Positions 1 through 64,000 of a DNA stretch of 64,000 nucleotides are shown here, in pieces. The stretch spans positions 281,542,001-281,606,000 of the forward strand of contig NW_027362772.1 of assembly GCF_046119375.1 (NCBI RefSeq). Reading direction: 5' to 3'. How positions within the stretch are numbered: position 1 is the stretch's first letter; each line of letters begins with the position of its first letter. The DNA is from Phyllobates terribilis (taxonomy: Eukaryota). Under the pieces are notes generated by a model, which saw only the letters and a program-made list of their open reading frames with translations, had not been told where the DNA came from and did no database searches. Both the position numbers and the translations under genes were made by a program.

Positions 1-794
1 GAAGGCCTAGTGAGGGCCTTGAGTGGGCCAAAGGCAGAGAGGAGAAGGAAGAAGTATATAGAGGGCAGAGGAGCATACCAGGTTCACCCCGATATATGTA
101 CCGGACACCGGGTCCGCGCCTACAGGTACCCTTTATACCCAGTAGGAACCACCGGAACCCCTGGATGACTACAGGTCCCAGGTTCACCAAACACTGACTA
201 CAGTACCAGGGCTAGGAGTCACAGAGGTCCCAGAGTCCAGGGAGAGTGATCTCCAAAGAGAAGGCCCTACCACCAGGTCAGCAGGTGCAAAGAGAGACAG
301 TAACCAAGCTAGGCCTAGCTCCAGGCAAGTCAGAAGCTTAGAGAATAAAGCAACGGATCAGGAGGCCCTATACCCGCTCACTGGGGAGAGCCCAAAAGTG
401 CGCCCTTCGCCTGGAGTACCCTGGACCGTGCCTGCAACATCACCAGTAAAGGTACTGAAGCTTACCCTCGTGTGAGTGTCCGTCTTTCCTCCGGGACAGT
501 CCTGCCGTCTCTCCCCTGCACCACCATTCATTACACCCCACGCTGCCCTGGAGCTAGCTCTACCTGTGGAGAGCCACACCATCTCTGCTGCCGTAACACC
601 AGCTCCAGAGGACTGCTCCACAGCGGTGGCACCCCTTAGCCGCATTCCTCAGGTGGCGTCACGAACACTTAAATCCCCTATAACTATTCCCCTTTTACTG
701 ACCGCCCTGGGTCACGGACCGGGCCAGCCAACGGGATATCCCCCGGCAACCAGAGGCCCGGCTGCCGAGTACCCCATGGCCCAGGGGGCGCGTC
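1..794 (+). mobile_element. Gypsy-type LTR, truncated by the window start; related to the LTRs at 55801-61338
   Basis: The last ~190 bp (TGACCGCCCTGGG..CACGGACCGGGCCAGCCA...CCGAGTACCCCAT.GCCC.GGGGGCGCGTC) match the LTR end at 61150-61338. Contains TGGCGTCACGAACA at 654-667. TSD cannot be checked. Confidence 0.65.
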
Positions 795-2390
795 TGTACC
801 GCCGGAGCGGTTTCAGGCTCAGGTACTGGCGGAGCAGTTTCAGGCTCAGGTACTGCTGGAGCGGTTTCAGGCTCAGGTACCGCCGGAGCAGTTTCAGGCT
901 CAGGTGCTGCTGGAGCAAATTCAGGCTTAGGTACCGGCGGAGCGGTTTCAGGCTCAGGTACTGCTGGAGCAATTTCAGGCTTAGGTACTGCTGGAGCAGT
1001 TTCAGGTTTAGGTACTGCCGGAGCGGTTTCAGGCTCAGGTACTGCTGTAGGAGATTCAGGCTCATGTACCGCTGGAGCGATTTCAGGCTCAGGTACTGCC
1101 GGAGCGGTTTCAGGCTCAGAAATCGCCAGAGCGGTTTCAGGCTCAGGTACTGCCGGAGCAGTTTCAGGCTCAGGTACCCCGAAGCTGTTTCAGACTCAGG
1201 TACCGCCGAAACGCTTTCAGGCTCAGGTACCGCAGTAGCGGTTTAAAGCTCAGGTACTGCTGGAGCAAATTAAGGCTCATGTATTGCTGGAGTGGTTTCA
1301 GGTTTAGGTACTGCCAGAGCGGTTTCAGGCTCAGGTACTGCTGTAGCAGATTCAGGCTCAGGTACCGCCAGAGCGGTTTCAGGCCCAGGTACTGCCGGAG
1401 CGGTTTCAGGCTCAGATACTGCCGGAGCAGTTTCAGGCTCAGGTACTACCGGAGCAGATTCAGACTCAGGTACCGCCGAAGCTGCTGCAGGCTCAGGTAC
1501 CGCCGGAGGAGATTCAGGCTCAGGTACTGCCAGAGTGGTTTCAGGCTCAGGTACCATCGGAGCGGTTTAAGGCCCAGGTACAGCCGGAGCAGTTACAGGC
1601 TCAGGTACCGCCAGAGTGGTTTCAGGCTCAGGTACCGACAGAGCAAATTCAGGCTCAGGTACTGACAGAGCAGTTTCAGGCTCAGGTACTGCCAGAGCGG
1701 TTTCAGGCTCAGGTACCGCTGGCGCGGTTTCAGGCTCAGGTACTGCAGGAGCGGTTTCAGGCTCAGGTACCACAGGAGCGGTTTCAGGCTCAGGTAGCGC
1801 CGAAGCGGTTTCAGGTTCAGGTACCGCCGGAGCTGTTTCAGACTCAGGTACTGCCGGAGCAGATTCAGGCTCAGGTACCACCGGAGCGGTTTCATGTTCA
1901 AGTACTGCCAGAGCGGTTTCAGGCTCAGGTACTGCTGTAACAGATTCAGGCTCAGGTACCGCCGGAGCGGTTTCAGGCTCAGGTACCGCCGGAGCGGTTT
2001 CAGGCTCAGGTACTGCAGGAGCGGTTTCAGGCTCAGGTACCACCGGAGCGGTTTCAGGCTCAGATACTGCCGGAGCAGTTTCAGGCTTAGATAGTGCCGG
2101 AGCTGCTGCCAGTTCAGTTACCGCCGGAGCAGCTTCAGGCTCTGGTACCGCCGTAGAGGCTGCAAGCTCTGGTACTGCTATAGAGGCTGCATGCTAAGGT
2201 ACCGCCGGAGCAGCTGCAGGCTCAATTGCCACCGGAGCAGCTTCAGGCTCTGGTACTGCCGTAGAGGCTGCATGCTAAGGTACCGCCGGAGCAGCTGCAG
2301 GCTCAGGTGCCACCGGAGCAGCTTCAGGCTCAGGTACTGCCGGAGAGGCTTCAGGCTAAGGTCCCGCCGGAGCGGTTTCAGGTTCAGGTA
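795..2390. repeat. 27-bp minisatellite (GGAGCGGTTTCAGGCTCAGGTACTGCC)n, roughly 55-60 copies
   Basis: Directly visible tandem array. The 27-nt period explains the many repetitive ORFs (VPEPETAPA, SGSGTAGAV, FRLRYCRSG). Confidence 0.95.
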
Positions 2391-2670
2391 ACCAGATAAC
2401 AGGAACAGGTATGGGTTCAGACTAGGCAGGTTCATCAACAGGTTGAGGTGCTAACAGAACAGGTTCAGGGACCTGACAACTCAAACTAACACTAACGAGG
2501 GCATTGTACAGCCACCTCCCTACAGGAAGCTAGCCTTAAATACTAGATGCCTCCCAGCTATTTGCTGGGGGCAGATTCAGAGTGCGTGCACTATCCCTTT
2601 AAGAAGCGGGGAGTGTGCCACCGTGAGACCCAAGCACGAGCCCAGGGGCAGGAAACCGTGGCAAAACAGT
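2391..2670 (-). mobile_element. Probable end of an older LTR that hosts the 27-bp array
   Basis: Short CAGGTTCAG/AACAGG repeats grade out of the array, a CCTTAAATA motif is present, and it ends in CCGTGGCAAAACA (TG on the minus strand). No partner LTR or TSD found. Confidence 0.3.
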
Positions 2671-3234
2671 CAGTATGTCGCCTGAAGGAGGGAGAGGGAA
2701 CATGCAGGGATGCCGGCATTATTGTTTCACCAAACCACAGGCAGCATGAATCAGAACTTGGATGCACGAATTCTGCCAAGTATGTTTTTCTCTAAAACAC
2801 TCTGACATTTCAGAAAAAACATAGTTGCAGTATCCGGCTGGTGACCATTGGCAGAGATGAGACTCCTCCAATAGCAGCAATTTGGTGACTGTGGAGATAT
2901 CAGCGTGTTCACACAGGACAAATCTCGTCTCAGGAGACCCCTCTGAGCAAGGTTGCCACTATGACCTTTTGTGGTGGCGTTTGTTTTTTCCCCCTCTATG
3001 TCATTGCTGTGTTTTGATTGGCCAAGATCAGAGGAAAAAAAAGACACCCGCAGAGTTCTGTGACATTAAAAATAAAATTAAAAGCAGGGAAAAAAACTCC
3101 CAAACAAGCCATTCTTTTTATGCTATTTATCAATCACCATAAATAATACATTCACTGCTTTGTACTGGTTGTTATTATTGCAGGGATAACAAATATGTCT
3201 GTGTTAAGTACCTGTTTGTGATGTTTATTTAAAA

Positions 3235-3400
3235 CAATTGTATTACAAAAAATGTAACTATAATCACAATTCTTATTATTAACAATTAGTATTATTAACA
3301 ATTATTATTGTAACTACAATTATTATTATTAACAATTATTATTAACAATTATTAACAATTATTATTATTAACAATTATTATTAGAATTATTCATTGTTTT
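3235..3400. repeat. AT-rich low-complexity repeat (TTATTATTAACAA)n
   Basis: Degenerate tandem copies of ttattattaacaa. Confidence 0.8.
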
Positions 3401-5363
3401 TGGACTTTTATTTATTTATTTTTAAACTTCTGGCTTTTACTTTCCAACTTTTATATTTAGCTAGAATTAATACAATGTAGATAGAGATGTGGATTCACCA
3501 GCACATTCTGCAAAAATAAAAATACTATTGAGGTTTTATGTAGAGAAAATTCTCTCCTACAAAACAGTGCAGCCTGTGGCTACAAACATACGGTAGTCTA
3601 AGACTTAAATATTTTGAGGCGTCTACTGAGCACAGAAGGAAGCCCCTCTAGTGACTGCTGTCCCTTAACCTGATCAAAATCTTTGCTTTAATTAAAAAAA
3701 AACAACGTAAAATTTAACACAATACAATAGTCATGGTTTGGATTTATTGCTCCCATTATGATAAAGATCTTATATAATATCTTGAAAAAATATCTTATAT
3801 ACCTGACGAATGTCCCATTTTATATAAAAAAGGGAGAGTTGGGGATTTAAGTACCAAAATGCAATTTTTTTGTGTCCACTTGTTAGCCCTCTTGGATCAC
3901 GGAAACAAGGGTTCCTATCTCTCTGTTTTGGAGGACTATGAATGGAGTAATGGTCACGCATGCGTCTATTCAAAATCTATGGGGCTGATATAGATAATAT
4001 TTACAGTACTTCACGATCTCCATCAGTCCCATAGAGGGGCATAGCACACAGGTGACCACCACTCCATTCATACGTCTCTGGAATAGGGACTTGGGACACA
4101 GATAGGTGAGACATGTTTTTCCTTTAAATAGTATAGGCTTTTTTCTTTTCCCATTGGGGTCGGACTGAACCCCTTTAGGTACCCCCGTCCTACAAACATG
4201 TCATCTTAATTTCTTAACTATTATTAGCTAAAATTGGAAGCAACCTAAGGCTCCATTAATTTCTGACTGGATCATCCTATAGGGGAAGGGAACGAACTTG
4301 AAAAACTAGATGAATTATACATAAAATATAGCAAATTGGGGCTCAAAATGCCCCACTAGGAGGTCTGAATCCTCCATGTCACATTGCAATTTAAAAAATA
4401 ATGGATAATAGAGGTCTCTGAACAGCAGAATAGCAGAAATCATTTTTTCATCGAGTGCCACCTAATGGAGGCAATCTTTTTTACATTTCACTGAACTCGG
4501 AGTGCAGAGTAATGAATAAATCCACATGCCGAATGAAGCTCCAACCCTTTGAATTTATTGGATTCATTTATGTTAAATGTCAGCAATTTCTATAGTTGTT
4601 TTGGCATGATGATAGGAAGTAGAAAACCTTTTGCTTGAAATAATGTTAATAATAGATGCTAAATAAAAAGTTCTGTGATCTCTTAAGAGAACATTAGACA
4701 TAGCAAATGTGCAGAAAACAATTTAAAAAATTTTCAGCTTTTTCTTCATTAATCTTCATAATTGTATTGTTTTGAATGTATAATATACACAGGCCAGTGT
4801 GATGCACTGTTGTGACGTCTGATCTGGCACTGGGGAGAAGTCATCTCTGAATATTGTGGTGTGTTATTATTCCTCAGCCAGTATGGGGGTATGTGCTATG
4901 TGATGTTCTGGACTGCCAAGGAATCACAAATCCTTTGTTATTAACACAGATTAGCATTGACTATGTTGCAGTAGAGATTCCACTGGGCTACTAAGGTTTA
5001 TTTATTATTAAGGCATTGCCTTTTTTAGTGGCTTAGAAATCTGATGTGCCACTCAAGAGCAAGGATTGCCCTGTGTCCTTTTAATAGTTAACAATTGCTG
5101 GTGAATCGGCTAGGTCAGAGAGCATCATGACTTTATCCATTTAAGATTATGTTTTCACGACACTAGAGGTCTGACACATGCAGACAGACAGCCGGGTATG
5201 TGTGCAGAGAATCATGTAACCCAGCAGAAAATATCTGCATCATAGCTAGCTAGAAGTAGGGGTGAGTAAAACTTGCTATTTATGGTGTGATACCCCAGTG
5301 ATATGGTAACGGCCACAAGGTAGCAAAGCAGGAAGCTTCTGCTTCTACTGCTGTCTTGTTGTC

Positions 5364-5899
5364 TGTCTCAGGTGAGAGAGACCAGCAAACCTTTAAGACC
5401 AAGCACTGTCTGTTACAATTCCTCCTCTCAGTGTGGTGAGTGGCAGCTCAGCCATCCAATCCGGGGTAGGAGCATGCTGAGCTGTCGGTATCGTGATAGT
5501 GTGGTGAGTGACAGTCCAGTCGCCCAATCAGGGCCTGGCATGCTGGGTTTCTTACAGGTGTCACCCATCTCCTACAGGTGATTCCCAGGCTATTTAGCTG
5601 GCTGTCTGACTCTTATCTCTGCCAGTTATAGCTCTGCTCAGTTTGGTGTGTGTTTGCTCTTTGCTTTTAGTTCTAATATTATAATCTTTGTTGACTGACC
5701 TTGGATTTTCCTTTGACCATCCATTTGCCTAGCCCCTTTGTCTTGAACCTCTACCTTCTTGGAATTCTGACCCTGGACTGTGATCTGACTCGGCCTTTGC
5801 CTCACCACGCTGTTTATGACGTACCCTGCTGGCTTTTGTCCTTGGACTCCCTGTCTTCCCCATCTCACGGGGTGTCCATAAGTAGTGACTAGCATCACA
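5364..5899. mobile_element. Solo LTR (~536 bp)
   Basis: TG...CA termini; imperfect 5-bp TSD TTGTC/TTGCC; pyrimidine-rich short internal repeats typical of anuran Gypsy LTRs. Confidence 0.5.
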
Positions 5900-7391
5900 T
5901 TGCCGTTACTGAGAAGGGGTGAGAACATCTAGTGTGGATGGAGCAGAAAGACTTATTCATGTAAGTGAAGAAAGCATGAGTGTGAGGGACTGATAGGTTA
6001 TAACTGTATTAATAGGCAACAGGAGAGCATAAGATTGTCATACACAATATTACAGGGCATGGCTGTCAAATGAAGCACCCACAAAGAGAGGCTGTAATAA
6101 GGAATGGGAATAAAAGGGTTTTGGCACAGAGGCTAAGCAAGAGAAAATACTTAGGGATTGTGGAAAGCGTTGTAAGTGCAAGCCCACTGTCTATACTTAT
6201 GTCAGTCACCCATTTACCTCTGTTCAAGTTGTTTCCTCTTGGAAATACGTCTGTAACCACCAAGTTTGTTGCTTCTGCAAAGTACATTTTTCTTGAACTT
6301 GTTGGTGTGAAGACACCAGAAACAACTCTACCACCAAGGTACATTGATTCCTATAATTTAATGAAAAGAGCACGCCATCACCTAGCCTAGCCCCATTACA
6401 ATAGGCCGCGGCCACAAGTCGTTCACGTGACAGGGGTGAGTAGATAAATAGAGGTCACGTTCCCGCTTTTGCAGTCCTGATATAGTTGACTTGTCAGATG
6501 CTTCTACACCAGATCGGGTTGATTGGGCTTGGGTCTTAGATGGAAAAGAAGCTAAACAGATTGCTACCTTGAGGAATACAGGCAATGTGCCTGTACGGGG
6601 AGGCTAAAATCCATTTCATCTGGCAACATTGAAAACACCTTGGATGAGATACTACCACCTGTTACTGAACTGTCAAGAATCTGTGCCCATGTGAATGGAC
6701 ATGGATATTGTACCTCTCGTTGTGCCGCACAAGCTGGTTTCATAACTCAGTCCACACAGACCACACCTTAGGAGTGGCATTGAGTTGCCCCCAATAACCT
6801 GGGTGAACCATACAGATATACAGATGAGACTCTTGGATGATGACGTGCTATGGTTCTTATCTCCTAGTTCAGATCTTCTACAGGTAAAATGATCGATGAA
6901 GATCTCAGCTAAGAAATCGAAAATTGTCCCATCTCCATGTTCCAACACACATGGAGATGAGACATGGAGGACACATTGTCCTTCATTTCTTTCTTAGTGA
7001 CAAGTTAACTCAAAAGTCTTTTCCCAGGGGATTTAGAAATCAGAGTCAGAAAAACACATTAACAGCAAATATTGGGGCAACCAACTCACCAAAAATCAGT
7101 CCAAAGGTGGATATACAAATTATACAGAGGAAAGACAGATATATGTTACTTATATACATTTCTAGCCAGTGCTCAGGAAGTTTGAACAATAAAAGATTGT
7201 CCCAGATTGTTGCAGAAGAGATAGAAGCTTGAATTGGAGACCCTCCAAATTGAGTAAATGTTGCGTCTTAAGAAAACCTGAGCTGAAGTTATCGCCTTTC
7301 CTCACGGGTTCACCTCTTGGCCCCCTCCTCTTGGCATCCCCTCCTGCTTTAATCTTCGGTCTGAGTTTGTGTCCTGTGTTTTTTTTATTTT

Positions 7392-7465
7392 TGAACTTTG
7401 TATTAAACGTGTCTTTATAATCTGATTGGGTGGGTGCCCATCAGTGGTGGAATCACTATATATAT
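7392..7465 (+). promoter_or_regulatory. APOA1-like proximal promoter: HNF4-like TGAACTTTG, inverted CCAAT, TATA box
   Basis: TGAACTTTG at 7392-7400, ATTGG at 7425-7429 and TATATATAT at 7457-7465, all upstream of a short exon ending in CCT|GTAAGT (donor 7518). Confidence 0.65.
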
Positions 7466-7486
7466 GCCAGGCGATGAGCAACTGCA

Positions 7487-7517
7487 GCTCACACAACATC
7501 CTGAACCTGGCAAACCT
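7487..7517 (+). other. apoa1: APOA1-like non-coding exon 1 (start approximate)
   Basis: About 25-30 nt after the TATA box; donor GTAAGT at 7518; pairs with acceptor TTGCAG| at 7760. Confidence 0.6.
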
Positions 7518-7788
7518 GTAAGTTACCCGTTTATGTTACGTTTTTTTACTAGAATTGATATTTTTATTTTAATATTATTGGTGGAAAGATTTAAAAAAAA
7601 AACTTTAATTGGTCATAGAAAAATGTATTAATGTATTACTGACATAACCAGGGATTAATTTGCCAGCAAATCTATTGGCTAGATTGCATTTGGGCATTTG
7701 GGTTAGAAGAGAGGATACATGTTCCGGATAATATTTCATTTCTGAATATGTCTATTGCAGGTTGGTGTATTGAAGAGTCTGCCCAAAC

Positions 7789-7831
7789 ATGAAAGCTTTG
7801 CTACTATCAGTAGCCCTGATCTTCTTTACAG
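7789..7831 (+). CDS. apoa1: APOA1-like coding exon 2, signal peptide MKALLLSVALIFFT(G)
   Basis: Exon begins 7761 after TATTGCAG; ATG at 7789; 43 coding nt; phase-1 donor G|GTATGA, as in human APOA1. Confidence 0.93.
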
Positions 7832-8870
7832 GTATGAGGACTCTTAGGACAGTAATACCGGGGAACATTTATCTGAGTTTCACCTTAGTATGGACAAATG
7901 GACAGCACGGCACTATGCTAAAGTTCCCGGCTGACTGCTGGGAGCTGCCAGATAGGGTTAGTTATTAGTCTGATTTGCTGCTACTTCTTATTCTTCTTAG
8001 CTCCTGTTTTGTCTGTAGGTTTCTTTTTCTGATCTTGGCCCATTTACTGACTACTCTACTGTCTTCTGATTTTCTACCTTGTTTGCTCTCCTGGTTCCGA
8101 TCTGGTGACCTGACCACTCCTGCCAGCATGCACCACCGGCCAGCAGCCTAGTATGTGGCTCCAACCCAGGGATCCCTGTGCAAGTCCAGATCCCTGTACA
8201 GGGGATAAAGGTTGAAGGCCAGGGATCTTGTAAATGGAATGGCTAGAGCTCAGCCTGTCTGTGCTAGCCATTTTTAGAGCTGGCAGGTGACCACTGACAG
8301 AGCCCCATTACACTAAGTGCTCATGCAGACATCCATGCAAATTGGTCTGATCTCGATCCTCAATGCAAGGACTGGCCGCCAGTCTCCCAACCCGAGAGGG
8401 ACAGCCTCATAGAAATACATGAAGCTGTCTCGCTTGGGGCGGGAGACCCTCGGCCAGTCCGTGCATTGTGGTTTGTGATCGGATCAACTTGCACAGGTGT
8501 CTGAATCAGCCCAAAGATTCATCTGACCAAACATTGCTGCTGCAGGGAAGATGTTGCATATATTTTTGTTGCTCTGACTGCAACGAAAATATATGGAAAG
8601 ATTGTTAGAAGCAACTTTCCGAAGGGCAGCCCATACGTGGACATACAAACTATCCAGAGCAAAGGCAGAAGTAAGTTTCTAATATCCATTTCTAGCCGGT
8701 GCTCAGAAAGTTTTAGCAAACTCATTCGAGTAATTCATGGAGGAGCCCAAATTGCCAGAATAGCTTTGCATTCTGACTCACAAAGCAAAGTCCTAAGTGG
8801 ACCCTCCTTTGTTAGTCATGGCGACGTATTTGCAGGGGTTATCTCATTGCATATTGTCTTTGTCTTGCAG

Positions 8871-9012
8871 GGGCGCAGGGCCGCCACTTTTGGCAACACG
8901 ATGAACCTAAAGAAGAAACAACTGATAAATCTTTGGAGAAGATTATGCACGATACTTGGGGCATAATAACCGGTCTCTGGGAAAACATGGATTATTCCTC
9001 CATTGCAAAAGA
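8871..9012 (+). CDS. apoa1: APOA1-like exon 3 (GAQGRHFWQHDEP...IAKE)
   Basis: Acceptor TGTCTTGCAG|; propeptide RHFWQHDEP matches ApoA-I RHFWQQDEP; phase-2 donor GA|GTAAGA; 142 nt. Confidence 0.93.
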
Positions 9013-9238
9013 GTAAGACATTTCTTTTAATTTGTGTACAAAATAATCAACTGATTATAGTCAGCTCACCCAATTCAGCAGATCCGTTGCACGGATGAAA
9101 ACTGCAGCACAGCAGGAAAAGACTTAGAGAAGAACTGGAACATCCAGCATCTGGATATATAAAATTAAGATTTTTAGTTACAAATAAATTAAACATTAGA
9201 GTAGTCCAAGTCACAACCATGCATGTGGCACAGGGATC

Positions 9239-9331
9239 GCAAACGTGTTTCGGATTATGAGTCCTTACTCATTGCTTGATCTCAAGCTTGGAAATAAAGC
9301 AATGAATAAGGACTCATAATCTGAAACGCGT
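9239..9331. ncRNA. Penelope-type hairpin containing two inverted minimal hammerhead-ribozyme-like motifs (APOA1-like intron 3)
   Basis: Arms 9243-9275 and 9299-9331 are near-perfect reverse complements. Minus copy reads GCA-ATGAGTA-A-GGA ctcataa TCC-GAAA-CACGTT-TGC. Confidence 0.45.
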
Positions 9332-9561
9332 GACTGACGGTGATGGACTGACACTTATGTCGAGAATGGGGCTTCATTGAGAAGGATAGGCAATAGTATG
9401 AGATTGGATTCCATTCTTGAGAGATGAAACCTGCTCTCATCACACATTTGTCCATATCCAGTAGATGCGATGACAGAGATGGGAATACCTCTTTAACAAT
9501 GTAATATAAGGTCCAAAGTTACAGATTTGTGATTTTGCAATAGGGAGTATTGGAGAGGAAT

Positions 9562-10186
9562 TGTCATGGGTGTATCAAGTGTGACAGACAGTTGTTCTGG
9601 ATTCGGCTGTAAAAGGTCACTGCACTTGGCATTGCAGACGCCTTCTTGATCCTCTCATCTCTGTAGTGTAGTGATATCCTTCTCCCTTTAGGACCAAGCC
9701 ACGACCTCCACCTTCTGTTGCTAATTGATACACCCTACACCCTTGCTTGGTAGTTAAAACTATCAGTGTTTTGCCAGAGAGTCACCGGTGATAGTTCTAT
9801 ATTCCTCTGTCCATGCCTGGAGTGCTAGTAGTTGGCTAGTTTATTCTTGGACTTCCCTTGGAGAACAGTTGGCGTTATTTCTCTGGTGTCTTCTTAAGCT
9901 AAGTGTATTCCATTTGTTTGTTTACCTTGTTGTCTTTAGTTTGTAGTGGGGACTGATTAGTGTTCACCCCGTCCCCTCCCTACCTACCTAGGGCCTAGCT
10001 CTAGGGACATTCAGGAATTAGGTTTCCTGCTTTTGATAGGTGCAGAACCTATTTGGGGACAATATTGTAGTCAGGGTGATATTAGATCTGCCTAGGGGTC
10101 TCCACTTCCCCTTTCCCTAGTTGTTGGGCTCCCTTCCCCCTCTTCCCGTCGTTGTACACTTGTTCCTTCCCTCACCATGCGTGACA
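9562..10186. mobile_element. Solo LTR (625 bp) in APOA1-like intron 3
   Basis: TGTCA...TGACA termini with a perfect 5-bp TSD GGAAT (9557-9561 and 10187-10191). Confidence 0.85.
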
Positions 10187-10446
10187 GGAATACCATAGTC
10201 GCAAGATATTTTCACATAAATTAAAGGGTATTTCTTTCTCAGCCGTGGTCAGAGGTGGCTGGGATAATGAAAACAGTGTATCACAGTCTTCTCGGTTGTT
10301 TATGTAGTACCCCTCATCTTTGTCTGCTGCATACAGACAGGTATGGCTGAGGTGGGAAACTGCCTTTAATGTAAAATGTGCCAAATCCCTCTACAATTCC
10401 TAGTAGTTATGAGTTAATTAAGTTGCATTTTTTTTTTAATTCCCAG

Positions 10447-11029
10447 ACATCAAATCAAAGAGAGGTGGGATTCTGCAAGGAAACACATGAACAAACTGGA
10501 GAAAGCCATAGACAGTTACTACGAAGAAGTTTATAAGAAGTTCGACGAACAGCTTCATGAAAAATTCCCGGTATTCAGGAAGAACGTTGTCCCTATTCTG
10601 AAGGAGTTTGATGTTGCCTTAGAAGAGCAGCTTGAGAAAATTGTAAAAAAAATAATTCCGGTTGGATCTGATCTCCTCGTTGGAATAAGCCAGCAAGTGG
10701 TCAAGTTCGTTGAAAGTTTGGAAAGTATCGCAGAACATGGTCGCGACAAATTGCGCGAGGAGATAGACAGCCTGCGCGTCAAAGTGCAACCCTACGTGGA
10801 CGATGTGCATGCGGAATACCAGAGGTATCGTACCAATATGCAAGGCGAACTAGAGAAGGATATGAAGGAGCTGAAGCAAGAGGTGGAGAAGAATATGGAG
10901 AAGCTGAAGGAACAGGCTAAGCCTCATCTCGAAAAATTTAAAAGTAAATTTCCTGATGGCAAAGAATTCCAGGAAAAAGTGGAGCAGTTTATTGCGGAGC
11001 TGAAAGAAGCACTTTCCAAAGAAGAGTAA
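10447..11029 (+). CDS. apoa1: APOA1-like exon 4, amphipathic helical repeats; full protein 255 aa
   Basis: Acceptor TTCCCAG|A completes the GA|A codon. HQIKERWDSARKHMNKLE aligns to LKLLDNWDSVTSTFSKLRE; GRDKLREEIDSLR aligns to MRDRARAHVDALR. CDS 43+142+583 = 768 nt. Syntenic position of APOA1, but the sequence is divergent and could be a paralogue. Confidence 0.92.
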
Positions 11030-11150
11030 AGACCACTAAAGAGGAAAGCAAAGAAGAAATGTTGTTGTGATTACTAACACTATTGACTTACAATTGACAA
11101 AATTGTAAAGTTTCTGCAAATCCATTCCTAACATTTTCCCACTATGTCTT

Positions 11151-11156
11151 AATAAA
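11151..11156 (+). terminator. Polyadenylation signal of the APOA1-like gene
   Basis: AATAAA about 120 nt after the stop codon. Confidence 0.7.
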
Positions 11157-13078
11157 ACTTTCATCAATGCAAATACCGGATCATTACTTTATAAGATAAC
11201 ATTTCGTTTTTTTTCAAGTCTATGGTCACATAAGAATTAGTCACTTAAAGGGGTCTTCTCATCTTCTAAATTCATGGCATATCTATAGGATATCAATAAA
11301 AGTATAATAGGTGCAGAGGTGGGATCGATATCTATCGCCAGATCAGGGTCCTATTACGTGCCACTGTCAATGGAGAGATGGCCATACATGCACATATCTT
11401 CCTATTGATTTGTATGTTTGTTCCAAAAACTTGCACAAAAAATCAATGAAGGGAGATTGCGCATGTGACTCGCCCCCTGGGCCGTGGGGCGCTCGGAGCC
11501 GGGCAACAGGGCAATGATGGGGGTAGTAGTGGCAACCCGGTCCGTGGCTCAGGGTGGTCAGACCAGTGGCAGTCTTCTATATGTTTAGCAATGTCCGACT
11601 ACGCAACCCGTGGATTGCAGTCAGGGAGACCGCTGCTGCAAGGCAGACCGCTGAGGCTGGTGTTGGGGATGCAGCAGGGAATAGTACAACTCCCCACGGG
11701 AGGAGTGTAGCCTCAGGGCAGTGTAACAGGATATTGGGGGTGATGGTGCAGGCGCAGCAGTAACCACACAGAGTCCAATAATGCAGTCCAGGGTCTTTTA
11801 CTGCAGAACTTATCACAGACCCACCATGAGTACAGGGTAGGAATGGGCCCGGGTGTCTGAGGGCATTCGGGTGAGCTCCACTGGCCAGGTTGAGTGGGTA
11901 GGCCTACCGTTCTCTCTCTGCCCTTGCTGACTATCTCCCCCTTAAGTGGTATGATAGCCCACGTCCCTGAGCTTGCCCTGTACTACGCCTGTATGGCTTG
12001 CGACTCGGGCCTTAGGTACCTGTAGCTTCTCTGTGCTGTACCGGTCCCTCTGTGTGGCGGAGCCTCCAGGCTTCTTAGGCCAAGGGACCTGAAATCCCTT
12101 GCAGGTTGGTTATCTGCTGCAGGGCTTGCAACCCTGACAGCCTCGGACCCCAGTGTCCGGTTGTGTAGTTCTCTTTCAACCAGGACCGGCTCTCGTCGCC
12201 TCTGTCCCTGGCATTTCTCTTCCTCCTTTGCCTCCTGGACTCCTCAGCTGCGGCTGACCTGTCCCTCTCTTCTGGGAACCCTTCTGGATGCTTCAGAAGT
12301 GGGTCCTGGTCTCTCTAACCCTGGCCTCAGTACCAGCTTTTATAGGGGCAGCCTGCTCCCCCTATTGGCCTGGGACAGGAGGTGCTGCATGCAAATGGTC
12401 CATGACCAGAGAACCTCCCTCCTGCTCTCAGACACAGCCTTACAAGTTTGTGGCATCCAGGCCTGGGGTGACACATTCCCCCCTAGTAAAGCTTAGTACT
12501 CTGGGACTAAGCAGTAAACACAAATACTGGGTATAAATAACAACATAACATATGTACAAGTGCATTTTGTCTTTAAGGCCACGGCGCTCCCGTGACCGGG
12601 TGTCCATTTCACCCAACAAGGCGAACTTTTTGAGCAATGTGGGGACCTGTCCAAAGCAAACCCCAAATGTCGGCCCTGGGCGTGGCTGCAAGGCGAAGCA
12701 AACTACTTTGGACCACTCGAGGCCACACCAGACAGGTTTTTCTTCCGTGGACGTCTTCGCAAGAGGGCACCAGGTGCAACTATCTACAAGATAGTTCCGG
12801 TTATCCAAAGTTCATAACCTGTCAGTCCATATATCTAGAAAAACTAGAGAAAACACTATTAGTTACAGGTAACAAACATATTAAATATATACAAGGTACG
12901 CTCAGATCTTGCACTTATATCCTCGAGCGAGCTGGTGTTTGACCCCTAGTGCTCCTGGTTGACCTCCTTAACCCACTGTCTGGTGGTGGACCAACCTGGC
13001 TTTCCCCACTATCATTGAGGGTACAGCTACTAGCTGGGTGTACAGGCAGGGCAGGCAGCTGTCTGCGGGTCCTTTGGC

Positions 13079-16000
13079 TTACCGCAGGCATGGCAGGCTC
13101 ACTGTCAGCAGAGGGTTGACTCTCCTGGGCTGCTGGCGTGGGTTCTTCTGCCTCCGGGCTGCTTGTTCTTCTTGTTCTTCTGTAGGCTCCTGCTGGGTAG
13201 GCTGAAGGAAGTGTAGGACGGGTACCACTATTGCGCCATTTATCTGAGTCCAGGTCCGGGGGAACTCTCTGAGAACTGAGAACTGTACCTTCTTGTACTG
13301 TAGCCGCCGTTCCGTATCCCAGTCCGCATCTGGGGAGGTGTCCTCAGGCGTCAGGACCCCCATTTCCAGGTCGATCGGCAGCTTACCTGGTCTTGCTCGC
13401 ATCAGGTAAGCCGAGGTGCAATTTGTAGCATTCACCGGGATATGGTTGTACAAGTCAATCAGGTCTGGCAGCTTCTCCGGCCACAGGCTGCGTTCTTCCA
13501 GGGGTAACGTCTTGAGGAGATCGATGACGATATTGTTCATTTTCTCACACAGCCCGTTGGTTTGCGGGTGGTAAGGTGTCGTCCGAATCCTCCTACAGCC
13601 GTAGAGGTTGCAGAACTCCTGGAATACTTCAGCCTCAAACGCTGGACCTTGATCTGTCAAGACCTGTTCCGGATACCCATGTGGACGGCAGAAGTGTTGC
13701 TGGAAGGCTCTGGCCGCAGTTTGGGCTGTCAGGTCTTTAACAGGAACCACTGCCAGGAACCGGGAGTAATAGTCCACAATTGTCAGGGCATAGACGTAGC
13801 CCGACCGGCTTGGAGCCAATTTCACATTGTCCAGAGCTACCAGCTCAAGAGGCTGCCTGGTGACGATGGGCCTCAGGGGTGTCTGCTGGCTGGTATGGTC
13901 CTTCCTTCTGAGGTGACATGGGCCGCAGTCCCTGCTCCACTTCTCTATGGCCCTTCTCATGCCGACCCAATAGAACCGCTCCCTCAGTAGGAACTCCAGT
14001 TTCTTCCACCCGAAGTGTCCCGCTCTGTCATGGTAGGCCTCCAGGACCATTGCTGCATCTCGCCTTGGGACCACTATCTGCCAGGTCAGCTCGTGCGTCC
14101 GGTGGTTGACAAGCCTTCTGCACAGCTTACCCTCGTAGAGGAATAGCCTGCTTTTCTACTTCCATATCTGCTTGGCTTCCTCTGGAGCGTCCGGGCCAGG
14201 GCTAGTGTCTTCCTGGGTTAACATGTCTTTCACCAGGCGTTTTGCAGGGTCGCTATCTTGCGTTTCAGCCCAGCTGTGGTGGGGTAAGAGGTTGAACATG
14301 ACGGTGGTTAAGTCTTTGTCTCTTACCCAGTGAGAATGCTGAGCGGCCCCATACCGGTGGAACGCAGGGAGCTCTATTTCCTCCAGCTCTTCCGAGTCGT
14401 CTTCTCCTTCAGGTAGGTTGGTTCTGCCTGCCCGGTATTTGATTGTGAAGTCATAATTGGATAGTCGGGCCATCCACCGCTGTTCTAGGGCACCTAGTCT
14501 TGCATTGTCCAGATGTGTCAACGGGTTGTTGTCCGTGTACACGGTGAACTTTGCGGAGGCCAGGTAATGCTTAAACCGCTCTGTGATGGTGACTCGCCCC
14601 CTGGGCCGTGGGGTACTCGGAGCCGGGCAACAGGAGACGATGGGGGTAGTGGTGGCAACCCGGTTCCGTGGCTCAGGGTGGTCAGACCAATGGTAGTCTG
14701 CTATGTGCTGTTCATGTTGTCCGACTACGCCACCCGTGGATTGCGGTTATTATGAACTGCCGCTGCAAGGTAAACCCCTGAGGCTGATGGTGTACGCAGC
14801 TGAGGTTGTTTAACTCCCCATAAATGATCACAACCTCCGGTCTTTGGCTGAGGGTAGTTTCTCCTCCACCAACTTGGGATCCGGTACCCTTAATCTGCCT
14901 GACCCTTCACCCGGTATTCTCATGGGTTCTTAGGGTCCCTTCCACCTTCTTGTTCCGGAGCCCTTCTGTTTCTCTCTCTCTCTTCTCCTTCTTTCCTGTT
15001 CCTTCTCTTCTCAGGCCCCGGCCTTTTCTCTAGGCCTGCCTCTGAGCAGAGCTCCTACAGAGCCTCTGCTCCCTGTCCTCTCCTCTCACAGACTGTACTG
15101 AACTCGACTGAACCCAGATCTAAGATGGTGCCCACCTCTTATACTTCCCTCTAAAGCATGAGCCCATGTGACCAGCAACCAATGGGCTCCTGCCTACGCT
15201 CAGGAACCGTCCCCTCCTGCTCCTACATCACCGGGTTTTCCTCCCCACTCCCCACTCCAGCCAGGGACAGATTCTGTCGTGCCTGCATTACTGTCTAATG
15301 GGAGCACCGTTGAGCTGTCCCCCGGAAATGGGGTGTGTGTGCTGCATGCAGCTACCTGAGCCCTGGTCCATACTCCATCCTTACCCGGGAGTGGAATATC
15401 ACACCTCTGGCAGAGGTGCAATACCCCTGTAGCGTCCGAACCCTCGGGGCGCTACAATGGCCCACACCACTGCCCAGAATTCTAGCTTGAAGGAGCTGTA
15501 GTTCTCCGGGTTTCTTTCAGTGGGCCTCAGCTTCCGGCTGGCATACGCGATCACCCTTTCTCTGCCCTGTTGGTTCTGTGACAGTACGGCTCCCAGCCCC
15601 ACATTACTGGCATCTGTGTGGAGGATAAAAGGCTGGCCGTAATCGGGATAGGCCAGTATCTCATCCCCCGTGAAGGCCATCTTCAACTGGCGGAAGGACT
15701 CCTCTTCCGGCTTGTCCTACTTGAAGAGTGGCTTGTGACTTCTGGATTTAGATTGCCCTATCAGGAGGTCCTGCATAGGGGCTGCCATCTTAGTGAACCC
15801 AGGGATGAACCTTCGGTAGTAGCCTACCAACCCGAGGAATTGCCTCACTTCCTTGATGTTAGAGGGGCTTGGCCAGCTCTTGATGGCTGTAACTTTGTCG
15901 GGGTCGGGGGCTACTCCCTCTGCACTCACCACGTGTCCTAGGTACTGGACCTTCGGTTTTAACAGGTGGCACTATGAAGGCTTCACTTTCAGGCCGTAGC

Positions 16001-17582
16001 CTGCCAGGGCTTCGAACACCTCGGCCAGGTGCTTTAGATGGTCCTCGTAAGTCTTCGAATAGACGATCACGTCGTCCAGGTAAAGGAGGACCGTCTCGAA
16101 GTTTCGGTGCCCTAGACAGCATTCCATCAGCCTCTGGAAGGTCCCTGGTGCGTTGCAGAGCCCGAAGGGCATACAGTTGAACTCACTCAGTCCTATCGGA
16201 GTGGTGAAGGCGGTCTTCTCCTTGTCAGCCTCTGCCACAGGAACCTGCCAGTACCCGCTAGTAAGGTCCAAAGTAGAGAAGAAGTTAGCTGATTTTAGGG
16301 CTGCTAAAGACTCCTCTATCCTAGGTAGCGGATACGCATCTTTATGGGTGATACGATTGATTTGCCTATAGTCCACGCACATTCTCATGGTACGGTCTTT
16401 CTTTTTCACCAAAACTAAGGGAGCTGCCCAGGGGCTACAGCTATCTCTAATGACCCCAGCTTCTTTCATTTCTCTCAGCATTCCCTTGGCGTTCTGATAA
16501 TGTGCAGGGGGTACAGGCCTGTGTCTCTCTTTTATTGGTGGGTGGCTCCCCGTGGGGATATGGTGTTCTATCCCTTTTACTCTGCCGAAGTCTAGCAGGT
16601 GCTTACTAAAAATTCTCTCGTACTCCTGAACCACCCGGTAGACTCCTTGTTTTTGGTGCAGGGGAGTGGAGTCGGCACCCACATGGAGTTTCTGGCACCA
16701 GTCCTCCTTTTGTTTCTGGGAGCCATTACCCTCTGCCTGAGGAGATGGAGGCAACGCTTCCACGTCCCTGATAGCTTTGTGCTCAACAGCAAACAGTTTG
16801 GCAAGTGTAGCGTACCTGGGTAAGTGTACCTCCCTCTCCCCAATATTGAGAATGCGCACGGACACCCTCCCATGACGGACATCAACCACCCCCCGGGCTG
16901 TCAAAATGGTGGGCCTGCTGTCTGAGTACACGGGTTCTACCATGGCTTGGTAGTCTCTGCCTCTCAACCCGATTGCAGTCCAACACCAGATCATCATTTC
17001 ACTTTTGGGAGGCATGGAAATGGGGAATGGGTCACTCATTCTTACGCTACCGATCTCACCACCAGACAGTTCTACCTGTTGCCGTCTCATCAGGGCTCTT
17101 ATCTCTTTCTGGAGGACCCTCTGTTGGCTGGATCTCGCATTCATCGCCACCTGCTGTAAAATCACAATTACTTCTGAAAGACAGTTTTCAATCACATTAG
17201 TACCCAAGGTTATTTTAGGGTGACTTTCACGACGGTCAATGTCCACAATGATCACTCCCTGTGCCGGCAGTTCCACCTTACCAATCTTGATGGTCATCTC
17301 TCTGAACCCCACCTGCGGCACGGGTTGGCCATTGCTGGCAATGATGCTTAAGTCATCGTCTGGGTAGCGGGTTATGTCAGCGTCACTCCAGTACCACTTG
17401 AAAAGTACGTAGGGGATGGTAGTCACTTGAGACCCGGTGTCCAGCAGTGCACTCATGGGGATACCGTCCAGCACTACGGGTAAGACCGGGCGTCCCCCCA
17501 CCTACTTATCACGCCAATTAGACGGGCCTGATGACTTTATGCCTGGGGGTTGTCCCTCTACCCCAGGTCGGACCCATTTAAA
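13079..17582 (-). pseudogene. Gypsy pol (protease, RT, RNase H, integrase), inactivated
   Basis: Protease LLDTGS, RT YLDD, RH DASNVGLGAVL and YTDNNPL, integrase HHCC plus D,D,E core. In-frame TAG stops at 17502, 15972, 15717 and 14156, and a solo LTR inserted at 14590-15456. Confidence 0.95.
14590..15456 (-). mobile_element. Solo LTR (867 bp) nested in the RNase H of the Gypsy element
   Basis: TGACTCGCC...CGCTACA termini; perfect TSD ATGG (14586-14589 and 15457-15460); removing it restores EFWAVVWAITERFKHYL. Confidence 0.95.
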
Positions 17583-18529
17583 GTACAGTACCTTGCTATG
17601 TGTCCTGGCTGACTGCAACGGCGGCAAATCGGCTGTCCATCCTCAGTGTAGCGGTCGGCGGGCCTCCCTCTGAACGGCGGGATCCTCCTCTGTCGACACC
17701 ACGGGACATCCTCCGGACTGGAAGCCAGCTCGATTGGTCTTGACGGTTCCACCTGCAACGACTGTACGGTCCTGGTTAATGCAGCCACACTCTTTGTTAG
17801 CTCCTGGACCTGATGGTGCAGGTCTGCAGGCTGGGACGGATTTAGGGCCTGTGCATCAGCCCCCATAAGGTCTGCGGGGTAGGGCGCTGCCCCCTGGTGG
17901 TAAGTGATGGCAGGGCGCCGGGAAGCTACAGCGCCACCTGTTGCGGGTTCTCTGAGCACCCGGATGGCCCGATCCTTGAACTGCGCAAAAGTCAAATCGG
18001 ATTTCTGTAGGGCCATGAAGCGCAGCTAAGTCCTGTGGGCGCTGGACAGCAGACCTTCTATGAACTGGTCAGTCAACAGTTTATCAGAGTCCTGCACGCT
18101 ACCAGGGTCAGCTTGTTTGATAGCTCTCAGGGCTTCTTGCAGGTTCAAGGCATAGTCTCTGATACTATCCTGGGCCCGTTGCTTACAGCCATAGAACCGC
18201 ATTTTTATTTCTGCTGAGGTACGGGTATCAAAGGTACTCCGCAGCCGGGTCAGAATGTTCTTTACTGTCCTTTTCTCCTCATCTGACCATGATTTCACTT
18301 CCCGCTGGGCTGCACCGGTGAGCTGCCCCGTTAGAATGCTCACTTTCTGTTCTTCCGTCAGGGGATAAACTTTGAACAAACTGTGCAGTCTTTCCCTAAA
18401 GTCAGTTAAGGTATGGGATTCCCCTGAGTATTGGGGCAGCCAGGCTGCTCCGGGGATGTAGGGCATAGAGAACGGCATCACCGCTGCTGCAGCCCCGCTG
18501 GTTGTAGAAGGCCCCTCCGTGTCCGTCAT
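17558..18529 (-). pseudogene. Gypsy gag (PNMA-like capsid plus CCHC zinc knuckle) with one premature stop
   Basis: ORFs 18026-18529 and 17558-18016 are in one frame, separated by a TAG; CRRCSQPGHIARYC zinc knuckle. Confidence 0.9.
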
Positions 18530-18895
18530 CTTCCTCCCCCCTAGTTAAGCGTGGCCTACCTTCCGACGATCCTCTTCTGTAGGCCGCGGCTCCGCTGGTG
18601 CTGCTCCGGACAAGGACCTTGCGTCGCGTCCTGGTGACGTCAGTGTCGCTCTCTCTCCCTTCCAGGACCTTGCGCAGCGTCGGTGCGTAGGGCGGGGCTT
18701 CAAGTCTCGCGCGCTTTGGACGTCCACGCCCCTCTTCTTCCCTCACGGCGTCCTGATGGCGGGAAAATGGCTGAAGATGGCGGGAGATGGCTGAAAATGG
18801 CGGGAAACGGCTCCGGATGGCGGGAAACCTCCTTTTAAGGTACGTGTACAGTCTTTTTCAGGCACGCAATACCCGTTTGTGGCGGGTTGGTCACA

Positions 18896-18913
18896 ATCCT
18901 GCCGACTACGCCA
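18896..18913 (-). promoter_or_regulatory. Primer-binding site, tRNA-Ser(AGA/TGA type)
   Basis: TGGCGTAGTCGGCAGGAT, 4 nt (GCTT) after the 5' LTR, is complementary to the vertebrate tRNA-Ser 3' end ATCCTGCCGACTACG-CCA (tRNA sequence recalled, not searched). Confidence 0.9.
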
Positions 18914-21857
18914 AAGCTGACTCACCCCCTGGGCCGTGGGGCACTCGGAGCCGGGCAATAGGGCAATGATGGGGGTAGTAGTGGCAACCCGGTCCGTGGC
19001 TCAGGGTGGTCAGACCAGTGGCAGTCTTCTATATGTTTAGCAATGTCCGAATACGTAACCCGTGGATTGCGGTCAGGGAGGACCGCTGCTGCAAGGCAGA
19101 CCGCTGAGGCTGGTGTTGGGGATGCAGCAGGGAATAGTACAACTCCCCACGGGAGGAGTGTAGCCTCAGGGCAGTGTAACAGGATGTTGGGGGTGATGGT
19201 GCAGGCGCAGCAGTAACCACACAGAGTCCAATAATGCAGTCCAGGGTCTTTTACTGCAGAACTTATCACAGACCCACCATGAGTACAGGGTAGGAATGGG
19301 CCTGGGTGTCTGAGGGCATTCGGGTGAGCTCCACTGGCCAGGGTGAGTGGGTAGGCCTACCGTTCTCTCTCTGCCCTTGCTGACTATCTCCCCCTTAAGT
19401 GGTATGATAACCCACGTCCCTGAGCTTGCCGTGTACTACGCCTGTATGGCTTGCGACTCGGGCCTTAGGTACCTGTAGCTTCTCTGTGCTGTACCGGTCC
19501 CTCTTTGTGGCGGAGCCTCCAGGCTTCTTAGGCCAAGGGACCTGAAATCCCTTGCGGGTTGGTTATCTGCTGCAGGGCTTGCAACCCTGACAGCCTCGGA
19601 CCCCAGTGTCCGGTTGTGTAGTCTCTCTCTGTCAGGACCGGCTCTCGTCGCCTCTGTCCCTGGCTTTTCTCTTCCTCCTTTGCCTCCTGGACTCCTCAGC
19701 TGCGGCTGACCTGTCCCTCTCTCCTGGGAACCCTTCTGGATGCTTCAGAAGTGGGTCCTGGTCTCTCTAACCCTGCCCTCAGTACCAGCTTTTATAGGGG
19801 CAGCCTGCTCCCCCTACTGGCCTGGGACAGGAGGTGCTGCATGCAAATGGTCCATGACCAGAGAACCTCCCTCCTGCTCTCAGACACAGCCTTACAAGTT
19901 TGTGGCATCCAGGCCTGGGGCGACACACATGCATAGCCAGGCCCATCATAGTAATCCAAAGTGATCGGCACTCCACTGATTGGAGTGGTAGAACATAGAA
20001 GAGTAGACAATGTGAATTCAAGAAGGTTCGGGCACTCACACAGGTTTTTTCTTATTTCTATTATTCAATAAAACTGGACGTATTTTAATCCATCCAAAGC
20101 GTTCATCAGCAACCTGAAACGCGCCCACTTTTTTTTGAATAAAATAAAAAACCTGTGTAAGTGACGGGACCTTCTTGATTTCATTTTTTGTCTATCATCC
20201 ATCACAAATTCATGACATAACCTGCCATAACTGTATAAAACCCCTTTAAAGGGAGTCTGTCAGCACAAAATGACTGTTCAAAAAAAGCACAGGCTCTCGG
20301 TGCACCATTGACGTTGCCAAACAGTTCGGTGCACCTCCTCACCTATCTCCACCTATCATATATCTCCACCCTCCTCTGGCTCCTGCAAAGTTCTGACTGT
20401 CAATCAGGTAGGAAGAGGGAGGAGATAAATGAAAAATAAGTAGGTGGGAACGGTGCACTGAACTGATCAGCCATGGCAAAAGTGCACCGAGGGTCTTAGC
20501 TTGGTTTGCACAGTTGTTTTTTGATGATAGGCTTCCTTTAAGGCTCATGAACATGGGTGTAGTATGCTCCACACAACATCCATCATCCATAATACGGCAT
20601 CTGGAGCAGTCCATGAACCACCTTGTACCTCAGTACGCCTTCAATTTGGTACAAAACTTTTGTCCTGCTCCATCAGATACTATGTTATGGAGATGTATTA
20701 CTTCCATTATAAGGTGCCAACGTGGAGGCATCATACGGTAGAGCTCAGCTTGCCCATAGCTCCATTCTTCAGATCAGTAGAAACTCTGGGTACAACTGAC
20801 TCGTTTGGGCGCCCATGGCTGTGCCATGTACATGGAGCCTACCATTGGAGCAACCTGTGGAACCGCACAGGGACCCAAGAGATAAGGGGCCACTTCCACC
20901 TTCCATTGTGCATTGTGAGGAGCAATTGGACTGCACAGGGCCCATATATTGTTCTTGCACAGGAGCCTCTTCTATCTGTGTCCACTCCTGCTGTTGCAAA
21001 TGAAAAACAATTGAAAGCCACTGCGCCAGTGTGTTCTGGGGGTCTTGCTTACAGTTTCCATTAATTTTGTGAAGGTGCTGGGCACAGTTGACCATAGGAG
21101 ATATATGAGGGTCAATGGGTTTAACACCATAAGGACCGTTCGTCCAACACTTCTGTACTTTGAGCGGTCTCCTGAGTATGACCAGGATTGGGGAAACCTC
21201 CCGGCCCCTTAATCATTTAATCACTGTGGTCCTTGACATGATCTAAAGGTAATCTCTCCACATGGATCCCTGATGATCTGATTGGAGAATGGGAAATATC
21301 TCTATAGTCAGCTCTGGTGGTTTAAAAAAGGACCCAGATCTGCCCGTTTAGTAAACCTGCCATTAGGATGCACTACTGCTATTTGCACACAACGTCTTTT
21401 CCAGGTGAGTGAACCCACTGAGACTTTCGAGCGAAAACAACTTAAAAAATATCACCGTTTTTTTCATCTGAAGTGTCTATTTTAGGATCTTTTTTATTCA
21501 CTCCTTGAGCTCTTTTTTTTTAACGTTTTTGACTGTCGCCATTTGTTTTAGCACTTCTGCAGTGAAAATAAAAATCCTACACATATTTGGTAGCCACACG
21601 ACTATAAAAATTGGCCATTTTCTTCTGGATGGAAAAATTATGATGTTTAAATGCTTGTGTGAACCCGGCCCTGGGGTCATCTTCCAAATCACATAAAATA
21701 ATAATCTATGTTAGTTACAACCATTCAAAACCCCAGGTGCACAGTACACCTACATTCCAGGCAAAATGAGTGCCGAGCAGTGGAGTAACTAGAGTCTGAT
21801 GGGCCCCGGTGCAAGATTTGGACTAGGGCTCCCCATCCTGAATAAATTATATATATA

Positions 21858-23484
21858 CAGTACAGACCAAAAGTTTGGACACACCTTCTCATTTAAAGAT
21901 TTTTCTGTATTTTCATGACTATGAAAACTGTACATTCACACTGAAGGCATCAAAACTATGAATTAACACATGTGGAATTATATACTTAACAAAAAAGTGT
22001 GAAACAACTGAAAATATGTCTTATATTCTAGGTTCTTCAAAGTAGCCACCTTTTGCTTTGATGACTGCTTTGCACACTCTTGGCATTCTCTTGATGAGCT
22101 TCAAGAGGTAGTCACCGGAAATAGTTTTCACTTCACAGGTGTGCCTTGTCAGGTTTAATAAGTGGGATTACTTGCCTTATAAATGGGGTTGGGACCATCA
22201 GTTGTGTTGTGCAGAAGTCAGGTGGATACACAGCTGATAGTCCTACTGAATAGACTGTTAGAATTTGTATTATGGCAAGAAAAAAGCAGCTAAGTAAAGA
22301 AAAACGAGTGGCCATCATTGCCTTAAGAAATGAACGTCAGTCAGTCCGAAAGATTGGGAAAACTTTGAAAGTGTCCCCAAGTGCAGTTGCAAAAACCATC
22401 AAGCGCTACAAAAAAACTGGCTCACATGAGGACCGCCCCAGGAAAGGAAGACCAAGAGTCACCTCTGCTTCTGAGGATAAGTTTATCCGAGTCACCAGCC
22501 TCAGAAATTGCAGGTTAACAGCAGCTCAGATTAGAGACCAGGTCAATGCCACACAGAGTTATAGCAGCAGACACATCTCTACAACAACTGTTAAGCGGAG
22601 ACTTTGTGCAGCAGGCCTTCATGGTAAAATAGCTGCTAGGAAACCACTGCTAAGGACAGGCAACATGCAGAAGAGACTTGTTTGGGCTAAAGAACACAAG
22701 GAATGGACATTAGACCAGTGGAAATCTGTGCTTTGGTCTGATGAGTCCAAATTTGAGATCTTTGGTTCCAACCACCGTGTCTTTGTGCGACGCAGAAAAG
22801 GTGAACGGATGGACTCTACATGCTTGGTTCCCACCGTGAAGCATGGAGGAGGAGGTGTGATGGTGTGGGGGGGCTTTGCTGGTGACACTGATTGGGATTT
22901 ATTCAAAATTGAAGGCATACTGAACCAGCATGGCTACCACAGCATCTTGCAGCGGCATGCTATTCCATCTGCTTTGCGTTTAGTTGGACCATCATATATT
23001 TTTCAACAGGACAATGAACCCAAACACACCTCCAGGCTGTGTAAGGGCTATTCGACCAAGAAGAGGAGTGATGGGGTGCTACGCCAGATGACCTGGCCTC
23101 CACAGTCACCAGACCTGAACCCAATCAAGATGATTTGGGGTGAGCTGGACCGCAGAGTGAAGGCAAAAGGGCCAACAAGTGCTAAGCATCTCTGGGAACT
23201 CCTTCAAGATTGTTGGAAGACCATTTTCATTGACTACCTCTTGAAGCTCATCAAGAGAATGCCAAGAGTGTGCAAAGCAGTTATCAAAGCAAAAGGTGGC
23301 TACTTTGTAGAACCTAGAATATAAGACATATTTTCAGTTGTTTCACACTTTTTTGTTAAGTATATAATTCCATATGTGTTAATTCATAGTTTTGATGCCT
23401 TCAGTGTGAATGTACAATTTTCAAAGTCGTGAAAATACAGAAAAATCTTTAAATGAGAAGGTGTGTCCAAACTTTTGGTCTGTA

Positions 23485-23487
<3 letters not shown>
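21858..23487 (+). mobile_element. Full-length Tc1/mariner (DD34E) transposon, 1630 bp
   Basis: TA TSD on both sides; TIRs begin CAGTACAGACCAAAAGTTTGGACAC and run about 255 bp; single transposase ORF. Confidence 0.97.
22272..23324 (+). CDS. Tc1-like transposase, 350 aa, open frame but catalytic Glu replaced by Lys
   Basis: Paired-like HTH, GRPR motif, WSDE, QQDN, then SPDLNPIK in place of SPDLNPIE (codon AAG at 23127-23129). Confidence 0.92.
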   Translation: MARKKQLSKEKRVAIIALRNERQSVRKIGKTLKVSPSAVAKTIKRYKKTGSHEDRPRKGRPRVTSASEDKFIRVTSLRNCRLTAAQIRDQVNATQSYSSRHISTTTVKRRLCAAGLHGKIAARKPLLRTGNMQKRLVWAKEHKEWTLDQWKSVLWSDESKFEIFGSNHRVFVRRRKGERMDSTCLVPTVKHGGGGVMVWGGFAGDTDWDLFKIEGILNQHGYHSILQRHAIPSALRLVGPSYIFQQDNEPKHTSRLCKGYSTKKRSDGVLRQMTWPPQSPDLNPIKMIWGELDRRVKAKGPTSAKHLWELLQDCWKTIFIDYLLKLIKRMPRVCKAVIKAKGGYFVEPRI

Positions 23488-23532
<45 letters not shown>

Positions 23533-23630
23533 AAAATATAAAGAGGCAGCACTCCAAGAAATTTTTGAAAAAAAATGGACTTTAATGAGCCCAAAGGCAA
23601 CGTTTCGTTTCACAGAACCTTTCTCAAGCC

Positions 23631-23665
23631 GGCTTGAGAAAGGTTCTGTGAACCGAAACGTCGCC
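23631..23665 (+). ncRNA. Minimal type I hammerhead-ribozyme-like motif (U3-A8 core variant)
   Basis: GGC-TTGAGAA-A-GGTTC tgt GAACC-GAAA-CGTC-GCC: stem I GGC/GCC, 5-bp stem II, palindromic ACGT stem III, GUC triplet. Confidence 0.5.
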
Positions 23666-23679
23666 TTTGGGCTCATTTA

Positions 23680-24531
23680 GGCTGAGTTCACACGATGCGT
23701 TTTTCATGCGTTTCCGCGGCGTTTTTGCAGTTGCGTAAACGCCGTGGAAACGCATGAAAAACGCATGGTAGAAGGGCAGCAATGTTCCCCAATGGAAATC
23801 CGCATGTGCTGTGCCCATGACGCAGCATGTCAATTAATTTTGCGGAAACGCTGCTCTTTTGCCGCCATTGACTTGCATTAGACCGCATGGAATCCGCATC
23901 ACTGTATATGTTGATGCGCTTTTCATGCGGTCTAATGTGCGGATGGTACCTGGGTGTGGAGGAGAGGACTCTCATCCAGACCCAGGTACCATTAACAAAA
24001 AAAAGAATAAAATAAAAAATACATATATTCTCACCTTCTGACGGCCCGCGCTGCGTCCTGCCGGCTTCCCGGGCACTTCGCGGTTGAATGAAGAAGCACC
24101 TTCGCTGACGTCAGAGTCATGTGACGGGTCACGTGACGCTGACGTCGGAAGGTCCTAAAGTCTTCACTGCCGGCAGCCGGGACCGATGAAGCAGGACACC
24201 GGGGGCCATCAGAGGGTAAAGTATAGATTTATTTTTTATTTTTTGACATTCACACTATATAAATCCATGCCGGTTGCATGGATTTATATAGTGTGAAGTT
24301 GACAAGCACTTTCCAAGTGATGCTAAAATCGCTTGGGAAGCGCTTGTCAACCCGCATGTGGAAATGAAAGTGAAGACCGCTTCATTTCCGCATGTCCCTG
24401 GCAGGAAAAACGCATGTACAATCCGCATGTACAATCCGCATGTACAATCCACATGCGTTTTTTCCTGCCAGAGAGATGCAGAAACGCTCAGGAAAAAATC
24501 CTGAGCATTTCTGCATCGTGTGCACATACCC
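23680..24531. mobile_element. MITE (GGCTGAGTTCACAC...GTGTGCACATACCC) with TA duplication
   Basis: Imperfect TIRs flanked by TA at 23678-23679 and 24532-24533; its removal restores the palindrome. Confidence 0.7.
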
Positions 24532-24676
24532 TAAAGTCCATTTTTTTTCAAAATTTCTTGGAGTGCTGCCTCTTTATATTTTTTCTATTGATATGCAGCA
24601 GTTTGGACAGACTGTTTGGAGGCTTGGCACCGACTAGTGAGTAATATGAAATGGTGCTGTCTTTAATATATATATA

Positions 24677-24730
<54 letters not shown>

Positions 24731-24875
24731 TCCTCCATCCCGGTATATATGTCCCTCATCCTGGTATATATCCCCCATTCTGCCACTATTCTTTAATGTT
24801 TAGAAGAAAATAAACTATTATACTCACCAGGGGTGGACATAGAAGTCATGTGGCTCCATAGAAGAAGTATATTGC

Positions 24876-25385
24876 ACCCCCCATAGTCCTCCATATAATA
24901 TAGTGCACAGCTCATAGTAATTTGTATAGTATAATGCTCTCCCCATAGTCCTCCATACAGTATAATGCCCAGTCCATAGTCATCCATAAAGTACAGTATA
25001 CAGTAATGCTCCCCATAGTCATCCATAATGTATAATATACCCACATAGTCATCATAAAGTATAATGAACCCCATAGTCATTCTATAAAGTATAATGCACC
25101 TTCATAATCAATCATAGTAATATAATGCACCCCCATAGTCATCCATAGTAGTATAATACATCCCAGTCATCCTATAAAGTATAATGCACCCCCATAGTCA
25201 CCCTATAAAGTTTAATGCACCCCCATAGTCATCCATAGTAGTATAATGCAGCCCCATAATCATCCATAATAGTATAAAGCACCCCCATAGTCATCCAAAG
25301 TAGTAAAATGCACCCCATAGTCATCCTATACAGTATAATGCACCCCATAGTCATCCATAGTAGTATAATGCACCCCTATGGTCAT
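24876..25385. repeat. About 31-bp minisatellite (CCCCCATAGTCATCCATAGTAGTATAATGCA)n
   Basis: About 16 degenerate tandem copies inside the hAT-type element. Confidence 0.9.
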
Positions 25386-27172
25386 CAGAGGACGCACATT
25401 TAGTTGAAGCTTTTGCTGATGTCGGTGGACCCCAGCCCTCACCCGCTGGGCCCCTGACCCGCCGGGCCCGGTCGCGGTGGCTACTGCTGCGACTGTGATT
25501 ATTACACCACTGGTGCAGAGTGTTATAGAGACAGACACGGTTTTATAGATTTCCTACAAGATAAAAAATACACTTCACTTTGGCTCATGGTTAGAGTTGA
25601 ATATTTTCTCTTTCTATAGCCTGTTTTATCTGCCCTCACTGAGACTGAAGATACTTTCCCCACTCTCCATGAGGCTCACTTTACATCACTGCTTCTATCT
25701 CTAACTCTGACAGAAGAGATGGAGTGAGCAAGAGAGCGCTCAGCTCTCTCTGCAGCAGCAAAATAGAAGAACATTTTTAATGAAGATGATTTAGAAAGTT
25801 GCTTAAGCTTAGCTTTAGGAAGCAAATAAACAATAAATGAAAAAAATCTGTACAAAGGTGTACATGCAAATAGCCTTTAAACTTATTGTGTCAGGAGACC
25901 CCAATATATGTTAGGTGGTCATGCCGAAATTTGACAGCTATGTATCACTATAATCTTATGGGTATGGGGGCCTTAAGACTGAAATATTTAATTAAGTATT
26001 GGAACAGATTTTTAATGATCAGAACTGATCATTTTCCCTAGTAGGTGATTGTCAGCATATCTGTGGCCATATAAATATGTTTGTGAAGAAAAGAAGGTCA
26101 CAAACACAGGTAAAAACTGCGGCCAAAACTCAGTAAGTTACATACAGTTCATGCAATCAGCAATTTACTGATAAGTTAGCAAGGAAAACAAGATTTGTCA
26201 TGAGGAGCCATATCTGTAATACAATAATGTCTTATCTATGGCTCCCTTATCTTAAAGCAATAGTTCCACATATTTCATTTTAGCTTCGTTAATTAGATGT
26301 AAGATGATAAATGAGAAAAAAAGTTTCCCCTAATATATATATATATATGATATTTATTTTATTTATTTTTATTTCTCCGGAGGTGGCCATATATCACACA
26401 AATACTTTCTTCCTGTTGTCTGTTAGTCAGTGCAGTAGAGTGTGGGCTGAAATGAGCAACCTCGGACAGTCTTAGCGCTTGCAGGTCCCAGAGGAATCCC
26501 AGCTTTCACACTTTATCCACTATACAACTGTGAGGAGCTGGCCACAGACTTTTTCCAGCATGGAGCACTGGTACGTCAATCTTTTTGCTGTGTGTATTAG
26601 AGATTTGCTTGCTCAGCCGGTTAAATGCACTAGTTTCACCTGGAAAGTGTTCAGCTTCAAGAATCAATGTTTCCATTCAATGACAGTAAGCAGAGGAGGA
26701 CTTGCAGGCTGGATCTCATGTATACATGAGGCCTACATTAGCATTTCTGTCCTGCATCTGGTGGGGGCATTTGTGTCTTTGTTCTTCTCTGCAGGGGGCA
26801 ACCCCAATATACCATCCTGTAGACAGACTGGAGACTGGGCTTTTGGAACATTCTTCATTCTTTGAGCTGAAAGCAAATGTTTAATGGAGAGGGTGTGAAC
26901 ATTTCTGCCCATAAAGGGGGCTGATACTAGGATAGGGAAAATAATAAGCCACATGTTTAGTGAGGGAGTTAGTGCAGTGACGCCAAGGGGCGAGGATGTG
27001 TTGGTGAGGTCCTGGTGCCCTTGTATGGGTGGCTTAGGGAGATTGGAGATCGGTTGCCGGCTGGAGCTTGACACACGTGCTACAGTCATGATATCTATTG
27101 TTTGGATGTGAGGATCTATCTTAAGGATTGCTGTTGCCAGTTGGAGCGGAAGATGTTCTACGGTCATGGTAT

Positions 27173-28180
27173 TGACTCGCCCAGGGGGATATGGGGGACT
27201 CGGTACCCGGGCCTTTACCTTCTTGGGATGTCACGGCAGTCGGCTCCCGGGCCCGTACCCTGGGGTCACTCTTTAAAAGGGGTTTGTTACTTGAAGGGAT
27301 GAATAACAGTTTTGTCTCGTGACGCTACCTGTGGCTCCTGGTAATGGGTACCAGCGCTGCTGCAGACCTCTGGGGGTGATGGAATGGCAGCTGGGATGCT
27401 TCTGCCCCGCACAGGTGAAGCGGGCCCCCGGGGCAGGGTTGATGTAAGGGATTCAGGTGAGAGGTGGCCCGGTCGGGTCAGGGGGAATGACGGACATGCA
27501 CACAGGGGATTCGCTTCAGTACCTTTACTGGTGTAATGGCAGGTATGGTCCAGGGTACCTAGTAGGAAGGGTGCACTTCTGGACTCTCCCCAGTGAGCGG
27601 GTAGTAGGCCTCCTGGTCCGTTTTTTCCTCTCTCTAAAGCTCATGGCCAGCCTGGAACTAGGCCTAGCTTCTGTACGGTTTCACTCTCTCACCTGTCTGC
27701 TTGGTAATAGAACTTTTCTCTGGCTACCACTATCCCTGGGCGCTGGGGCCTTCGCGGTTCCTAGTTCTGTAAAATGATGGTAGCTTCAGGTTGACCAGGG
27801 GTCTGGAATCCTCATGGTATGCCGGTTGTCCCTACTGGGTGTAGAGGACCCTGGAGGCGCGGACCCGGTGTCCGGTTTGTGTCCTGGGGTGAGCTTTAAA
27901 TGCTCCTCTGCCCCCTAACCTCCTCTCTCCTTGCCTTGGCCACACTCGGGGCCCTCAGCACAGCAGCTCAACAGGTGCTGCTTCTTCACTGGTCTAAAGT
28001 GCCAGCACACTCTGCCTACCTAACTCCACCCTCCAGTATATATATCCCTAACAGGGCTCCCTCTGGTGGTATGAGGTGGAAGGGTGGAGGTATCTGTTAT
28101 GTAATGAGGGCCACTTGGGAAGAGGTCCGTCCATGCACCCTTTTGGGCTCTGTGGTACCTGTGTGTAGCAGGGTGCCACA
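27173..28180 (-). mobile_element. Solo LTR (1008 bp) of the same Gypsy superfamily
   Basis: TGACTCGCCC...GGGTGCCACA termini; perfect TSD GTAT (27169-27172 and 28181-28184). Confidence 0.9.
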
Positions 28181-28595
28181 GTATGGAACATGGGCTGTGA
28201 CTGCAGACTATACAAAAGCTGTGGGCCAACCAATACTTGGGAGACAGTGGGTATCGCCTGCTAGGGGGAAGTGAACTATTGGCCCCAGGATGGGATCTTG
28301 TAGACTGGGGACATTGCATTGTGACCATCTACCAAGAATTGTTGTATGACAATAGATGTAAGGGATAAAAATAGTTGCATTCTTAACCTGGCTAGGTGAT
28401 TATTACAACCCACAACCTCTGATCTTCACAACACTGTTCTGGACTTACAACGGGGCCCCCCTGGGTTGTGTCCACAGAGTAGCTGCTGGCCAGAGAAGTC
28501 AGATTACCTGGCACAAAACTGGATGGACAGAATCAGGGTCAAAATCAGGAGACAAAACTGTAGTCAGAGGAATAGCTGGGATCAAATAACAGAAG

Positions 28596-29928
28596 TAGGC
28601 CTGGCGCCAGCACCCGACACACCTGGGCAAGTGCTGGGGCCCTGAGCAGGCAGGAGGGGGCCCACTTGCCGTCGGGCACCCCGCCTCGCTTTGGGACCTG
28701 TGTCAGTGCCTGCTCACCCCCGCTTGCTCAGGGCCCAGGCACAATACTTACCCCTCCTCGTGCCTCTGCAGCAGGTCCGGTCTCTTCCACGTTCTCTGAC
28801 TCTGAATTCTCAGGTTAGAGGGCGTGGTGACTTCTTTCCACTGCGCTCTCTCCTGAGCCGTCACAGCGCAGAGCGGGAAGATGTAGGCGATGCTGAGGAG
28901 TCCGGAGCAGAGGCAGCAGGTGAGAAGTGAGGTGAGTATTTGATTTTTTTTTTTTTAATGTATGGAGGCATGGGGCATTATAAGGGGGGAGGTGACATCC
29001 TGCTTGGGGCATTATAAGGGAGGGAAGTGACATCCTGCATGGGGCATTATATGGGGAGGGTTGACATCCAGCATGGGGCATTATAAGGGGGGTGACATCC
29101 TGCATGGGGCATTATAAGGGGGGGTGACATTCTGCATGGGGCATTATATGAAGGGGATGACATCCTGCATGGGGCATTAAAAGGGGGGGAGTGACATCCT
29201 GCATGGGGCATTATAAGGGAGGGGTGACATCCTGCATGAGGCATTATATGGGGGGGATGACATCCTGCATGGGGCATTAAAAGGGGGTAGTGACATCTTA
29301 CATGGGGCATTATAAGGGGGGGTGACATCCTGCATGGGGCATTATAAGGGGGTAGGGACATCCTGCATGGGGCATTATAAGGGGGGAACATCCTGCATGG
29401 GGCAATATAAGGGAGGTGACATCCTGCATGGGGCATTATAAGACGGGGTGACATCCTGCATGGGGCATTATAAAGGGGAACAGGCTGCATGGGGCATTAT
29501 GTGGAGGGAACAGCCTACATGAGGCATTATGTGGGGGGAACAGCCTGCATGGAGCATTATGTGGGGGCACAGCCTGCATGGAGCGTTATATGGGGGCCAG
29601 TATTCTGTATGGAGCGTTATATGGGTGCCAGTATCCTGTATGGAGCGTTATATGGGGGCCAGTATCATGTATGGAGCATTTTATGGGGGCCAGTATCCTG
29701 CATGGAGCATTTTATGGGGGCCAGTATTCAGTGTGGAGCGATTCGCCGGTTTCTGAGCTATTGTAGAATTTACAATAGATATCACTCATGTAAGAAGTGA
29801 AATCTTTGGCATTGTACTATATATATATTTTTTTTCTGGTATCTGTGCATCATGAATCGGGGTATGTGTTAAAGGGGCCCACTGAGACTCTTTTGCCTAG
29901 GGCCCACAAAAACCTAGAGCCGGTCCTG
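28596..29928. mobile_element. hAT-type non-autonomous element with an internal 31-33-bp minisatellite (about 28965-29730)
   Basis: 8-bp TSD AACAGAAG/AACATAAG; right end CTAGAGCCGGTCCTG; tandem GGGGCATTATAAGGGGGGTGACATCCTGCAT. Confidence 0.7.
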
Positions 29929-31239
29929 AACATAAGGACAGTCAAAAGACAAGTCGAGGTCAAAATCTTGGGGAGGAGCAGACAAGACGCAGGAGCAGAG
30001 ATGTATAGCACCACAGACCAAGGAGTAAATCAAGCGATAACTGTCAACTCCCAAAAGACTGCTGGTAGTTTAAATAGGGTGTGATACTACCCTATAGGCC
30101 ACATTGGCCACAGTAAGGAGCTGATTACCTCTGATATGAAACTGGAGATCACACACACTGAAATAGCTCTCCATAAAGTGAACATAAAGCACAGCAATGT
30201 CAAAATGACATTGCTGTGCGCATGTTTCATCTTATGTCACTTCTTTTAACAGTTTCAGAGTTCATGAACTCTGAAATGATTAAAAGAAGTGACATGCTCA
30301 TTCTTAACAGTATAAAGTGAAAGTCGCCTGCAATAATGGAAGAAGGATGACAGAGCCGTTGGTGAAGGCGGCTCAGGAAACCGATCACTGACTGAAAAAT
30401 CCTCGTCCGAAAACTGTATAGAGCTTTTTTTTTGTTGTGTTTTACATGTATTGGCATTTTTTTTGCTTCCATTGATTCCATGGTCAAATTTGTAGTGTTT
30501 TTTTTAAGCAAGAAAGCCTCAAATTCACATGTTACTTCTTTGTTTCCACTTCGAAAAAAAAACCCACCTGGGAAAAAACAGCACCCTGTGCCCTACAGGC
30601 TTATTTTCCTATTAAAATTAATAATAGGCTCATTCAAAGAGAATTTGAAGTGGTATTTAGTGTAGATTTTGGAGCAGAATCCTTTCCAAAAATCCACATG
30701 AAAAAACTTTTGGTGTTACTGTTTCCTTAAAAAGAATATTATATTTAAAATCAAAAGTCTAAATGACATTTTTAGGATTTTGGAGAAAAGTTTGCTGAAC
30801 TTGGAGATAGATTCACGATCTAATTATCACTTTATACAGAAGGTTATTTTTCACATATTTAGACACAAAACTAAAAAAATATATATATAAAAAGCTATTT
30901 TGACATCCAGTCATGAGAAAGAGATTTGGTCAGCATGAAGAAACTGACGGTGGACCTTGACCGGCTTGTGTGACTCATTGATATGTGGCAAACTGGTAAT
31001 GAGGGTCATATAATGTCATAAATATGTTCTCTGTGATATCAGGGTGTTATTCACACTATCACGGTGGAAACAAGGACGTGTCAGCCCGTTATATCATTTG
31101 TATATGGAGGTACAAGTCATTAATTTATTATTGCTTTTAACTCACCTGTCCTGCAGATAACAAGCTCTCGTACAGTTACGAATAAAAAAGAATAAAAAAG
31201 TTAAAAGAAGGGGAGAAAAAAAATTTTTTTGCAAAAATT

Positions 31240-34048
31240 AAACTTCTTAAGAGTCCAACGGGTTGTCTCATGTTCTTATCTAATTTTTTTTGTAACATAG
31301 AAGAAAAAAATGAACATTAAACTTTTTTTCACAAAAATTTAACTTTAGCTACATTTTTTTTATTTTTACTAGGGTAACAGGAGAAAATTGACTCCCAAAT
31401 GTATTGTGCAATCTCTCCGGAGTACGCCAATAACCCATATGGGGGTGAAAACTACTGTTTGGGCGCACGGCAGGGCTCGGAAGGGAAGGCACCATTTAAC
31501 TTTTGAACGCAAAAATAGCTGGAATTGAAAGCGGACGCCATGTTGCGTTTGGAGAGCCTCTGATGTGCCTAAACAGTAGAAATCCCCCACAAGTTACCCC
31601 ATTTTGGAAACTAGACCTTTCAAGGTTCGTATCTAGATGTGTGGTGAGCACTTTGATCCCCCAGGTGCTTCACAGAAATGTAAAACATTGAGCCGTGAAA
31701 ATAAAAAAATCACATTTTTTCCCGCAAAAAAATTATTTTAACTTCACATTTTTTATTTTCACAAGGTTAACAGGGGAAACTGGACCCCAAAGTTTGTTGT
31801 GCAATTTCTCCTGATTGGTCCAATACCCCATATGTGGTCGAAAACTACTTTTGAGGCACAGAGTAAAGCTCAGAAGGGAAGAAGCACCATTGAAGTTCAG
31901 ATTTTGCTGGAATGGTTTGAGGGTGCCATGTCACATTGGCAGAGCCCCTGAGGTGCCGGAACAGCAGAACCCCCATAAGAGACCCCATTTTACAAACTAC
32001 ACCTCTCAATGAATTTATCTAGGGGTGCACTGATCATATTTACACCACGGGTGTGTCACAGAATTTTATACTATTGGGCAGTGACGAAAAAATAATTACA
32101 TTTTTACCACAAAATTTGTTTTAACCCCAGATTTGTCCCACAATTTCTGCTGAATATTGAAATACCCCACATGTGGCTGTACAGTACTGCTCAGCCATAT
32201 AGCGCCACTCAGAAGGGATGGAGCACTATTTGCCTCCTGGTGCGCAGATTTTTCTAGTATAGTTTGCAGACTCCACATACAGAGCCCCTAAGTGCCAGAA
32301 TAGCAGAATCCCCCCTTAGGTGACCCCATTTTGGAAATTATACCCCTGACAAACATGTGGACTCCAATTGCGGTTAGGTACACTATGGAGCTCAGAAGGG
32401 AGGGGGGCATTTGGATTTGGGAGCACAGAATTTGCTGGATTTCTTTTGGGGGGCAAGGGTCATTTTGCTTTTCCAGAGCCTTTGTACTACCAGTAACGTG
32501 GAAACCCCCTATTTTTCCAATAACAGATGAAAGACCTGAGTGGGGACTTTTTTTGTGGATTGATTTGAAGCTTTTATTGGGAACATTTTACATAACGTTT
32601 GGGATCACATTAATCCTGAGCACTGATATTGGGGTTTCCATCGAAATCTCCGAATGACGTGATTCAGATGAAACTCCTGAGGGATCCATTCACTATAATG
32701 AGGCAGCAGAGTTACTCTGGACTCCATCTGGCGTCTGTTCAGCGGTGTCCTTCTTTTCAGAAGTGCACAAAACAGTGTCCGACAGCACTTTTATGCACGC
32801 CTAATAAAAAGACTGACACTGCCGGATCATAGCCCAGACAGCATCCACAGTGCCTCCATCTGCCTCATTAGATGGAATCTTCCACCGGGGGTTTCGTCTG
32901 AATCACATATTTCAGAGATTTACATGGAAACCCCGGTGTAAGCGCTCAGCGCAGAACGCAGGATAAATGTGAGCTGAGCCTTACTGCGATCTTTGGGAGA
33001 CAGAATGAACAAATCAACAGCAGGTGAAGAATTGGTTTTATTTATTTCTTATACTGTTCCTCATGCGGTATAAGTGATTAGACGACTTTATTCTTCGGGT
33101 CGGTGCGATTACAGCGATACCAGATTTATATCGGGTTTTTATGATTGACAGCTGTCACACACTAAAAGACGCTTTTTTTTTGCAAAAACTATTTTTTGCA
33201 TCACTATATTTTGAGAGCTATAATTTTTCCATATTTCAGCCGACAAAGTCATGAAAGGGCTTGTTTTTTGCGGGACGAGTTGACGTTTTTATCGGTACCA
33301 TTTTTGGGCACTTGATATTTTTTAATCGCTTTCTAGTCCGGTTTTTGGGACACAGAATAAACAAAAAACAGCAATTTGGGAATTTTTTTTTTTTTTTATG
33401 CTGTTTCGCATGTGATCAAATTGATAAGGCAGCGTTATTCTTTGGGTCACTACGATTACAGCTATTCCTTTTATAGAAAAAATAATTATTTTTGCATTGC
33501 TATACTCTAAAAGCTATAACTTTTTATTTTTCGGCTGATGGAGCTGTATGGCGGTTTGTTTATTGCAGGACAAGATGATGTTTTCAGCGATACCATTTTT
33601 TTTACATTCATCTTTTTGATCGTGTTTTATTCCACTTTTTTCCAGTAGTTTGATGAAAAAGCTTAGTTTGCCATGATTTTTTTTACGCCGTTCGCTAAAG
33701 GGGTTAACTAGTGTGATGGTTTTATAGATCGGGTCGTTCTGGATGCGGCAATACCAAATATGTGTACTTTTTTTGTTTGTTTTTATTTTTATTTTTACAT
33801 AAACATGTGTATTTTTTTGTGTAATATTTTATTTTTTATTATTATTCTGTACTTTTTTTTATATATATATATTTGTTCAATTTTTTTAAACTTTTTTTTT
33901 AAACTTTTTTACTTAGTCCCTCTATAGGATAGTCACTGACTGCTGTCGGCACTGAACTGTCACTGCGTGTTTATGGGCATAGTAAGTCATGATACAGGAA
34001 CTGACACCCGCTCATGATGTGCTATGTCCATCACTGGTCGTTAAGGAG
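31240..34048. mobile_element. Non-autonomous piggyBac-like element, left end degenerate
   Basis: Right end GGTCGTTAAGGAG|TTAA; internal few-hundred-bp subrepeats (ACCCCATTTTGGAAA...TACACC, ACCCCATATGTGG). No transposase ORF. Confidence 0.45.
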
Positions 34049-34669
34049 TTAAGCAATCCTTTATTTCTTAAAGGGAATTTGTTGGCAGGATCCCCCCCAC
34101 CACAAACTATTTATATGGGCATATAGTTCTTTCAAAGACAAGTCCAGCATTTTCTTTACATGTTCCTCTGTTACTGAATATCAGCGCTTGAATTGAAGCC
34201 TCTGTCACTCCAGCTCTATTTCCCACCCAGCACCACCTCCTCCTCCAACCTCTTCCTCTTAAGACCCAAACAGAATAGCTTTATTATTGATACTTTATTT
34301 TGGAGCCCAAAAACTTCCCAGGAGTTCCACCTGGTGGCAGAAGCATTATATTAAATTTTTTTTAAATGACCACTTTCTTTTCAAAATACATGGCTCAGCT
34401 GATGGCCAGTGCAACAACTAACAAACTGCAAAGTATTTTAATAACGCAAAATGAATGATGTTTTCTGCCCAAAAATTTCTACAAAGTCCCGACCACTAGG
34501 TATCTCCCTTCTACTAAGTTTACAGGTCTTTGTCCTTCTACAGGAAAAGGGGCGGTTTTATGTCTGTATAGGAAATAGTGGCAGCAAGTTGGGGTGGGAT
34601 TTTGTTTCTTTATAAGAAGTGTGGGGGATCTTTGTCATGCTACAGGATGTAGGGACACATGGTTGTCTC

Positions 34670-35940
34670 TCCATAGAAAGTTGGTGGCAGGTCTTTATCT
34701 CTCTACAGGAAGTGGTGGCGGGTCTTTATCTCTCTACAGGAAGTGGTGGTGGGTCTTTATCTCTCTACAGGAAGTGGGGTGGGTCTTTATCTCTCTACAG
34801 GAATTGGGTGAGGGTTTTTATCTCTCTACAGGAATTGGGGGAGGGTCTTCATCTTTCTATAGGAAGTGTAGGTGGGTCTTTATCTCTCAACGGGAAGTGG
34901 GGTGGGTCTTTATCTCTCTACAGGAAGTGGGGTGGGTCTTTATCTCTCTACAGGAAGTGGGGGTCTTTATCTCTCTACAGGAAGTGGGGCGGGTCTTTAT
35001 CTCTACAGGAAGTGGGGGTCTTTATCTCTCTACAGGAAGTGGGGCGGGTCTTTATCTCTTTACAGGAAGTGGGGCGGGTCTTTATCTCTCTACAGGAAGT
35101 GGGGTGAGTCTTTATCTCTCTACAGGAAGCGGGGCAGGTCTTTATCTCTCTATAGGAAGTGGGGCGGGTCTTTATCTCTCTACAGGAAGTGGGGCAGGTC
35201 TTTTCTCTCTACAGGAAGAGGGGCAGGTCTTTATCTCTCTACAGGAAGTGGGGCAGGTCTTTATCTCTCTACAGGAAGTGGGGCAGGTCTTTATCTCTCT
35301 ATAGGAAGTGGGGCGGGTCTTTAGCTCTCTACAGGAATTGGGGGAGGGTTTTTATCTCTCTACAGGAATTGGGGGAGGGTCTTCATCTTTCTACAGGAAG
35401 TGTAGGTGGGTCTTTATCTCTCAACGGGAAGTGGGGTGGGTCTTTATCTCTCTACAGGAAGTGGGGTGGGTCTTTATCTCTCTACAGGAAGTGGGGGGTC
35501 CTTATCTCTCTACAGGAAGCGGGGCAGGTCTTTATCTCTTTACAGGAAGTGGGGTGGGTCTTTATCTCTCTACAGGAAGTGGGGAGGGTCTTTGTCTCTA
35601 CAGGAAGTGGGGTGGATCTTTGTCTCTACAGGAAGTAGGGGTGGGTCTTTATCTCTCTACAGGAAATGGGGTGGATCTGCAGGACATGGTAGCAGGTCTC
35701 TATCTCTCTACAGGAAGTGGGGGTCTTTGTTTCACTAGTGAAAATGGGGGTGGGTTTTTATCTCTCTACAGGAAGTGGAACAGGCTTTTATCTCTCTACA
35801 GGAAGTGGGGGTCTTTGTCTCGCTAGAGGAAATGTGGGCGGGTTTTTATCTCTCTACAGGAAGTGGGGGCAGGTCTTTGTCTCTCTACAGGAAGATAGGG
35901 GCGGGTCTTTATTTCTCTACAGGAAGTGGGGGCTGGCCTT
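34670..35940. repeat. 30-bp minisatellite (GGTCTTTATCTCTCTACAGGAAGTGGGGCG)n, about 40 copies
   Basis: Visible tandem array with a higher-order duplication (about 34795-34960 vs 35335-35500). Confidence 0.95.
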
Positions 35941-36829
35941 TGTCTCTATACAGAAAGTAAAGGTTTTGTTACAAGGGCTCAGAAGATTTAGTTCCCTCCT
36001 TTTCGCACTATGATGGAGAGTTTTGTCTGAGAGCATATGGTAGAGAATTGATGTAATGGATGCCATGGAAGTCGCTTTTTGCACATTGACATCTAAAGTT
36101 GTTGTCCAGCTCAAAAAAATATGGCTAAATATTTTTAGAGTGTACCTACACTTTTGTTTATTTTTTGTTGTAGGTTGGGGTCTGGCACCTGAGACCGCCA
36201 CGGTTTGGTCCAAAGACTTTTTAGAGGAGACACCGACTTTCTATTGAAGCCATACTTCACTCTGTGCGTGCTTAGACAGCAGGTGTGCGCTCTTACCTCA
36301 CGATCTGCGTACTTATAAGAGATATTTTGAGTGATTGTAGGGGTGACAGTACCCATCCCCCACCCTAATGCACACAGAGGTCAAAAAACATATAAAAACT
36401 TGAACAAAAGTTTACTTTTTTAATTAAAAACTTATATATCTTATTTATATAATTCAATTATCTAAAGTGCACGGTGCCTGTCCTGGCAGCTCCGCTTCAC
36501 TCTTGTGCTGGACCCTGAAGAGACAACGCATGCATAGGCAGCAGAAAAGGGGGCTGGGCTTGCTATTGAAACTAGCTTATCAGCCGGCACCCATCACACA
36601 GCACTGGTAACAATAATCTCTCCTGTGTCAAGCACAAGCTGGAAGAGGAGCTGCGGGGACCCAGAACCAGTGCGGATATCTTCAGATCAATGCCCTTTTG
36701 ATAATTAAAGTATATTAGTAAACTAGATATCTTGCTATTTTAAACACATCTACATATAATTTTTTTTTTAACTAGATGACCCCTTTAAGCTAAATAAATG
36801 AATGCCATACAAGTTGCCGTCAGTGTGAC

Positions 36830-36835
36830 TTTATT
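36830..36835 (-). terminator. Polyadenylation signal of APOC3
   Basis: TTTATT on + (AATAAA on -), about 255 nt past the stop codon. Confidence 0.6.
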
Positions 36836-37089
36836 TATAAAAGACATTCTTTAAAAAAAAATCCAAAAAACTAAATGCAGAGCACTTCGGAGAAACAGCG
36901 GCATGGTAGCCAATGCGGTTTATGGGCGAACAATCCTGCACCAGGACTTATTAAGAAAGAAAACGTTTTCCATGTTACGCCATTTGTAATCGCCAGACTG
37001 GTACTTTCCCTGTTCTCTGAGATACGCTGCAGATGTAGAGGTGATTGCCTTGAAACCCTCGGCTTGTTGAAATTGCTCGTTGGGTCACA

Positions 37090-37189
37090 TTAGAAGGATT
37101 TGGTCAGCTGTTCCCATCGCTCGATTGCTGTGTTGAAAATTGAGGAGTACACGGAGCTGACGTACTCGGATCCAGAATCATAAATGCCA
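37090..37189 (-). CDS. apoc3: APOC3 exon 4 (GIYDSGSEYVSSVYSSIFNTAIERWEQLTKSF*)
   Basis: Acceptor TTCCTTTAG|T completes the AT|T codon. Ungapped alignment to human [25 protein letters not shown] keeps G41, G46, S55, E63 and W65. Confidence 0.85.
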
Positions 37190-38216
37190 CTAAAGGAATT
37201 AAAGGACAGAACTGTCAAGCTGGGTTCACACTTATGTGTCTGTGAAGGAAGAACGTTGGCCAACGCTAGATCCAAACCACCCTTTGATATAGCAAAGTAT
37301 TTTTGAAGTCCAAGCAAAAACTTGAAACTTGAAATTTACCAATTCTCTTCCCATTTCCCGCTTTCCAACACTCCCTTTTCGATGTTGTTCAATACTTCAA
37401 CTTCAACGGCCTGCTATGACATAGGGTGGACTCAAAAAAGGGGATGTGCTGGTACTGTAACTACACAGTGTATGGAGCTGTAATGTTCCAACTCCGTACA
37501 CTTTCGGTCACCATGATCGTGTGCCGTGTCGGCCCCCTACCGATCTGATATTGATGACCTATCCTAAGGCTGGGCCATCAATACCAAAGTCTTGGACAAC
37601 CCCTTGAAGCCTCCATGGTGGAATGCCATTTTCAATATCAGGGGACGGTGAATTTGGGTTGGCGTGTTCCCAAAGCTTAGACGTACCAAGCTCCATATCT
37701 AACAAAATGTTCACACAGATCTGCAGTGGGGGTATATGGTTTTGGGCCCAGCTTTGAAGTTGAAGTTGGGTAAGAGTCATGTTGCTTTAGCAAAGGGCTA
37801 CCCCTTTGCTAAAGCAACATGACTCTTACCCAACTTCAACCAACCTAGTTCAACTCATTCCCACCTCTAAAGACCAGGAACCATTTTGATTTTATTGTTT
37901 GGATAAAGGTTATACTGTCATATGTTTCTATACATTTACAGTTGAAATTGGCTTGTAGATGAGCCATTTTTGGGAGCCTAAATACTAAAGGGACACTGTG
38001 ATTCCTTGTAGGTTCTAAGTCATACTTCCCAGCTCTTCTGAAAGTCTGGGAGGCTCCCAGAAGAGTTGGCAGTCTCCAACAAGGCAATGCTTCCCCTAAC
38101 TTTTCTACTCCATATGCCCCAAAATTCAAACCCACATTCAGGGGGAAGGCAAAGGGGAGAGACATGAACAAGAAACGTGTGCTCTCATGTCCGTGGTATA
38201 TCCAAAATATCCTTAC

Positions 38217-38346
38217 ATTGCCTGCTGTGCCAGGGGCATTTCCTTTACTTGGTTCAAAGCGTCTGTTGTTTTGGTGGCAACATCACTGGCCAAGTCCTGC
38301 ACATAGTTGATTGTCGATGACAGGAAGGTTTCCTCCTCCGCAGAGG
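38217..38346 (-). CDS. apoc3: APOC3 exon 3 (ASAEEETFLSSTINYVQDLASDVATKTTDALNQVKEMPLAQQAI)
   Basis: Acceptor CTTTTTCTGTTCTGATCCCAG|, donor |GTAAGG; 130 nt, phase 1 to phase 2. DALNQVKEMPLAQQA matches human DALSSVQESQVAQQA. Confidence 0.9.
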
Positions 38347-39043
38347 CTGGGATCAGAACAGAAAAAGAAAAGTTAAAGCAGCAGAGTTATGGTAAGAAGT
38401 TCATTAAAGGTTTCATGGGTTAAGAAAGAACATTGGTAAAGATGCAAAAAGTTTCCTGTTGGTACCTCCCTTACTTCAAAATGCACAACTCCTTGGCTGG
38501 TAGTTATTGACATAGTTTGAGTAACTTTCATAAAAAAAAACTTTTCATGTGCCATAGGGATAAGTCAAGTTTTGATCGATGGGATTCTGAGAACTGAGAC
38601 CCCTACTGAAGACGTGCTCCATAGAAAGCACCCTCATCACCGTGACCTCCACCGATGAAAACTTCTGACATGACTTATCACACATTAAAAGTTTTTTCAA
38701 ATGGGTTGTACAGGACTAGAAAAACATGGTTGATGTCCTAGAGAAACAGCAACATCTGTCTATAGATGTCTGATATTGCAAGCTAGTCCTGTAGGAATGG
38801 ATGGGGCTGGGTGGCAATATGTGACAAAGGCTGGTTTCAGTGCTTTCGGAAGAAGGTAGTCATGTTTTTCTAATCCTGGCCAACCCATTTTTAGGGGTTG
38901 TCCTTCTTAATAGATTGAAAACCTACCCACAGGAATGGGGATAAATTTATAATCACTAAGGGTTTGACCACCGGCACCTTCACCGATCCAGAGAATCGGG
39001 GCCCCAAAGTCTCCTGAGTGAATAGATTAGTAGTGAACAAACA

Positions 39044-41471
39044 AATAAAGTTGCACTCTGTAGCGCTATTGCATGTAAACATGAAATATATGAATTTTGA
39101 ATTGCATTACCGCTCTAGATAATAAGAAAAAAATGTAGATGTTTAGCACATAATTTGGCCAATTCATGCATGCCCAGAAGCCAACAAGAAGGCGATCTCC
39201 TGTTGCTGGGAACCTATGGTACACTCACATCTGCGTATGAAAAGTAGCTGAGATTCTCAGTCAGAATATGTGGCGAGTGTCATGCGAGTGTCATGCATTT
39301 TTTTTCTCACCTAGTCTCACCTAGCATCCATATGCCATGTGTATGCAATCCGTATGCAATGTATTTTTAACATCTGATTTTACATACAGTAATTCTCTAT
39401 GTCATTTCAAGCAAGTTTTCTAACTAATAAAACAATATTATATACAGCTATAGATAGATTATAATAAGAAATATGTCAATGAGATATATAATTAGTGCTT
39501 TGCGTGTGTATTTTACTGTACATATATTTAGCTAATAATTAAATAAATTAAAGAAAAAAATGATGTGGGGTCCCCTTTATTATTCTTAACCAGCTGAGGG
39601 AAAACCAATAGCTGGGGGCTGATGTTTATAGTCTGGGAAGGGGGTAATAAACATGGAGCTTCTCAGATTATTAATATCAGCTCACATCTGTCTACTTAGC
39701 CTTTATCGGTTATTAACAAGGGGTGACCCCCCCCCACAAAAATGCCGTGGGGTCACCCCTACTTTTAACAACCAGCAAAGGCTGGGCAGACAGCTGCGAG
39801 CTGATATTAATAGCCTAGGAAGAGGCCCCTCCCAGACTAAGAACATCAGCCCTCAGTCACCCCAGAAATGGCGCATCCATTAGATGCGCCAGTTCTGACG
39901 CTTAGCCTCAGCTCTTCCCACCTTCCCTGGAGCAGTGGCAAGTGGGGTAATACTATTGGGGTTGATATCAGTTTTGTAATATCAGCTGACATCAAACCCA
40001 GGGGTTAGTAATGGACAGGAGTCTATAAGACATCTCCATTACTAACCCTGTCAATTTAAGAAAAAAAAACACACAGAGCAAAGTCCTTTATTGGAAAAAA
40101 AAAACACTCCCCAACCCTCTTTTACTCATTTATTAATATCCAAGTAAAAATAAAAAAGCAAAGAAATCCTTACCTGTCCGCTGATAATCCATATGTCCCT
40201 CGACGAGGCCAACTAAGCTACTTCTGGATGCTTCGCTGAGCGGTGACATAAAATGCCTGAGTGCTGAGGGCTGACGTCTGAAAGGTGACCGGAGTTCATA
40301 GCCGATGAACTCCGGTCACCTCACTGACGTCACCGCTCGCTGCGTGAGAAAGTTGTCACGTAGGTGAGGATTTCTTTGCTATTTTATTTTTATTTTGATA
40401 TTAATAAGTGGGTAAAATAGGGATGGGGAGTGTTTTTTTTTCAAATAAAGGACTTTGCTCTGTGTGTTTTTTTTTACTTAAACTGATGGGGTTAATAATG
40501 AGGGTGCCTTATAAAGGCCTCTCCATTAGTAACCCCTGGGTTTGATGTCAGCTGACATTAAAAAGCTGACATCAACCCCAACACTATTATCTTACTTGCC
40601 ACCGCATCTGGTCAAGTGGGACGAGCCGAGGCTAAGAGCCAGAATTGGCACATTTAATGGATGCACCATTTCTGGGGCAGCCGAAGGCTGATGATATTAG
40701 TCTGGGAGGGGGCCAATATTCATGGCCCCTTCCTAGCCTATTAAGATCAGTCTGCAGCTGTCTGCCTAGCCTTTGCTGGTAATTAAAAATAGGGGTAACC
40801 CCACATCATTTTTTGGGGGGGATCAAACCTTGTTAATAACCAGTAAAGGCTATATATACAGCTGTGAGCTGATATTAATAGTCTGGAAAGCTCCATGTTT
40901 ATTACCCCTATTCCCAGACTATAAACATCAGCCCCAGCTGTCGGCTTTCCTTCAGCTGGTTAAGAATAGTAAGGGGGACCCTATGCCATTTTTTTCTTTA
41001 ATTTATTTAATTAATAGCTAAATACATGTACAGTAAACTACACACACTGCTCTAATTATATATCTCACTGACACATTTCTATTTATCTATTTATCTATCT
41101 ATCTATTCTATTCTGACAGTTCACGGCTGTGATTTTACTGTACTTGGCTGATGAAATGTCAGCTTTCCTATGAGATGGTGCGTAAAAATCGCATGGCACA
41201 TGCATGGTCTGTGTGCAGTTTGATTCCTTATATGAATTGCAGCAGGATCCTACCTACCCATAAATGCAGGCTTCAGCCTAGGAGAGGATTCACATTAGAT
41301 AGGTCCCCAGCAAAAGGAGATCGCCTTGTTGTTGGCTGCTTGGCATACATGAATTGGCCAAATTATGTGCTAAGTATCTCCATTTTTTCTTATTATATAC
41401 AGCAGTAATGCAATTCAAGTTTCATATATTTCATGTTTATATGCTATAGCGCTACAGAATGCAACTTTATT
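39044..41471. mobile_element. Nested foldback (long inverted repeat) element in APOC3 intron 2
   Basis: Outer arms 39044-39217 and 41299-41471 are reverse complements; several hundred bp of inner arms (about 39540-40170 vs 40370-41010) are also inverted. Confidence 0.75.
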
Positions 41472-42431
41472 TATTTTGGCAGTCTTTTTGTTATTTATTG
41501 GTTAGTAGTGCCCATGTGTGACCACCACTCCATTCCCATTTCATCGCCCACTTCACAACTGTTGACTTTGGACCCTTGTTCTCGAGATCGGTGATCGGAC
41601 CACCAATGGTCATACATTTCTCACCTATGCTGTCAATAGGTGATGAATGTATATGGTAGAACAACCCCTTTAAATATTGGGTCCAGAAGTTCTGCTCATC
41701 CACGGTCAATAGTTCCTCCAGTTTGGCATACTAAGGGTGGGTTCCTGCAGAGCGAAAATGCTTTTCTGCATGTTTTCTGGATGTGTCCACACCAAAAAAT
41801 GCAATAGCCATCTGTACTATTTGTGGTGTATTTGTTGCATGTTTTTATGTTTGTGGGTGCGCAGAAATTTTTTAGTGCATAGGAAGGAAGACGGATCAGA
41901 AATATCTAGAAAATTCATCTCAACACCATTACTACTAAGTCAGCTGCAATGTTCTTCCCTCCAGACCTCAGACATGAATCAACCTCTGGATTGCAAAACT
42001 TTGTGTACAACATTAGGAAAGTCAGATGAGAGTTCATGAGTCACAGTCCGACAAGAGGAAGTCAGCAAAGGGTTATTAGGAGATGCAAGAACATGGAGCA
42101 CTGGCCGTGACCTAAATCATCAGCTTAGCGGGTACCTGAACTTTTACATGATTTCTTGATAGGTTGTAGCCTCTGTAAAGTGATGTTGATCGATGGCGGT
42201 CTGGGTTCTTGTATCCAAACCCATCACTCAAAACACTCAGCTCATGCTTGAGGGCGCTTCAAGGGTTGTACGGACCCTCGGAGGTGGTACACCACACCCT
42301 AAGCACTTCACAACTATCCACATGGATCAACAATACTTTATATTAGCTTTAACTTATCAAAAAAACATATAAAGGTTGAGTTACCCTCAAAACTTTTCTT
42401 TAAGTTGCAATATAGTGGAAGAAGTTCTCAC

Positions 42432-42480
42432 CTGCACAGACTGCAAGGACGAGCAGAGCAGAGATCACCAAGAGTTTCAT
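42432..42480 (-). CDS. apoc3: APOC3 coding exon 2, signal peptide MKLLVISALLVLAVCA; full protein 92 aa
   Basis: Exon 42432-42501 with acceptor TTTTCTTCACAG| and donor G|GTGAGA. CDS 49+130+100 = 279 nt. Confidence 0.9.
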
Positions 42481-43139
42481 GTTTAGGTTATTATGGCGGA
42501 CCTGTGAAGAAAAAAGAAAAACATCATAGCACGAAACACAAAAATATAACATATAAGGGGAAAAAAAGTTGATTTGCTAGCTATTTTTAACATATGGGAA
42601 AACAAAAAATCTGCATCCAAATCCAGAACGGCAAAATCAGCACCAAATCATACAGATTTTGTTGCAAAGGATGAAATCAGCAATTAAAATTTTCTCTGCA
42701 GAGTTTGGATAAGATTTTACAAACTTTCTTAAATCTCATCTATAATTGTGGAGCTGTAATACTGAATTTTCTACATGAGAAAATGCTGTCGATGATCTGC
42801 TACATAGCAGTCCAGAGTGGGTCCAGAGTGTCACTAGCATTTATCTGCGGCACTGCTGACTGGTACCTGTATAAATTATTATGCAGCAAAATTTACAGTG
42901 GAAAAATCAGCACAAAATTGTACAGAATTTGTTGCGTTGCAAAAAAGTGAAATCTGCAGTTAAAATCCTCAGTGTAGTCAGTTTCCGCTGCAAATTTGTT
43001 TGTTTTTTGCACCATATGGATGAGATTTTTGGAAATTTTGTGAAATCTGATCCACAATGCCGGTACCGTCCGAACCCAAAATTATTAATATAATTCTACT
43101 TATAGGAAAATTATTGGCACAGATTTAAAGGCAACTCAC

Positions 43140-43207
43140 CAGTTCAATGCTGCACCTCGAGCTCAGTCCAGTCTCTTGGTCCAATATACAGGTGCTAGTG
43201 TTATATA
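43140..43207 (-). promoter_or_regulatory. apoc3: APOC3 TATA box (TATATAA, 43201-43207) and non-coding exon 1 (about 43140-43175)
   Basis: TATATAA followed on the minus strand by a short exon ending CTG|GTGAGT at 43139. Confidence 0.7.
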
Positions 43208-46200
43208 GGCTGTGTCCGCTGAAGGGAGGGAGGAGGAGGAGAGGTGTGCAGAGAAGGGGTGAAGGTTGCAGAGCGAGATCAGAAAGCGTGCGGCTGGAAC
43301 TGCTGACTCTGGTGTCGAAGAGATAGGAAAGGATCAACTGATAGGAAATAATCTCAGAGCCTAGACTGGTATATTTTACTTATGTGATGGTATTTATCAT
43401 ATTTTGCAGCAATTTCTGCAAGTTTTAGACAAATTCCTGGGCTTTGGGAACATTTTGCGAAAAGGAAATAAATATACAAGTAAGAAACCACCAGAAAATG
43501 GTCATTTGCACATCAATGTTTTGGTATTTTGCATTTTAAATACCCCTTTATAAAATGAAGCATTGCAAATAAATAGCCGCCTAAAGCATAGGATCCCACA
43601 CTAAGGAGATCCGTATACCTAACATGGCATAAGGAAGGAGCTCATCTTTCCATATGTTGCATATATATGGGTTACGGTCAGTCGGCTCACCTCTCCTCTT
43701 ACTGGCCATTGGTGTCCTCCATCATTGCGACACTTTATCTGTGGATCACAAGGGCTCCAGCCAATGCCTCTCAGCGGTTAGCAATATTACTTTGCAGCAC
43801 TGGGGTCCTGGCTTCAAATCCCATCAAGGACATCATCTTCAAGGAGTTTGTATATTCTTCTTGTATTTGTGTGAGTTTCTCTGAGGTTCTCTGGTTTTAT
43901 CCAAAGACATACTGATAGGGAATTTAGACGGTGAGCCCCATTGGGGACAGCGATGATGATGACCTCATTCTCTAGTCTGTCACCTACTTTATCCTCAGGA
44001 CCTCCCTTCCTTTGCATATGGTAGAACTCTGCCAGCTCCAACCTTTGGGCCGCCTGACCACATTCACGTCAATTGCCACAGTACCACAACTTGGATTCTT
44101 CTGCTGTCTATGTGTTAACTGTCACAAATGGAGACTACTGATGGCAACAACAAGTCTACAAGCCCTGGAAGTGGTTAAGGTTGAAGAATGCAAAATCGCA
44201 TTGATTCCAGTTCTTGGTTTAGCTCTACACCAAATTTGTTAGTACAATGGGTCCATGAGAGGAATGGGTCCATGCATCCAGTTGTTCATCATTACGCATT
44301 TGACATGCTGAAGTAAAAGTCTTTGGTTAAATGGGTCACTAAGTGAGATGTTCCTCTAATTTGGCTACCATGGGACCTTTCAGAAGTCAGATGATCAAAA
44401 GATTAAGAGATCTGGGATGGAGACGAAATGTTACTTGTGGCTTCTCTCTATGGTACAAATAATAACATCTAGAAATCTGACCATACGCAATTGCATTGGG
44501 ACCAACAGAAATCTTCTCTCCTTAGGTGTTGGTCCAAAAACTATGGTGGTGCATCATCAATGCATGTCGCCAGCCCCTCTGTAGTTCTGTGACTAGAGCT
44601 GGTGACCTGGTGGGGTATGGGCCTCCAGGTGTTGAGTGCCAGGGTGGTCACCAACAAGGCACTCTGACTTGGCTAGAGTTTTCAGATAACAAGGTTAGGG
44701 TAGCAATCTGAATCGTTACCCAAGGTGAATAAGGACCTAACTACATCTCTACTGTAGGATCATATGAGGTGTAATGGTTAATCATGTATTTCATGAAATC
44801 CCTCCAGGGTCCTTATTGATTCCCCCAAAAATCAAGTATTCTGTGGATAGGGGATAATTTGCTGATCGCTAGGAATCCTACTATTGGGACCCCCAGAGAT
44901 CCAGAGATTGGGGCTCCGGAACCCTGAGAACGGGGCTCTAGAGCCCCATCCTGAATGGAGTGGAAGTGCACATGTTTGACCTCTGCTACAATCATTGCCT
45001 ATGGGATTTATGGAGATAGTGGTGTGCAGTGCTCAGTAGACCCATAAACATTGGATAGAGAGGAGGTCATGCATGCACACCTTCACTCTATTCAGGATGG
45101 GGCTACAGGGGATGACTTCTAAATGTCTGATATGGGATTCCCTTTAGAGTAAATTGAAAACTTAATTTAGCATAGAAACCGTATTGTAAAGGTCTAAGGC
45201 TAGGTTCACATCTATACATTGCTGAGTTGGGGGTTTCCATCTAATTCCCTGACAAAAAAGATTCAGTCAGAACTCCTGATGGAGCCGTTCCGTTTAATTG
45301 GGCTGGTGTCCCTCTTCTTAGGGGGACAAAAAAGCATAGTACACCCTAGTCTATTGTGTCCACCTCAAAAAACAGATGGTCATCATGGGAACTGAAGTCA
45401 AACAGAGTCAAAAGTGACTCCGTCTACCTCGTTATACTGAAAGCCTTCATTGAGGCTTCATCAGAGGTTCCAGCTGAATCCCATTTTTTTGAGATTTTGA
45501 CAGAAACTCCAAAGCAAGTGCTCAGTGTAGAGCGTTGTACAGATGTGAACCTGGCTTGCTCCATCTGGATGGCCACTTGACTTATGTCATTTCATTAGAG
45601 TTGGTGCAAATTACTTTCCAGGACCTGGTCCAGCGTTCATGTCGATAATCTATAGTTGCTAGATGAGAACCCTGAGTGCTGCCTCCAACCTCCCAACATC
45701 TGTGGCTCTTTTTGCTATTAGACAACCTGGCCAGATGTCACATGTGCATCATGCTGCAATATTACGCCACGCCGGCTACTCAAGAGAAGAGTCGCGGATA
45801 CCGACCTGTAGGAAGAGCTTCTCACAGCTCCTCTCCAGCAAACACAGATCATTGACGTGGCTGATTGACCGGGTCCTGGGAATCGATTTGCACCATCTCT
45901 AAATTACATACATGTATTAAGACTATTACACATTTTGTGATGTTGGAGTTAATCTGAACTTTATGTATTCGGCAGATACTTTGCCCTCATGGAAGGTGAG
46001 CAGACTTTGGTACGGGATACACATCACAGCTTCTAACTACATGGAGATAAGACTCTGTGCTAACAACATATTTATCTCAGTCCGTCCATAACCTGATACG
46101 GCCCAGATCCACGTATATGGCACGGAAAGCCCCATAGTCCAGTAATGTGTACCACCGCTACAATATCATCTGATAATGCTATACATTATTTTAGAAAACT

Positions 46201-47345
46201 AGACATAAAAGTGATCACCATTTCCACAGAGTTCACACCAGGCTACTGCAGCTCCAAATGCCATATTAACAGCCTAAAAGAGGTCAAAAATAGATTTACT
46301 ACAGAATCCGGCAATCACGCGCTCACCAGCTGCTCTTCTGCAAGGGGGCAATAAAAACTTGAGTCAAGACCACATCTGCATGTAGTAAATTGCTGTTTGC
46401 ATTTGCTGAGAATGGATATTAGACCTTGTTCAGACCAAAAAGTATCTGTATTACGGCCTCAGGTCCTGGCCCAACGGATTTTATGACCGCAACTAACGAT
46501 ATTATAGGGTTCTTGCCAAGACTTGAGGGCGTAATATGGATGCTAAAATGCCCCCAAATGAGTCTTTCATCCGTCGACTGGAAGGAAAGTTGGTTTTATC
46601 CATCTACAGAGCCATAGATAATATTTTGCCACTCAATAAATATATATACTGTGGCACTCACCGCCGATGATGGCCATAGGATTTAACAGATTGGAGCATC
46701 TTCCTTTCCTTTCCATTGGTGTAGCATGTTCCAGCACCAATGATAACAGTGCTGTGTCCAATCAAAAGTCTGCAAAAAAAAAGCTTTAAGAAATAATGCT
46801 TTAAAAATTAAACAAAAAACTCCTCCAAAAACTCTCCAAGGCAATATGCACACAGGGTCTGTAGAGAAACTTAGTGGAAACTGGACAGAAACTCTCCAAA
46901 TACTAAAAAAAGATAGTAATCGTGTGAATTGAGGCCAAACAGAGTCCAAAGTGTCGAAATCATCCTGAAAACGTTGAGTTTGTGCTCAGCAAATAGACTC
47001 AGCGTGCACATCGCCCCAAAAAGTAGCATTTTCTGAGGTGGTTTCTACTAGAAAACTCGTAGTTTTTTGAACATTCCCAAAGAACTCTGTGTGCACGTAC
47101 CTTAAGGATATGTTCACACTGCGTCATTTTCCTGCAATTTTTGTGCAGAAAAAGATCAGACAAAAATGCTCAAAAGAACAGATGTATTCATTTCCATGTT
47201 AAAATGATTTGCTGTTCACATGTTCAGGCTTTTGTGCAGCTTTTAAATGCTTCAGGCTTCTTAAAAGAAGTATCATGTCTATTCTTCTGACATTTATCGC
47301 TAGGAAAAGGCTCAATACTTTACAATGTAAGTAAAAGGCTTAAAA

Positions 47346-48004
47346 TCTAATATATATAATCGTCTTATCCCGTCTGTCTGTCTGTCTGTCCAGGAAATCC
47401 TGCGTTGCTGATTGGTCCGGCCGCGGCCAATCAGCGACGCGGGATTTCAGAAAAAGATGGCGGCCGTTAGCGGCTCATCTGCGGGACGGAGGTCAGCGGC
47501 AATGGAGCCGGGAGATGAGCGGCGATTTTGGCGCCAAATTTAAACACCACTCTGCTGATTGGTCCCGGCCGCGACCAATCAGCGAGATTGGCGCCAAGTT
47601 TAAACACCGCTCTGCACAGAGGTCAGCGGCGATGCAACCGGGAGATGAGCGGCGCTAACAGCATAAGTACCCCGACCTGCGGCGCCGCTGACCCCTATGT
47701 GGCTACCGTCGGGAGATCAGCGGCTTGGCCCGCTGATCTCCCGACGGCAAGTGTGAAGGGAGGGACGGCGCCGCTGCCCGGTCCTCAGTAATACGGTTCG
47801 CTGATTGGTCGCGGCCGGCGGCAGCGACCAATCACCGATTTTGGCGCCAAATTTAAACACCGCTCTGCTGATTGGTCGCGGCCGGGGGCCACGACCAATC
47901 AGCGATTTTGGCGCCAAATGTAAACACCGCTCTGCTGATTGCGCCTGGTCAGCCGCATACATGTTCTAGAATACCCGATGCGTTAGAATCGGACCACCAT
48001 CTAG
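47346..48004 (+). mobile_element. Non-autonomous Helitron
   Basis: A|TC 5' end, CTAG|T 3' end, subterminal hairpin CCGAT-gcgttaga-ATCGG, (TCTG)n near the 5' end, no TSD. Confidence 0.8.
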
Positions 48005-48874
48005 TAGTTTTATAAAATCCCTTTCCATAAGTTTTATTATGGCTCTTGATGTTCCGAAAAAGCAGCACCAGTCCCACACTGAATCCAGAGGACAGGTGAT
48101 AAAGGAATATTCTAGTCTGTAGAAATTAAGTGTCAATAAAATGCTAAATCAATACTAGCTAATATCAGATACGAGGGTCTGTAGTAACACTGGTATCATC
48201 ATATCCCTATGATGCTCCGGGCGCTGTGTCCCCGGTGATCTCATGACATTATTATGACAAGTGAACACTGCAGCCAATGATGGGCTGCAGCCTTCACAAT
48301 TCCATTATATTGGATGAAAATAAAATCTCATGATGTCTAACTCCTTGGGATCAAAACTGTAAACCCTTCACGTAGATTTATATCTAGCAAATATTTTCTC
48401 AATTGCTGGGATTGTCAATTAACTTTGTATTCTTCCAAATACCAGTACAGACCACAAAGTAATTCCATGTATTCTGTTAGTACAAAGTGATCAATTTGTA
48501 GAATTTTTCTTTTTTATTAGTTGACCTCGTTCCGTCAGTAAACAGATTATTCAGACTAGAATCTTGGCCCGGATTGTACCCCTTGTTATTGTGAATGTCC
48601 ACAGATGTGACCCGAAATAACCTCCGGCTCACAGACAAGGAGTTTTTTGTTACGATGGACACTTGTTATTTTTTTCTTTTGTGTGTGTTAACAACTAAGC
48701 AGTTTTTGAACAAAAACAAAAATTCATCCCCCGACCTCCCCCTCCACCACCACCACCACCACCGTCCGTCATCGTGACTGTGACTCAGTGTCCAGGGTTT
48801 ACAGAACTAATCAAACTTCCAGCATCACTCGGAAAATAGGAACACGTCAGGAATTCCACGTTGTAAAGTTGATC

Positions 48875-48962
48875 TAAAGTCCAGGACGCTGCCTTGAAGA
48901 TAGTCTACTATAAAGGACGGCTCGGGGTTTCTACTCATCATCGTCAGACACCCGGAGATCCG
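48875..48962 (+). promoter_or_regulatory. apoa4: APOA4 promoter (HNF4-like TAAAGTCCA, TATAAA at 48909) and putative non-coding exon 1 ending at 48962
   Basis: TAAAGTCCA at 48875-48883; TATAAA at 48909-48914; donor CCG|GTAAGG at 48963. Confidence 0.65.
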
Positions 48963-49118
48963 GTAAGGAAACTAGGGCAGAGCAGGGCAGCCAAGACCCA
49001 AAATATGGAAGGGGGTTTGGTGGAATTTATAGAAGATCAGCTTATTTTTACTCATGACCACCCTTTCTTTTTATAGTTTTAAAACTCTGAGAAACTTTGC
49101 CCCATCCAAAGGTTCAAT

Positions 49119-49167
49119 ATGTTGGCGAGGGTGACAGTGGTGGCGCTGGTTTTGTGCACAATCACAG
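49119..49167 (+). CDS. apoa4: APOA4 first coding exon, MLARVTVVALVLCTIT(G)
   Basis: 49 coding nt, phase-1 donor G|GTCAGT, signal-peptide composition; candidate acceptors at 49076 or 49111. Confidence 0.88.
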
Positions 49168-49806
49168 GTCAGTATTGGTTGTGTGGTTCTGGATGATCTG
49201 TAGTTGTCTGATGGGAGGATGTGAATATTTATATATATATAAATAATAAATATATATATACAGAGAGAGAATAATGGCACTGAAAGGGGGTGTCCACTTT
49301 GGCTTTATTTTAACAAAATGTATTTTAGGACTTGTCTTACTTATATGTAAGATATGCAGGATATCTTTCTTCATCACAGATGTCTTATTCCCAGAATGGC
49401 TGCCGATGGAGGAGCAAGTGACCAGACCTGTCAATCAGCCTCCTCCAATTACAAAACACTGCACATAGGAAAGCTGTTTTTCGATTGGACGAGACTGATC
49501 AGCAGGGGCGTAGCTATAATATATGTAGGGGTTGCAATCGCACCGGGGACCTGGAGCCTAGGAGGCCCAAGAGGTGCCTTTGGCCCATATGAAAAGATCA
49601 TTACTAATATAGACTTGCATTAATAAGGGGCCCCGTTGGAGCTTTGCTTTGGGGCCCATGAACTTCAAGTTACTCCATTCTTGATCAGGTCTACTCAACT
49701 GCTTCTCCATCAACTACATTTTTTGAGAATAGGAGAGCTGTGCAGTTTGTGAGGAAGGCTCCGCTAACAAGGGGTAGACAATCTGTAATAATTAATGCTA
49801 CACTAT

Positions 49807-50121
49807 AAGGGCTCGCTCACACTGGCGATTCTGCATGCTGCATTCTACAATTCTATGGGTGCGAGTAAAACACCTGGCTGCACTCGGATGTCATCCGAGT
49901 GCAGTCCGATGTACGCTCACAGAGACAATGGAGAAGATGGAGAAATTAAGTTTTTCTTCTTCTCCACACCTGTGATACAATTCTCTCATTGGAGACAATC
50001 GGATCACATTCGGATGACACTCAGATCAAACTCTGACAGAGTTCGAGCTGAGTGTCATTAGCCTAATCGATCCAATACTCTCGCATGAGAGAACATACGC
50101 CAGTGTGAGTGAACCCTTATA
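49807..50121. mobile_element. MITE (TAAGGGCTCGCTCACACTGGCG...CGCCAGTGTGAGTGAACCCTTA) in an APOA4 intron
   Basis: About 22-bp TIRs at both ends. Confidence 0.7.
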
Positions 50122-50470
50122 CAGTAAAATAATATAACAATAATGCCAAAATCATATCTCCAATATGTGCTGAAAACAAAGATAACATGGACAAATCCTT
50201 TAATGCTGTCTCATAGAATCCATGTAAAATCTCAGCCACATTTCTTTCTCCATCAGAATCTTTTGTTCATGTTTTCAACTCCACCAGAATATCAGTTTTA
50301 TATCTAATATTTGTAATATATGTTCTTAGTAAATTATCTTCCAGCCATTCTTTATATCCTTTTTGCCATGCAAGTGTCATAGCGCAAGACAACTAAGTGT
50401 CCTAAGCTATCCTGTTGCTCATGCTGTGCAGTTCATAGGTGACACACACGTTAGGCAGATATCTGTAGAG

Positions 50471-50656
50471 CAGTGTTCCCCAACTCTGGTCCTCAAGAGC
50501 CACCAACAAGTCATGTTTTCAGGATTTCCTTATTATTGTACAGGCAATAATTCCATCACCTGGACAGGCGATAATTCCATCACCTGGGCAATACTAAGCA
50601 AGTCCTGAAAACATGACCTGTTGGTGGCTCTTGAGGACTAGAGTTGGGAAACACTG
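50471..50656. mobile_element. hAT-type MITE inserted in a ~70-bp tandem repeat (about 50405-50835)
   Basis: About 55-bp TIRs starting CAGTGTT(C/T)CCCAACTCT; TSD CTGTAGAG/CTGTAGAC. Confidence 0.8.
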
Positions 50657-51207
50657 CTGTAGACGGATCAAGTTGCTCATGCTGTGCAGTTTATCGGTGA
50701 CACACACTAGTCGAATATCTGAAGAGGGATCCTGTTGCTCATGCTGTGTAGTTTATGGGTTTACACACACATTCACATACAAACTAGCCAAATATCTGAA
50801 GAGGGATCATGTTGCTCATGCTGTGCAGTTTATGGAGGAGGAAGAGTGGTGGATGGAGTATGAACTGTAGAATTTTTTTGTTCTTCACTTTAAGAAAACT
50901 CATGTCTAGAGCTGAATAATCTGATAATGTACTTAATGGGTAATACCATCTTAGTAAGTTATCACCAAATTTACAGGGCATGAGATAACTTGTTGATCAC
51001 TAGAGCTCCCACCTTTGGAATCCTTCTCGATTCCAAGATTGGAGCAATATGACTAAAGTAGGAGTTGAGCATGTATGCCAGCTCTCCATTTATTGTCTTC
51101 TAGACCACCAGAGAAAGCTCAGTACTGCACTTGTCTATCTCTTGCAGTCCCATAGAGAATGAATAAAATAGTAAGTTCAGAGTCCTAATCTTGGGATCGG
51201 TAAAGGG

Positions 51208-51514
51208 TAGGGATGAGCGGACCAGTGGATGTTCAGGTTTATCGGGTTCGACCAAACTTTTGTCCAAAGTTCGGTTCAGGCACCATAACTCTACCCGAAC
51301 TTTAACCCGAACCCCATAGACGTCAATGGGGACCTGAACTTTGGTGCTATAAAAGGTCTGTAAAATGGTAAAGGCTAGGGGTCTCTCTCTCTCCCCCTCT
51401 GTTCTCCCGGAACTCCGAACACTTCCGGGAGAAGTCCGTCTTTGGAGTTCAACACTGGACACTAGGTGTCCGGTACGAACCCTAAACTTTACAGTTTCGG
51501 TTTGCTCATCTCTA
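51208..51514. mobile_element. Non-autonomous DNA element (TAGGGATGAGC...GCTCATCTCTA)
   Basis: 11-bp imperfect TIRs; flanks GTAAAGGG/GTCAAGGT resemble a decayed 8-bp TSD. Confidence 0.55.
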
Positions 51515-51688
51515 GTCAAGGTTCCAAGCAATTGACAAGTGATTGCTAATCCTTTGGTTGGTTGATAACATGCTGAGATGGGAATAAACCTATTAAGTTG
51601 TATTTGTTGTAACTGTATACACTGAAAGCCAAAATAAGGGCTCCTTTCTATCGTTAGATCTCCTCAGTTAAGTCTATTTTTTTTTCAG

Positions 51689-51815
51689 GATCCCAAGCTG
51701 ATATCAGCTCTGACCAGATAACCAATGCTTTCTGGGATTACTTTACCCAACTGACCACTGATACACAGGATAAAGTGGGGCAGATACAGCAATCGGACAT
51801 TACCAAGCAGCTGAA
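51689..51815 (+). CDS. apoa4: APOA4 middle coding exon (GSQADISSDQITNAFWDYFTQL...ITKQLN)
   Basis: Acceptor TTTTTCAG|, donor AA|GTAAGT; 127 nt; matches human EVSADQVATVMWDYFSQL...LTQQLN. Confidence 0.96.
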
Positions 51816-52616
51816 GTAAGTGAGCAGCGCCGAAGCTTGCCTAATCCCTACGAATTTAGATGACTACAGTATAAGGAACAATATTTAATGGGTTGACCAA
51901 CTAGAAGAGCAAAGATCTTCAGATGAATTTGACATCCAAATACATGCAACTTTTTCTATTAACTTTTATTATCCAAGTTCCATCATTCTCCAGCTCTTAG
52001 CAATGGTCCTGGGTCCCTGCTGCTCCATTTCTACGTTGAGTTTGAAACAGGAGAGAGTTTTCTGTGTTGGCATGTGATGTAATTGGGGTGGCTGGCTACC
52101 ATTTCAGTAGCTAATTCAACCTTCTTCTCATTCATCAGCCGTGACGGAGAAGGCGAGCGGCTGGTTTTTATATATTAGTAATGAGCAGTCAGCCATCCAG
52201 TCCCCTTCATGCACATGTGCCAACTCAGGAAGCTCTCCTCTTCTTGAACCCCATGTGGACGTAAAGTTGCTGAGACCCTTGACCGGTGTAGATAATGGGA
52301 CTTTAGAAGATATATTATTAATATGTTGCAAACATTTCAATTTTAAACACATTTAAATATCTTTTTTTTTTACTTAGACAACCCCTTTAAACGGGTTGTC
52401 TCGTGAAGACCACTTGTTTAACAATAGAAGAAGATCCATGGATCAACCATTGGTCTAGGTTCAGAAATCCCTGGCAATTGTTTATTATTACCAAGGGAAT
52501 GTGTATCTGGCCGTACATGTAGTCCCACATGTCAGCTCTCCTTATGGAAAAAAACTTGATATCACTACTAATGTTGACTGCTTTTGTAGTAACTAAGTCC
52601 TTTTCTTTCTTGCCAG

Positions 52617-53544
52617 TGTTCTGATTGAAGAAAACTTGAAAAGCGTCAATCTGTACGCTGGAGAACTTCAGCAACAGATCATACCCTTTGCAAAACAGAT
52701 ACATGAGCAACTAACTCAAGATTCGGAAAAACTGAGGGAGCAAATAAGACAGGAACTGGAAAAGCTGAAGGTCAAGTTGTCTCCTTATGCAGATGAGGTG
52801 CACAAGCAACTAAGCAGAAATGTAGAGGAGCTTCAGATAAAACTGGCACCATATGCAGAACAGCTACGGACACAGCTGGATAAAAACACACAGATCGTAA
52901 GTGAGCAGCTAAAGTCTGTAACGAAGGATCTGGAAGCCAAGATTAGAGAAAACGCTGACCGTGTTCAGGAATCACTGACCCCATATTCTCAAGAGCTCAA
53001 GGTTATGATAGATGACAATGTGGAACAGCTGAGAAAGCAACTGAAGCCCATCACTGGAAAAGTGAAAGAAAATATTGACCAACAACTTCAAGAACTATAT
53101 AAAAGCCTAACACCCTACGCCGAAGACGTGCAAGATGAGCTGCGTAAGCAGATTCAGAACATGGAGTTTCAGATGAGGAAAAATGTTGAGCAAATGGAGA
53201 CCAAAATGTTGGAGTTCACCGGGCAGCTGAGAGAGCAACTCTATCCCTACGCCAATGAGCTCAGGAGCAAACTGAATGGAGATATGGCAAACGTCAAGCA
53301 GATGTTGGAGCCGTACCTTACCGAGATGAACCAGAAGATGGACCAGAAGGTAGTAGAGTTCAAAGACACAATGACCCCTTTTGTTGATGACCTCAACAAA
53401 GCCCTTGTACAAAGAGTGGAGGACATGAAACAGAAGCTGGGAGAATACAACGTGAGTGTACAGGACCAAGTGGAGTATATGGAGAAAGATGTCCGAGACA
53501 AGATCCGAGATTTCATCAACAAAGGCGTTTCCACCGAAAATTAG
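52617..53544 (+). CDS. apoa4: APOA4 last exon, 22-mer amphipathic repeats; full protein 367 aa
   Basis: Acceptor TTCTTGCCAG|T. NLYAGELQQQIIPFAKQIHEQLTQDSEKLREQI matches human [33 protein letters not shown]. CDS 49+127+928 = 1104 nt. Confidence 0.97.
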
Positions 53545-53834
53545 ATGCCATTTCATTGACTTTATGCCAACTGAACAACATCGTACTAACCGATAGGACA
53601 TTGGCTTACAAGCTTAAAGCTATTATATTCTGCTTTTACTATCGTTGTTGAGCTAGCCTTTAATACTAAGCGTACTATATTTATAACTTACGTTGTTTCA
53701 AAGTGCATGTAAAATGTATGGATTGCCAAATATTACGACTAATACGTTTGTTGTCACCAGTGATGGTGTTGGATAAACCTATGTCTGTTTTTTCTCCTTT
53801 AATGTTTTCAGTATTTTTATTTTTACTTCGGTTA

Positions 53835-53840
53835 AATAAA
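53835..53840 (+). terminator. Polyadenylation signal of APOA4 (second AATAAA at 53884-53889)
   Basis: AATAAA about 290 nt after the stop codon. Confidence 0.65.
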
Positions 53841-55560
53841 ATGCAACAGAGCAATGCACAAAGTGTTTATGTCAATGATTCGGAATAAAAGTTCTCACCA
53901 GGGTTCAAAATTCCATTATTCTGTTCCGTATGAGTAGCAGAATAATGGAACTCATGGTAGGGACAGGAGAGGTTCATGACGGACTTTAACGATGCAAGAC
54001 GGAGGAAAGGAAGTGGTGCGGCACATCCACCAGGTAAAATAAAAAAATCTTTATTGGAACATCTTTAAAATGAAAAAAATCCATCCAAAAAACTGATGCG
54101 TTTATGGCACAACAAATGCCCCTGGTCATACTTACTATGATGTTCCAATAAAGATTTTTGGATCTTACCCAGTGGATGTGCCGCACCACTTCCTTTCCTC
54201 TACATGTTTGCTGTGCTTCACCAGTGGGATCTGGCACCCACTGGCTGTGATATTCTCAGCTTTCTATCTTCAAACAAACGTGATTCCCTCTCAATCCTTA
54301 GTTTCTAATATCACACGTCATGCAAGGTGGACTCCATCAACCTAAATGGAGTCCACCAGGTTTTTGTTAGGGTGACCATCATTTTACTTTGTTTTGCTGT
54401 TAACAGAGGCTCTAAAGCAGAAGTCAACGCAGGTCTCACAAGTCCAACATTCATGGTCCAAGTACAAACCGCGTTGTCTGGACCGGCCACAGATCTCTTG
54501 ACCCAAACTCAATAGTATCATAGACATATAAGGCAACGAGACCAAAGACCAGACCGGACATCGGAATTGTCACTCGGAAGGTGAATGTCAGTCATGCAAA
54601 ACCAGCCTTACTGTCATTAAACGTCTTAAAATATCCAGAGATGATCAACCATCGATAATTCATAATAGGATACTGCCACACATGAGTTTTGGGGTTTGTT
54701 TCTGTACTGTCCTTACCCCTTTCTGGACTATAATAGTACATAGGGGTATACGGGTCATTCAGATGTATTATTACGGCTCAGTGATGATGTGGGCACAGGA
54801 CTGTGTCCGTGCCACCAATAGTGAGCGTCAAGTGTTCTTGCATTGTAACGGCCGAACTTGGTGATAATTCTGATCCCAATTGTTTGACTGTTTAGATGCA
54901 ATGAAAAAGCCTAAGATAGAAACAAAATGAACATATCCCCTGCCGTAAGTAAATAAGTAAAAGCAATAGTGCATATAAATAACATAGGGTACTTAGTAAA
55001 CATCGTTTTTTTATCAAAAAAGCGTAAAAGCCATCTGACCAGTGACAATGTGACCCCAAATCGGGACAGTCCTAACCTCTAGCATTAAAACCTTACCATG
55101 TATCAAAATGACTTCAATTTGTATACGGGTCAAGCAGGCCCGGGTCCCGAATATGGATACCCAGCAAATGGGAAGCTATATAAACGTAATGCCCAGCTCA
55201 AAGAAAGGGAGGCCGCACCCTTACCGGCACTAAGTGCAGAAGTCTGAAAATTAACTGAACTGGAGTATAAGTTGGTATGCATGCAAAATAGGAGCATGTT
55301 CACACTGGCCATTAAACAGACAAAACCTAAGACAGAAGCAAAATTAACATATTTTGTCCTGACTATAAGGACTGTTGAAAATCCCCCCAAAATTGCAGAA
55401 TTCCAGTTTTTTTTTGTTTTCTTCCCCCGAAAAAACATTAACTGTAATAAATGATATCTACAATTGAAAATACTGCAAAATGAGTTCTGAAAAAAAATAA
55501 AAAAGCAAAGTCACGCAAGAACGGAATGTAGAACTCTGGCGTAAGAGGCGACGTACTTAA

Positions 55561-55766
55561 GGGGGTTGTCCAGGATTAGAAAAAACATGGCTGCCTTCTT
55601 CCAAAAACAGCAATATACGTAGCTACAGGTTGTGCATTGTACCTGAGATCTGCGTCATTTACTTCAATGGAGAATATCTATTATATAAGACAAACCTTAT
55701 AGACGGGGGTGGAGCTGTTTATGGGAAAAAAAAACAGTCATGTGTTTCTAATTGTGGACAACCCCT
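55561..55766. mobile_element. T2-type MITE with TTAA TSD
   Basis: TTAA|GGGGGTTGTCCA ... TGGACAACCCCT|TTAA. Confidence 0.8.
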
Positions 55767-56782
55767 TTAAGGGCTTAAAGTCAATGTCCATCTATGAAAA
55801 TGTGGCGCCCCTGAGGGTTCAGTCGCCACAGAGGTACTGCGCCTCACCCAGAGGTGTGGTGTCTCCTTTTCTCAGGTAAGGAGGGAGTGCTGCCCGGAAC
55901 CCCAACACCCGCATTCAACACTACACTACTCCAGGCCGGCAGGAAGGGCAAGATGCACTGTGTTTCCTGCTGAGCCCTGTCCCTGGCTGGAGTGGGGGGA
56001 ACCAAAGGTAGGGGGAACCAGTAGTGGGTGTGGGTGGAGGAAGTAGAGTAGGGGAGCACCATCATAGAAGGAGGTATATAAAGGGAAGCCATCTTAGGGT
56101 GGCAGATCAGTCAGAACAGTAGGAGAAGTTAGTCAGTCAGGGAGCAGAGTCTCGTTAGGAGCTCTGCTCCACAAGTGGGGCCTAGTGATAGAGGCCCAGG
56201 AGGGGAGCAGAGGAGGAAGGCTCCGTTCTATTGATGGGATCCCAGGGGGTACGGCGAGTGCAGGACTGCCCCCCTTACGCCCCGAATCTGTCCTAGTCAC
56301 CGTGAGGGTCAAGCAGGTCTGGGAACTCCAAGTGCCCAGAGGGACTTCAGAGCACCCGAGCGGGACTGTGAGTGGGGAAGCGCAGGGCAGGAGGGAGAAG
56401 ACCCAGCGTGAAGACGGTCTAGTGAGGAACATAAGAAAGCGGGGTTCCGTCAGGTGCTCCTGACCTACCTGAGGAAGAGCTGAACCCCCGATCTTGGGGA
56501 CACAGCGCGACGCGGGAGGCTGGCACCTTCGCAGTGGACCAGTGGAGCGTACATAAGAACTGTGAGTAAAGACTCGGATGACTGCACCGCACTGCCTCCG
56601 TCCATTATTTTAGCTGCGCCATCTCTCCCTCTGCACTACAAGTCCCAGCATCACCACCCACCAAACTCCACACTGCCCCGGGGGCCCGCTCCACCTGTGG
56701 CGAGCAGAAACACCTCAGCTGCCATCCCATCACCCCCCGGAGGTCTGCAGCAGCGCTGGTAAACCTTACCGGGTACCACAGG

Positions 56783-57804
56783 TATCACCCTGGCCTGGAT
56801 GCCACAAATATAATAAAGCTGTGTCTGAGAGCAAGGGGGAGGTCCTCTGGTCAAGGACCATTAGCATGCAGCACCTCCTGTCCCAGGCCAGTAGGGGGAG
56901 CAGGCTGCCCCTATAAAAGCTGGAGCTGGGGGCAGGGTTGGGGAGAACTGGACAACCTGTCTCTGGATAGAGAAGTGTCCCAGAGCAGGGACAGACAGTT
57001 GTGTTGCAGCCTAAGAGGACGTGTGGCAGTAGGAGAGCCACGAGCCAGGGACAAGAGGCGAAGTGCGCCTGTCCTGGCAGACGAAGAGACTAATTTATCA
57101 GACTTTGGTGTCTGAGGCTGTGAGGATTCCACGTCCTACAGCAGATAACCAGTCCGCAGGGGACTGTATGTTCCTTGGCCTAAGAAGCCCGGAGGCTCCG
57201 CCACAGCAGAAGGGACCAGCAAAGCCGTACCAGGCCGGGAGTAGAAAGGGACCCAAGTTGCAAGCCATACGGGCGAGAGGACACGGTGAGCTCGGGAACG
57301 TGGGCTGTTACGCTACGAGGAGGGAAGTAGCCAGAAGGAGCACAGAGAGCACGGTAGGCCTACACCCTCACCCTGACCAGGGCCAGCCTCCCACTTGCTC
57401 TCAGACATCCAGGCCCCCTCCTAGCCGGGCCAGTTTCTGGATCATATTACCTGTTCTAATAAAGACCCTGAACTGTTTAAAGGGCCTCCGTTTCCTGGCT
57501 ATCGCGGTCGGAATCATCCCCTCCATCATCCATTATATATTCTGCCCTGGGGCCATACTCCTCCCGTGGGGAGTTGAACTATTCAGTGCTGCACATTTAT
57601 ATCAGCCCCAGCGGTCTGCACTGCAGCAGTGGTTAGCCCTGACCGCAATCCACGGGTGGCGTAGTCGGACATTACCTACAGCACATAGCAGACTACCACT
57701 GGTCTGACCACCTTGAGCCACGGAACCGGGTCGCCACTACTACTCCCAGCATTGCCCTGAAGTCCGGTTCCGAGTGCCCCACGGCCCAGGGGGCGAGTCA
57801 GCTT
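56783..57804 (+). mobile_element. Foreign Gypsy LTR (family of 11466-19927) plus GCTT spacer, embedded in the 5' LTR
   Basis: Homologous to the reverse complement of 11466-12475; ends GGGGGCGAGTCA-GCTT; flanked by a 20-bp duplication (56763-56782 and 57805-57824). Confidence 0.85.
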
Positions 57805-57993
57805 ACCTTACCAGGTACCACAGGTGGCATCACGAACTATTTATTTTATTTTTCCTATCCAAGTTACAAATCCCCCTTTTTAGTTGACCGCCCTGGGCCA
57901 CGGACCAGGCAGCCACTGTGACATATCCCCCCCCACCAGCATCCATAGGCCCGGCTGTCGAATACCCCATTGCCCTGGGGGCGCGTCAACTTC

Positions 57994-58011
57994 TGGCGTC
58001 ACGAACAGGAT
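57994..58011 (+). promoter_or_regulatory. Primer-binding site, tRNA-Ser(CGA) type
   Basis: TGGCGTCACGAACAGGAT, 5 nt after the LTR, is complementary to the 3' end ATCCTGTTCGTGACG-CCA of a vertebrate tRNA-Ser(CGA) isodecoder (recalled, not searched). Confidence 0.85.
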
Positions 58012-58386
58012 TTCGTGCCCGTTGCAACTAACAGGATTCCGTGCCCGTTGCCACCGGGTACTGTGCGCCTTAAAGAACTGTGTTATGTTACTGAATGTGG
58101 CGCCCGCCCCAGAAGAACGGGCGCCATTATGTGCGTGGTCAAAGACAACAATATGGAGCCTCCCATCATGGGCCGGGTCCCAGAATGGCGCCAAAAGCAC
58201 ACCCTGCCGATTGCAACAGTGACTGTCCGCATAGATGTGTCCATCAAGGCAGAGAGGACGTCACAGGGAGTGACCGACAGCAGGCTGCCATGGGACCGCC
58301 CGCGAAAGGGGAGGGGAGGAAGAGAGAAGGAATGGAGACAGGGTGTGGTCTTAACAAGTCTACACAGACCGCACCCGGCAGCCAGC

Positions 58387-59499
58387 ATGGACGGAAGCAA
58401 GGATCCAGCCTCCGCCTCTGGCCTGCAGGAACAAGCGACCCCCCTCACCCTGGAGGGGGAATCAAGTAAACTGTCCCCGGAGGATACGGAATTCCTCCAA
58501 ATAGAGATCCTGGAGCTGAGCCAGCAGGTGGAACGGGCCCAGCCAGCAGCGGTCACCAGGTGGAAGAGCGAGCTGCTGGAGAAGTTAGCAGCTCGGCGGC
58601 GGCCAGCACCGGATATTATCAGCGGCACCCCAGCCCCGGCGGAGCCTGATGAACACCAGGAGGCCGTGTGCAGCACAGGAGCAGGTAGGAAGAGTTCCCC
58701 CATCCAGGGCGCTGCAAGCACCGACCTGCTCCGGGGCCTCCTGCAGCAGCAGCCCCTGTACCCGGGCGCGTGCACCCTAGACCAGCTGCTAAGCCCGGAA
58801 CCTCCACCCCCGGGCGCTGAATCCGAAAACCTCCTGCTCGGCTCCCTCCCGGAACCGCCACCTCCGGCACCCGGGTGGGTGTACGGCGCCTTCCTTTGAT
58901 TGGTCCGCCAGATTTGGGGACCAGCAGCCGTACCCGCTACTCCCGACACCAGCGCCCCCGGTTGCCTGACCCAGCGGAGAAGAATTTAGTTGGGACAACC
59001 GGGGGGGGGACCTGATGGGGTTCCCGCAGGAGACCCAAGCCGAGGCCCTGCAGAGAAAGGAGTTCTGCAGGCGGGAGCTCCAAAAGCTGGAGAAGGAGCG
59101 GCACACTCGGTGGGCGCGTTGTGAGCAGTTAAAGGCCCGGAACAAGGCCGCAAAAGCTCAAGCCCGGCAGGTGGAATCTGCCCACCCCAGCCCCGTGAAG
59201 AAGGACTAGTAGTAAAGTTCGACTTGAAGGCTGGGTGGTGCTTTATCCGAAATCCCAATTTCTGCAGGGATATTTTCGTGAACCGGCGGGATGTTGAGCC
59301 CGAGCTGGAACAGGGCCATCCCAACCGGAACCTGTACCCCGGCAACCGTGTCACCTACACTCGACACCACGGGGAACGCGGGTGGTATGCCCTCCAACTG
59401 TGCCGCGTGATTGAGGACACGCCCCCGCAGAACATGGCTGATGACCCGGCTGGGTCCAGCAAAAATCAAAAGTACCCCAGGCGGGAACCCCACTACTAG
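58387..59499 (+). pseudogene. Disrupted internal ORF: helical/Pro-rich N-terminus, coiled-coil segment and C-terminal cold-shock domain (about 59197-59400)
   Basis: Frame open from 59125 gives EEGLVVKFDLKAGWCFIRNPNFCRDIFVNRRDVE...RNLYPGNRVTYTRHHGERGWYALQL, matching the CSD RNP-1, RNP-2 and C-terminal strands. Pieces lie in different frames (58387-58899, 59015-59209, 59125-59499). Confidence 0.7.
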
Positions 59500-62309
59500 T
59501 ACAGTAGGTGGGACTAAACTGTATATAGTCACCCGTAAGGGTACAGAAAATTGAAGTTGTTTTAAGTGTGTTTTAATAATTACCCGTCAGGGTATACAGA
59601 CTTCAGGCTGAGGACTGTAAGCAGCCAAAGACTGACTTTGTATATAGTTTTGCACTTCTTAAAGTGCTCTCTATTGGTTTTATAAGTGCAACCAAGTGAC
59701 CTCAGAAAAAAAACCCGTTTGGCGTGGCGGAAGACGTGGTCCAGCACCAGGATCACCTATGCCCTGCAGCCACGCCCAGGGCCTACGTTGAGGGTTTGCG
59801 GATGGGTCCCTCATGCTGCTACTTTTGCACCTGTTTGAAAAAGAAAATGGACACCCGGTTATAGAATGTGCTGTAACCTGTTGCAGAATGTTATTAAAAG
59901 TGTTTGTGATGTTATGATAACCTGTAACTTTAAAGAGAAGTGCCTCCCTTAAAGGGAAGAAATGTTTTGTTACAATCTTATATGCGAATGCATTCTAAAA
60001 ACTGCATGTCTAATTTACCGTGTTTTGCTCAGTTCCAGCCCGCGGACGTGCTGTGTTTTGCAAGTGTGGAGTGTGGCGCCCCTGAGGGTTCAGTCGCCAC
60101 AGAGGTACTGCACCTCACCCAGAGGTGTGGTATCTCCTTCTCTCAGGTAAGGAGGGAGTACTGCCTGGGACCCCAACACCCGCATTCAACACTACACTGC
60201 TCCAGGCCGGCAGGAAGGGCAAGATGCAATGTGTTTCCTGCTGAGCCCTGTCCCTGGCTGGAGTGGGGGGAACCAAAGGTAGGGGGAACCAGTAGTGGGT
60301 GTGGGTGGAGGATGTAGAGTAGGGGAGCACCATTGTAGGAGGTATATAAAGGGAAGCCATCTTAGGGTGGCAGATCAGTCAGAACAGTAGGAGAAGTTAG
60401 TCAGTCAGGGAGCAGAGTCTCGTTAGGAGCTCTGCTCCACAAGTGGGGCCTAGTGATAGAGGCCCAGGAGGGGCGCAGAGGAGGAAGGCTCCGTTTTATT
60501 GAAGGGATCCCAGGGGGTACGGCGAGTGCAGGACGGCACCCGTATGCCCCGAATCTGTCAGAAGACAGAGGGATCAGGCTGCAAGAAGGGGACTGGCCCC
60601 TGGACCAGCCGTGTTACTCCAGGTCTCGGCTGGAAAAACCGGAGGCTTCTGGCTTTCATAGTGCAGTTGCCAAAGCCTCATCCTAGTCACCGTGAGGGTC
60701 AAGCAGGTCCGGGAACTCCAAGTGCCCAGAGGGACTTCAGAGCACCTGAGCGGGACTGTGAGTGGGGAAGAGCAGGGCAGGAGGGAAAAGACCCAGCGTG
60801 AAGACGGTCTAGTGAGGAACATAAGAAAGCGGGGTTCTGTCAGGTGCTCCTGACCTACCTGAGGAAGAGCTGAACCCCCGATCTGGTGGACGCAGCGCGA
60901 CACGGGAGGCTGGCTTCCGTGCAGTGTACCAGTGGAGCGTACATGAGAACTGTGAGTAAAGACTAGGATGACTGCACCGCACTGCCTCCGTCCATTATTT
61001 CAGCTGCGCCATCTCTCCCTCTGCACTACAAGTCCCAGCATCACCACCCACCAAACTCCACACTGCCCCGGGGGCCCACTCTATCTGTGGGGAGCAGAAA
61101 CACCTCAGCTGCCATCCCATCACCCCCCGGAGTTGTGCAGCAGCGCTGGTAAACCTTACCAGGTACCACAGGTGGCGTCACAAACTATTTATTTTATTTT
61201 TCCTATCCAAGTTACAAATCCCCATTTTTAGTTGACCGCCCTGGGCCACGGACCGGGCCAGCCACTGTGACATATCCCCCCCCCACCAGCATCCATAGGC
61301 CCTGCTGCCGAGTACCCCATTGCCCTGGGGGCGCGTCAAAAACAGTCATACTGTTTATGTTTAGAATTATTCTACATGGAAAAAGTTATCTTGTAAGTAT
61401 ATTGCTTTCATGGAGTTTGCATTTCTGGCACAGGGACTGGAAGTCAGTGAATGGGGGTCAGAGGACCTTCATTCTCTCGATTGATGATGGTCTTGGAGGG
61501 GGTTTATTCTTAGATTGACCTACCCCATTAAAGAGCATCTGTCACCATCATTATCTATAATAAAAACATATAATACATATATTTTTCTCAATACGTCTGT
61601 GATTTTCTTCTAGGAGCGCAACTTTTAATAATTTTATATACATAGTTTAACACAATGGACGCTCATTCATTACGGGTCTGGATCTCTTTAAATACAGGAT
61701 CAAGCAACTGATTAGTCGATTGTGTCACCTGATATACTCTGCTGAATCTGATTGGTCAGTGCCCTGACTTTAGAGACTCCTTCCACACAAGCCAAGATTT
61801 CAAAGTGAAAAATGTCACAAAATACAAATACCCCCCCAAACTCAGTGTACAGACCCCCAGAAAGCAGCGAGTTATCCCCTCCTCCCTATCCTATCAATAG
61901 GGGATAATTTCACATTGGTACCTATGAGGAAGAGAAATTTAATCTCAAAGTTCAACAGCTCCACTTTCTTATCAAAACTGTAAAGCAATGAAATAGGTTC
62001 CCACTGGTGTGGAGAGACTAATGGACCAGGCAATGCTCCCTGGGAAAAAAAATATGCAAATTAACCCACATCCACATTTAATTTATTTTACAATTCCCTA
62101 CTATTCTTCCTATACAGCTAATCCCTATCTGTTATTTTTTACTCCCTGTTCCAGTGATGTTTCAATGGAGGGGAGTCACAAATGAGGCATCACAGGAGGA
62201 TGACCCTGTATTCACTTCTCTGCAGCATCTATCACCCCTCCTGAAACAGGACGTCATCAGGACCACCTGTTTCAGTAGCAATGATGGAAATGTGATAGCA
62301 ATTTTTGTT

Positions 62310-62897
62310 ACTGTCGCAGCATTTCTGTCCCCGCCGCAACATCTTCAGTCGCCGCCATCACAGTCCCTGCTTCTGTCCTTGCCGCTGCATCTTCAGTCAC
62401 CCTTCCATAGTCCCTGCTTCTGTCCCTGCCGCTGCATCTTCAGTCGCCGCCATCACAGTTCCTGCTTCTGTCCCTGCCGCTGCATCTTCAGTCGTCGCTT
62501 GCACAGTCACTGCTTCTGTCCCCATCGCTGCATCTTTAGTCGCTGCTTCCACAGTCCCTGCTTCTGTCCCCACCACTGAATCTTCAGTCGCTGCTTCCAC
62601 AGTTCCTGCTTCTGTCCCCACCACTGCATGTTCAGTCGCCGCTTCCACAGTCCCTGCTTCTGTCCCCACCACTGCCCTGTTCAGTCCCGCTTCCACAGTC
62701 CCTGCTTCTGTCCCCACTGCTGCATCTTCAGTCGCCGCTTCCACAGTCCCTGCTTCTGTCCCCACCACTGCATCTTCAGTCGCCGCTTCCACAGTCACCG
62801 CTTCTGTCCCCACCGCTGCATCTTCAGTTGTCACTTCCACAGTAACTGCTTCTGTCCCCACTGCATCTTCAGTCGCCGCTTCTACAGTCACTGCTTC
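62310..62897. repeat. 48-bp minisatellite (ACAGTCCCTGCTTCTGTCCCCACCACTGCATCTTCAGTCGCTGCTTCC)n, about 12 copies
   Basis: Visible tandem array; gives the spurious TVPASVPTTASSVAAS repeat ORFs; cut by the LTR at 62898. Confidence 0.92.
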
Positions 62898-64000
62898 TGA
62901 CTCGCCCCCTGGGCCGTGGGGCACTCGGATCCGGGCAATAGGGGGAACGATGGGAGTAGTAGTGGCAACCCGGTTCCGTGGCTCAGGGTGGTCAGGCCAA
63001 TGGTAGTCTGCTACGTTCTGCTGATAATGTCCGACTACGCCACCCGTGGATTGCGGTTATTAGGAACCGCCGCTGCATGCAGACCGCTGGGGCTGATGAG
63101 GTGTGCAGCTAGGGTAGTGTGACTCCCCACGGGAAGAGTGCGGCCCCAGGGCAGTATAATGGATGGTGGGAGTGATGGTAGTGAGAATCCCAGTGCTGAT
63201 AGTGCTGGAGGAGCAAGGAGCACACAGACAACAAGTTGCAGTCCAGGGTCTTTACTGAAACAGGTAAACTGACCCATAAACAGTCCCAGCTAGGAGGGGA
63301 CCTGGATGTCTGAGAGCAACGGGGAAATTGGCCCTGGTCAGGGTGAGGGTGTAGGCCTACCGTGCTTTCTGCGCTCCTTCTGGCTATCTCCTCGTTATAG
63401 GGTAACAGCCCACGTTTCCAAGCTTTCCGTGTATTCTCGCCTGTATGGCCTGCGACGTGGGTTCCTTTCTGCTCCCAGCCTTGTACGGCTTTACTGGTCC
63501 CTTCGGTTGTGGCCGGGCCTCCAGGCTTCTTAGGCCAAGGAATGTACAGTCCCTTGTGGACTGGTTCTCTGCTGGGGGATGTGGAATCCTTCCAGCCTCA
63601 GACACCAAAGTCTGGTAAAGCTAAGTCTTTCTCTGCCAAGACAGGCTCTCTTCGCCTCTTGTCTCTGGCTTGTGGCTCTCTCCTACTGCCACACTTCCTC
63701 TTAGGTGCAATCAACTTTCTGTCCCTGCTCCACTCTGGGACACGTCTCAGTGCTGAGACAGGCTTTCCAGTTCTCTCTAACCCTGTCCCCAGTACCAGCT
63801 TTTATAGGGGCAGCCAGCTCCCCCTACTGGCCTGAGACAGGAGGCATTGCATGCTAATGTTCCCCTGACCAGAGAACCTCCCCCTTGCTCTCAGACACAG
63901 CTTTATTACACTTGTGGCATCCAGGTAGGGTGACACATTCCCCCCTAGTGAAATTTAGTACTCCGGGACTAAACAATAAACAAAGACAATATGCACAACA
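62898..64000 (-). mobile_element. 3' LTR (62898-63937), PPT and start of the internal region of another Gypsy element that runs out of the window
   Basis: TGACTCGCCCC...GGTGACACA, followed by TTCCCCCCTAGT (PPT on -) and sequence similar to 12476-12540. Confidence 0.9.

Follow-up and report, generated by a model that had tools for sequence, protein, structure and literature searches.

A tRNA acceptor-end site behind a small helix in the predicted U5 of PNMA-type LTR retrotransposons suggests an undescribed landing pad for primer tRNA

To our knowledge primer tRNA choice and loading have been worked out for few retroelement systems, and the helper sites we know of pair with other parts of the tRNA. 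Ty3, of the Ty3/gypsy group, has a second tRNA-pairing sequence besides its 5' PBS, and the portion of PMC11381356 used here places the 5' and 3' portions at opposite ends of the genome RNA, both being needed for priming. Drosophila gypsy likewise has a second, 11-nt tRNA site, which according to the relevant part of PMC1635307 lies near the 3' end, engages the anticodon and T stems, whereby one tRNA can bridge both ends, and is dispensable for cDNA synthesis. The bacterial T-box pairs 4 nt with its tRNA and reads the anticodon via Stem I; its discriminator UGGN lies directly beside a helix with no spacer, and coaxial stacking on the tRNA 3' end has been measured (PMC7583486, in the sections drawn on). 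PNMA-domain Metaviridae of non-mammalian vertebrates share a PNMA-domain Gag, a CCHC knuckle and PR-RT-IN with the element described below, and the parts of their descriptions considered here (PMC11011659, PMC4131045) mention neither U5 structure nor a second PBS.

The window analysed is 64,000 nt of Phyllobates terribilis DNA (assembly GCF_046119375.1, contig NW_027362772.1, 281,542,001-281,606,000, forward strand). In all nine of its LTR 3' modules U5 repeats the opening 12-14 nt of a tRNA-Ser PBS, a copy here called the iPBS (internal PBS copy within the LTR); for the window families, the copies compared are those inside the window. A module model search of the window returned these nine copies and no others below E 0.1, eight of which run straight into the iPBS while the ninth (56672-56783) is interrupted at the iPBS start, its iPBS lying at 57825. 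The motif starts 141-166 nt and ends 129-154 nt from the LTR 3' end, bearing out the original prediction of a copy in every related LTR 125-165 bp from that end; the motifs also lie where it had placed them, save that the one put at about 61174-61186 sits one base to the left, at 61173-61185. Because the iPBS is downstream of an A(G/A)TAAA hexamer (its start 196-218 nt away in seven of nine copies), we assign it to the predicted U5. The AGA-type copies comprise a type example at 57657-57668 (plus strand, 12/12, the complement of the final 12 nt of the L153 tRNA-Ser(AGA) gene) and four on the minus strand, each with a U5 domain: 11595-11606 (11/12, mismatch opposite tRNA C75; domain and iPBS 11595-11722, 3' LTR 11466-12475), 14721-14732 (12/12; 14721-14845, with decayed 5' arms of the stems S1 and S2 described below, solo LTR 14590-15456 inside pol), 19047-19058 (decayed, 9/12; 19047-19175, 5' LTR 18918-19927) and 63031-63042 (12/12; 63031-63155, 3' LTR 62898-63936 of an element running off the window). 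Those of CGA type lie at 654-667 (plus, 14-nt match; domain and iPBS 542-667, solo LTR ending at 795), 27315-27327 (minus, 10/13; 27315-27437, LTR ending at 27173), 57825-57837 (plus, 12/13, pushed downstream of an insertion) and 61173-61185 (plus, 12/13; 61062-61185, 3' LTR 60072-61338). Loose match counts in the window are weak (AGA type with two mismatches, 10 matches against 1.9 expected; CGA type with three, 7 against 9.1), so the argument for the iPBS depends on exact matches at a single aligned position. Pairwise identity is 0.96 in the AGA iPBS (four copies) and 0.83 in the CGA iPBS (three copies), compared with 0.42 and 0.38 in the respective 3' flanks; this comparison, proposed with the original prediction, thus came out in favour of a motif more conserved than its flank.

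A true PBS is visible in only two window elements. One, at 11466-19927 on the minus strand, has the LTR pair, 4-bp TSD, PBS, PPT and gag followed by PR-RT-IN (PR-RT-RH-IN in full) of a Ty3/gypsy element (Metaviridae), and its PNMA-like Gag has a PNMA domain and a CCHC knuckle. Its LTRs are 97.6% identical, gag and pol contain in-frame stops, pol harbours a solo LTR, and the true 18-nt PBS for tRNA-Ser(AGA) lies 4 nt past the 5' LTR (18896-18913, minus strand). In this, the only complete AGA element in the window, the iPBS of both LTRs has a mismatch opposite C75, so the element probably moved with an impaired iPBS. The other, at 55801-61338 on the plus strand, is a non-autonomous LTR element with a 4-bp TSD, in which no gag or pol domain was found; its true 18-nt PBS for tRNA-Ser(CGA) lies 5 nt past the 5' LTR (57994-58011, plus strand), and 17 nt of it are complementary to a printed tRF-Ser-CGA primer. 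The U5 domain of its 5' LTR (56672-56783, plus strand) is interrupted at the first iPBS base, where an AGA-type LTR (about 56784-57804) has inserted; the insertion comes with a 21-nt duplication. Wherever both are visible in the window, iPBS type equals PBS type, so that the supposed cognate relation holds in these two elements, whereas in five solo, nested or 3'-only LTRs, which show no PBS, the iPBS is typed by module only; the AGA-to-CGA co-variation of iPBS with PBS rests on the one linked CGA element. The four 3' or nested LTRs whose ends can be seen all keep U5 downstream of the iPBS, which argues for productive priming at the downstream PBS and not at the iPBS.

The key feature, absent from the original prediction, is a helix adjoining the iPBS. 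At the type example a 7-bp helix, S2 (57563-57569 with 57650-57656; 57563-57656, plus strand), closes at the base before the iPBS and encloses helices P3 and P4, and a 5-bp stem with a 1-nt loop, S1 (57557-57561 with 57570-57574; 57557-57574, plus strand), was proposed by eye from the same sequences. S1 is paired in 94.9% of cells, with two-sided change in two of five pairs, and the U5 domain in 96% of 175 cells, with two-sided change in six of 22 pairs (as high in 0 of 500 shuffles), counts that use related sequences and a structure derived from those same sequences. The domain helices show 12 one-sided changes, and invariant unpaired bases are present. S1 and S2 probably form a predicted H-type pseudoknot, in a covarying U5 domain modelled around the iPBS helix. 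When sequences are folded singly, two of three CGA and two of five AGA copies show a weak helix (0.10, 0.18, 0.51, 0.59), and folds of whole U5 regions are unremarkable (z -0.70 and +0.99). Between the iPBS and the LTR end lies a long terminal hairpin (57705-57800, plus strand) with a weak covariation term, four of its 21 pairs having two-sided change. Rfam gave no gathering-score match in the window and nothing near gathering score at E<=10 in 57440-58100. ARAGORN and Rfam likewise found no sign of a cloverleaf resembling tRNA or of a known self-cleaving ribozyme in the LTR.

The arrangement recurs elsewhere. Among 34 LTR-type families found by PBS alone, four (L045, L117, L054 and L137, the fetched iPBS families) have a 10-12-nt PBS copy 37-86 nt upstream of the PBS, as do at least four zebrafish LTR types in a published table. 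Always 10-14 nt long and never 18, the iPBS recurs among LTRs without any other alignable sequence in common, and this recurrence, the identity relative to the flank and the PBS-type match support, at sequence level, the predicted conserved second tRNA-annealing site. In all four fetched families the base before UGG is exactly where a 5-8-bp helix, variable in sequence, comes to its end: the helix closing at -1 of the iPBS has 8, 7, 7 and 6 bp in the order given above, against 1, 2, 4 and 3 bp at their own true PBS, and at least 6 bp at none of 26 true PBSs in families without an iPBS. The last 5 nt before the iPBS have a pairing probability of 0.86-0.99 in the four fetched families, matched by 5, 1, 1 and 0 of 100 shuffles (Fisher p 1.7e-4). 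Judged by eye, four zebrafish types have hairpins of 5-8 bp in this register too, each a different one; the fish-type versions that were fetched consist of the bare hairpin, and the window domain model, run on the fish-type hairpins, detected none (best E 0.12). On a Gag tree of 12 rows picked from 28 examined, with L137 left out, iPBS distribution is patchy, and a single iPBS clade was rejected (p-AU 0.0017 on these 12 rows, of which the window row fills 46% of columns); L049 and L092, the closest Gag relatives of the window element, are without iPBS. A viral contig collection contained no match to the AGA PBS and no RT relative, and six matches to the CGA PBS without a tRNA gene. In sequencing-run contigs, summed depth, which cannot rank parts of the stretch, is highest in the bin of helix arm and iPBS in all four runs; contig joints show module recombination, and no contig spans both iPBS and PBS.

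The iPBS match begins exactly at the last base of the tRNA in every case and spans only NCCA and the 7-bp acceptor stem (plus 0-3 nt), iPBS nt 5-11 being equal to nt 1-7 of a real tRNA-Ser(AGA). Predicted net binding to this tRNA, calculated without a stacking term, is -10.9 and -11.7 kcal/mol at 11-12 nt and -25.2 at 18 nt, so that the energy direction suits a hand-off from iPBS to PBS. We see an even chance that the iPBS is a conserved, non-priming dock in U5 which would catch tRNA-Ser and hand it to the 18-nt PBS. The free CCA end would pair first with the iPBS and stack coaxially on the adjoining helix, which ends at the base before UGG, the zero-spacer geometry also seen in the T-box. The next 7 nt, equal to tRNA nt 1-7 in the AGA type, would permit strand displacement at little energy cost, the helix would hinder reverse transcriptase extension from the iPBS, and the nearby PBS would invade the T-stem by its extra 6 nt and take over the tRNA via branch migration. 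Better primer capture or loading would result, the dock being an accessory and not an essential part of the element cycle. The patchy distribution on the Gag tree, the absence from L049 and L092 and the C75-mismatched element count against docking. The iPBS is partly paired in predicted folds, its opening costing 3.5-7.3 kcal/mol in the four fetched families. A role in freeing the PBS, whereby the tRNA-bound iPBS would sequester an anti-PBS segment, is unsupported, as the PBS opening cost instead rises by 0.7-4 kcal/mol when the iPBS is held open.

Other readings have to be weighed against a dock. A tRNA-operated switch, in which uncharged tRNA-Ser at the helix-iPBS junction would refold U5 and so alter translation, packaging or 5' poly(A) site use in the manner of a T-box discriminator, appears quite unlikely: it would have the zero-spacer geometry in common with the T-box, the predicted folds of L054 and L137 offer alternative iPBS partners, and the window domain, with its invariant unpaired bases, exceeds the needs of a dock, but the bare fish-type hairpins have no anticodon-reading part, Rfam gives no match and the alternative fold is not consistent between families. 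Complementarity to the tRF-3 3' end and reported seed-independent repression by tRNA fragments (PMC12853362) count for a role as decoy or target of 3' tRNA fragments, sparing the PBS from being blocked by them. We nevertheless hold this to be very unlikely, as the 18-nt PBS is by far the stronger partner for a free fragment (-36.4 versus -22.5 kcal/mol) and a match stopping near the acceptor-stem boundary fits intact tRNA. Solo LTRs do carry the iPBS, as was implied when they were proposed to scatter tRF-3 targets; however, only the 3' 10-14 nt are covered, and most solo-LTR transcripts would not include the iPBS, as it lies beyond the predicted poly(A) site, which again speaks against a decoy.

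One event, the insertion at 56783, interrupts the LTR at the first base of the iPBS, the point at which iPBS-primed cDNA would end, and priming from a short PBS does occur elsewhere, Drosophila gypsy using one of 11 nt (PMC1635307). A second, regulated priming site giving shorter minus-strand strong-stop DNA is still distinctly improbable, given that such cDNA would be without the right attachment end, that 3' LTRs are complete and that true PBSs have no adjoining helix. We are similarly very doubtful of a tRNA-free role, be it intramolecular RNA structure or pairing of the anti-iPBS with the PBS in single-stranded minus-strand DNA: the geometry is also possible on the minus strand, and the iPBS can pair with segments lying between it and the LTR end, but the match begins at the last tRNA base in all cases, and G-U pairs in the helix (L045; the 12 one-sided changes in the window) favour the plus strand, a pattern that C-to-T decay would also give. 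Hexamer-to-iPBS distances of 69-133 nt in the four fetched families resemble hexamer-to-PBS distances of 99 nt (L049) and 83 nt (L092), making LTR extension past an old PBS plausible as the origin of the iPBS, and the patchy distribution fits this too. That the iPBS is simply a neutral fossil of such growth, as had been suggested, is nonetheless extremely unlikely, and this is probably not why it was retained: in the fetched families no relic LTR end (..CA plus spacer) precedes the iPBS, but a helix ending in G; the motif is better conserved than its flank and exactly retained among LTRs without other alignable sequence; and it switches together with the PBS in the CGA element.

A docking site in U5 would have wider implications. 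If real, an additional site for the acceptor end, backed by a fixed stacked helix, would represent a new mode of primer tRNA loading, and one within reach of tests on RNAs under 300 nt; it would also be a rare eukaryotic instance of T-box-like geometry. Lying within the LTR, the site is present in every solo LTR of these families, and tools that end an LTR at the first PBS-like match would cut iPBS-bearing LTRs short. A bolder proposal by analogy, which we think rather unlikely, is that vertebrate PNMA-type LTR retrotransposons acquired, perhaps repeatedly, a structured RNA in U5 that would stack on the tRNA 3' end and sense uncharged versus charged tRNA-Ser like a T-box, to load primer or switch RNA fate, a eukaryotic tRNA-sensing cis-element. 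No description of a second acceptor-end tRNA site with an adjoining helix was found in the literature searched, whose scope left aside subscription papers and Repbase/Dfam notes, nor does anything on the feature appear in the part of PMC12789967 consulted or the supplements of PMC12853362. The iPBS, nearly always found directly behind a small helix, suggests an undescribed tRNA landing pad.

Set beside the known systems, the Ty3 comparison made in the original prediction fits poorly. In the elements described here both sites are near the 5' end, 40-170 nt apart, the true PBS is a full 18 nt, and the iPBS, with the same sequence as the opening 10-14 nt of the PBS, lies not at the genome RNA 3' end but in predicted U5, in the window some 200 nt downstream of the poly(A) hexamer. 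As both sites pair with the same tRNA 3' end, one tRNA cannot occupy both. By its sequence, then, the iPBS is no bipartite PBS of the Ty3 or gypsy type. As for the T-box, no Stem I with specifier codon and no purine string was seen, the fetched versions being bare hairpins, Rfam gave no T-box match in the window, and the iPBS differs in that 10-14 nt would pair, the acceptor stem would be opened and the helix partner is upstream. UGGN does lie next to a helix, and by this analogy the junction may, at most, work like a T-box.

The internal copy of the primer-binding site (iPBS, repeating in U5 the first 12-14 nt of the tRNA-Ser PBS) is present in all nine LTR 3' modules of the window, always at the equivalent place in the alignment, which lies 141-166 nt from the LTR end and ~200 nt past the poly(A) hexamer, bearing out the original observation that every related LTR carries one. 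The modules are sorted by tRNA-Ser isoacceptor into AGA and CGA types, and the window holds one Ty3/gypsy element with a PNMA-like Gag (AGA; 11466-19927, minus strand), one non-autonomous LTR element (CGA; 55801-61338, plus strand) and five more related LTRs. Pairwise identity within the iPBS is 0.96 (four AGA copies) and 0.83 (three CGA copies) versus 0.42 and 0.38 in its 3' flank, the better conservation over neighbouring 3' U5 that had been anticipated; the preceding 7 nt reach 1.00 and 0.90. Among 40 of the 106 variant rows listed (contigs from four runs and three organisms, positions near contig ends not counted) none falls in 57636-57674 and eight fall in 57675-57695, a sparsity that lends weak support to iPBS conservation. 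Two true PBSs are visible, each an 18-mer. ARAGORN calls a tRNA-Ser(AGA) gene at a locus outside the window (L153), and the AGA PBS is complementary to its 3' end; the CGA PBS is complementary over 17 nt to a published tRF-Ser-CGA primer (PMC9659620). Within the window, only in these two elements is an iPBS linked to a true PBS; the predicted co-variation of type holds in both, its CGA side being a single element.

The CGA element has in place of gag and pol a 124-aa frame (59125-59499, plus strand) with a weak Pfam cold-shock domain (CSD) match (E 2.4e-4, below cut-off) and a 316-aa frame lacking any Pfam match. A ~26-nt duplication (58004-58055, plus strand) begins within its PBS and repeats the PBS 3' half just downstream. 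Elsewhere lie a Tc1-like transposon (21848-23497) whose inverted repeats measure 282 nt (96%) and whose 356-aa transposase frame is open, a long nested inverted repeat with arms 82-90% complementary (39039-41476), and 27-bp and 48-bp tandem arrays (796-2400 and 62344-62909) directly adjoining two LTR 3' ends. A 315-aa frame at 52597-53544 (plus strand; apolipoprotein A1/A4/E domain, E 8e-68) is probably a host exon and marks the window as vertebrate DNA.

Searching two collections with the 18-nt AGA PBS alone gave 41 and at least 115 loci, and a simple rule retained 57 of the 156 listed, which fall into 34 families; some four of these families are probably bacterial chance matches. Among these listed loci, four families (L045/L142, L054/L140, L117 and L137) have a 10-12-nt copy 37-86 nt upstream of the PBS, with a chance probability of ~3e-10, and the other 30 have an internal match of 7 nt at most. 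By tblastn three of the four encode a PNMA-like Gag, the L137 stretch being too short to judge. No internal match above 6 nt occurs in the 14 Gypsy regions with a readable PBS (of 20 from host-contaminated bins). Three bins filed as bacterial genomes (G001, G002 and G003) contain 119, 30 and 12 reverse-transcriptase matches, many within full LTR elements, which are eukaryotic host contamination. In the displayed portion of a zebrafish survey (PMC8672886, Table S1), at least four LTR types have an iPBS (rows 400/756/870, 1373, 2045 and 308; the PBS itself displayed for 400/756/870 only), and at least three elements with a Ser PBS have none (rows 1064, 1553 and 850); the portion of its text examined makes no remark on an internal PBS copy. 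By eye, the four families and displayed zebrafish rows 308 and 2045 have short U5 motifs in common, located in the interval from the poly(A) hexamer to the hairpin.

In all four families a 6-8-bp hairpin, differing in sequence by family, closes on the base preceding UGG. By the same measure their true PBSs have 1-4 bp, and the PBSs of families lacking an iPBS fewer than 6 bp in 26 of 26 (the 34 minus the four iPBS and four likely bacterial families). The displayed zebrafish types have 5-8-bp hairpins in the same register by eye, the table cell of rows 400/756/870 beginning within the hairpin 5' arm (PMC8672886). In the window copies the predicted helix is long-range with two further helices inside, and its 5' arm overlaps a predicted 5-bp stem closed by a 1-nt loop, an arrangement resembling an H-type pseudoknot. 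Across eight copies, which are related and from which the tested structure was itself drawn, 96% of 175 cells are paired and 6 of 22 pairs show two-sided change; 0 of 500 shuffles reach the pairing score, and slid controls are 34-60% paired. These statistics support, but do not prove, the modelled U5 helix, which single-sequence folds keep well in four of the eight copies; Rfam gives no match to the window's U5 domain. Otherwise divergent LTRs have in common a long hairpin that runs up to the LTR 3' end, seen at 57705-57800 and at eight homologous sites. Judged from sequence, the iPBS with its helix is a real, conserved cis-element.

The iPBS is dispensable, since it is absent from most Ser-primed families, among them the two whose Gag is most closely related to that of the window element. 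The hypothesis that iPBS families form one clade is rejected (p-AU 0.0017), which calls for a double origin, several separate losses or an exchange of LTRs. Such exchange is seen in the window, where a solo LTR inside pol (14590-15456, minus strand) has a first 85 nt 82% like the CGA element's LTR and a 3' module of AGA type, indicating that LTR modules recombine, with which contig joints agree.

The iPBS is 10-14 nt long in all cases and thus covers NCCA plus acceptor stem, its nt 5-11 being nt 1-7 of tRNA-Ser(AGA) itself. With the stacked helix this would be the anatomy of toehold strand displacement. Estimated net tRNA binding is -11.7 kcal/mol at 12 nt and -25.2 at 18 nt, so that a tRNA caught at the helix-capped iPBS could move to the PBS; the 3' LTRs are complete, which argues for productive priming at the PBS. 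Functional binding of tRNA or tRF of some kind at the iPBS is very probable; docking followed by hand-off, every step of which we infer, is evenly balanced. Evidence on the opposing side is that both LTRs of the complete AGA element carry an iPBS mismatched to the tRNA CCA, and that the iPBS is partly paired in predicted folds. Occasional priming at the iPBS would fit an insertion at 56763-57825, in which an entire AGA-type LTR with its 4-nt pre-PBS spacer interrupts the CGA LTR exactly at the iPBS first base, but this is a single event; flanked by a 21-nt duplication and not a 4-bp TSD, it resembles captured unprocessed cDNA or the product of a template switch.

The helix-capped iPBS is apparently undescribed so far, no description having been found in the freely accessible papers searched. 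The suggested parallel with the bipartite Ty3 site did not hold: the second tRNA sites of Ty3 (PMC11381356) and Drosophila gypsy (PMC1635307) lie at the genome 3' end, and that of gypsy pairs with other tRNA parts, so that the iPBS differs from such double PBSs in both location and tRNA part paired. Identity with a T-box was rejected, although the geometry, a stacked helix beside tRNA 3' end pairing, is that of the T-box (PMC7583486). We place the iPBS among auxiliary tRNA-binding sites, as a variant form.

Follow-up and report, generated by a model that had tools for sequence, protein, structure and literature searches.

LTR retroelements that cannot move by themselves normally decay into non-coding sequence or retain gag. 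Two frog LTR elements, Xenopus 1A11 and Xretpos, lack pol and carry an ORF; that of 1A11 is described as Gag-like, in a passage that makes no mention of a cold-shock domain (CSD) (PMC4585706). Capture of a CSD by an LTR element is not unprecedented: it is reported for 46 bird endogenous retroviruses (ERVs), through several captures for which the authors suggest an adaptive role, the domains being near-canonical (Pfam E-values of 1e-14 to 1e-26 across the 32 of 45 table rows covered here) and varying in position (PMC12287698). A third system of relevance is the Barthez-type Ty3/Gypsy lineage (Metaviridae), progenitor of the PNMA genes (PMC3670739).

The locus described here lies in a 64-kb stretch of Phyllobates terribilis DNA, the whole of which we refer to as the window. 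Like the bird ERVs it houses a CSD inside an LTR element, and like 1A11 and Xretpos it is a frog LTR element with an ORF and without pol; the bird elements, however, are true retroviruses, whereas ours is Gypsy-related, and its sole gene is built around a strongly diverged CSD. We did not find this combination—a pol-less, single-ORF frog element with a CSD—in the literature. To our preferred reading we give about an even chance: that the locus is a decayed copy of a frog non-autonomous Ty3/Gypsy family which either descends from the PNMA-gag (Barthez-type) lineage or parasitises it. The family's single gene would encode a CSD protein of ~370 residues that binds the element's own RNA, whilst a helper supplies the particles.

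Element anatomy and its single reading frame

Positions 55801–61338 constitute a non-autonomous LTR retroelement (Table 1). The paired LTRs, 4-bp target-site duplication (TSD) and 18-nt primer-binding site (PBS) proposed by the first-pass annotation all hold: the LTRs align as three blocks (95.5, 94.9 and 95.2% identity; K2P 0.038–0.053) and end in TGT...TCA with short terminal inverted repeats, AAAA is present at both flanks, and the PBS, putatively complementary to the 3' end of tRNA-Ser, sits where expected. The AAAA duplication is of low complexity, yet 4-bp TSDs accompany 4/4 of the complete elements and solo LTRs checked in the window. The two LTRs are asymmetric, the 5' copy containing a foreign 1.02-kb LTR and missing ~120 nt found in the 3' copy; the edges of this nested LTR carry a 21-nt duplication (56763–56783 and 57805–57825) rather than a 4-bp TSD, and it is 75.7% identical to the LTR of a neighbouring Gypsy element (11466–19927) and 81.8% to an LTR at 62898–63937. 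The window holds one copy of the CSD element.

Table 1. Coordinates of features of the CSD element (window positions)
Feature	Position	Strand	Detail
Left TSD	55797–55800		AAAA
5' LTR	55801–57988	+	~1145 nt of own sequence plus nested LTR; TATA box 56075; AGTAAA 56565
Nested single LTR, second family	56781–57804	+	with its 4-nt LTR–PBS linker
Interior	57989–60071		~2.08 kb
PBS	57994–58011	+	18 nt; begins 5 nt past 5' LTR; starts TGG
ORF segment 1	58387–58896	+	starts at ATG in strong context; N-terminal helix and proline-rich linker; frame breaks near 58885–58895
ORF segment 2, other frame	58865–59206	+	W-x-DLxGF motif, long E/R/K-rich helix; in-frame stop 58967; frame lost near 59190–59205
ORF segment 3	59191–59499	+	CSD (strands ~59194–59406) and short tail; stop 59497–59499
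3'UTR block common to CSD element and gag-pol Gypsy	59705–59859	+	Gypsy side 12595–12745, minus strand; candidate cis signal
Degenerate polypurine-tract position	60062–60071	+	purine run broken by two T
3' LTR	60072–61338	+	1267 nt
Right TSD	61339–61342		AAAA

The interior once carried one ORF of ~370 codons, running from an ATG at 58387 to a stop at 59497; it is intronless in the window copy and follows immediately on the PBS leader, in the place expected of gag. Its product comprises an N-terminal helix, a disordered proline-rich linker, a long charged helix and the CSD; the domain picked out earlier proves to be the end of a longer ORF. The frameshift noted at that stage is real and has company: with two frameshifts and one in-frame stop, the window copy is dead. 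Related proteins support the reconstruction, segment 1 matching residues 1–162 of P0044 at 64/167 positions (shuffle z of 15.8 and 15.5) and segment 2 its residues 163–257 at 40/102, with further matches of segment 2 to P0001, P0002, P0004 and P0005 (z of 4.8–14.8). Codon-position GC in the CSD frame is 0.63/0.42/0.69 for positions 1/2/3. Two further candidates for coding sequence were set aside: an in-frame upstream extension (58135–58386), which has no match in 11 relatives (z<2), and a 300-codon frame on the opposite strand (58083–58985), which has no Pfam match and which we interpret as the shadow cast by a GC-rich coding sequence.

Absence of gag and pol, and a link to a neighbouring Gypsy element

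Several comparisons agree with the earlier proposal that the element holds no gag or pol. A Pfam scan of five ORFs returned the frame open from 59125, that of the CSD, as the sole meaningful match; neither these ORFs nor the relatives scanned contain a CCHC motif or match a capsid family in Pfam. When five pieces of the neighbouring Gypsy gag/pol were searched by tblastn against the interior, no same-strand match was better than E=0.09, with one opposite-strand match at E=0.002, and a profile comparison with the neighbouring PNMA-type Gag gave a probability of 0.13% (E=0.44). Rfam at curated thresholds gave 0 matches over the whole window, and at E-values up to 1 over the element two, both at chance level.

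The neighbour at 11466–19927 possesses gag-pol and a PNMA match in Pfam, from which, rather than from an RT tree, it takes its Barthez label. The two elements share TGT...TCA termini with CCCC/GGGG, a 4-bp TSD, a putative tRNA-Ser-type PBS a few nucleotides past the LTR and a PBS-like motif inside the LTR. In contrast, the CSD element lacks gag, protease, RT, RNase H and integrase, having a single CSD ORF instead; the LTR bodies and PBSs differ, the LTRs matching only in their last 106 nt (71%), and the Gypsy polypurine tract at 12476 is clean whereas that of the CSD element is poor. No helper with the LTR or PBS of the CSD element occurs within the window.

What the two do have in common is a block of ~150 nt in the 3'UTR, comprising three colinear matches (the best 43/53, E=1e-9), with a score of 64 where the highest among 200 shuffles is 35. 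An 8-bp stem (59721–59728 with 59769–59776) recurs in both separate folds of the block, which is known from two sequences and whose folding departs from that of shuffles by a z of only 0.3. Judged by sequence similarity, the block ties the CSD element to the PNMA-gag (Barthez-type) Gypsy, a link that is new here. The same homology, along with the common occurrence of deletion derivatives, also speaks for what is the strongest of the alternatives, albeit an unlikely one: that the CSD gene belongs, as an accessory ORF, to an autonomous Gypsy family, and that the element is an internal-deletion derivative minus gag-pol, selection having acted in the autonomous parent. Against this, the window's gag-pol element carries no CSD, the CSD ORF occupies gag's place right behind the PBS leader, and a gag or pol domain is found in 0/5 named relatives (201–2000 aa; 8000 candidates scored).

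The cold-shock domain, its Y-box affinity and its relatives

On profile matches and predicted structure, the CSD fold is genuine, as first suggested. Pfam PF00313 matches the window CSD at E=2.4e-4 (21.3 bits, the curated cut-off being 27); 5/8 relatives scanned pass the cut-off and P0001 falls below it. A Csp profile, made from nine canonical short Csp proteins only, scores the domain at E=2.2e-8, the runner-up among 1347 stop-to-stop segments reaching E=1.7. The predicted model (pLDDT 86.8) is a five-stranded antiparallel barrel, superposing on CspA with Z 13.1 (rmsd 1.4 over 68) and on YB-1 with Z 12.0 (rmsd 2.0 over 70); its input alignment took in eight canonical Csp rows, and a model of P0002 made without such rows yields the same barrel. 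The motifs RNP-1 (G-[WYF]-G-F-I) and RNP-2 ([DE]-x-F-V) are retained in most aligned rows, although the second G of RNP-1 has become C in the window copy and the RNP-2 His is absent. Searched against PDB sequences, the window segment alone returned nothing under E=0.05, with YB-1 at 0.16; the ESM Atlas gave top scores of 0.89 (a Csp cluster) and 0.85, to be taken as leads only, and no frog cluster; a viral structure library matched phage and giant-virus Csp proteins only, and no retroelement protein. When the model of complete P0002 was compared widely with known folds, each of the 50 matches listed was confined to residues 217–303.

The description 'Y-box-like' survives in part. The family profile ranks YBX1 (47.2 bits) and YBX2 (45.3) ahead of the best bacterial Csp (40.1), CSDE1 (23.9) and LIN28B (22.6), and one relative aligns with YB-1 over 70 residues gap-free; for another relative, however, a bacterial Csp ranks first, bacterial and Y-box domains tie in structure searches, and identity to YB-1 is 22–25%, far from the near-invariance typical of vertebrate Y-box CSDs. 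Relative to YBX1/YBX2 (FRGY2), the protein shares the CSD fold, the long β3–β4 loop, the best profile match and the aromatics at the positions of YB-1 Y72, F74 and F85 (10/10, 9/10 and 10/10 rows); it alone has a new β5 aromatic pair and a long charged helix before the CSD, and it is without the long basic/acidic C-terminal domain. Residues W65 and H87 of YB-1 form part of the binding surface (PMC7498358); their equivalents are lost in all aligned rows (W 0/10, H 0/10), so nucleic-acid binding may be weaker or different. A tree of 38 CSDs, with no YBX among them (P0049 together with rows that score >25 against the profile and span 50 positions or more), has few supported forks and does not unite the frog-type rows as one clade, and is uninformative on origin.

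An affinity to YBX combined with an altered binding surface on an intact fold would suit a decoy, and the ova of poison frogs show high expression of Gypsy elements (PMC6278860). These points would fit a protein that acts in trans as an antagonist of host control, competing with Y-box mRNA masking or with oocyte small-RNA silencing to the benefit of element and helper alike; we think this improbable, as a benefit shared in trans would be hard to maintain for a non-autonomous element, and the Y-box C-terminal basic/acidic tail is missing.

Relatives, as protein sequences, occur in four poison-frog species, which bears out the notion of a protein family as opposed to an isolated case. One Phyllobates protein runs colinear with the entire ORF, whose three segments all align in order with P0044, and one species has two distinct proteins, 66% identical in the CSD. 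(P0003, second-ranked in the relative search, was a repeat artefact and was dropped.) The CSD is 50–64% identical to that of relatives, and is better conserved than its flanks, as measured by segment-wise protein identity, a proxy for selection distinct from dN/dS: against P0044 the CSD matches at 36/59 positions, the charged helix at 28/61, the linker at 36/82 and the N-helix at 28/71, and against P0002, P0004, P0005 and P0007 the N-terminal parts cannot be aligned (z<3) whilst the CSD retains 51–59%. In three of the five named relatives the gene model has been joined to an unrelated neighbour, a pattern that dispersed insertions should produce. The spread of related proteins across poison frogs suggests, at the level of sequence, that such elements keep the CSD gene for their own benefit.

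The relatives are, all the same, known as proteins, outside their genomic context, the window copy is a pseudogene, and bird ERVs hold their near-canonical CSDs at variable positions (PMC12287698); these points favour a gene family that belongs to the frog host, or else passive carriage of a retrocopy once captured, the domain doing nothing for the element. We find this less credible again: human and zebrafish YB-1 have the same CSD (PMC7498358), which with the 22–25% identity seen here excludes a recent retrocopy, the entire ORF is colinear and intronless in the window copy, and the CSD is selectively conserved (45–66% identity among most frog-type relatives). Least credible of all is a degenerate, still particle-forming Gag with a CSD in place of the zinc-knuckle nucleocapsid, which the position of the ORF, its layout, in which an N-terminal helical part precedes a module that binds nucleic acid, and the Gag-like ORF of pol-less 1A11 (PMC4585706) might recommend, but against which stand the profile comparison with PNMA-type Gag, the missing capsid match in the relatives scanned and the P0002 model, where two isolated helices (32–62 and 163–218) precede the barrel and 148/382 residues fall under pLDDT 50 (from a shallow alignment of 15 rows).

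Proposed role and significance

Under our preferred reading, of a non-autonomous family encoding a protein that binds the family's own RNA, the LTR would drive one transcript and a gag-pol helper would provide particle, RT and integrase. The CSD protein would bind single-stranded RNA, by preference that of its own element, and may oligomerise or dock via its helices; binding could stabilise this RNA, open its structure so that the primer can anneal, or bring it to helper particles before competitors. Given such a preference for its own RNA, selection could keep the gene even though the element can move without having one. The protein most likely helps the element's RNA to use helper particles.

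More tentatively, and with less confidence than we place in the reading above, these may be satellite-like LTR elements of an old, multi-species frog lineage that abandoned gag and pol but retained, under purifying selection, one evolved Y-box-derived RNA-binding protein. With this protein the lineage would route its own RNA into helper Gypsy particles or evade oocyte mRNA masking; it would be a protein-coding retrotransposon parasite, comparable to satellite viruses, and would include a further subfamily at greater distance.

A lineage that keeps a single non-gag, RNA-binding gene would imply that somewhere in the life cycle of LTR elements, be it in the choice of RNA to package, in RNA stability or in oocyte translation, competition is fierce enough to pay for a gene. 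Alongside the independent captures by bird ERVs, such a lineage suggests that LTR elements have converged on the CSD. It would also offer a testable handle on the strong expansion of Gypsy elements in poison-frog genomes, and would account for chimeric frog gene models, such as an R3HCC1 model that starts with a CSD.

Structure of the element and its surroundings

The LTR retroelement at 55801–61338 is bounded by two LTRs (55801–57988 and 60072–61338), which in a self-comparison of the window align in three blocks of 95.5, 94.9 and 95.2% identity (K2P 0.038, 0.053 and 0.039 over 488, 493 and 184 sites). Its termini read TGT...TCA and AAAA stands at either flank, in agreement with the paired LTRs and 4-bp target-site duplication (TSD) of the first-pass annotation; a TSD of this length is found in all four complete elements or solo LTRs checked in the window (AAAA, CATG, ATGG, GTAT). 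The LTR pair of the neighbouring gag-pol Gypsy has a K2P of 0.022, making our element the older insertion of the two. The LTRs are unequal in length because the 5′ copy lacks ~120 nt present in the 3′ copy and carries an LTR of a second family, 1.02 kb long, the end of which has the same 4-nt linker between LTR and primer site as the gag-pol Gypsy; in sequence, this one case looks like integrase-independent capture of an unprocessed cDNA end. The nested region (56781–57825) directly adjoins an internal motif resembling a primer-binding site (PBS). The element's own PBS, which we take to match tRNA-Ser, is directly followed by a short tandem duplication (58012–58050) repeating its 3′ half and the next 15 nt; ahead of the 3′ LTR, where a polypurine tract is expected, the sequence is purine in part only.

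Features of the element and of other repeats in the window
Feature	Position	Strand	Details
Partial LTR, same terminal motifs	1–794	plus	adjoins 27-bp array at 796–2390
Gypsy, full-length but broken	11466–19927	minus	LTRs 97.6% identical, TSD CATG
Solo LTR of another family, within that Gypsy's pol	14590–15456		TSD ATGG
Tc1/mariner element	21848–23497		282-nt inverted repeats (96%), open 356-codon transposase frame
Solo LTR, same terminal motifs	27173–28180	minus	TSD GTAT
Imperfect palindrome, 2.4 kb	39039–41476		arms 82–90% complementary
Nested single LTR of second family, inside 5′ LTR	56781–57800		flanked by 21-nt duplication
Primer-binding site	57994–58011		18 nt, begins 5 nt past 5′ LTR
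3′ LTR with clean polypurine tract, same terminal motifs	62898–64000	minus	adjoins 48-bp array, 62323–62899

At 655, 11606, 14732, 27325, 57657, 57826, 61174 and 63042, LTRs hold an internal copy of the first 11–14 nt of their own PBS, ~140–170 nt before the LTR 3′ end; judged by sequence, these copies could take part in strand transfer or act as a decoy for tRNA. Besides many LTRs and a Tc1 element, whose transposase has K at the third catalytic position (usually E), the window contains a palindrome that is probably a foldback or MITE-like element, and two apolipoprotein exons (Pfam Apolipoprotein; 10418–11029, E=2.7e-16; 52597–53544, E=7.9e-68). These A1/A4/E-family exons form a host gene cluster that has received LTR element insertions; our element starts ~2.3 kb after the second.

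Content and decay of the interior

A Pfam scan of five of the element's ORFs gave a meaningful match in 59125–59499 alone. As a control for the gag/pol search we used five pieces of the window's own Gypsy, which yield a PNMA-type gag (E=1.2e-5), zinc knuckle, protease, RT, RNase H and integrase, all fragmented; against the element's interior (57989–60071) they gave nothing better than E=0.09 on the same strand, and one opposite-strand match (E=0.002) within proline-rich sequence. Both comparisons bear out the reported absence of gag and pol.

Residues 1–325 of P0044, a related Phyllobates protein, are colinear with three window segments in frames 1, 2 and 1 (64/167, 40/102 and 36/59 identities; combined E=6e-47), with its first Met aligned to the ATG at 58387, indicating that the interior once had a single ORF, some 370 codons long, with its end at 59499. 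Known previously as frameshifted, the copy is seen in this alignment to be disabled by two frameshifts (near 58890 and near 59195) and an in-frame stop at 58967. A model of the relative P0002 consists of a helix (32–62), a disordered linker, a long helix (163–218; 36–47% E/R/K in five relatives), a barrel (223–293) and a disordered tail. The cold-shock domain (CSD) is the most conserved part, at 61% identity to P0044 versus 46% for the charged helix, 44% for the linker and 39% for the N-terminal helix; against the relatives P0002, P0004, P0005 and P0007 it is 51–59% identical, and the N-terminal parts give no alignment above shuffles. That the CSD is better kept than its flanks passes the conservation check proposed with the first-pass annotation and indicates purifying selection on the domain, as measured by identity by segment, not dN/dS.

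The cold-shock domain and its relatives

The Pfam CSD profile matches 59125–59499 with E=2.4e-4; the score, 21.3 bits, falls short of the curated cut-off (27). An independent profile, built from nine short canonical Csp proteins alone and run over 1347 stop-to-stop segments of the window, finds the element's CSD segment at E=2.2e-8 (runner-up 1.7). The predicted model of 59191–59460, made from an alignment of 21 rows (8 being canonical Csp), has five strands and a mean pLDDT of 86.8; among the Foldseek matches listed with E<=0.001 there are cold-shock-domain proteins only, and a second aligner superposes 68 residues of the model on E. coli CspA (rmsd 1.4, Z 13.1) and 70 on YB-1 (rmsd 2.0, Z 12.0). 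P0002, modelled without canonical Csp rows, folds into the same barrel. By profile and predicted structure, then, the proposed domain is real.

The description ‘Y-box-like’ holds in part. Among 40 PDB matches, the family profile scores higher with YBX1 (47.2 bits) and YBX2 (45.3) than with the strongest bacterial Csp (40.1), CSDE1 (23.9) or LIN28B (22.6). The relative P0027 aligns gaplessly with 70 residues of zebrafish YB-1 at 35.7 bits, the next family reaching 28.1. P0004, however, ranks bacterial Csp first (24.5 vs 21.6), structure comparison does not separate bacterial Csp from Y-box, and identity to YB-1 stands at 22–25%. PMC7498358 gives the human and zebrafish YB-1 domains as identical, so that an identity of 22–25% rules out a recent retrocopy. 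At the binding residues named in the same paper, family rows keep an aromatic at Y72 (10/10), F74 (9/10) and F85 (10/10), and neither W65 nor H87 (0/10 each); in each of the nine rows that extend to beta5, one or more new aromatics occur in that strand. We reject membership of the Y-box family on the low identity and the loss of W65 and H87; Y-box ancestry of the CSD is likely from sequence, our CSD tree having been built without YBX rows.

In a first search, one of 50 candidates proved to be a relative: the first 140 residues of a P. terribilis model annotated R3HCC1 (56/92 identical). Scanning 1.84 billion representatives gave 42 matches: eight single-CSD relatives, classed by inspection (P0002, P0004, P0005, P0006, P0007, P0022, P0027, P0042), one repeat artefact and 33 multi-CSD proteins. 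In a Pfam scan of 41 of the 42, five of the eight fell above the cut-off, two below, and one had no match. Profile searches produced six matches from 8000 scored candidates (three already in the query) and 14 from 388 (two in the query, two new relatives, ten canonical Csp). The five named relatives are all from frogs (two from P. terribilis, with Anomaloglossus baeobatrachus, Ranitomeya variabilis and R. imitator), which points to an anuran host; three are fusions with unrelated neighbours: R3H, PF04827/PF13359 (presumably a Harbinger-type transposase) and PF02854 (which we take to be MIF4G). The public frog gene models P0001, P0044 and P0045 join an element-type ORF to unrelated genes; their annotations are probably chimeric. 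A second subfamily of five diverged single-CSD proteins from assembled reads (P0027, P0042, P0046, P0047, P0049) is 25–42% identical to frog-type domains, nearer YB-1 by score, and has its own conserved tail motif. On these comparisons the element's protein is a member of a family, with relatives known from protein sequences alone.

Lineage and possible function

The 3′UTRs of the element and the gag-pol Gypsy share three colinear blocks over ~150 nt (20/24, 43/53 and 15/15; best E=1e-9; score 64 vs a maximum of 35 in 200 shuffles); between the two elements, no alignment is seen for LTR bodies or 5′ leaders. An 8-bp stem folds alike in both 3′UTRs, a single C-to-U difference preserving the pairing, and neither block folds better than shuffles (z 0.3). 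We call the neighbour Barthez-type by its gag alone, as this is PNMA-type and PMC3670739 places PNMA genes in the Barthez lineage. The neighbour is a relative, but with another primer site and LTR it is probably not the helper itself.

A literature search for a retrotransposon-encoded CSD or Y-box domain, with subscription journals mostly outside its reach, found no description of the element's family among the papers listed; the family may already be catalogued without comment in Repbase or Dfam. In birds, 46 ERVs encode a CSD, captured several times (PMC12287698). Gypsy elements make up about 1 Gb in Oophaga pumilio and are highly expressed in ova; ‘cold’ and ‘non-autonomous’ go unmentioned in the accessible part of that paper (PMC6278860).

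The element as first observed is confirmed and extended, and its interpretation partly supported. The likeliest reading, to which we give roughly even chances, is a protein that would bind the element's own RNA via its CSD. It is rather unlikely that the gene is instead the accessory gene of an autonomous parent: the five named frog relatives, from a search that scored 8000 candidates, have no gag or pol domains. A trans-acting antagonist of host control is more doubtful still, and a host gene or passive cargo a slim prospect. A degenerate Gag is the least probable, the family profile giving no match to the neighbour's PNMA-type Gag (probability 0.13%). Under own-RNA binding, the helices would oligomerise or dock, so that the RNA would be more stable, anneal better to its primer or enter helper particles more readily; a protein acting in cis in this way would account for a non-autonomous element keeping a gene.
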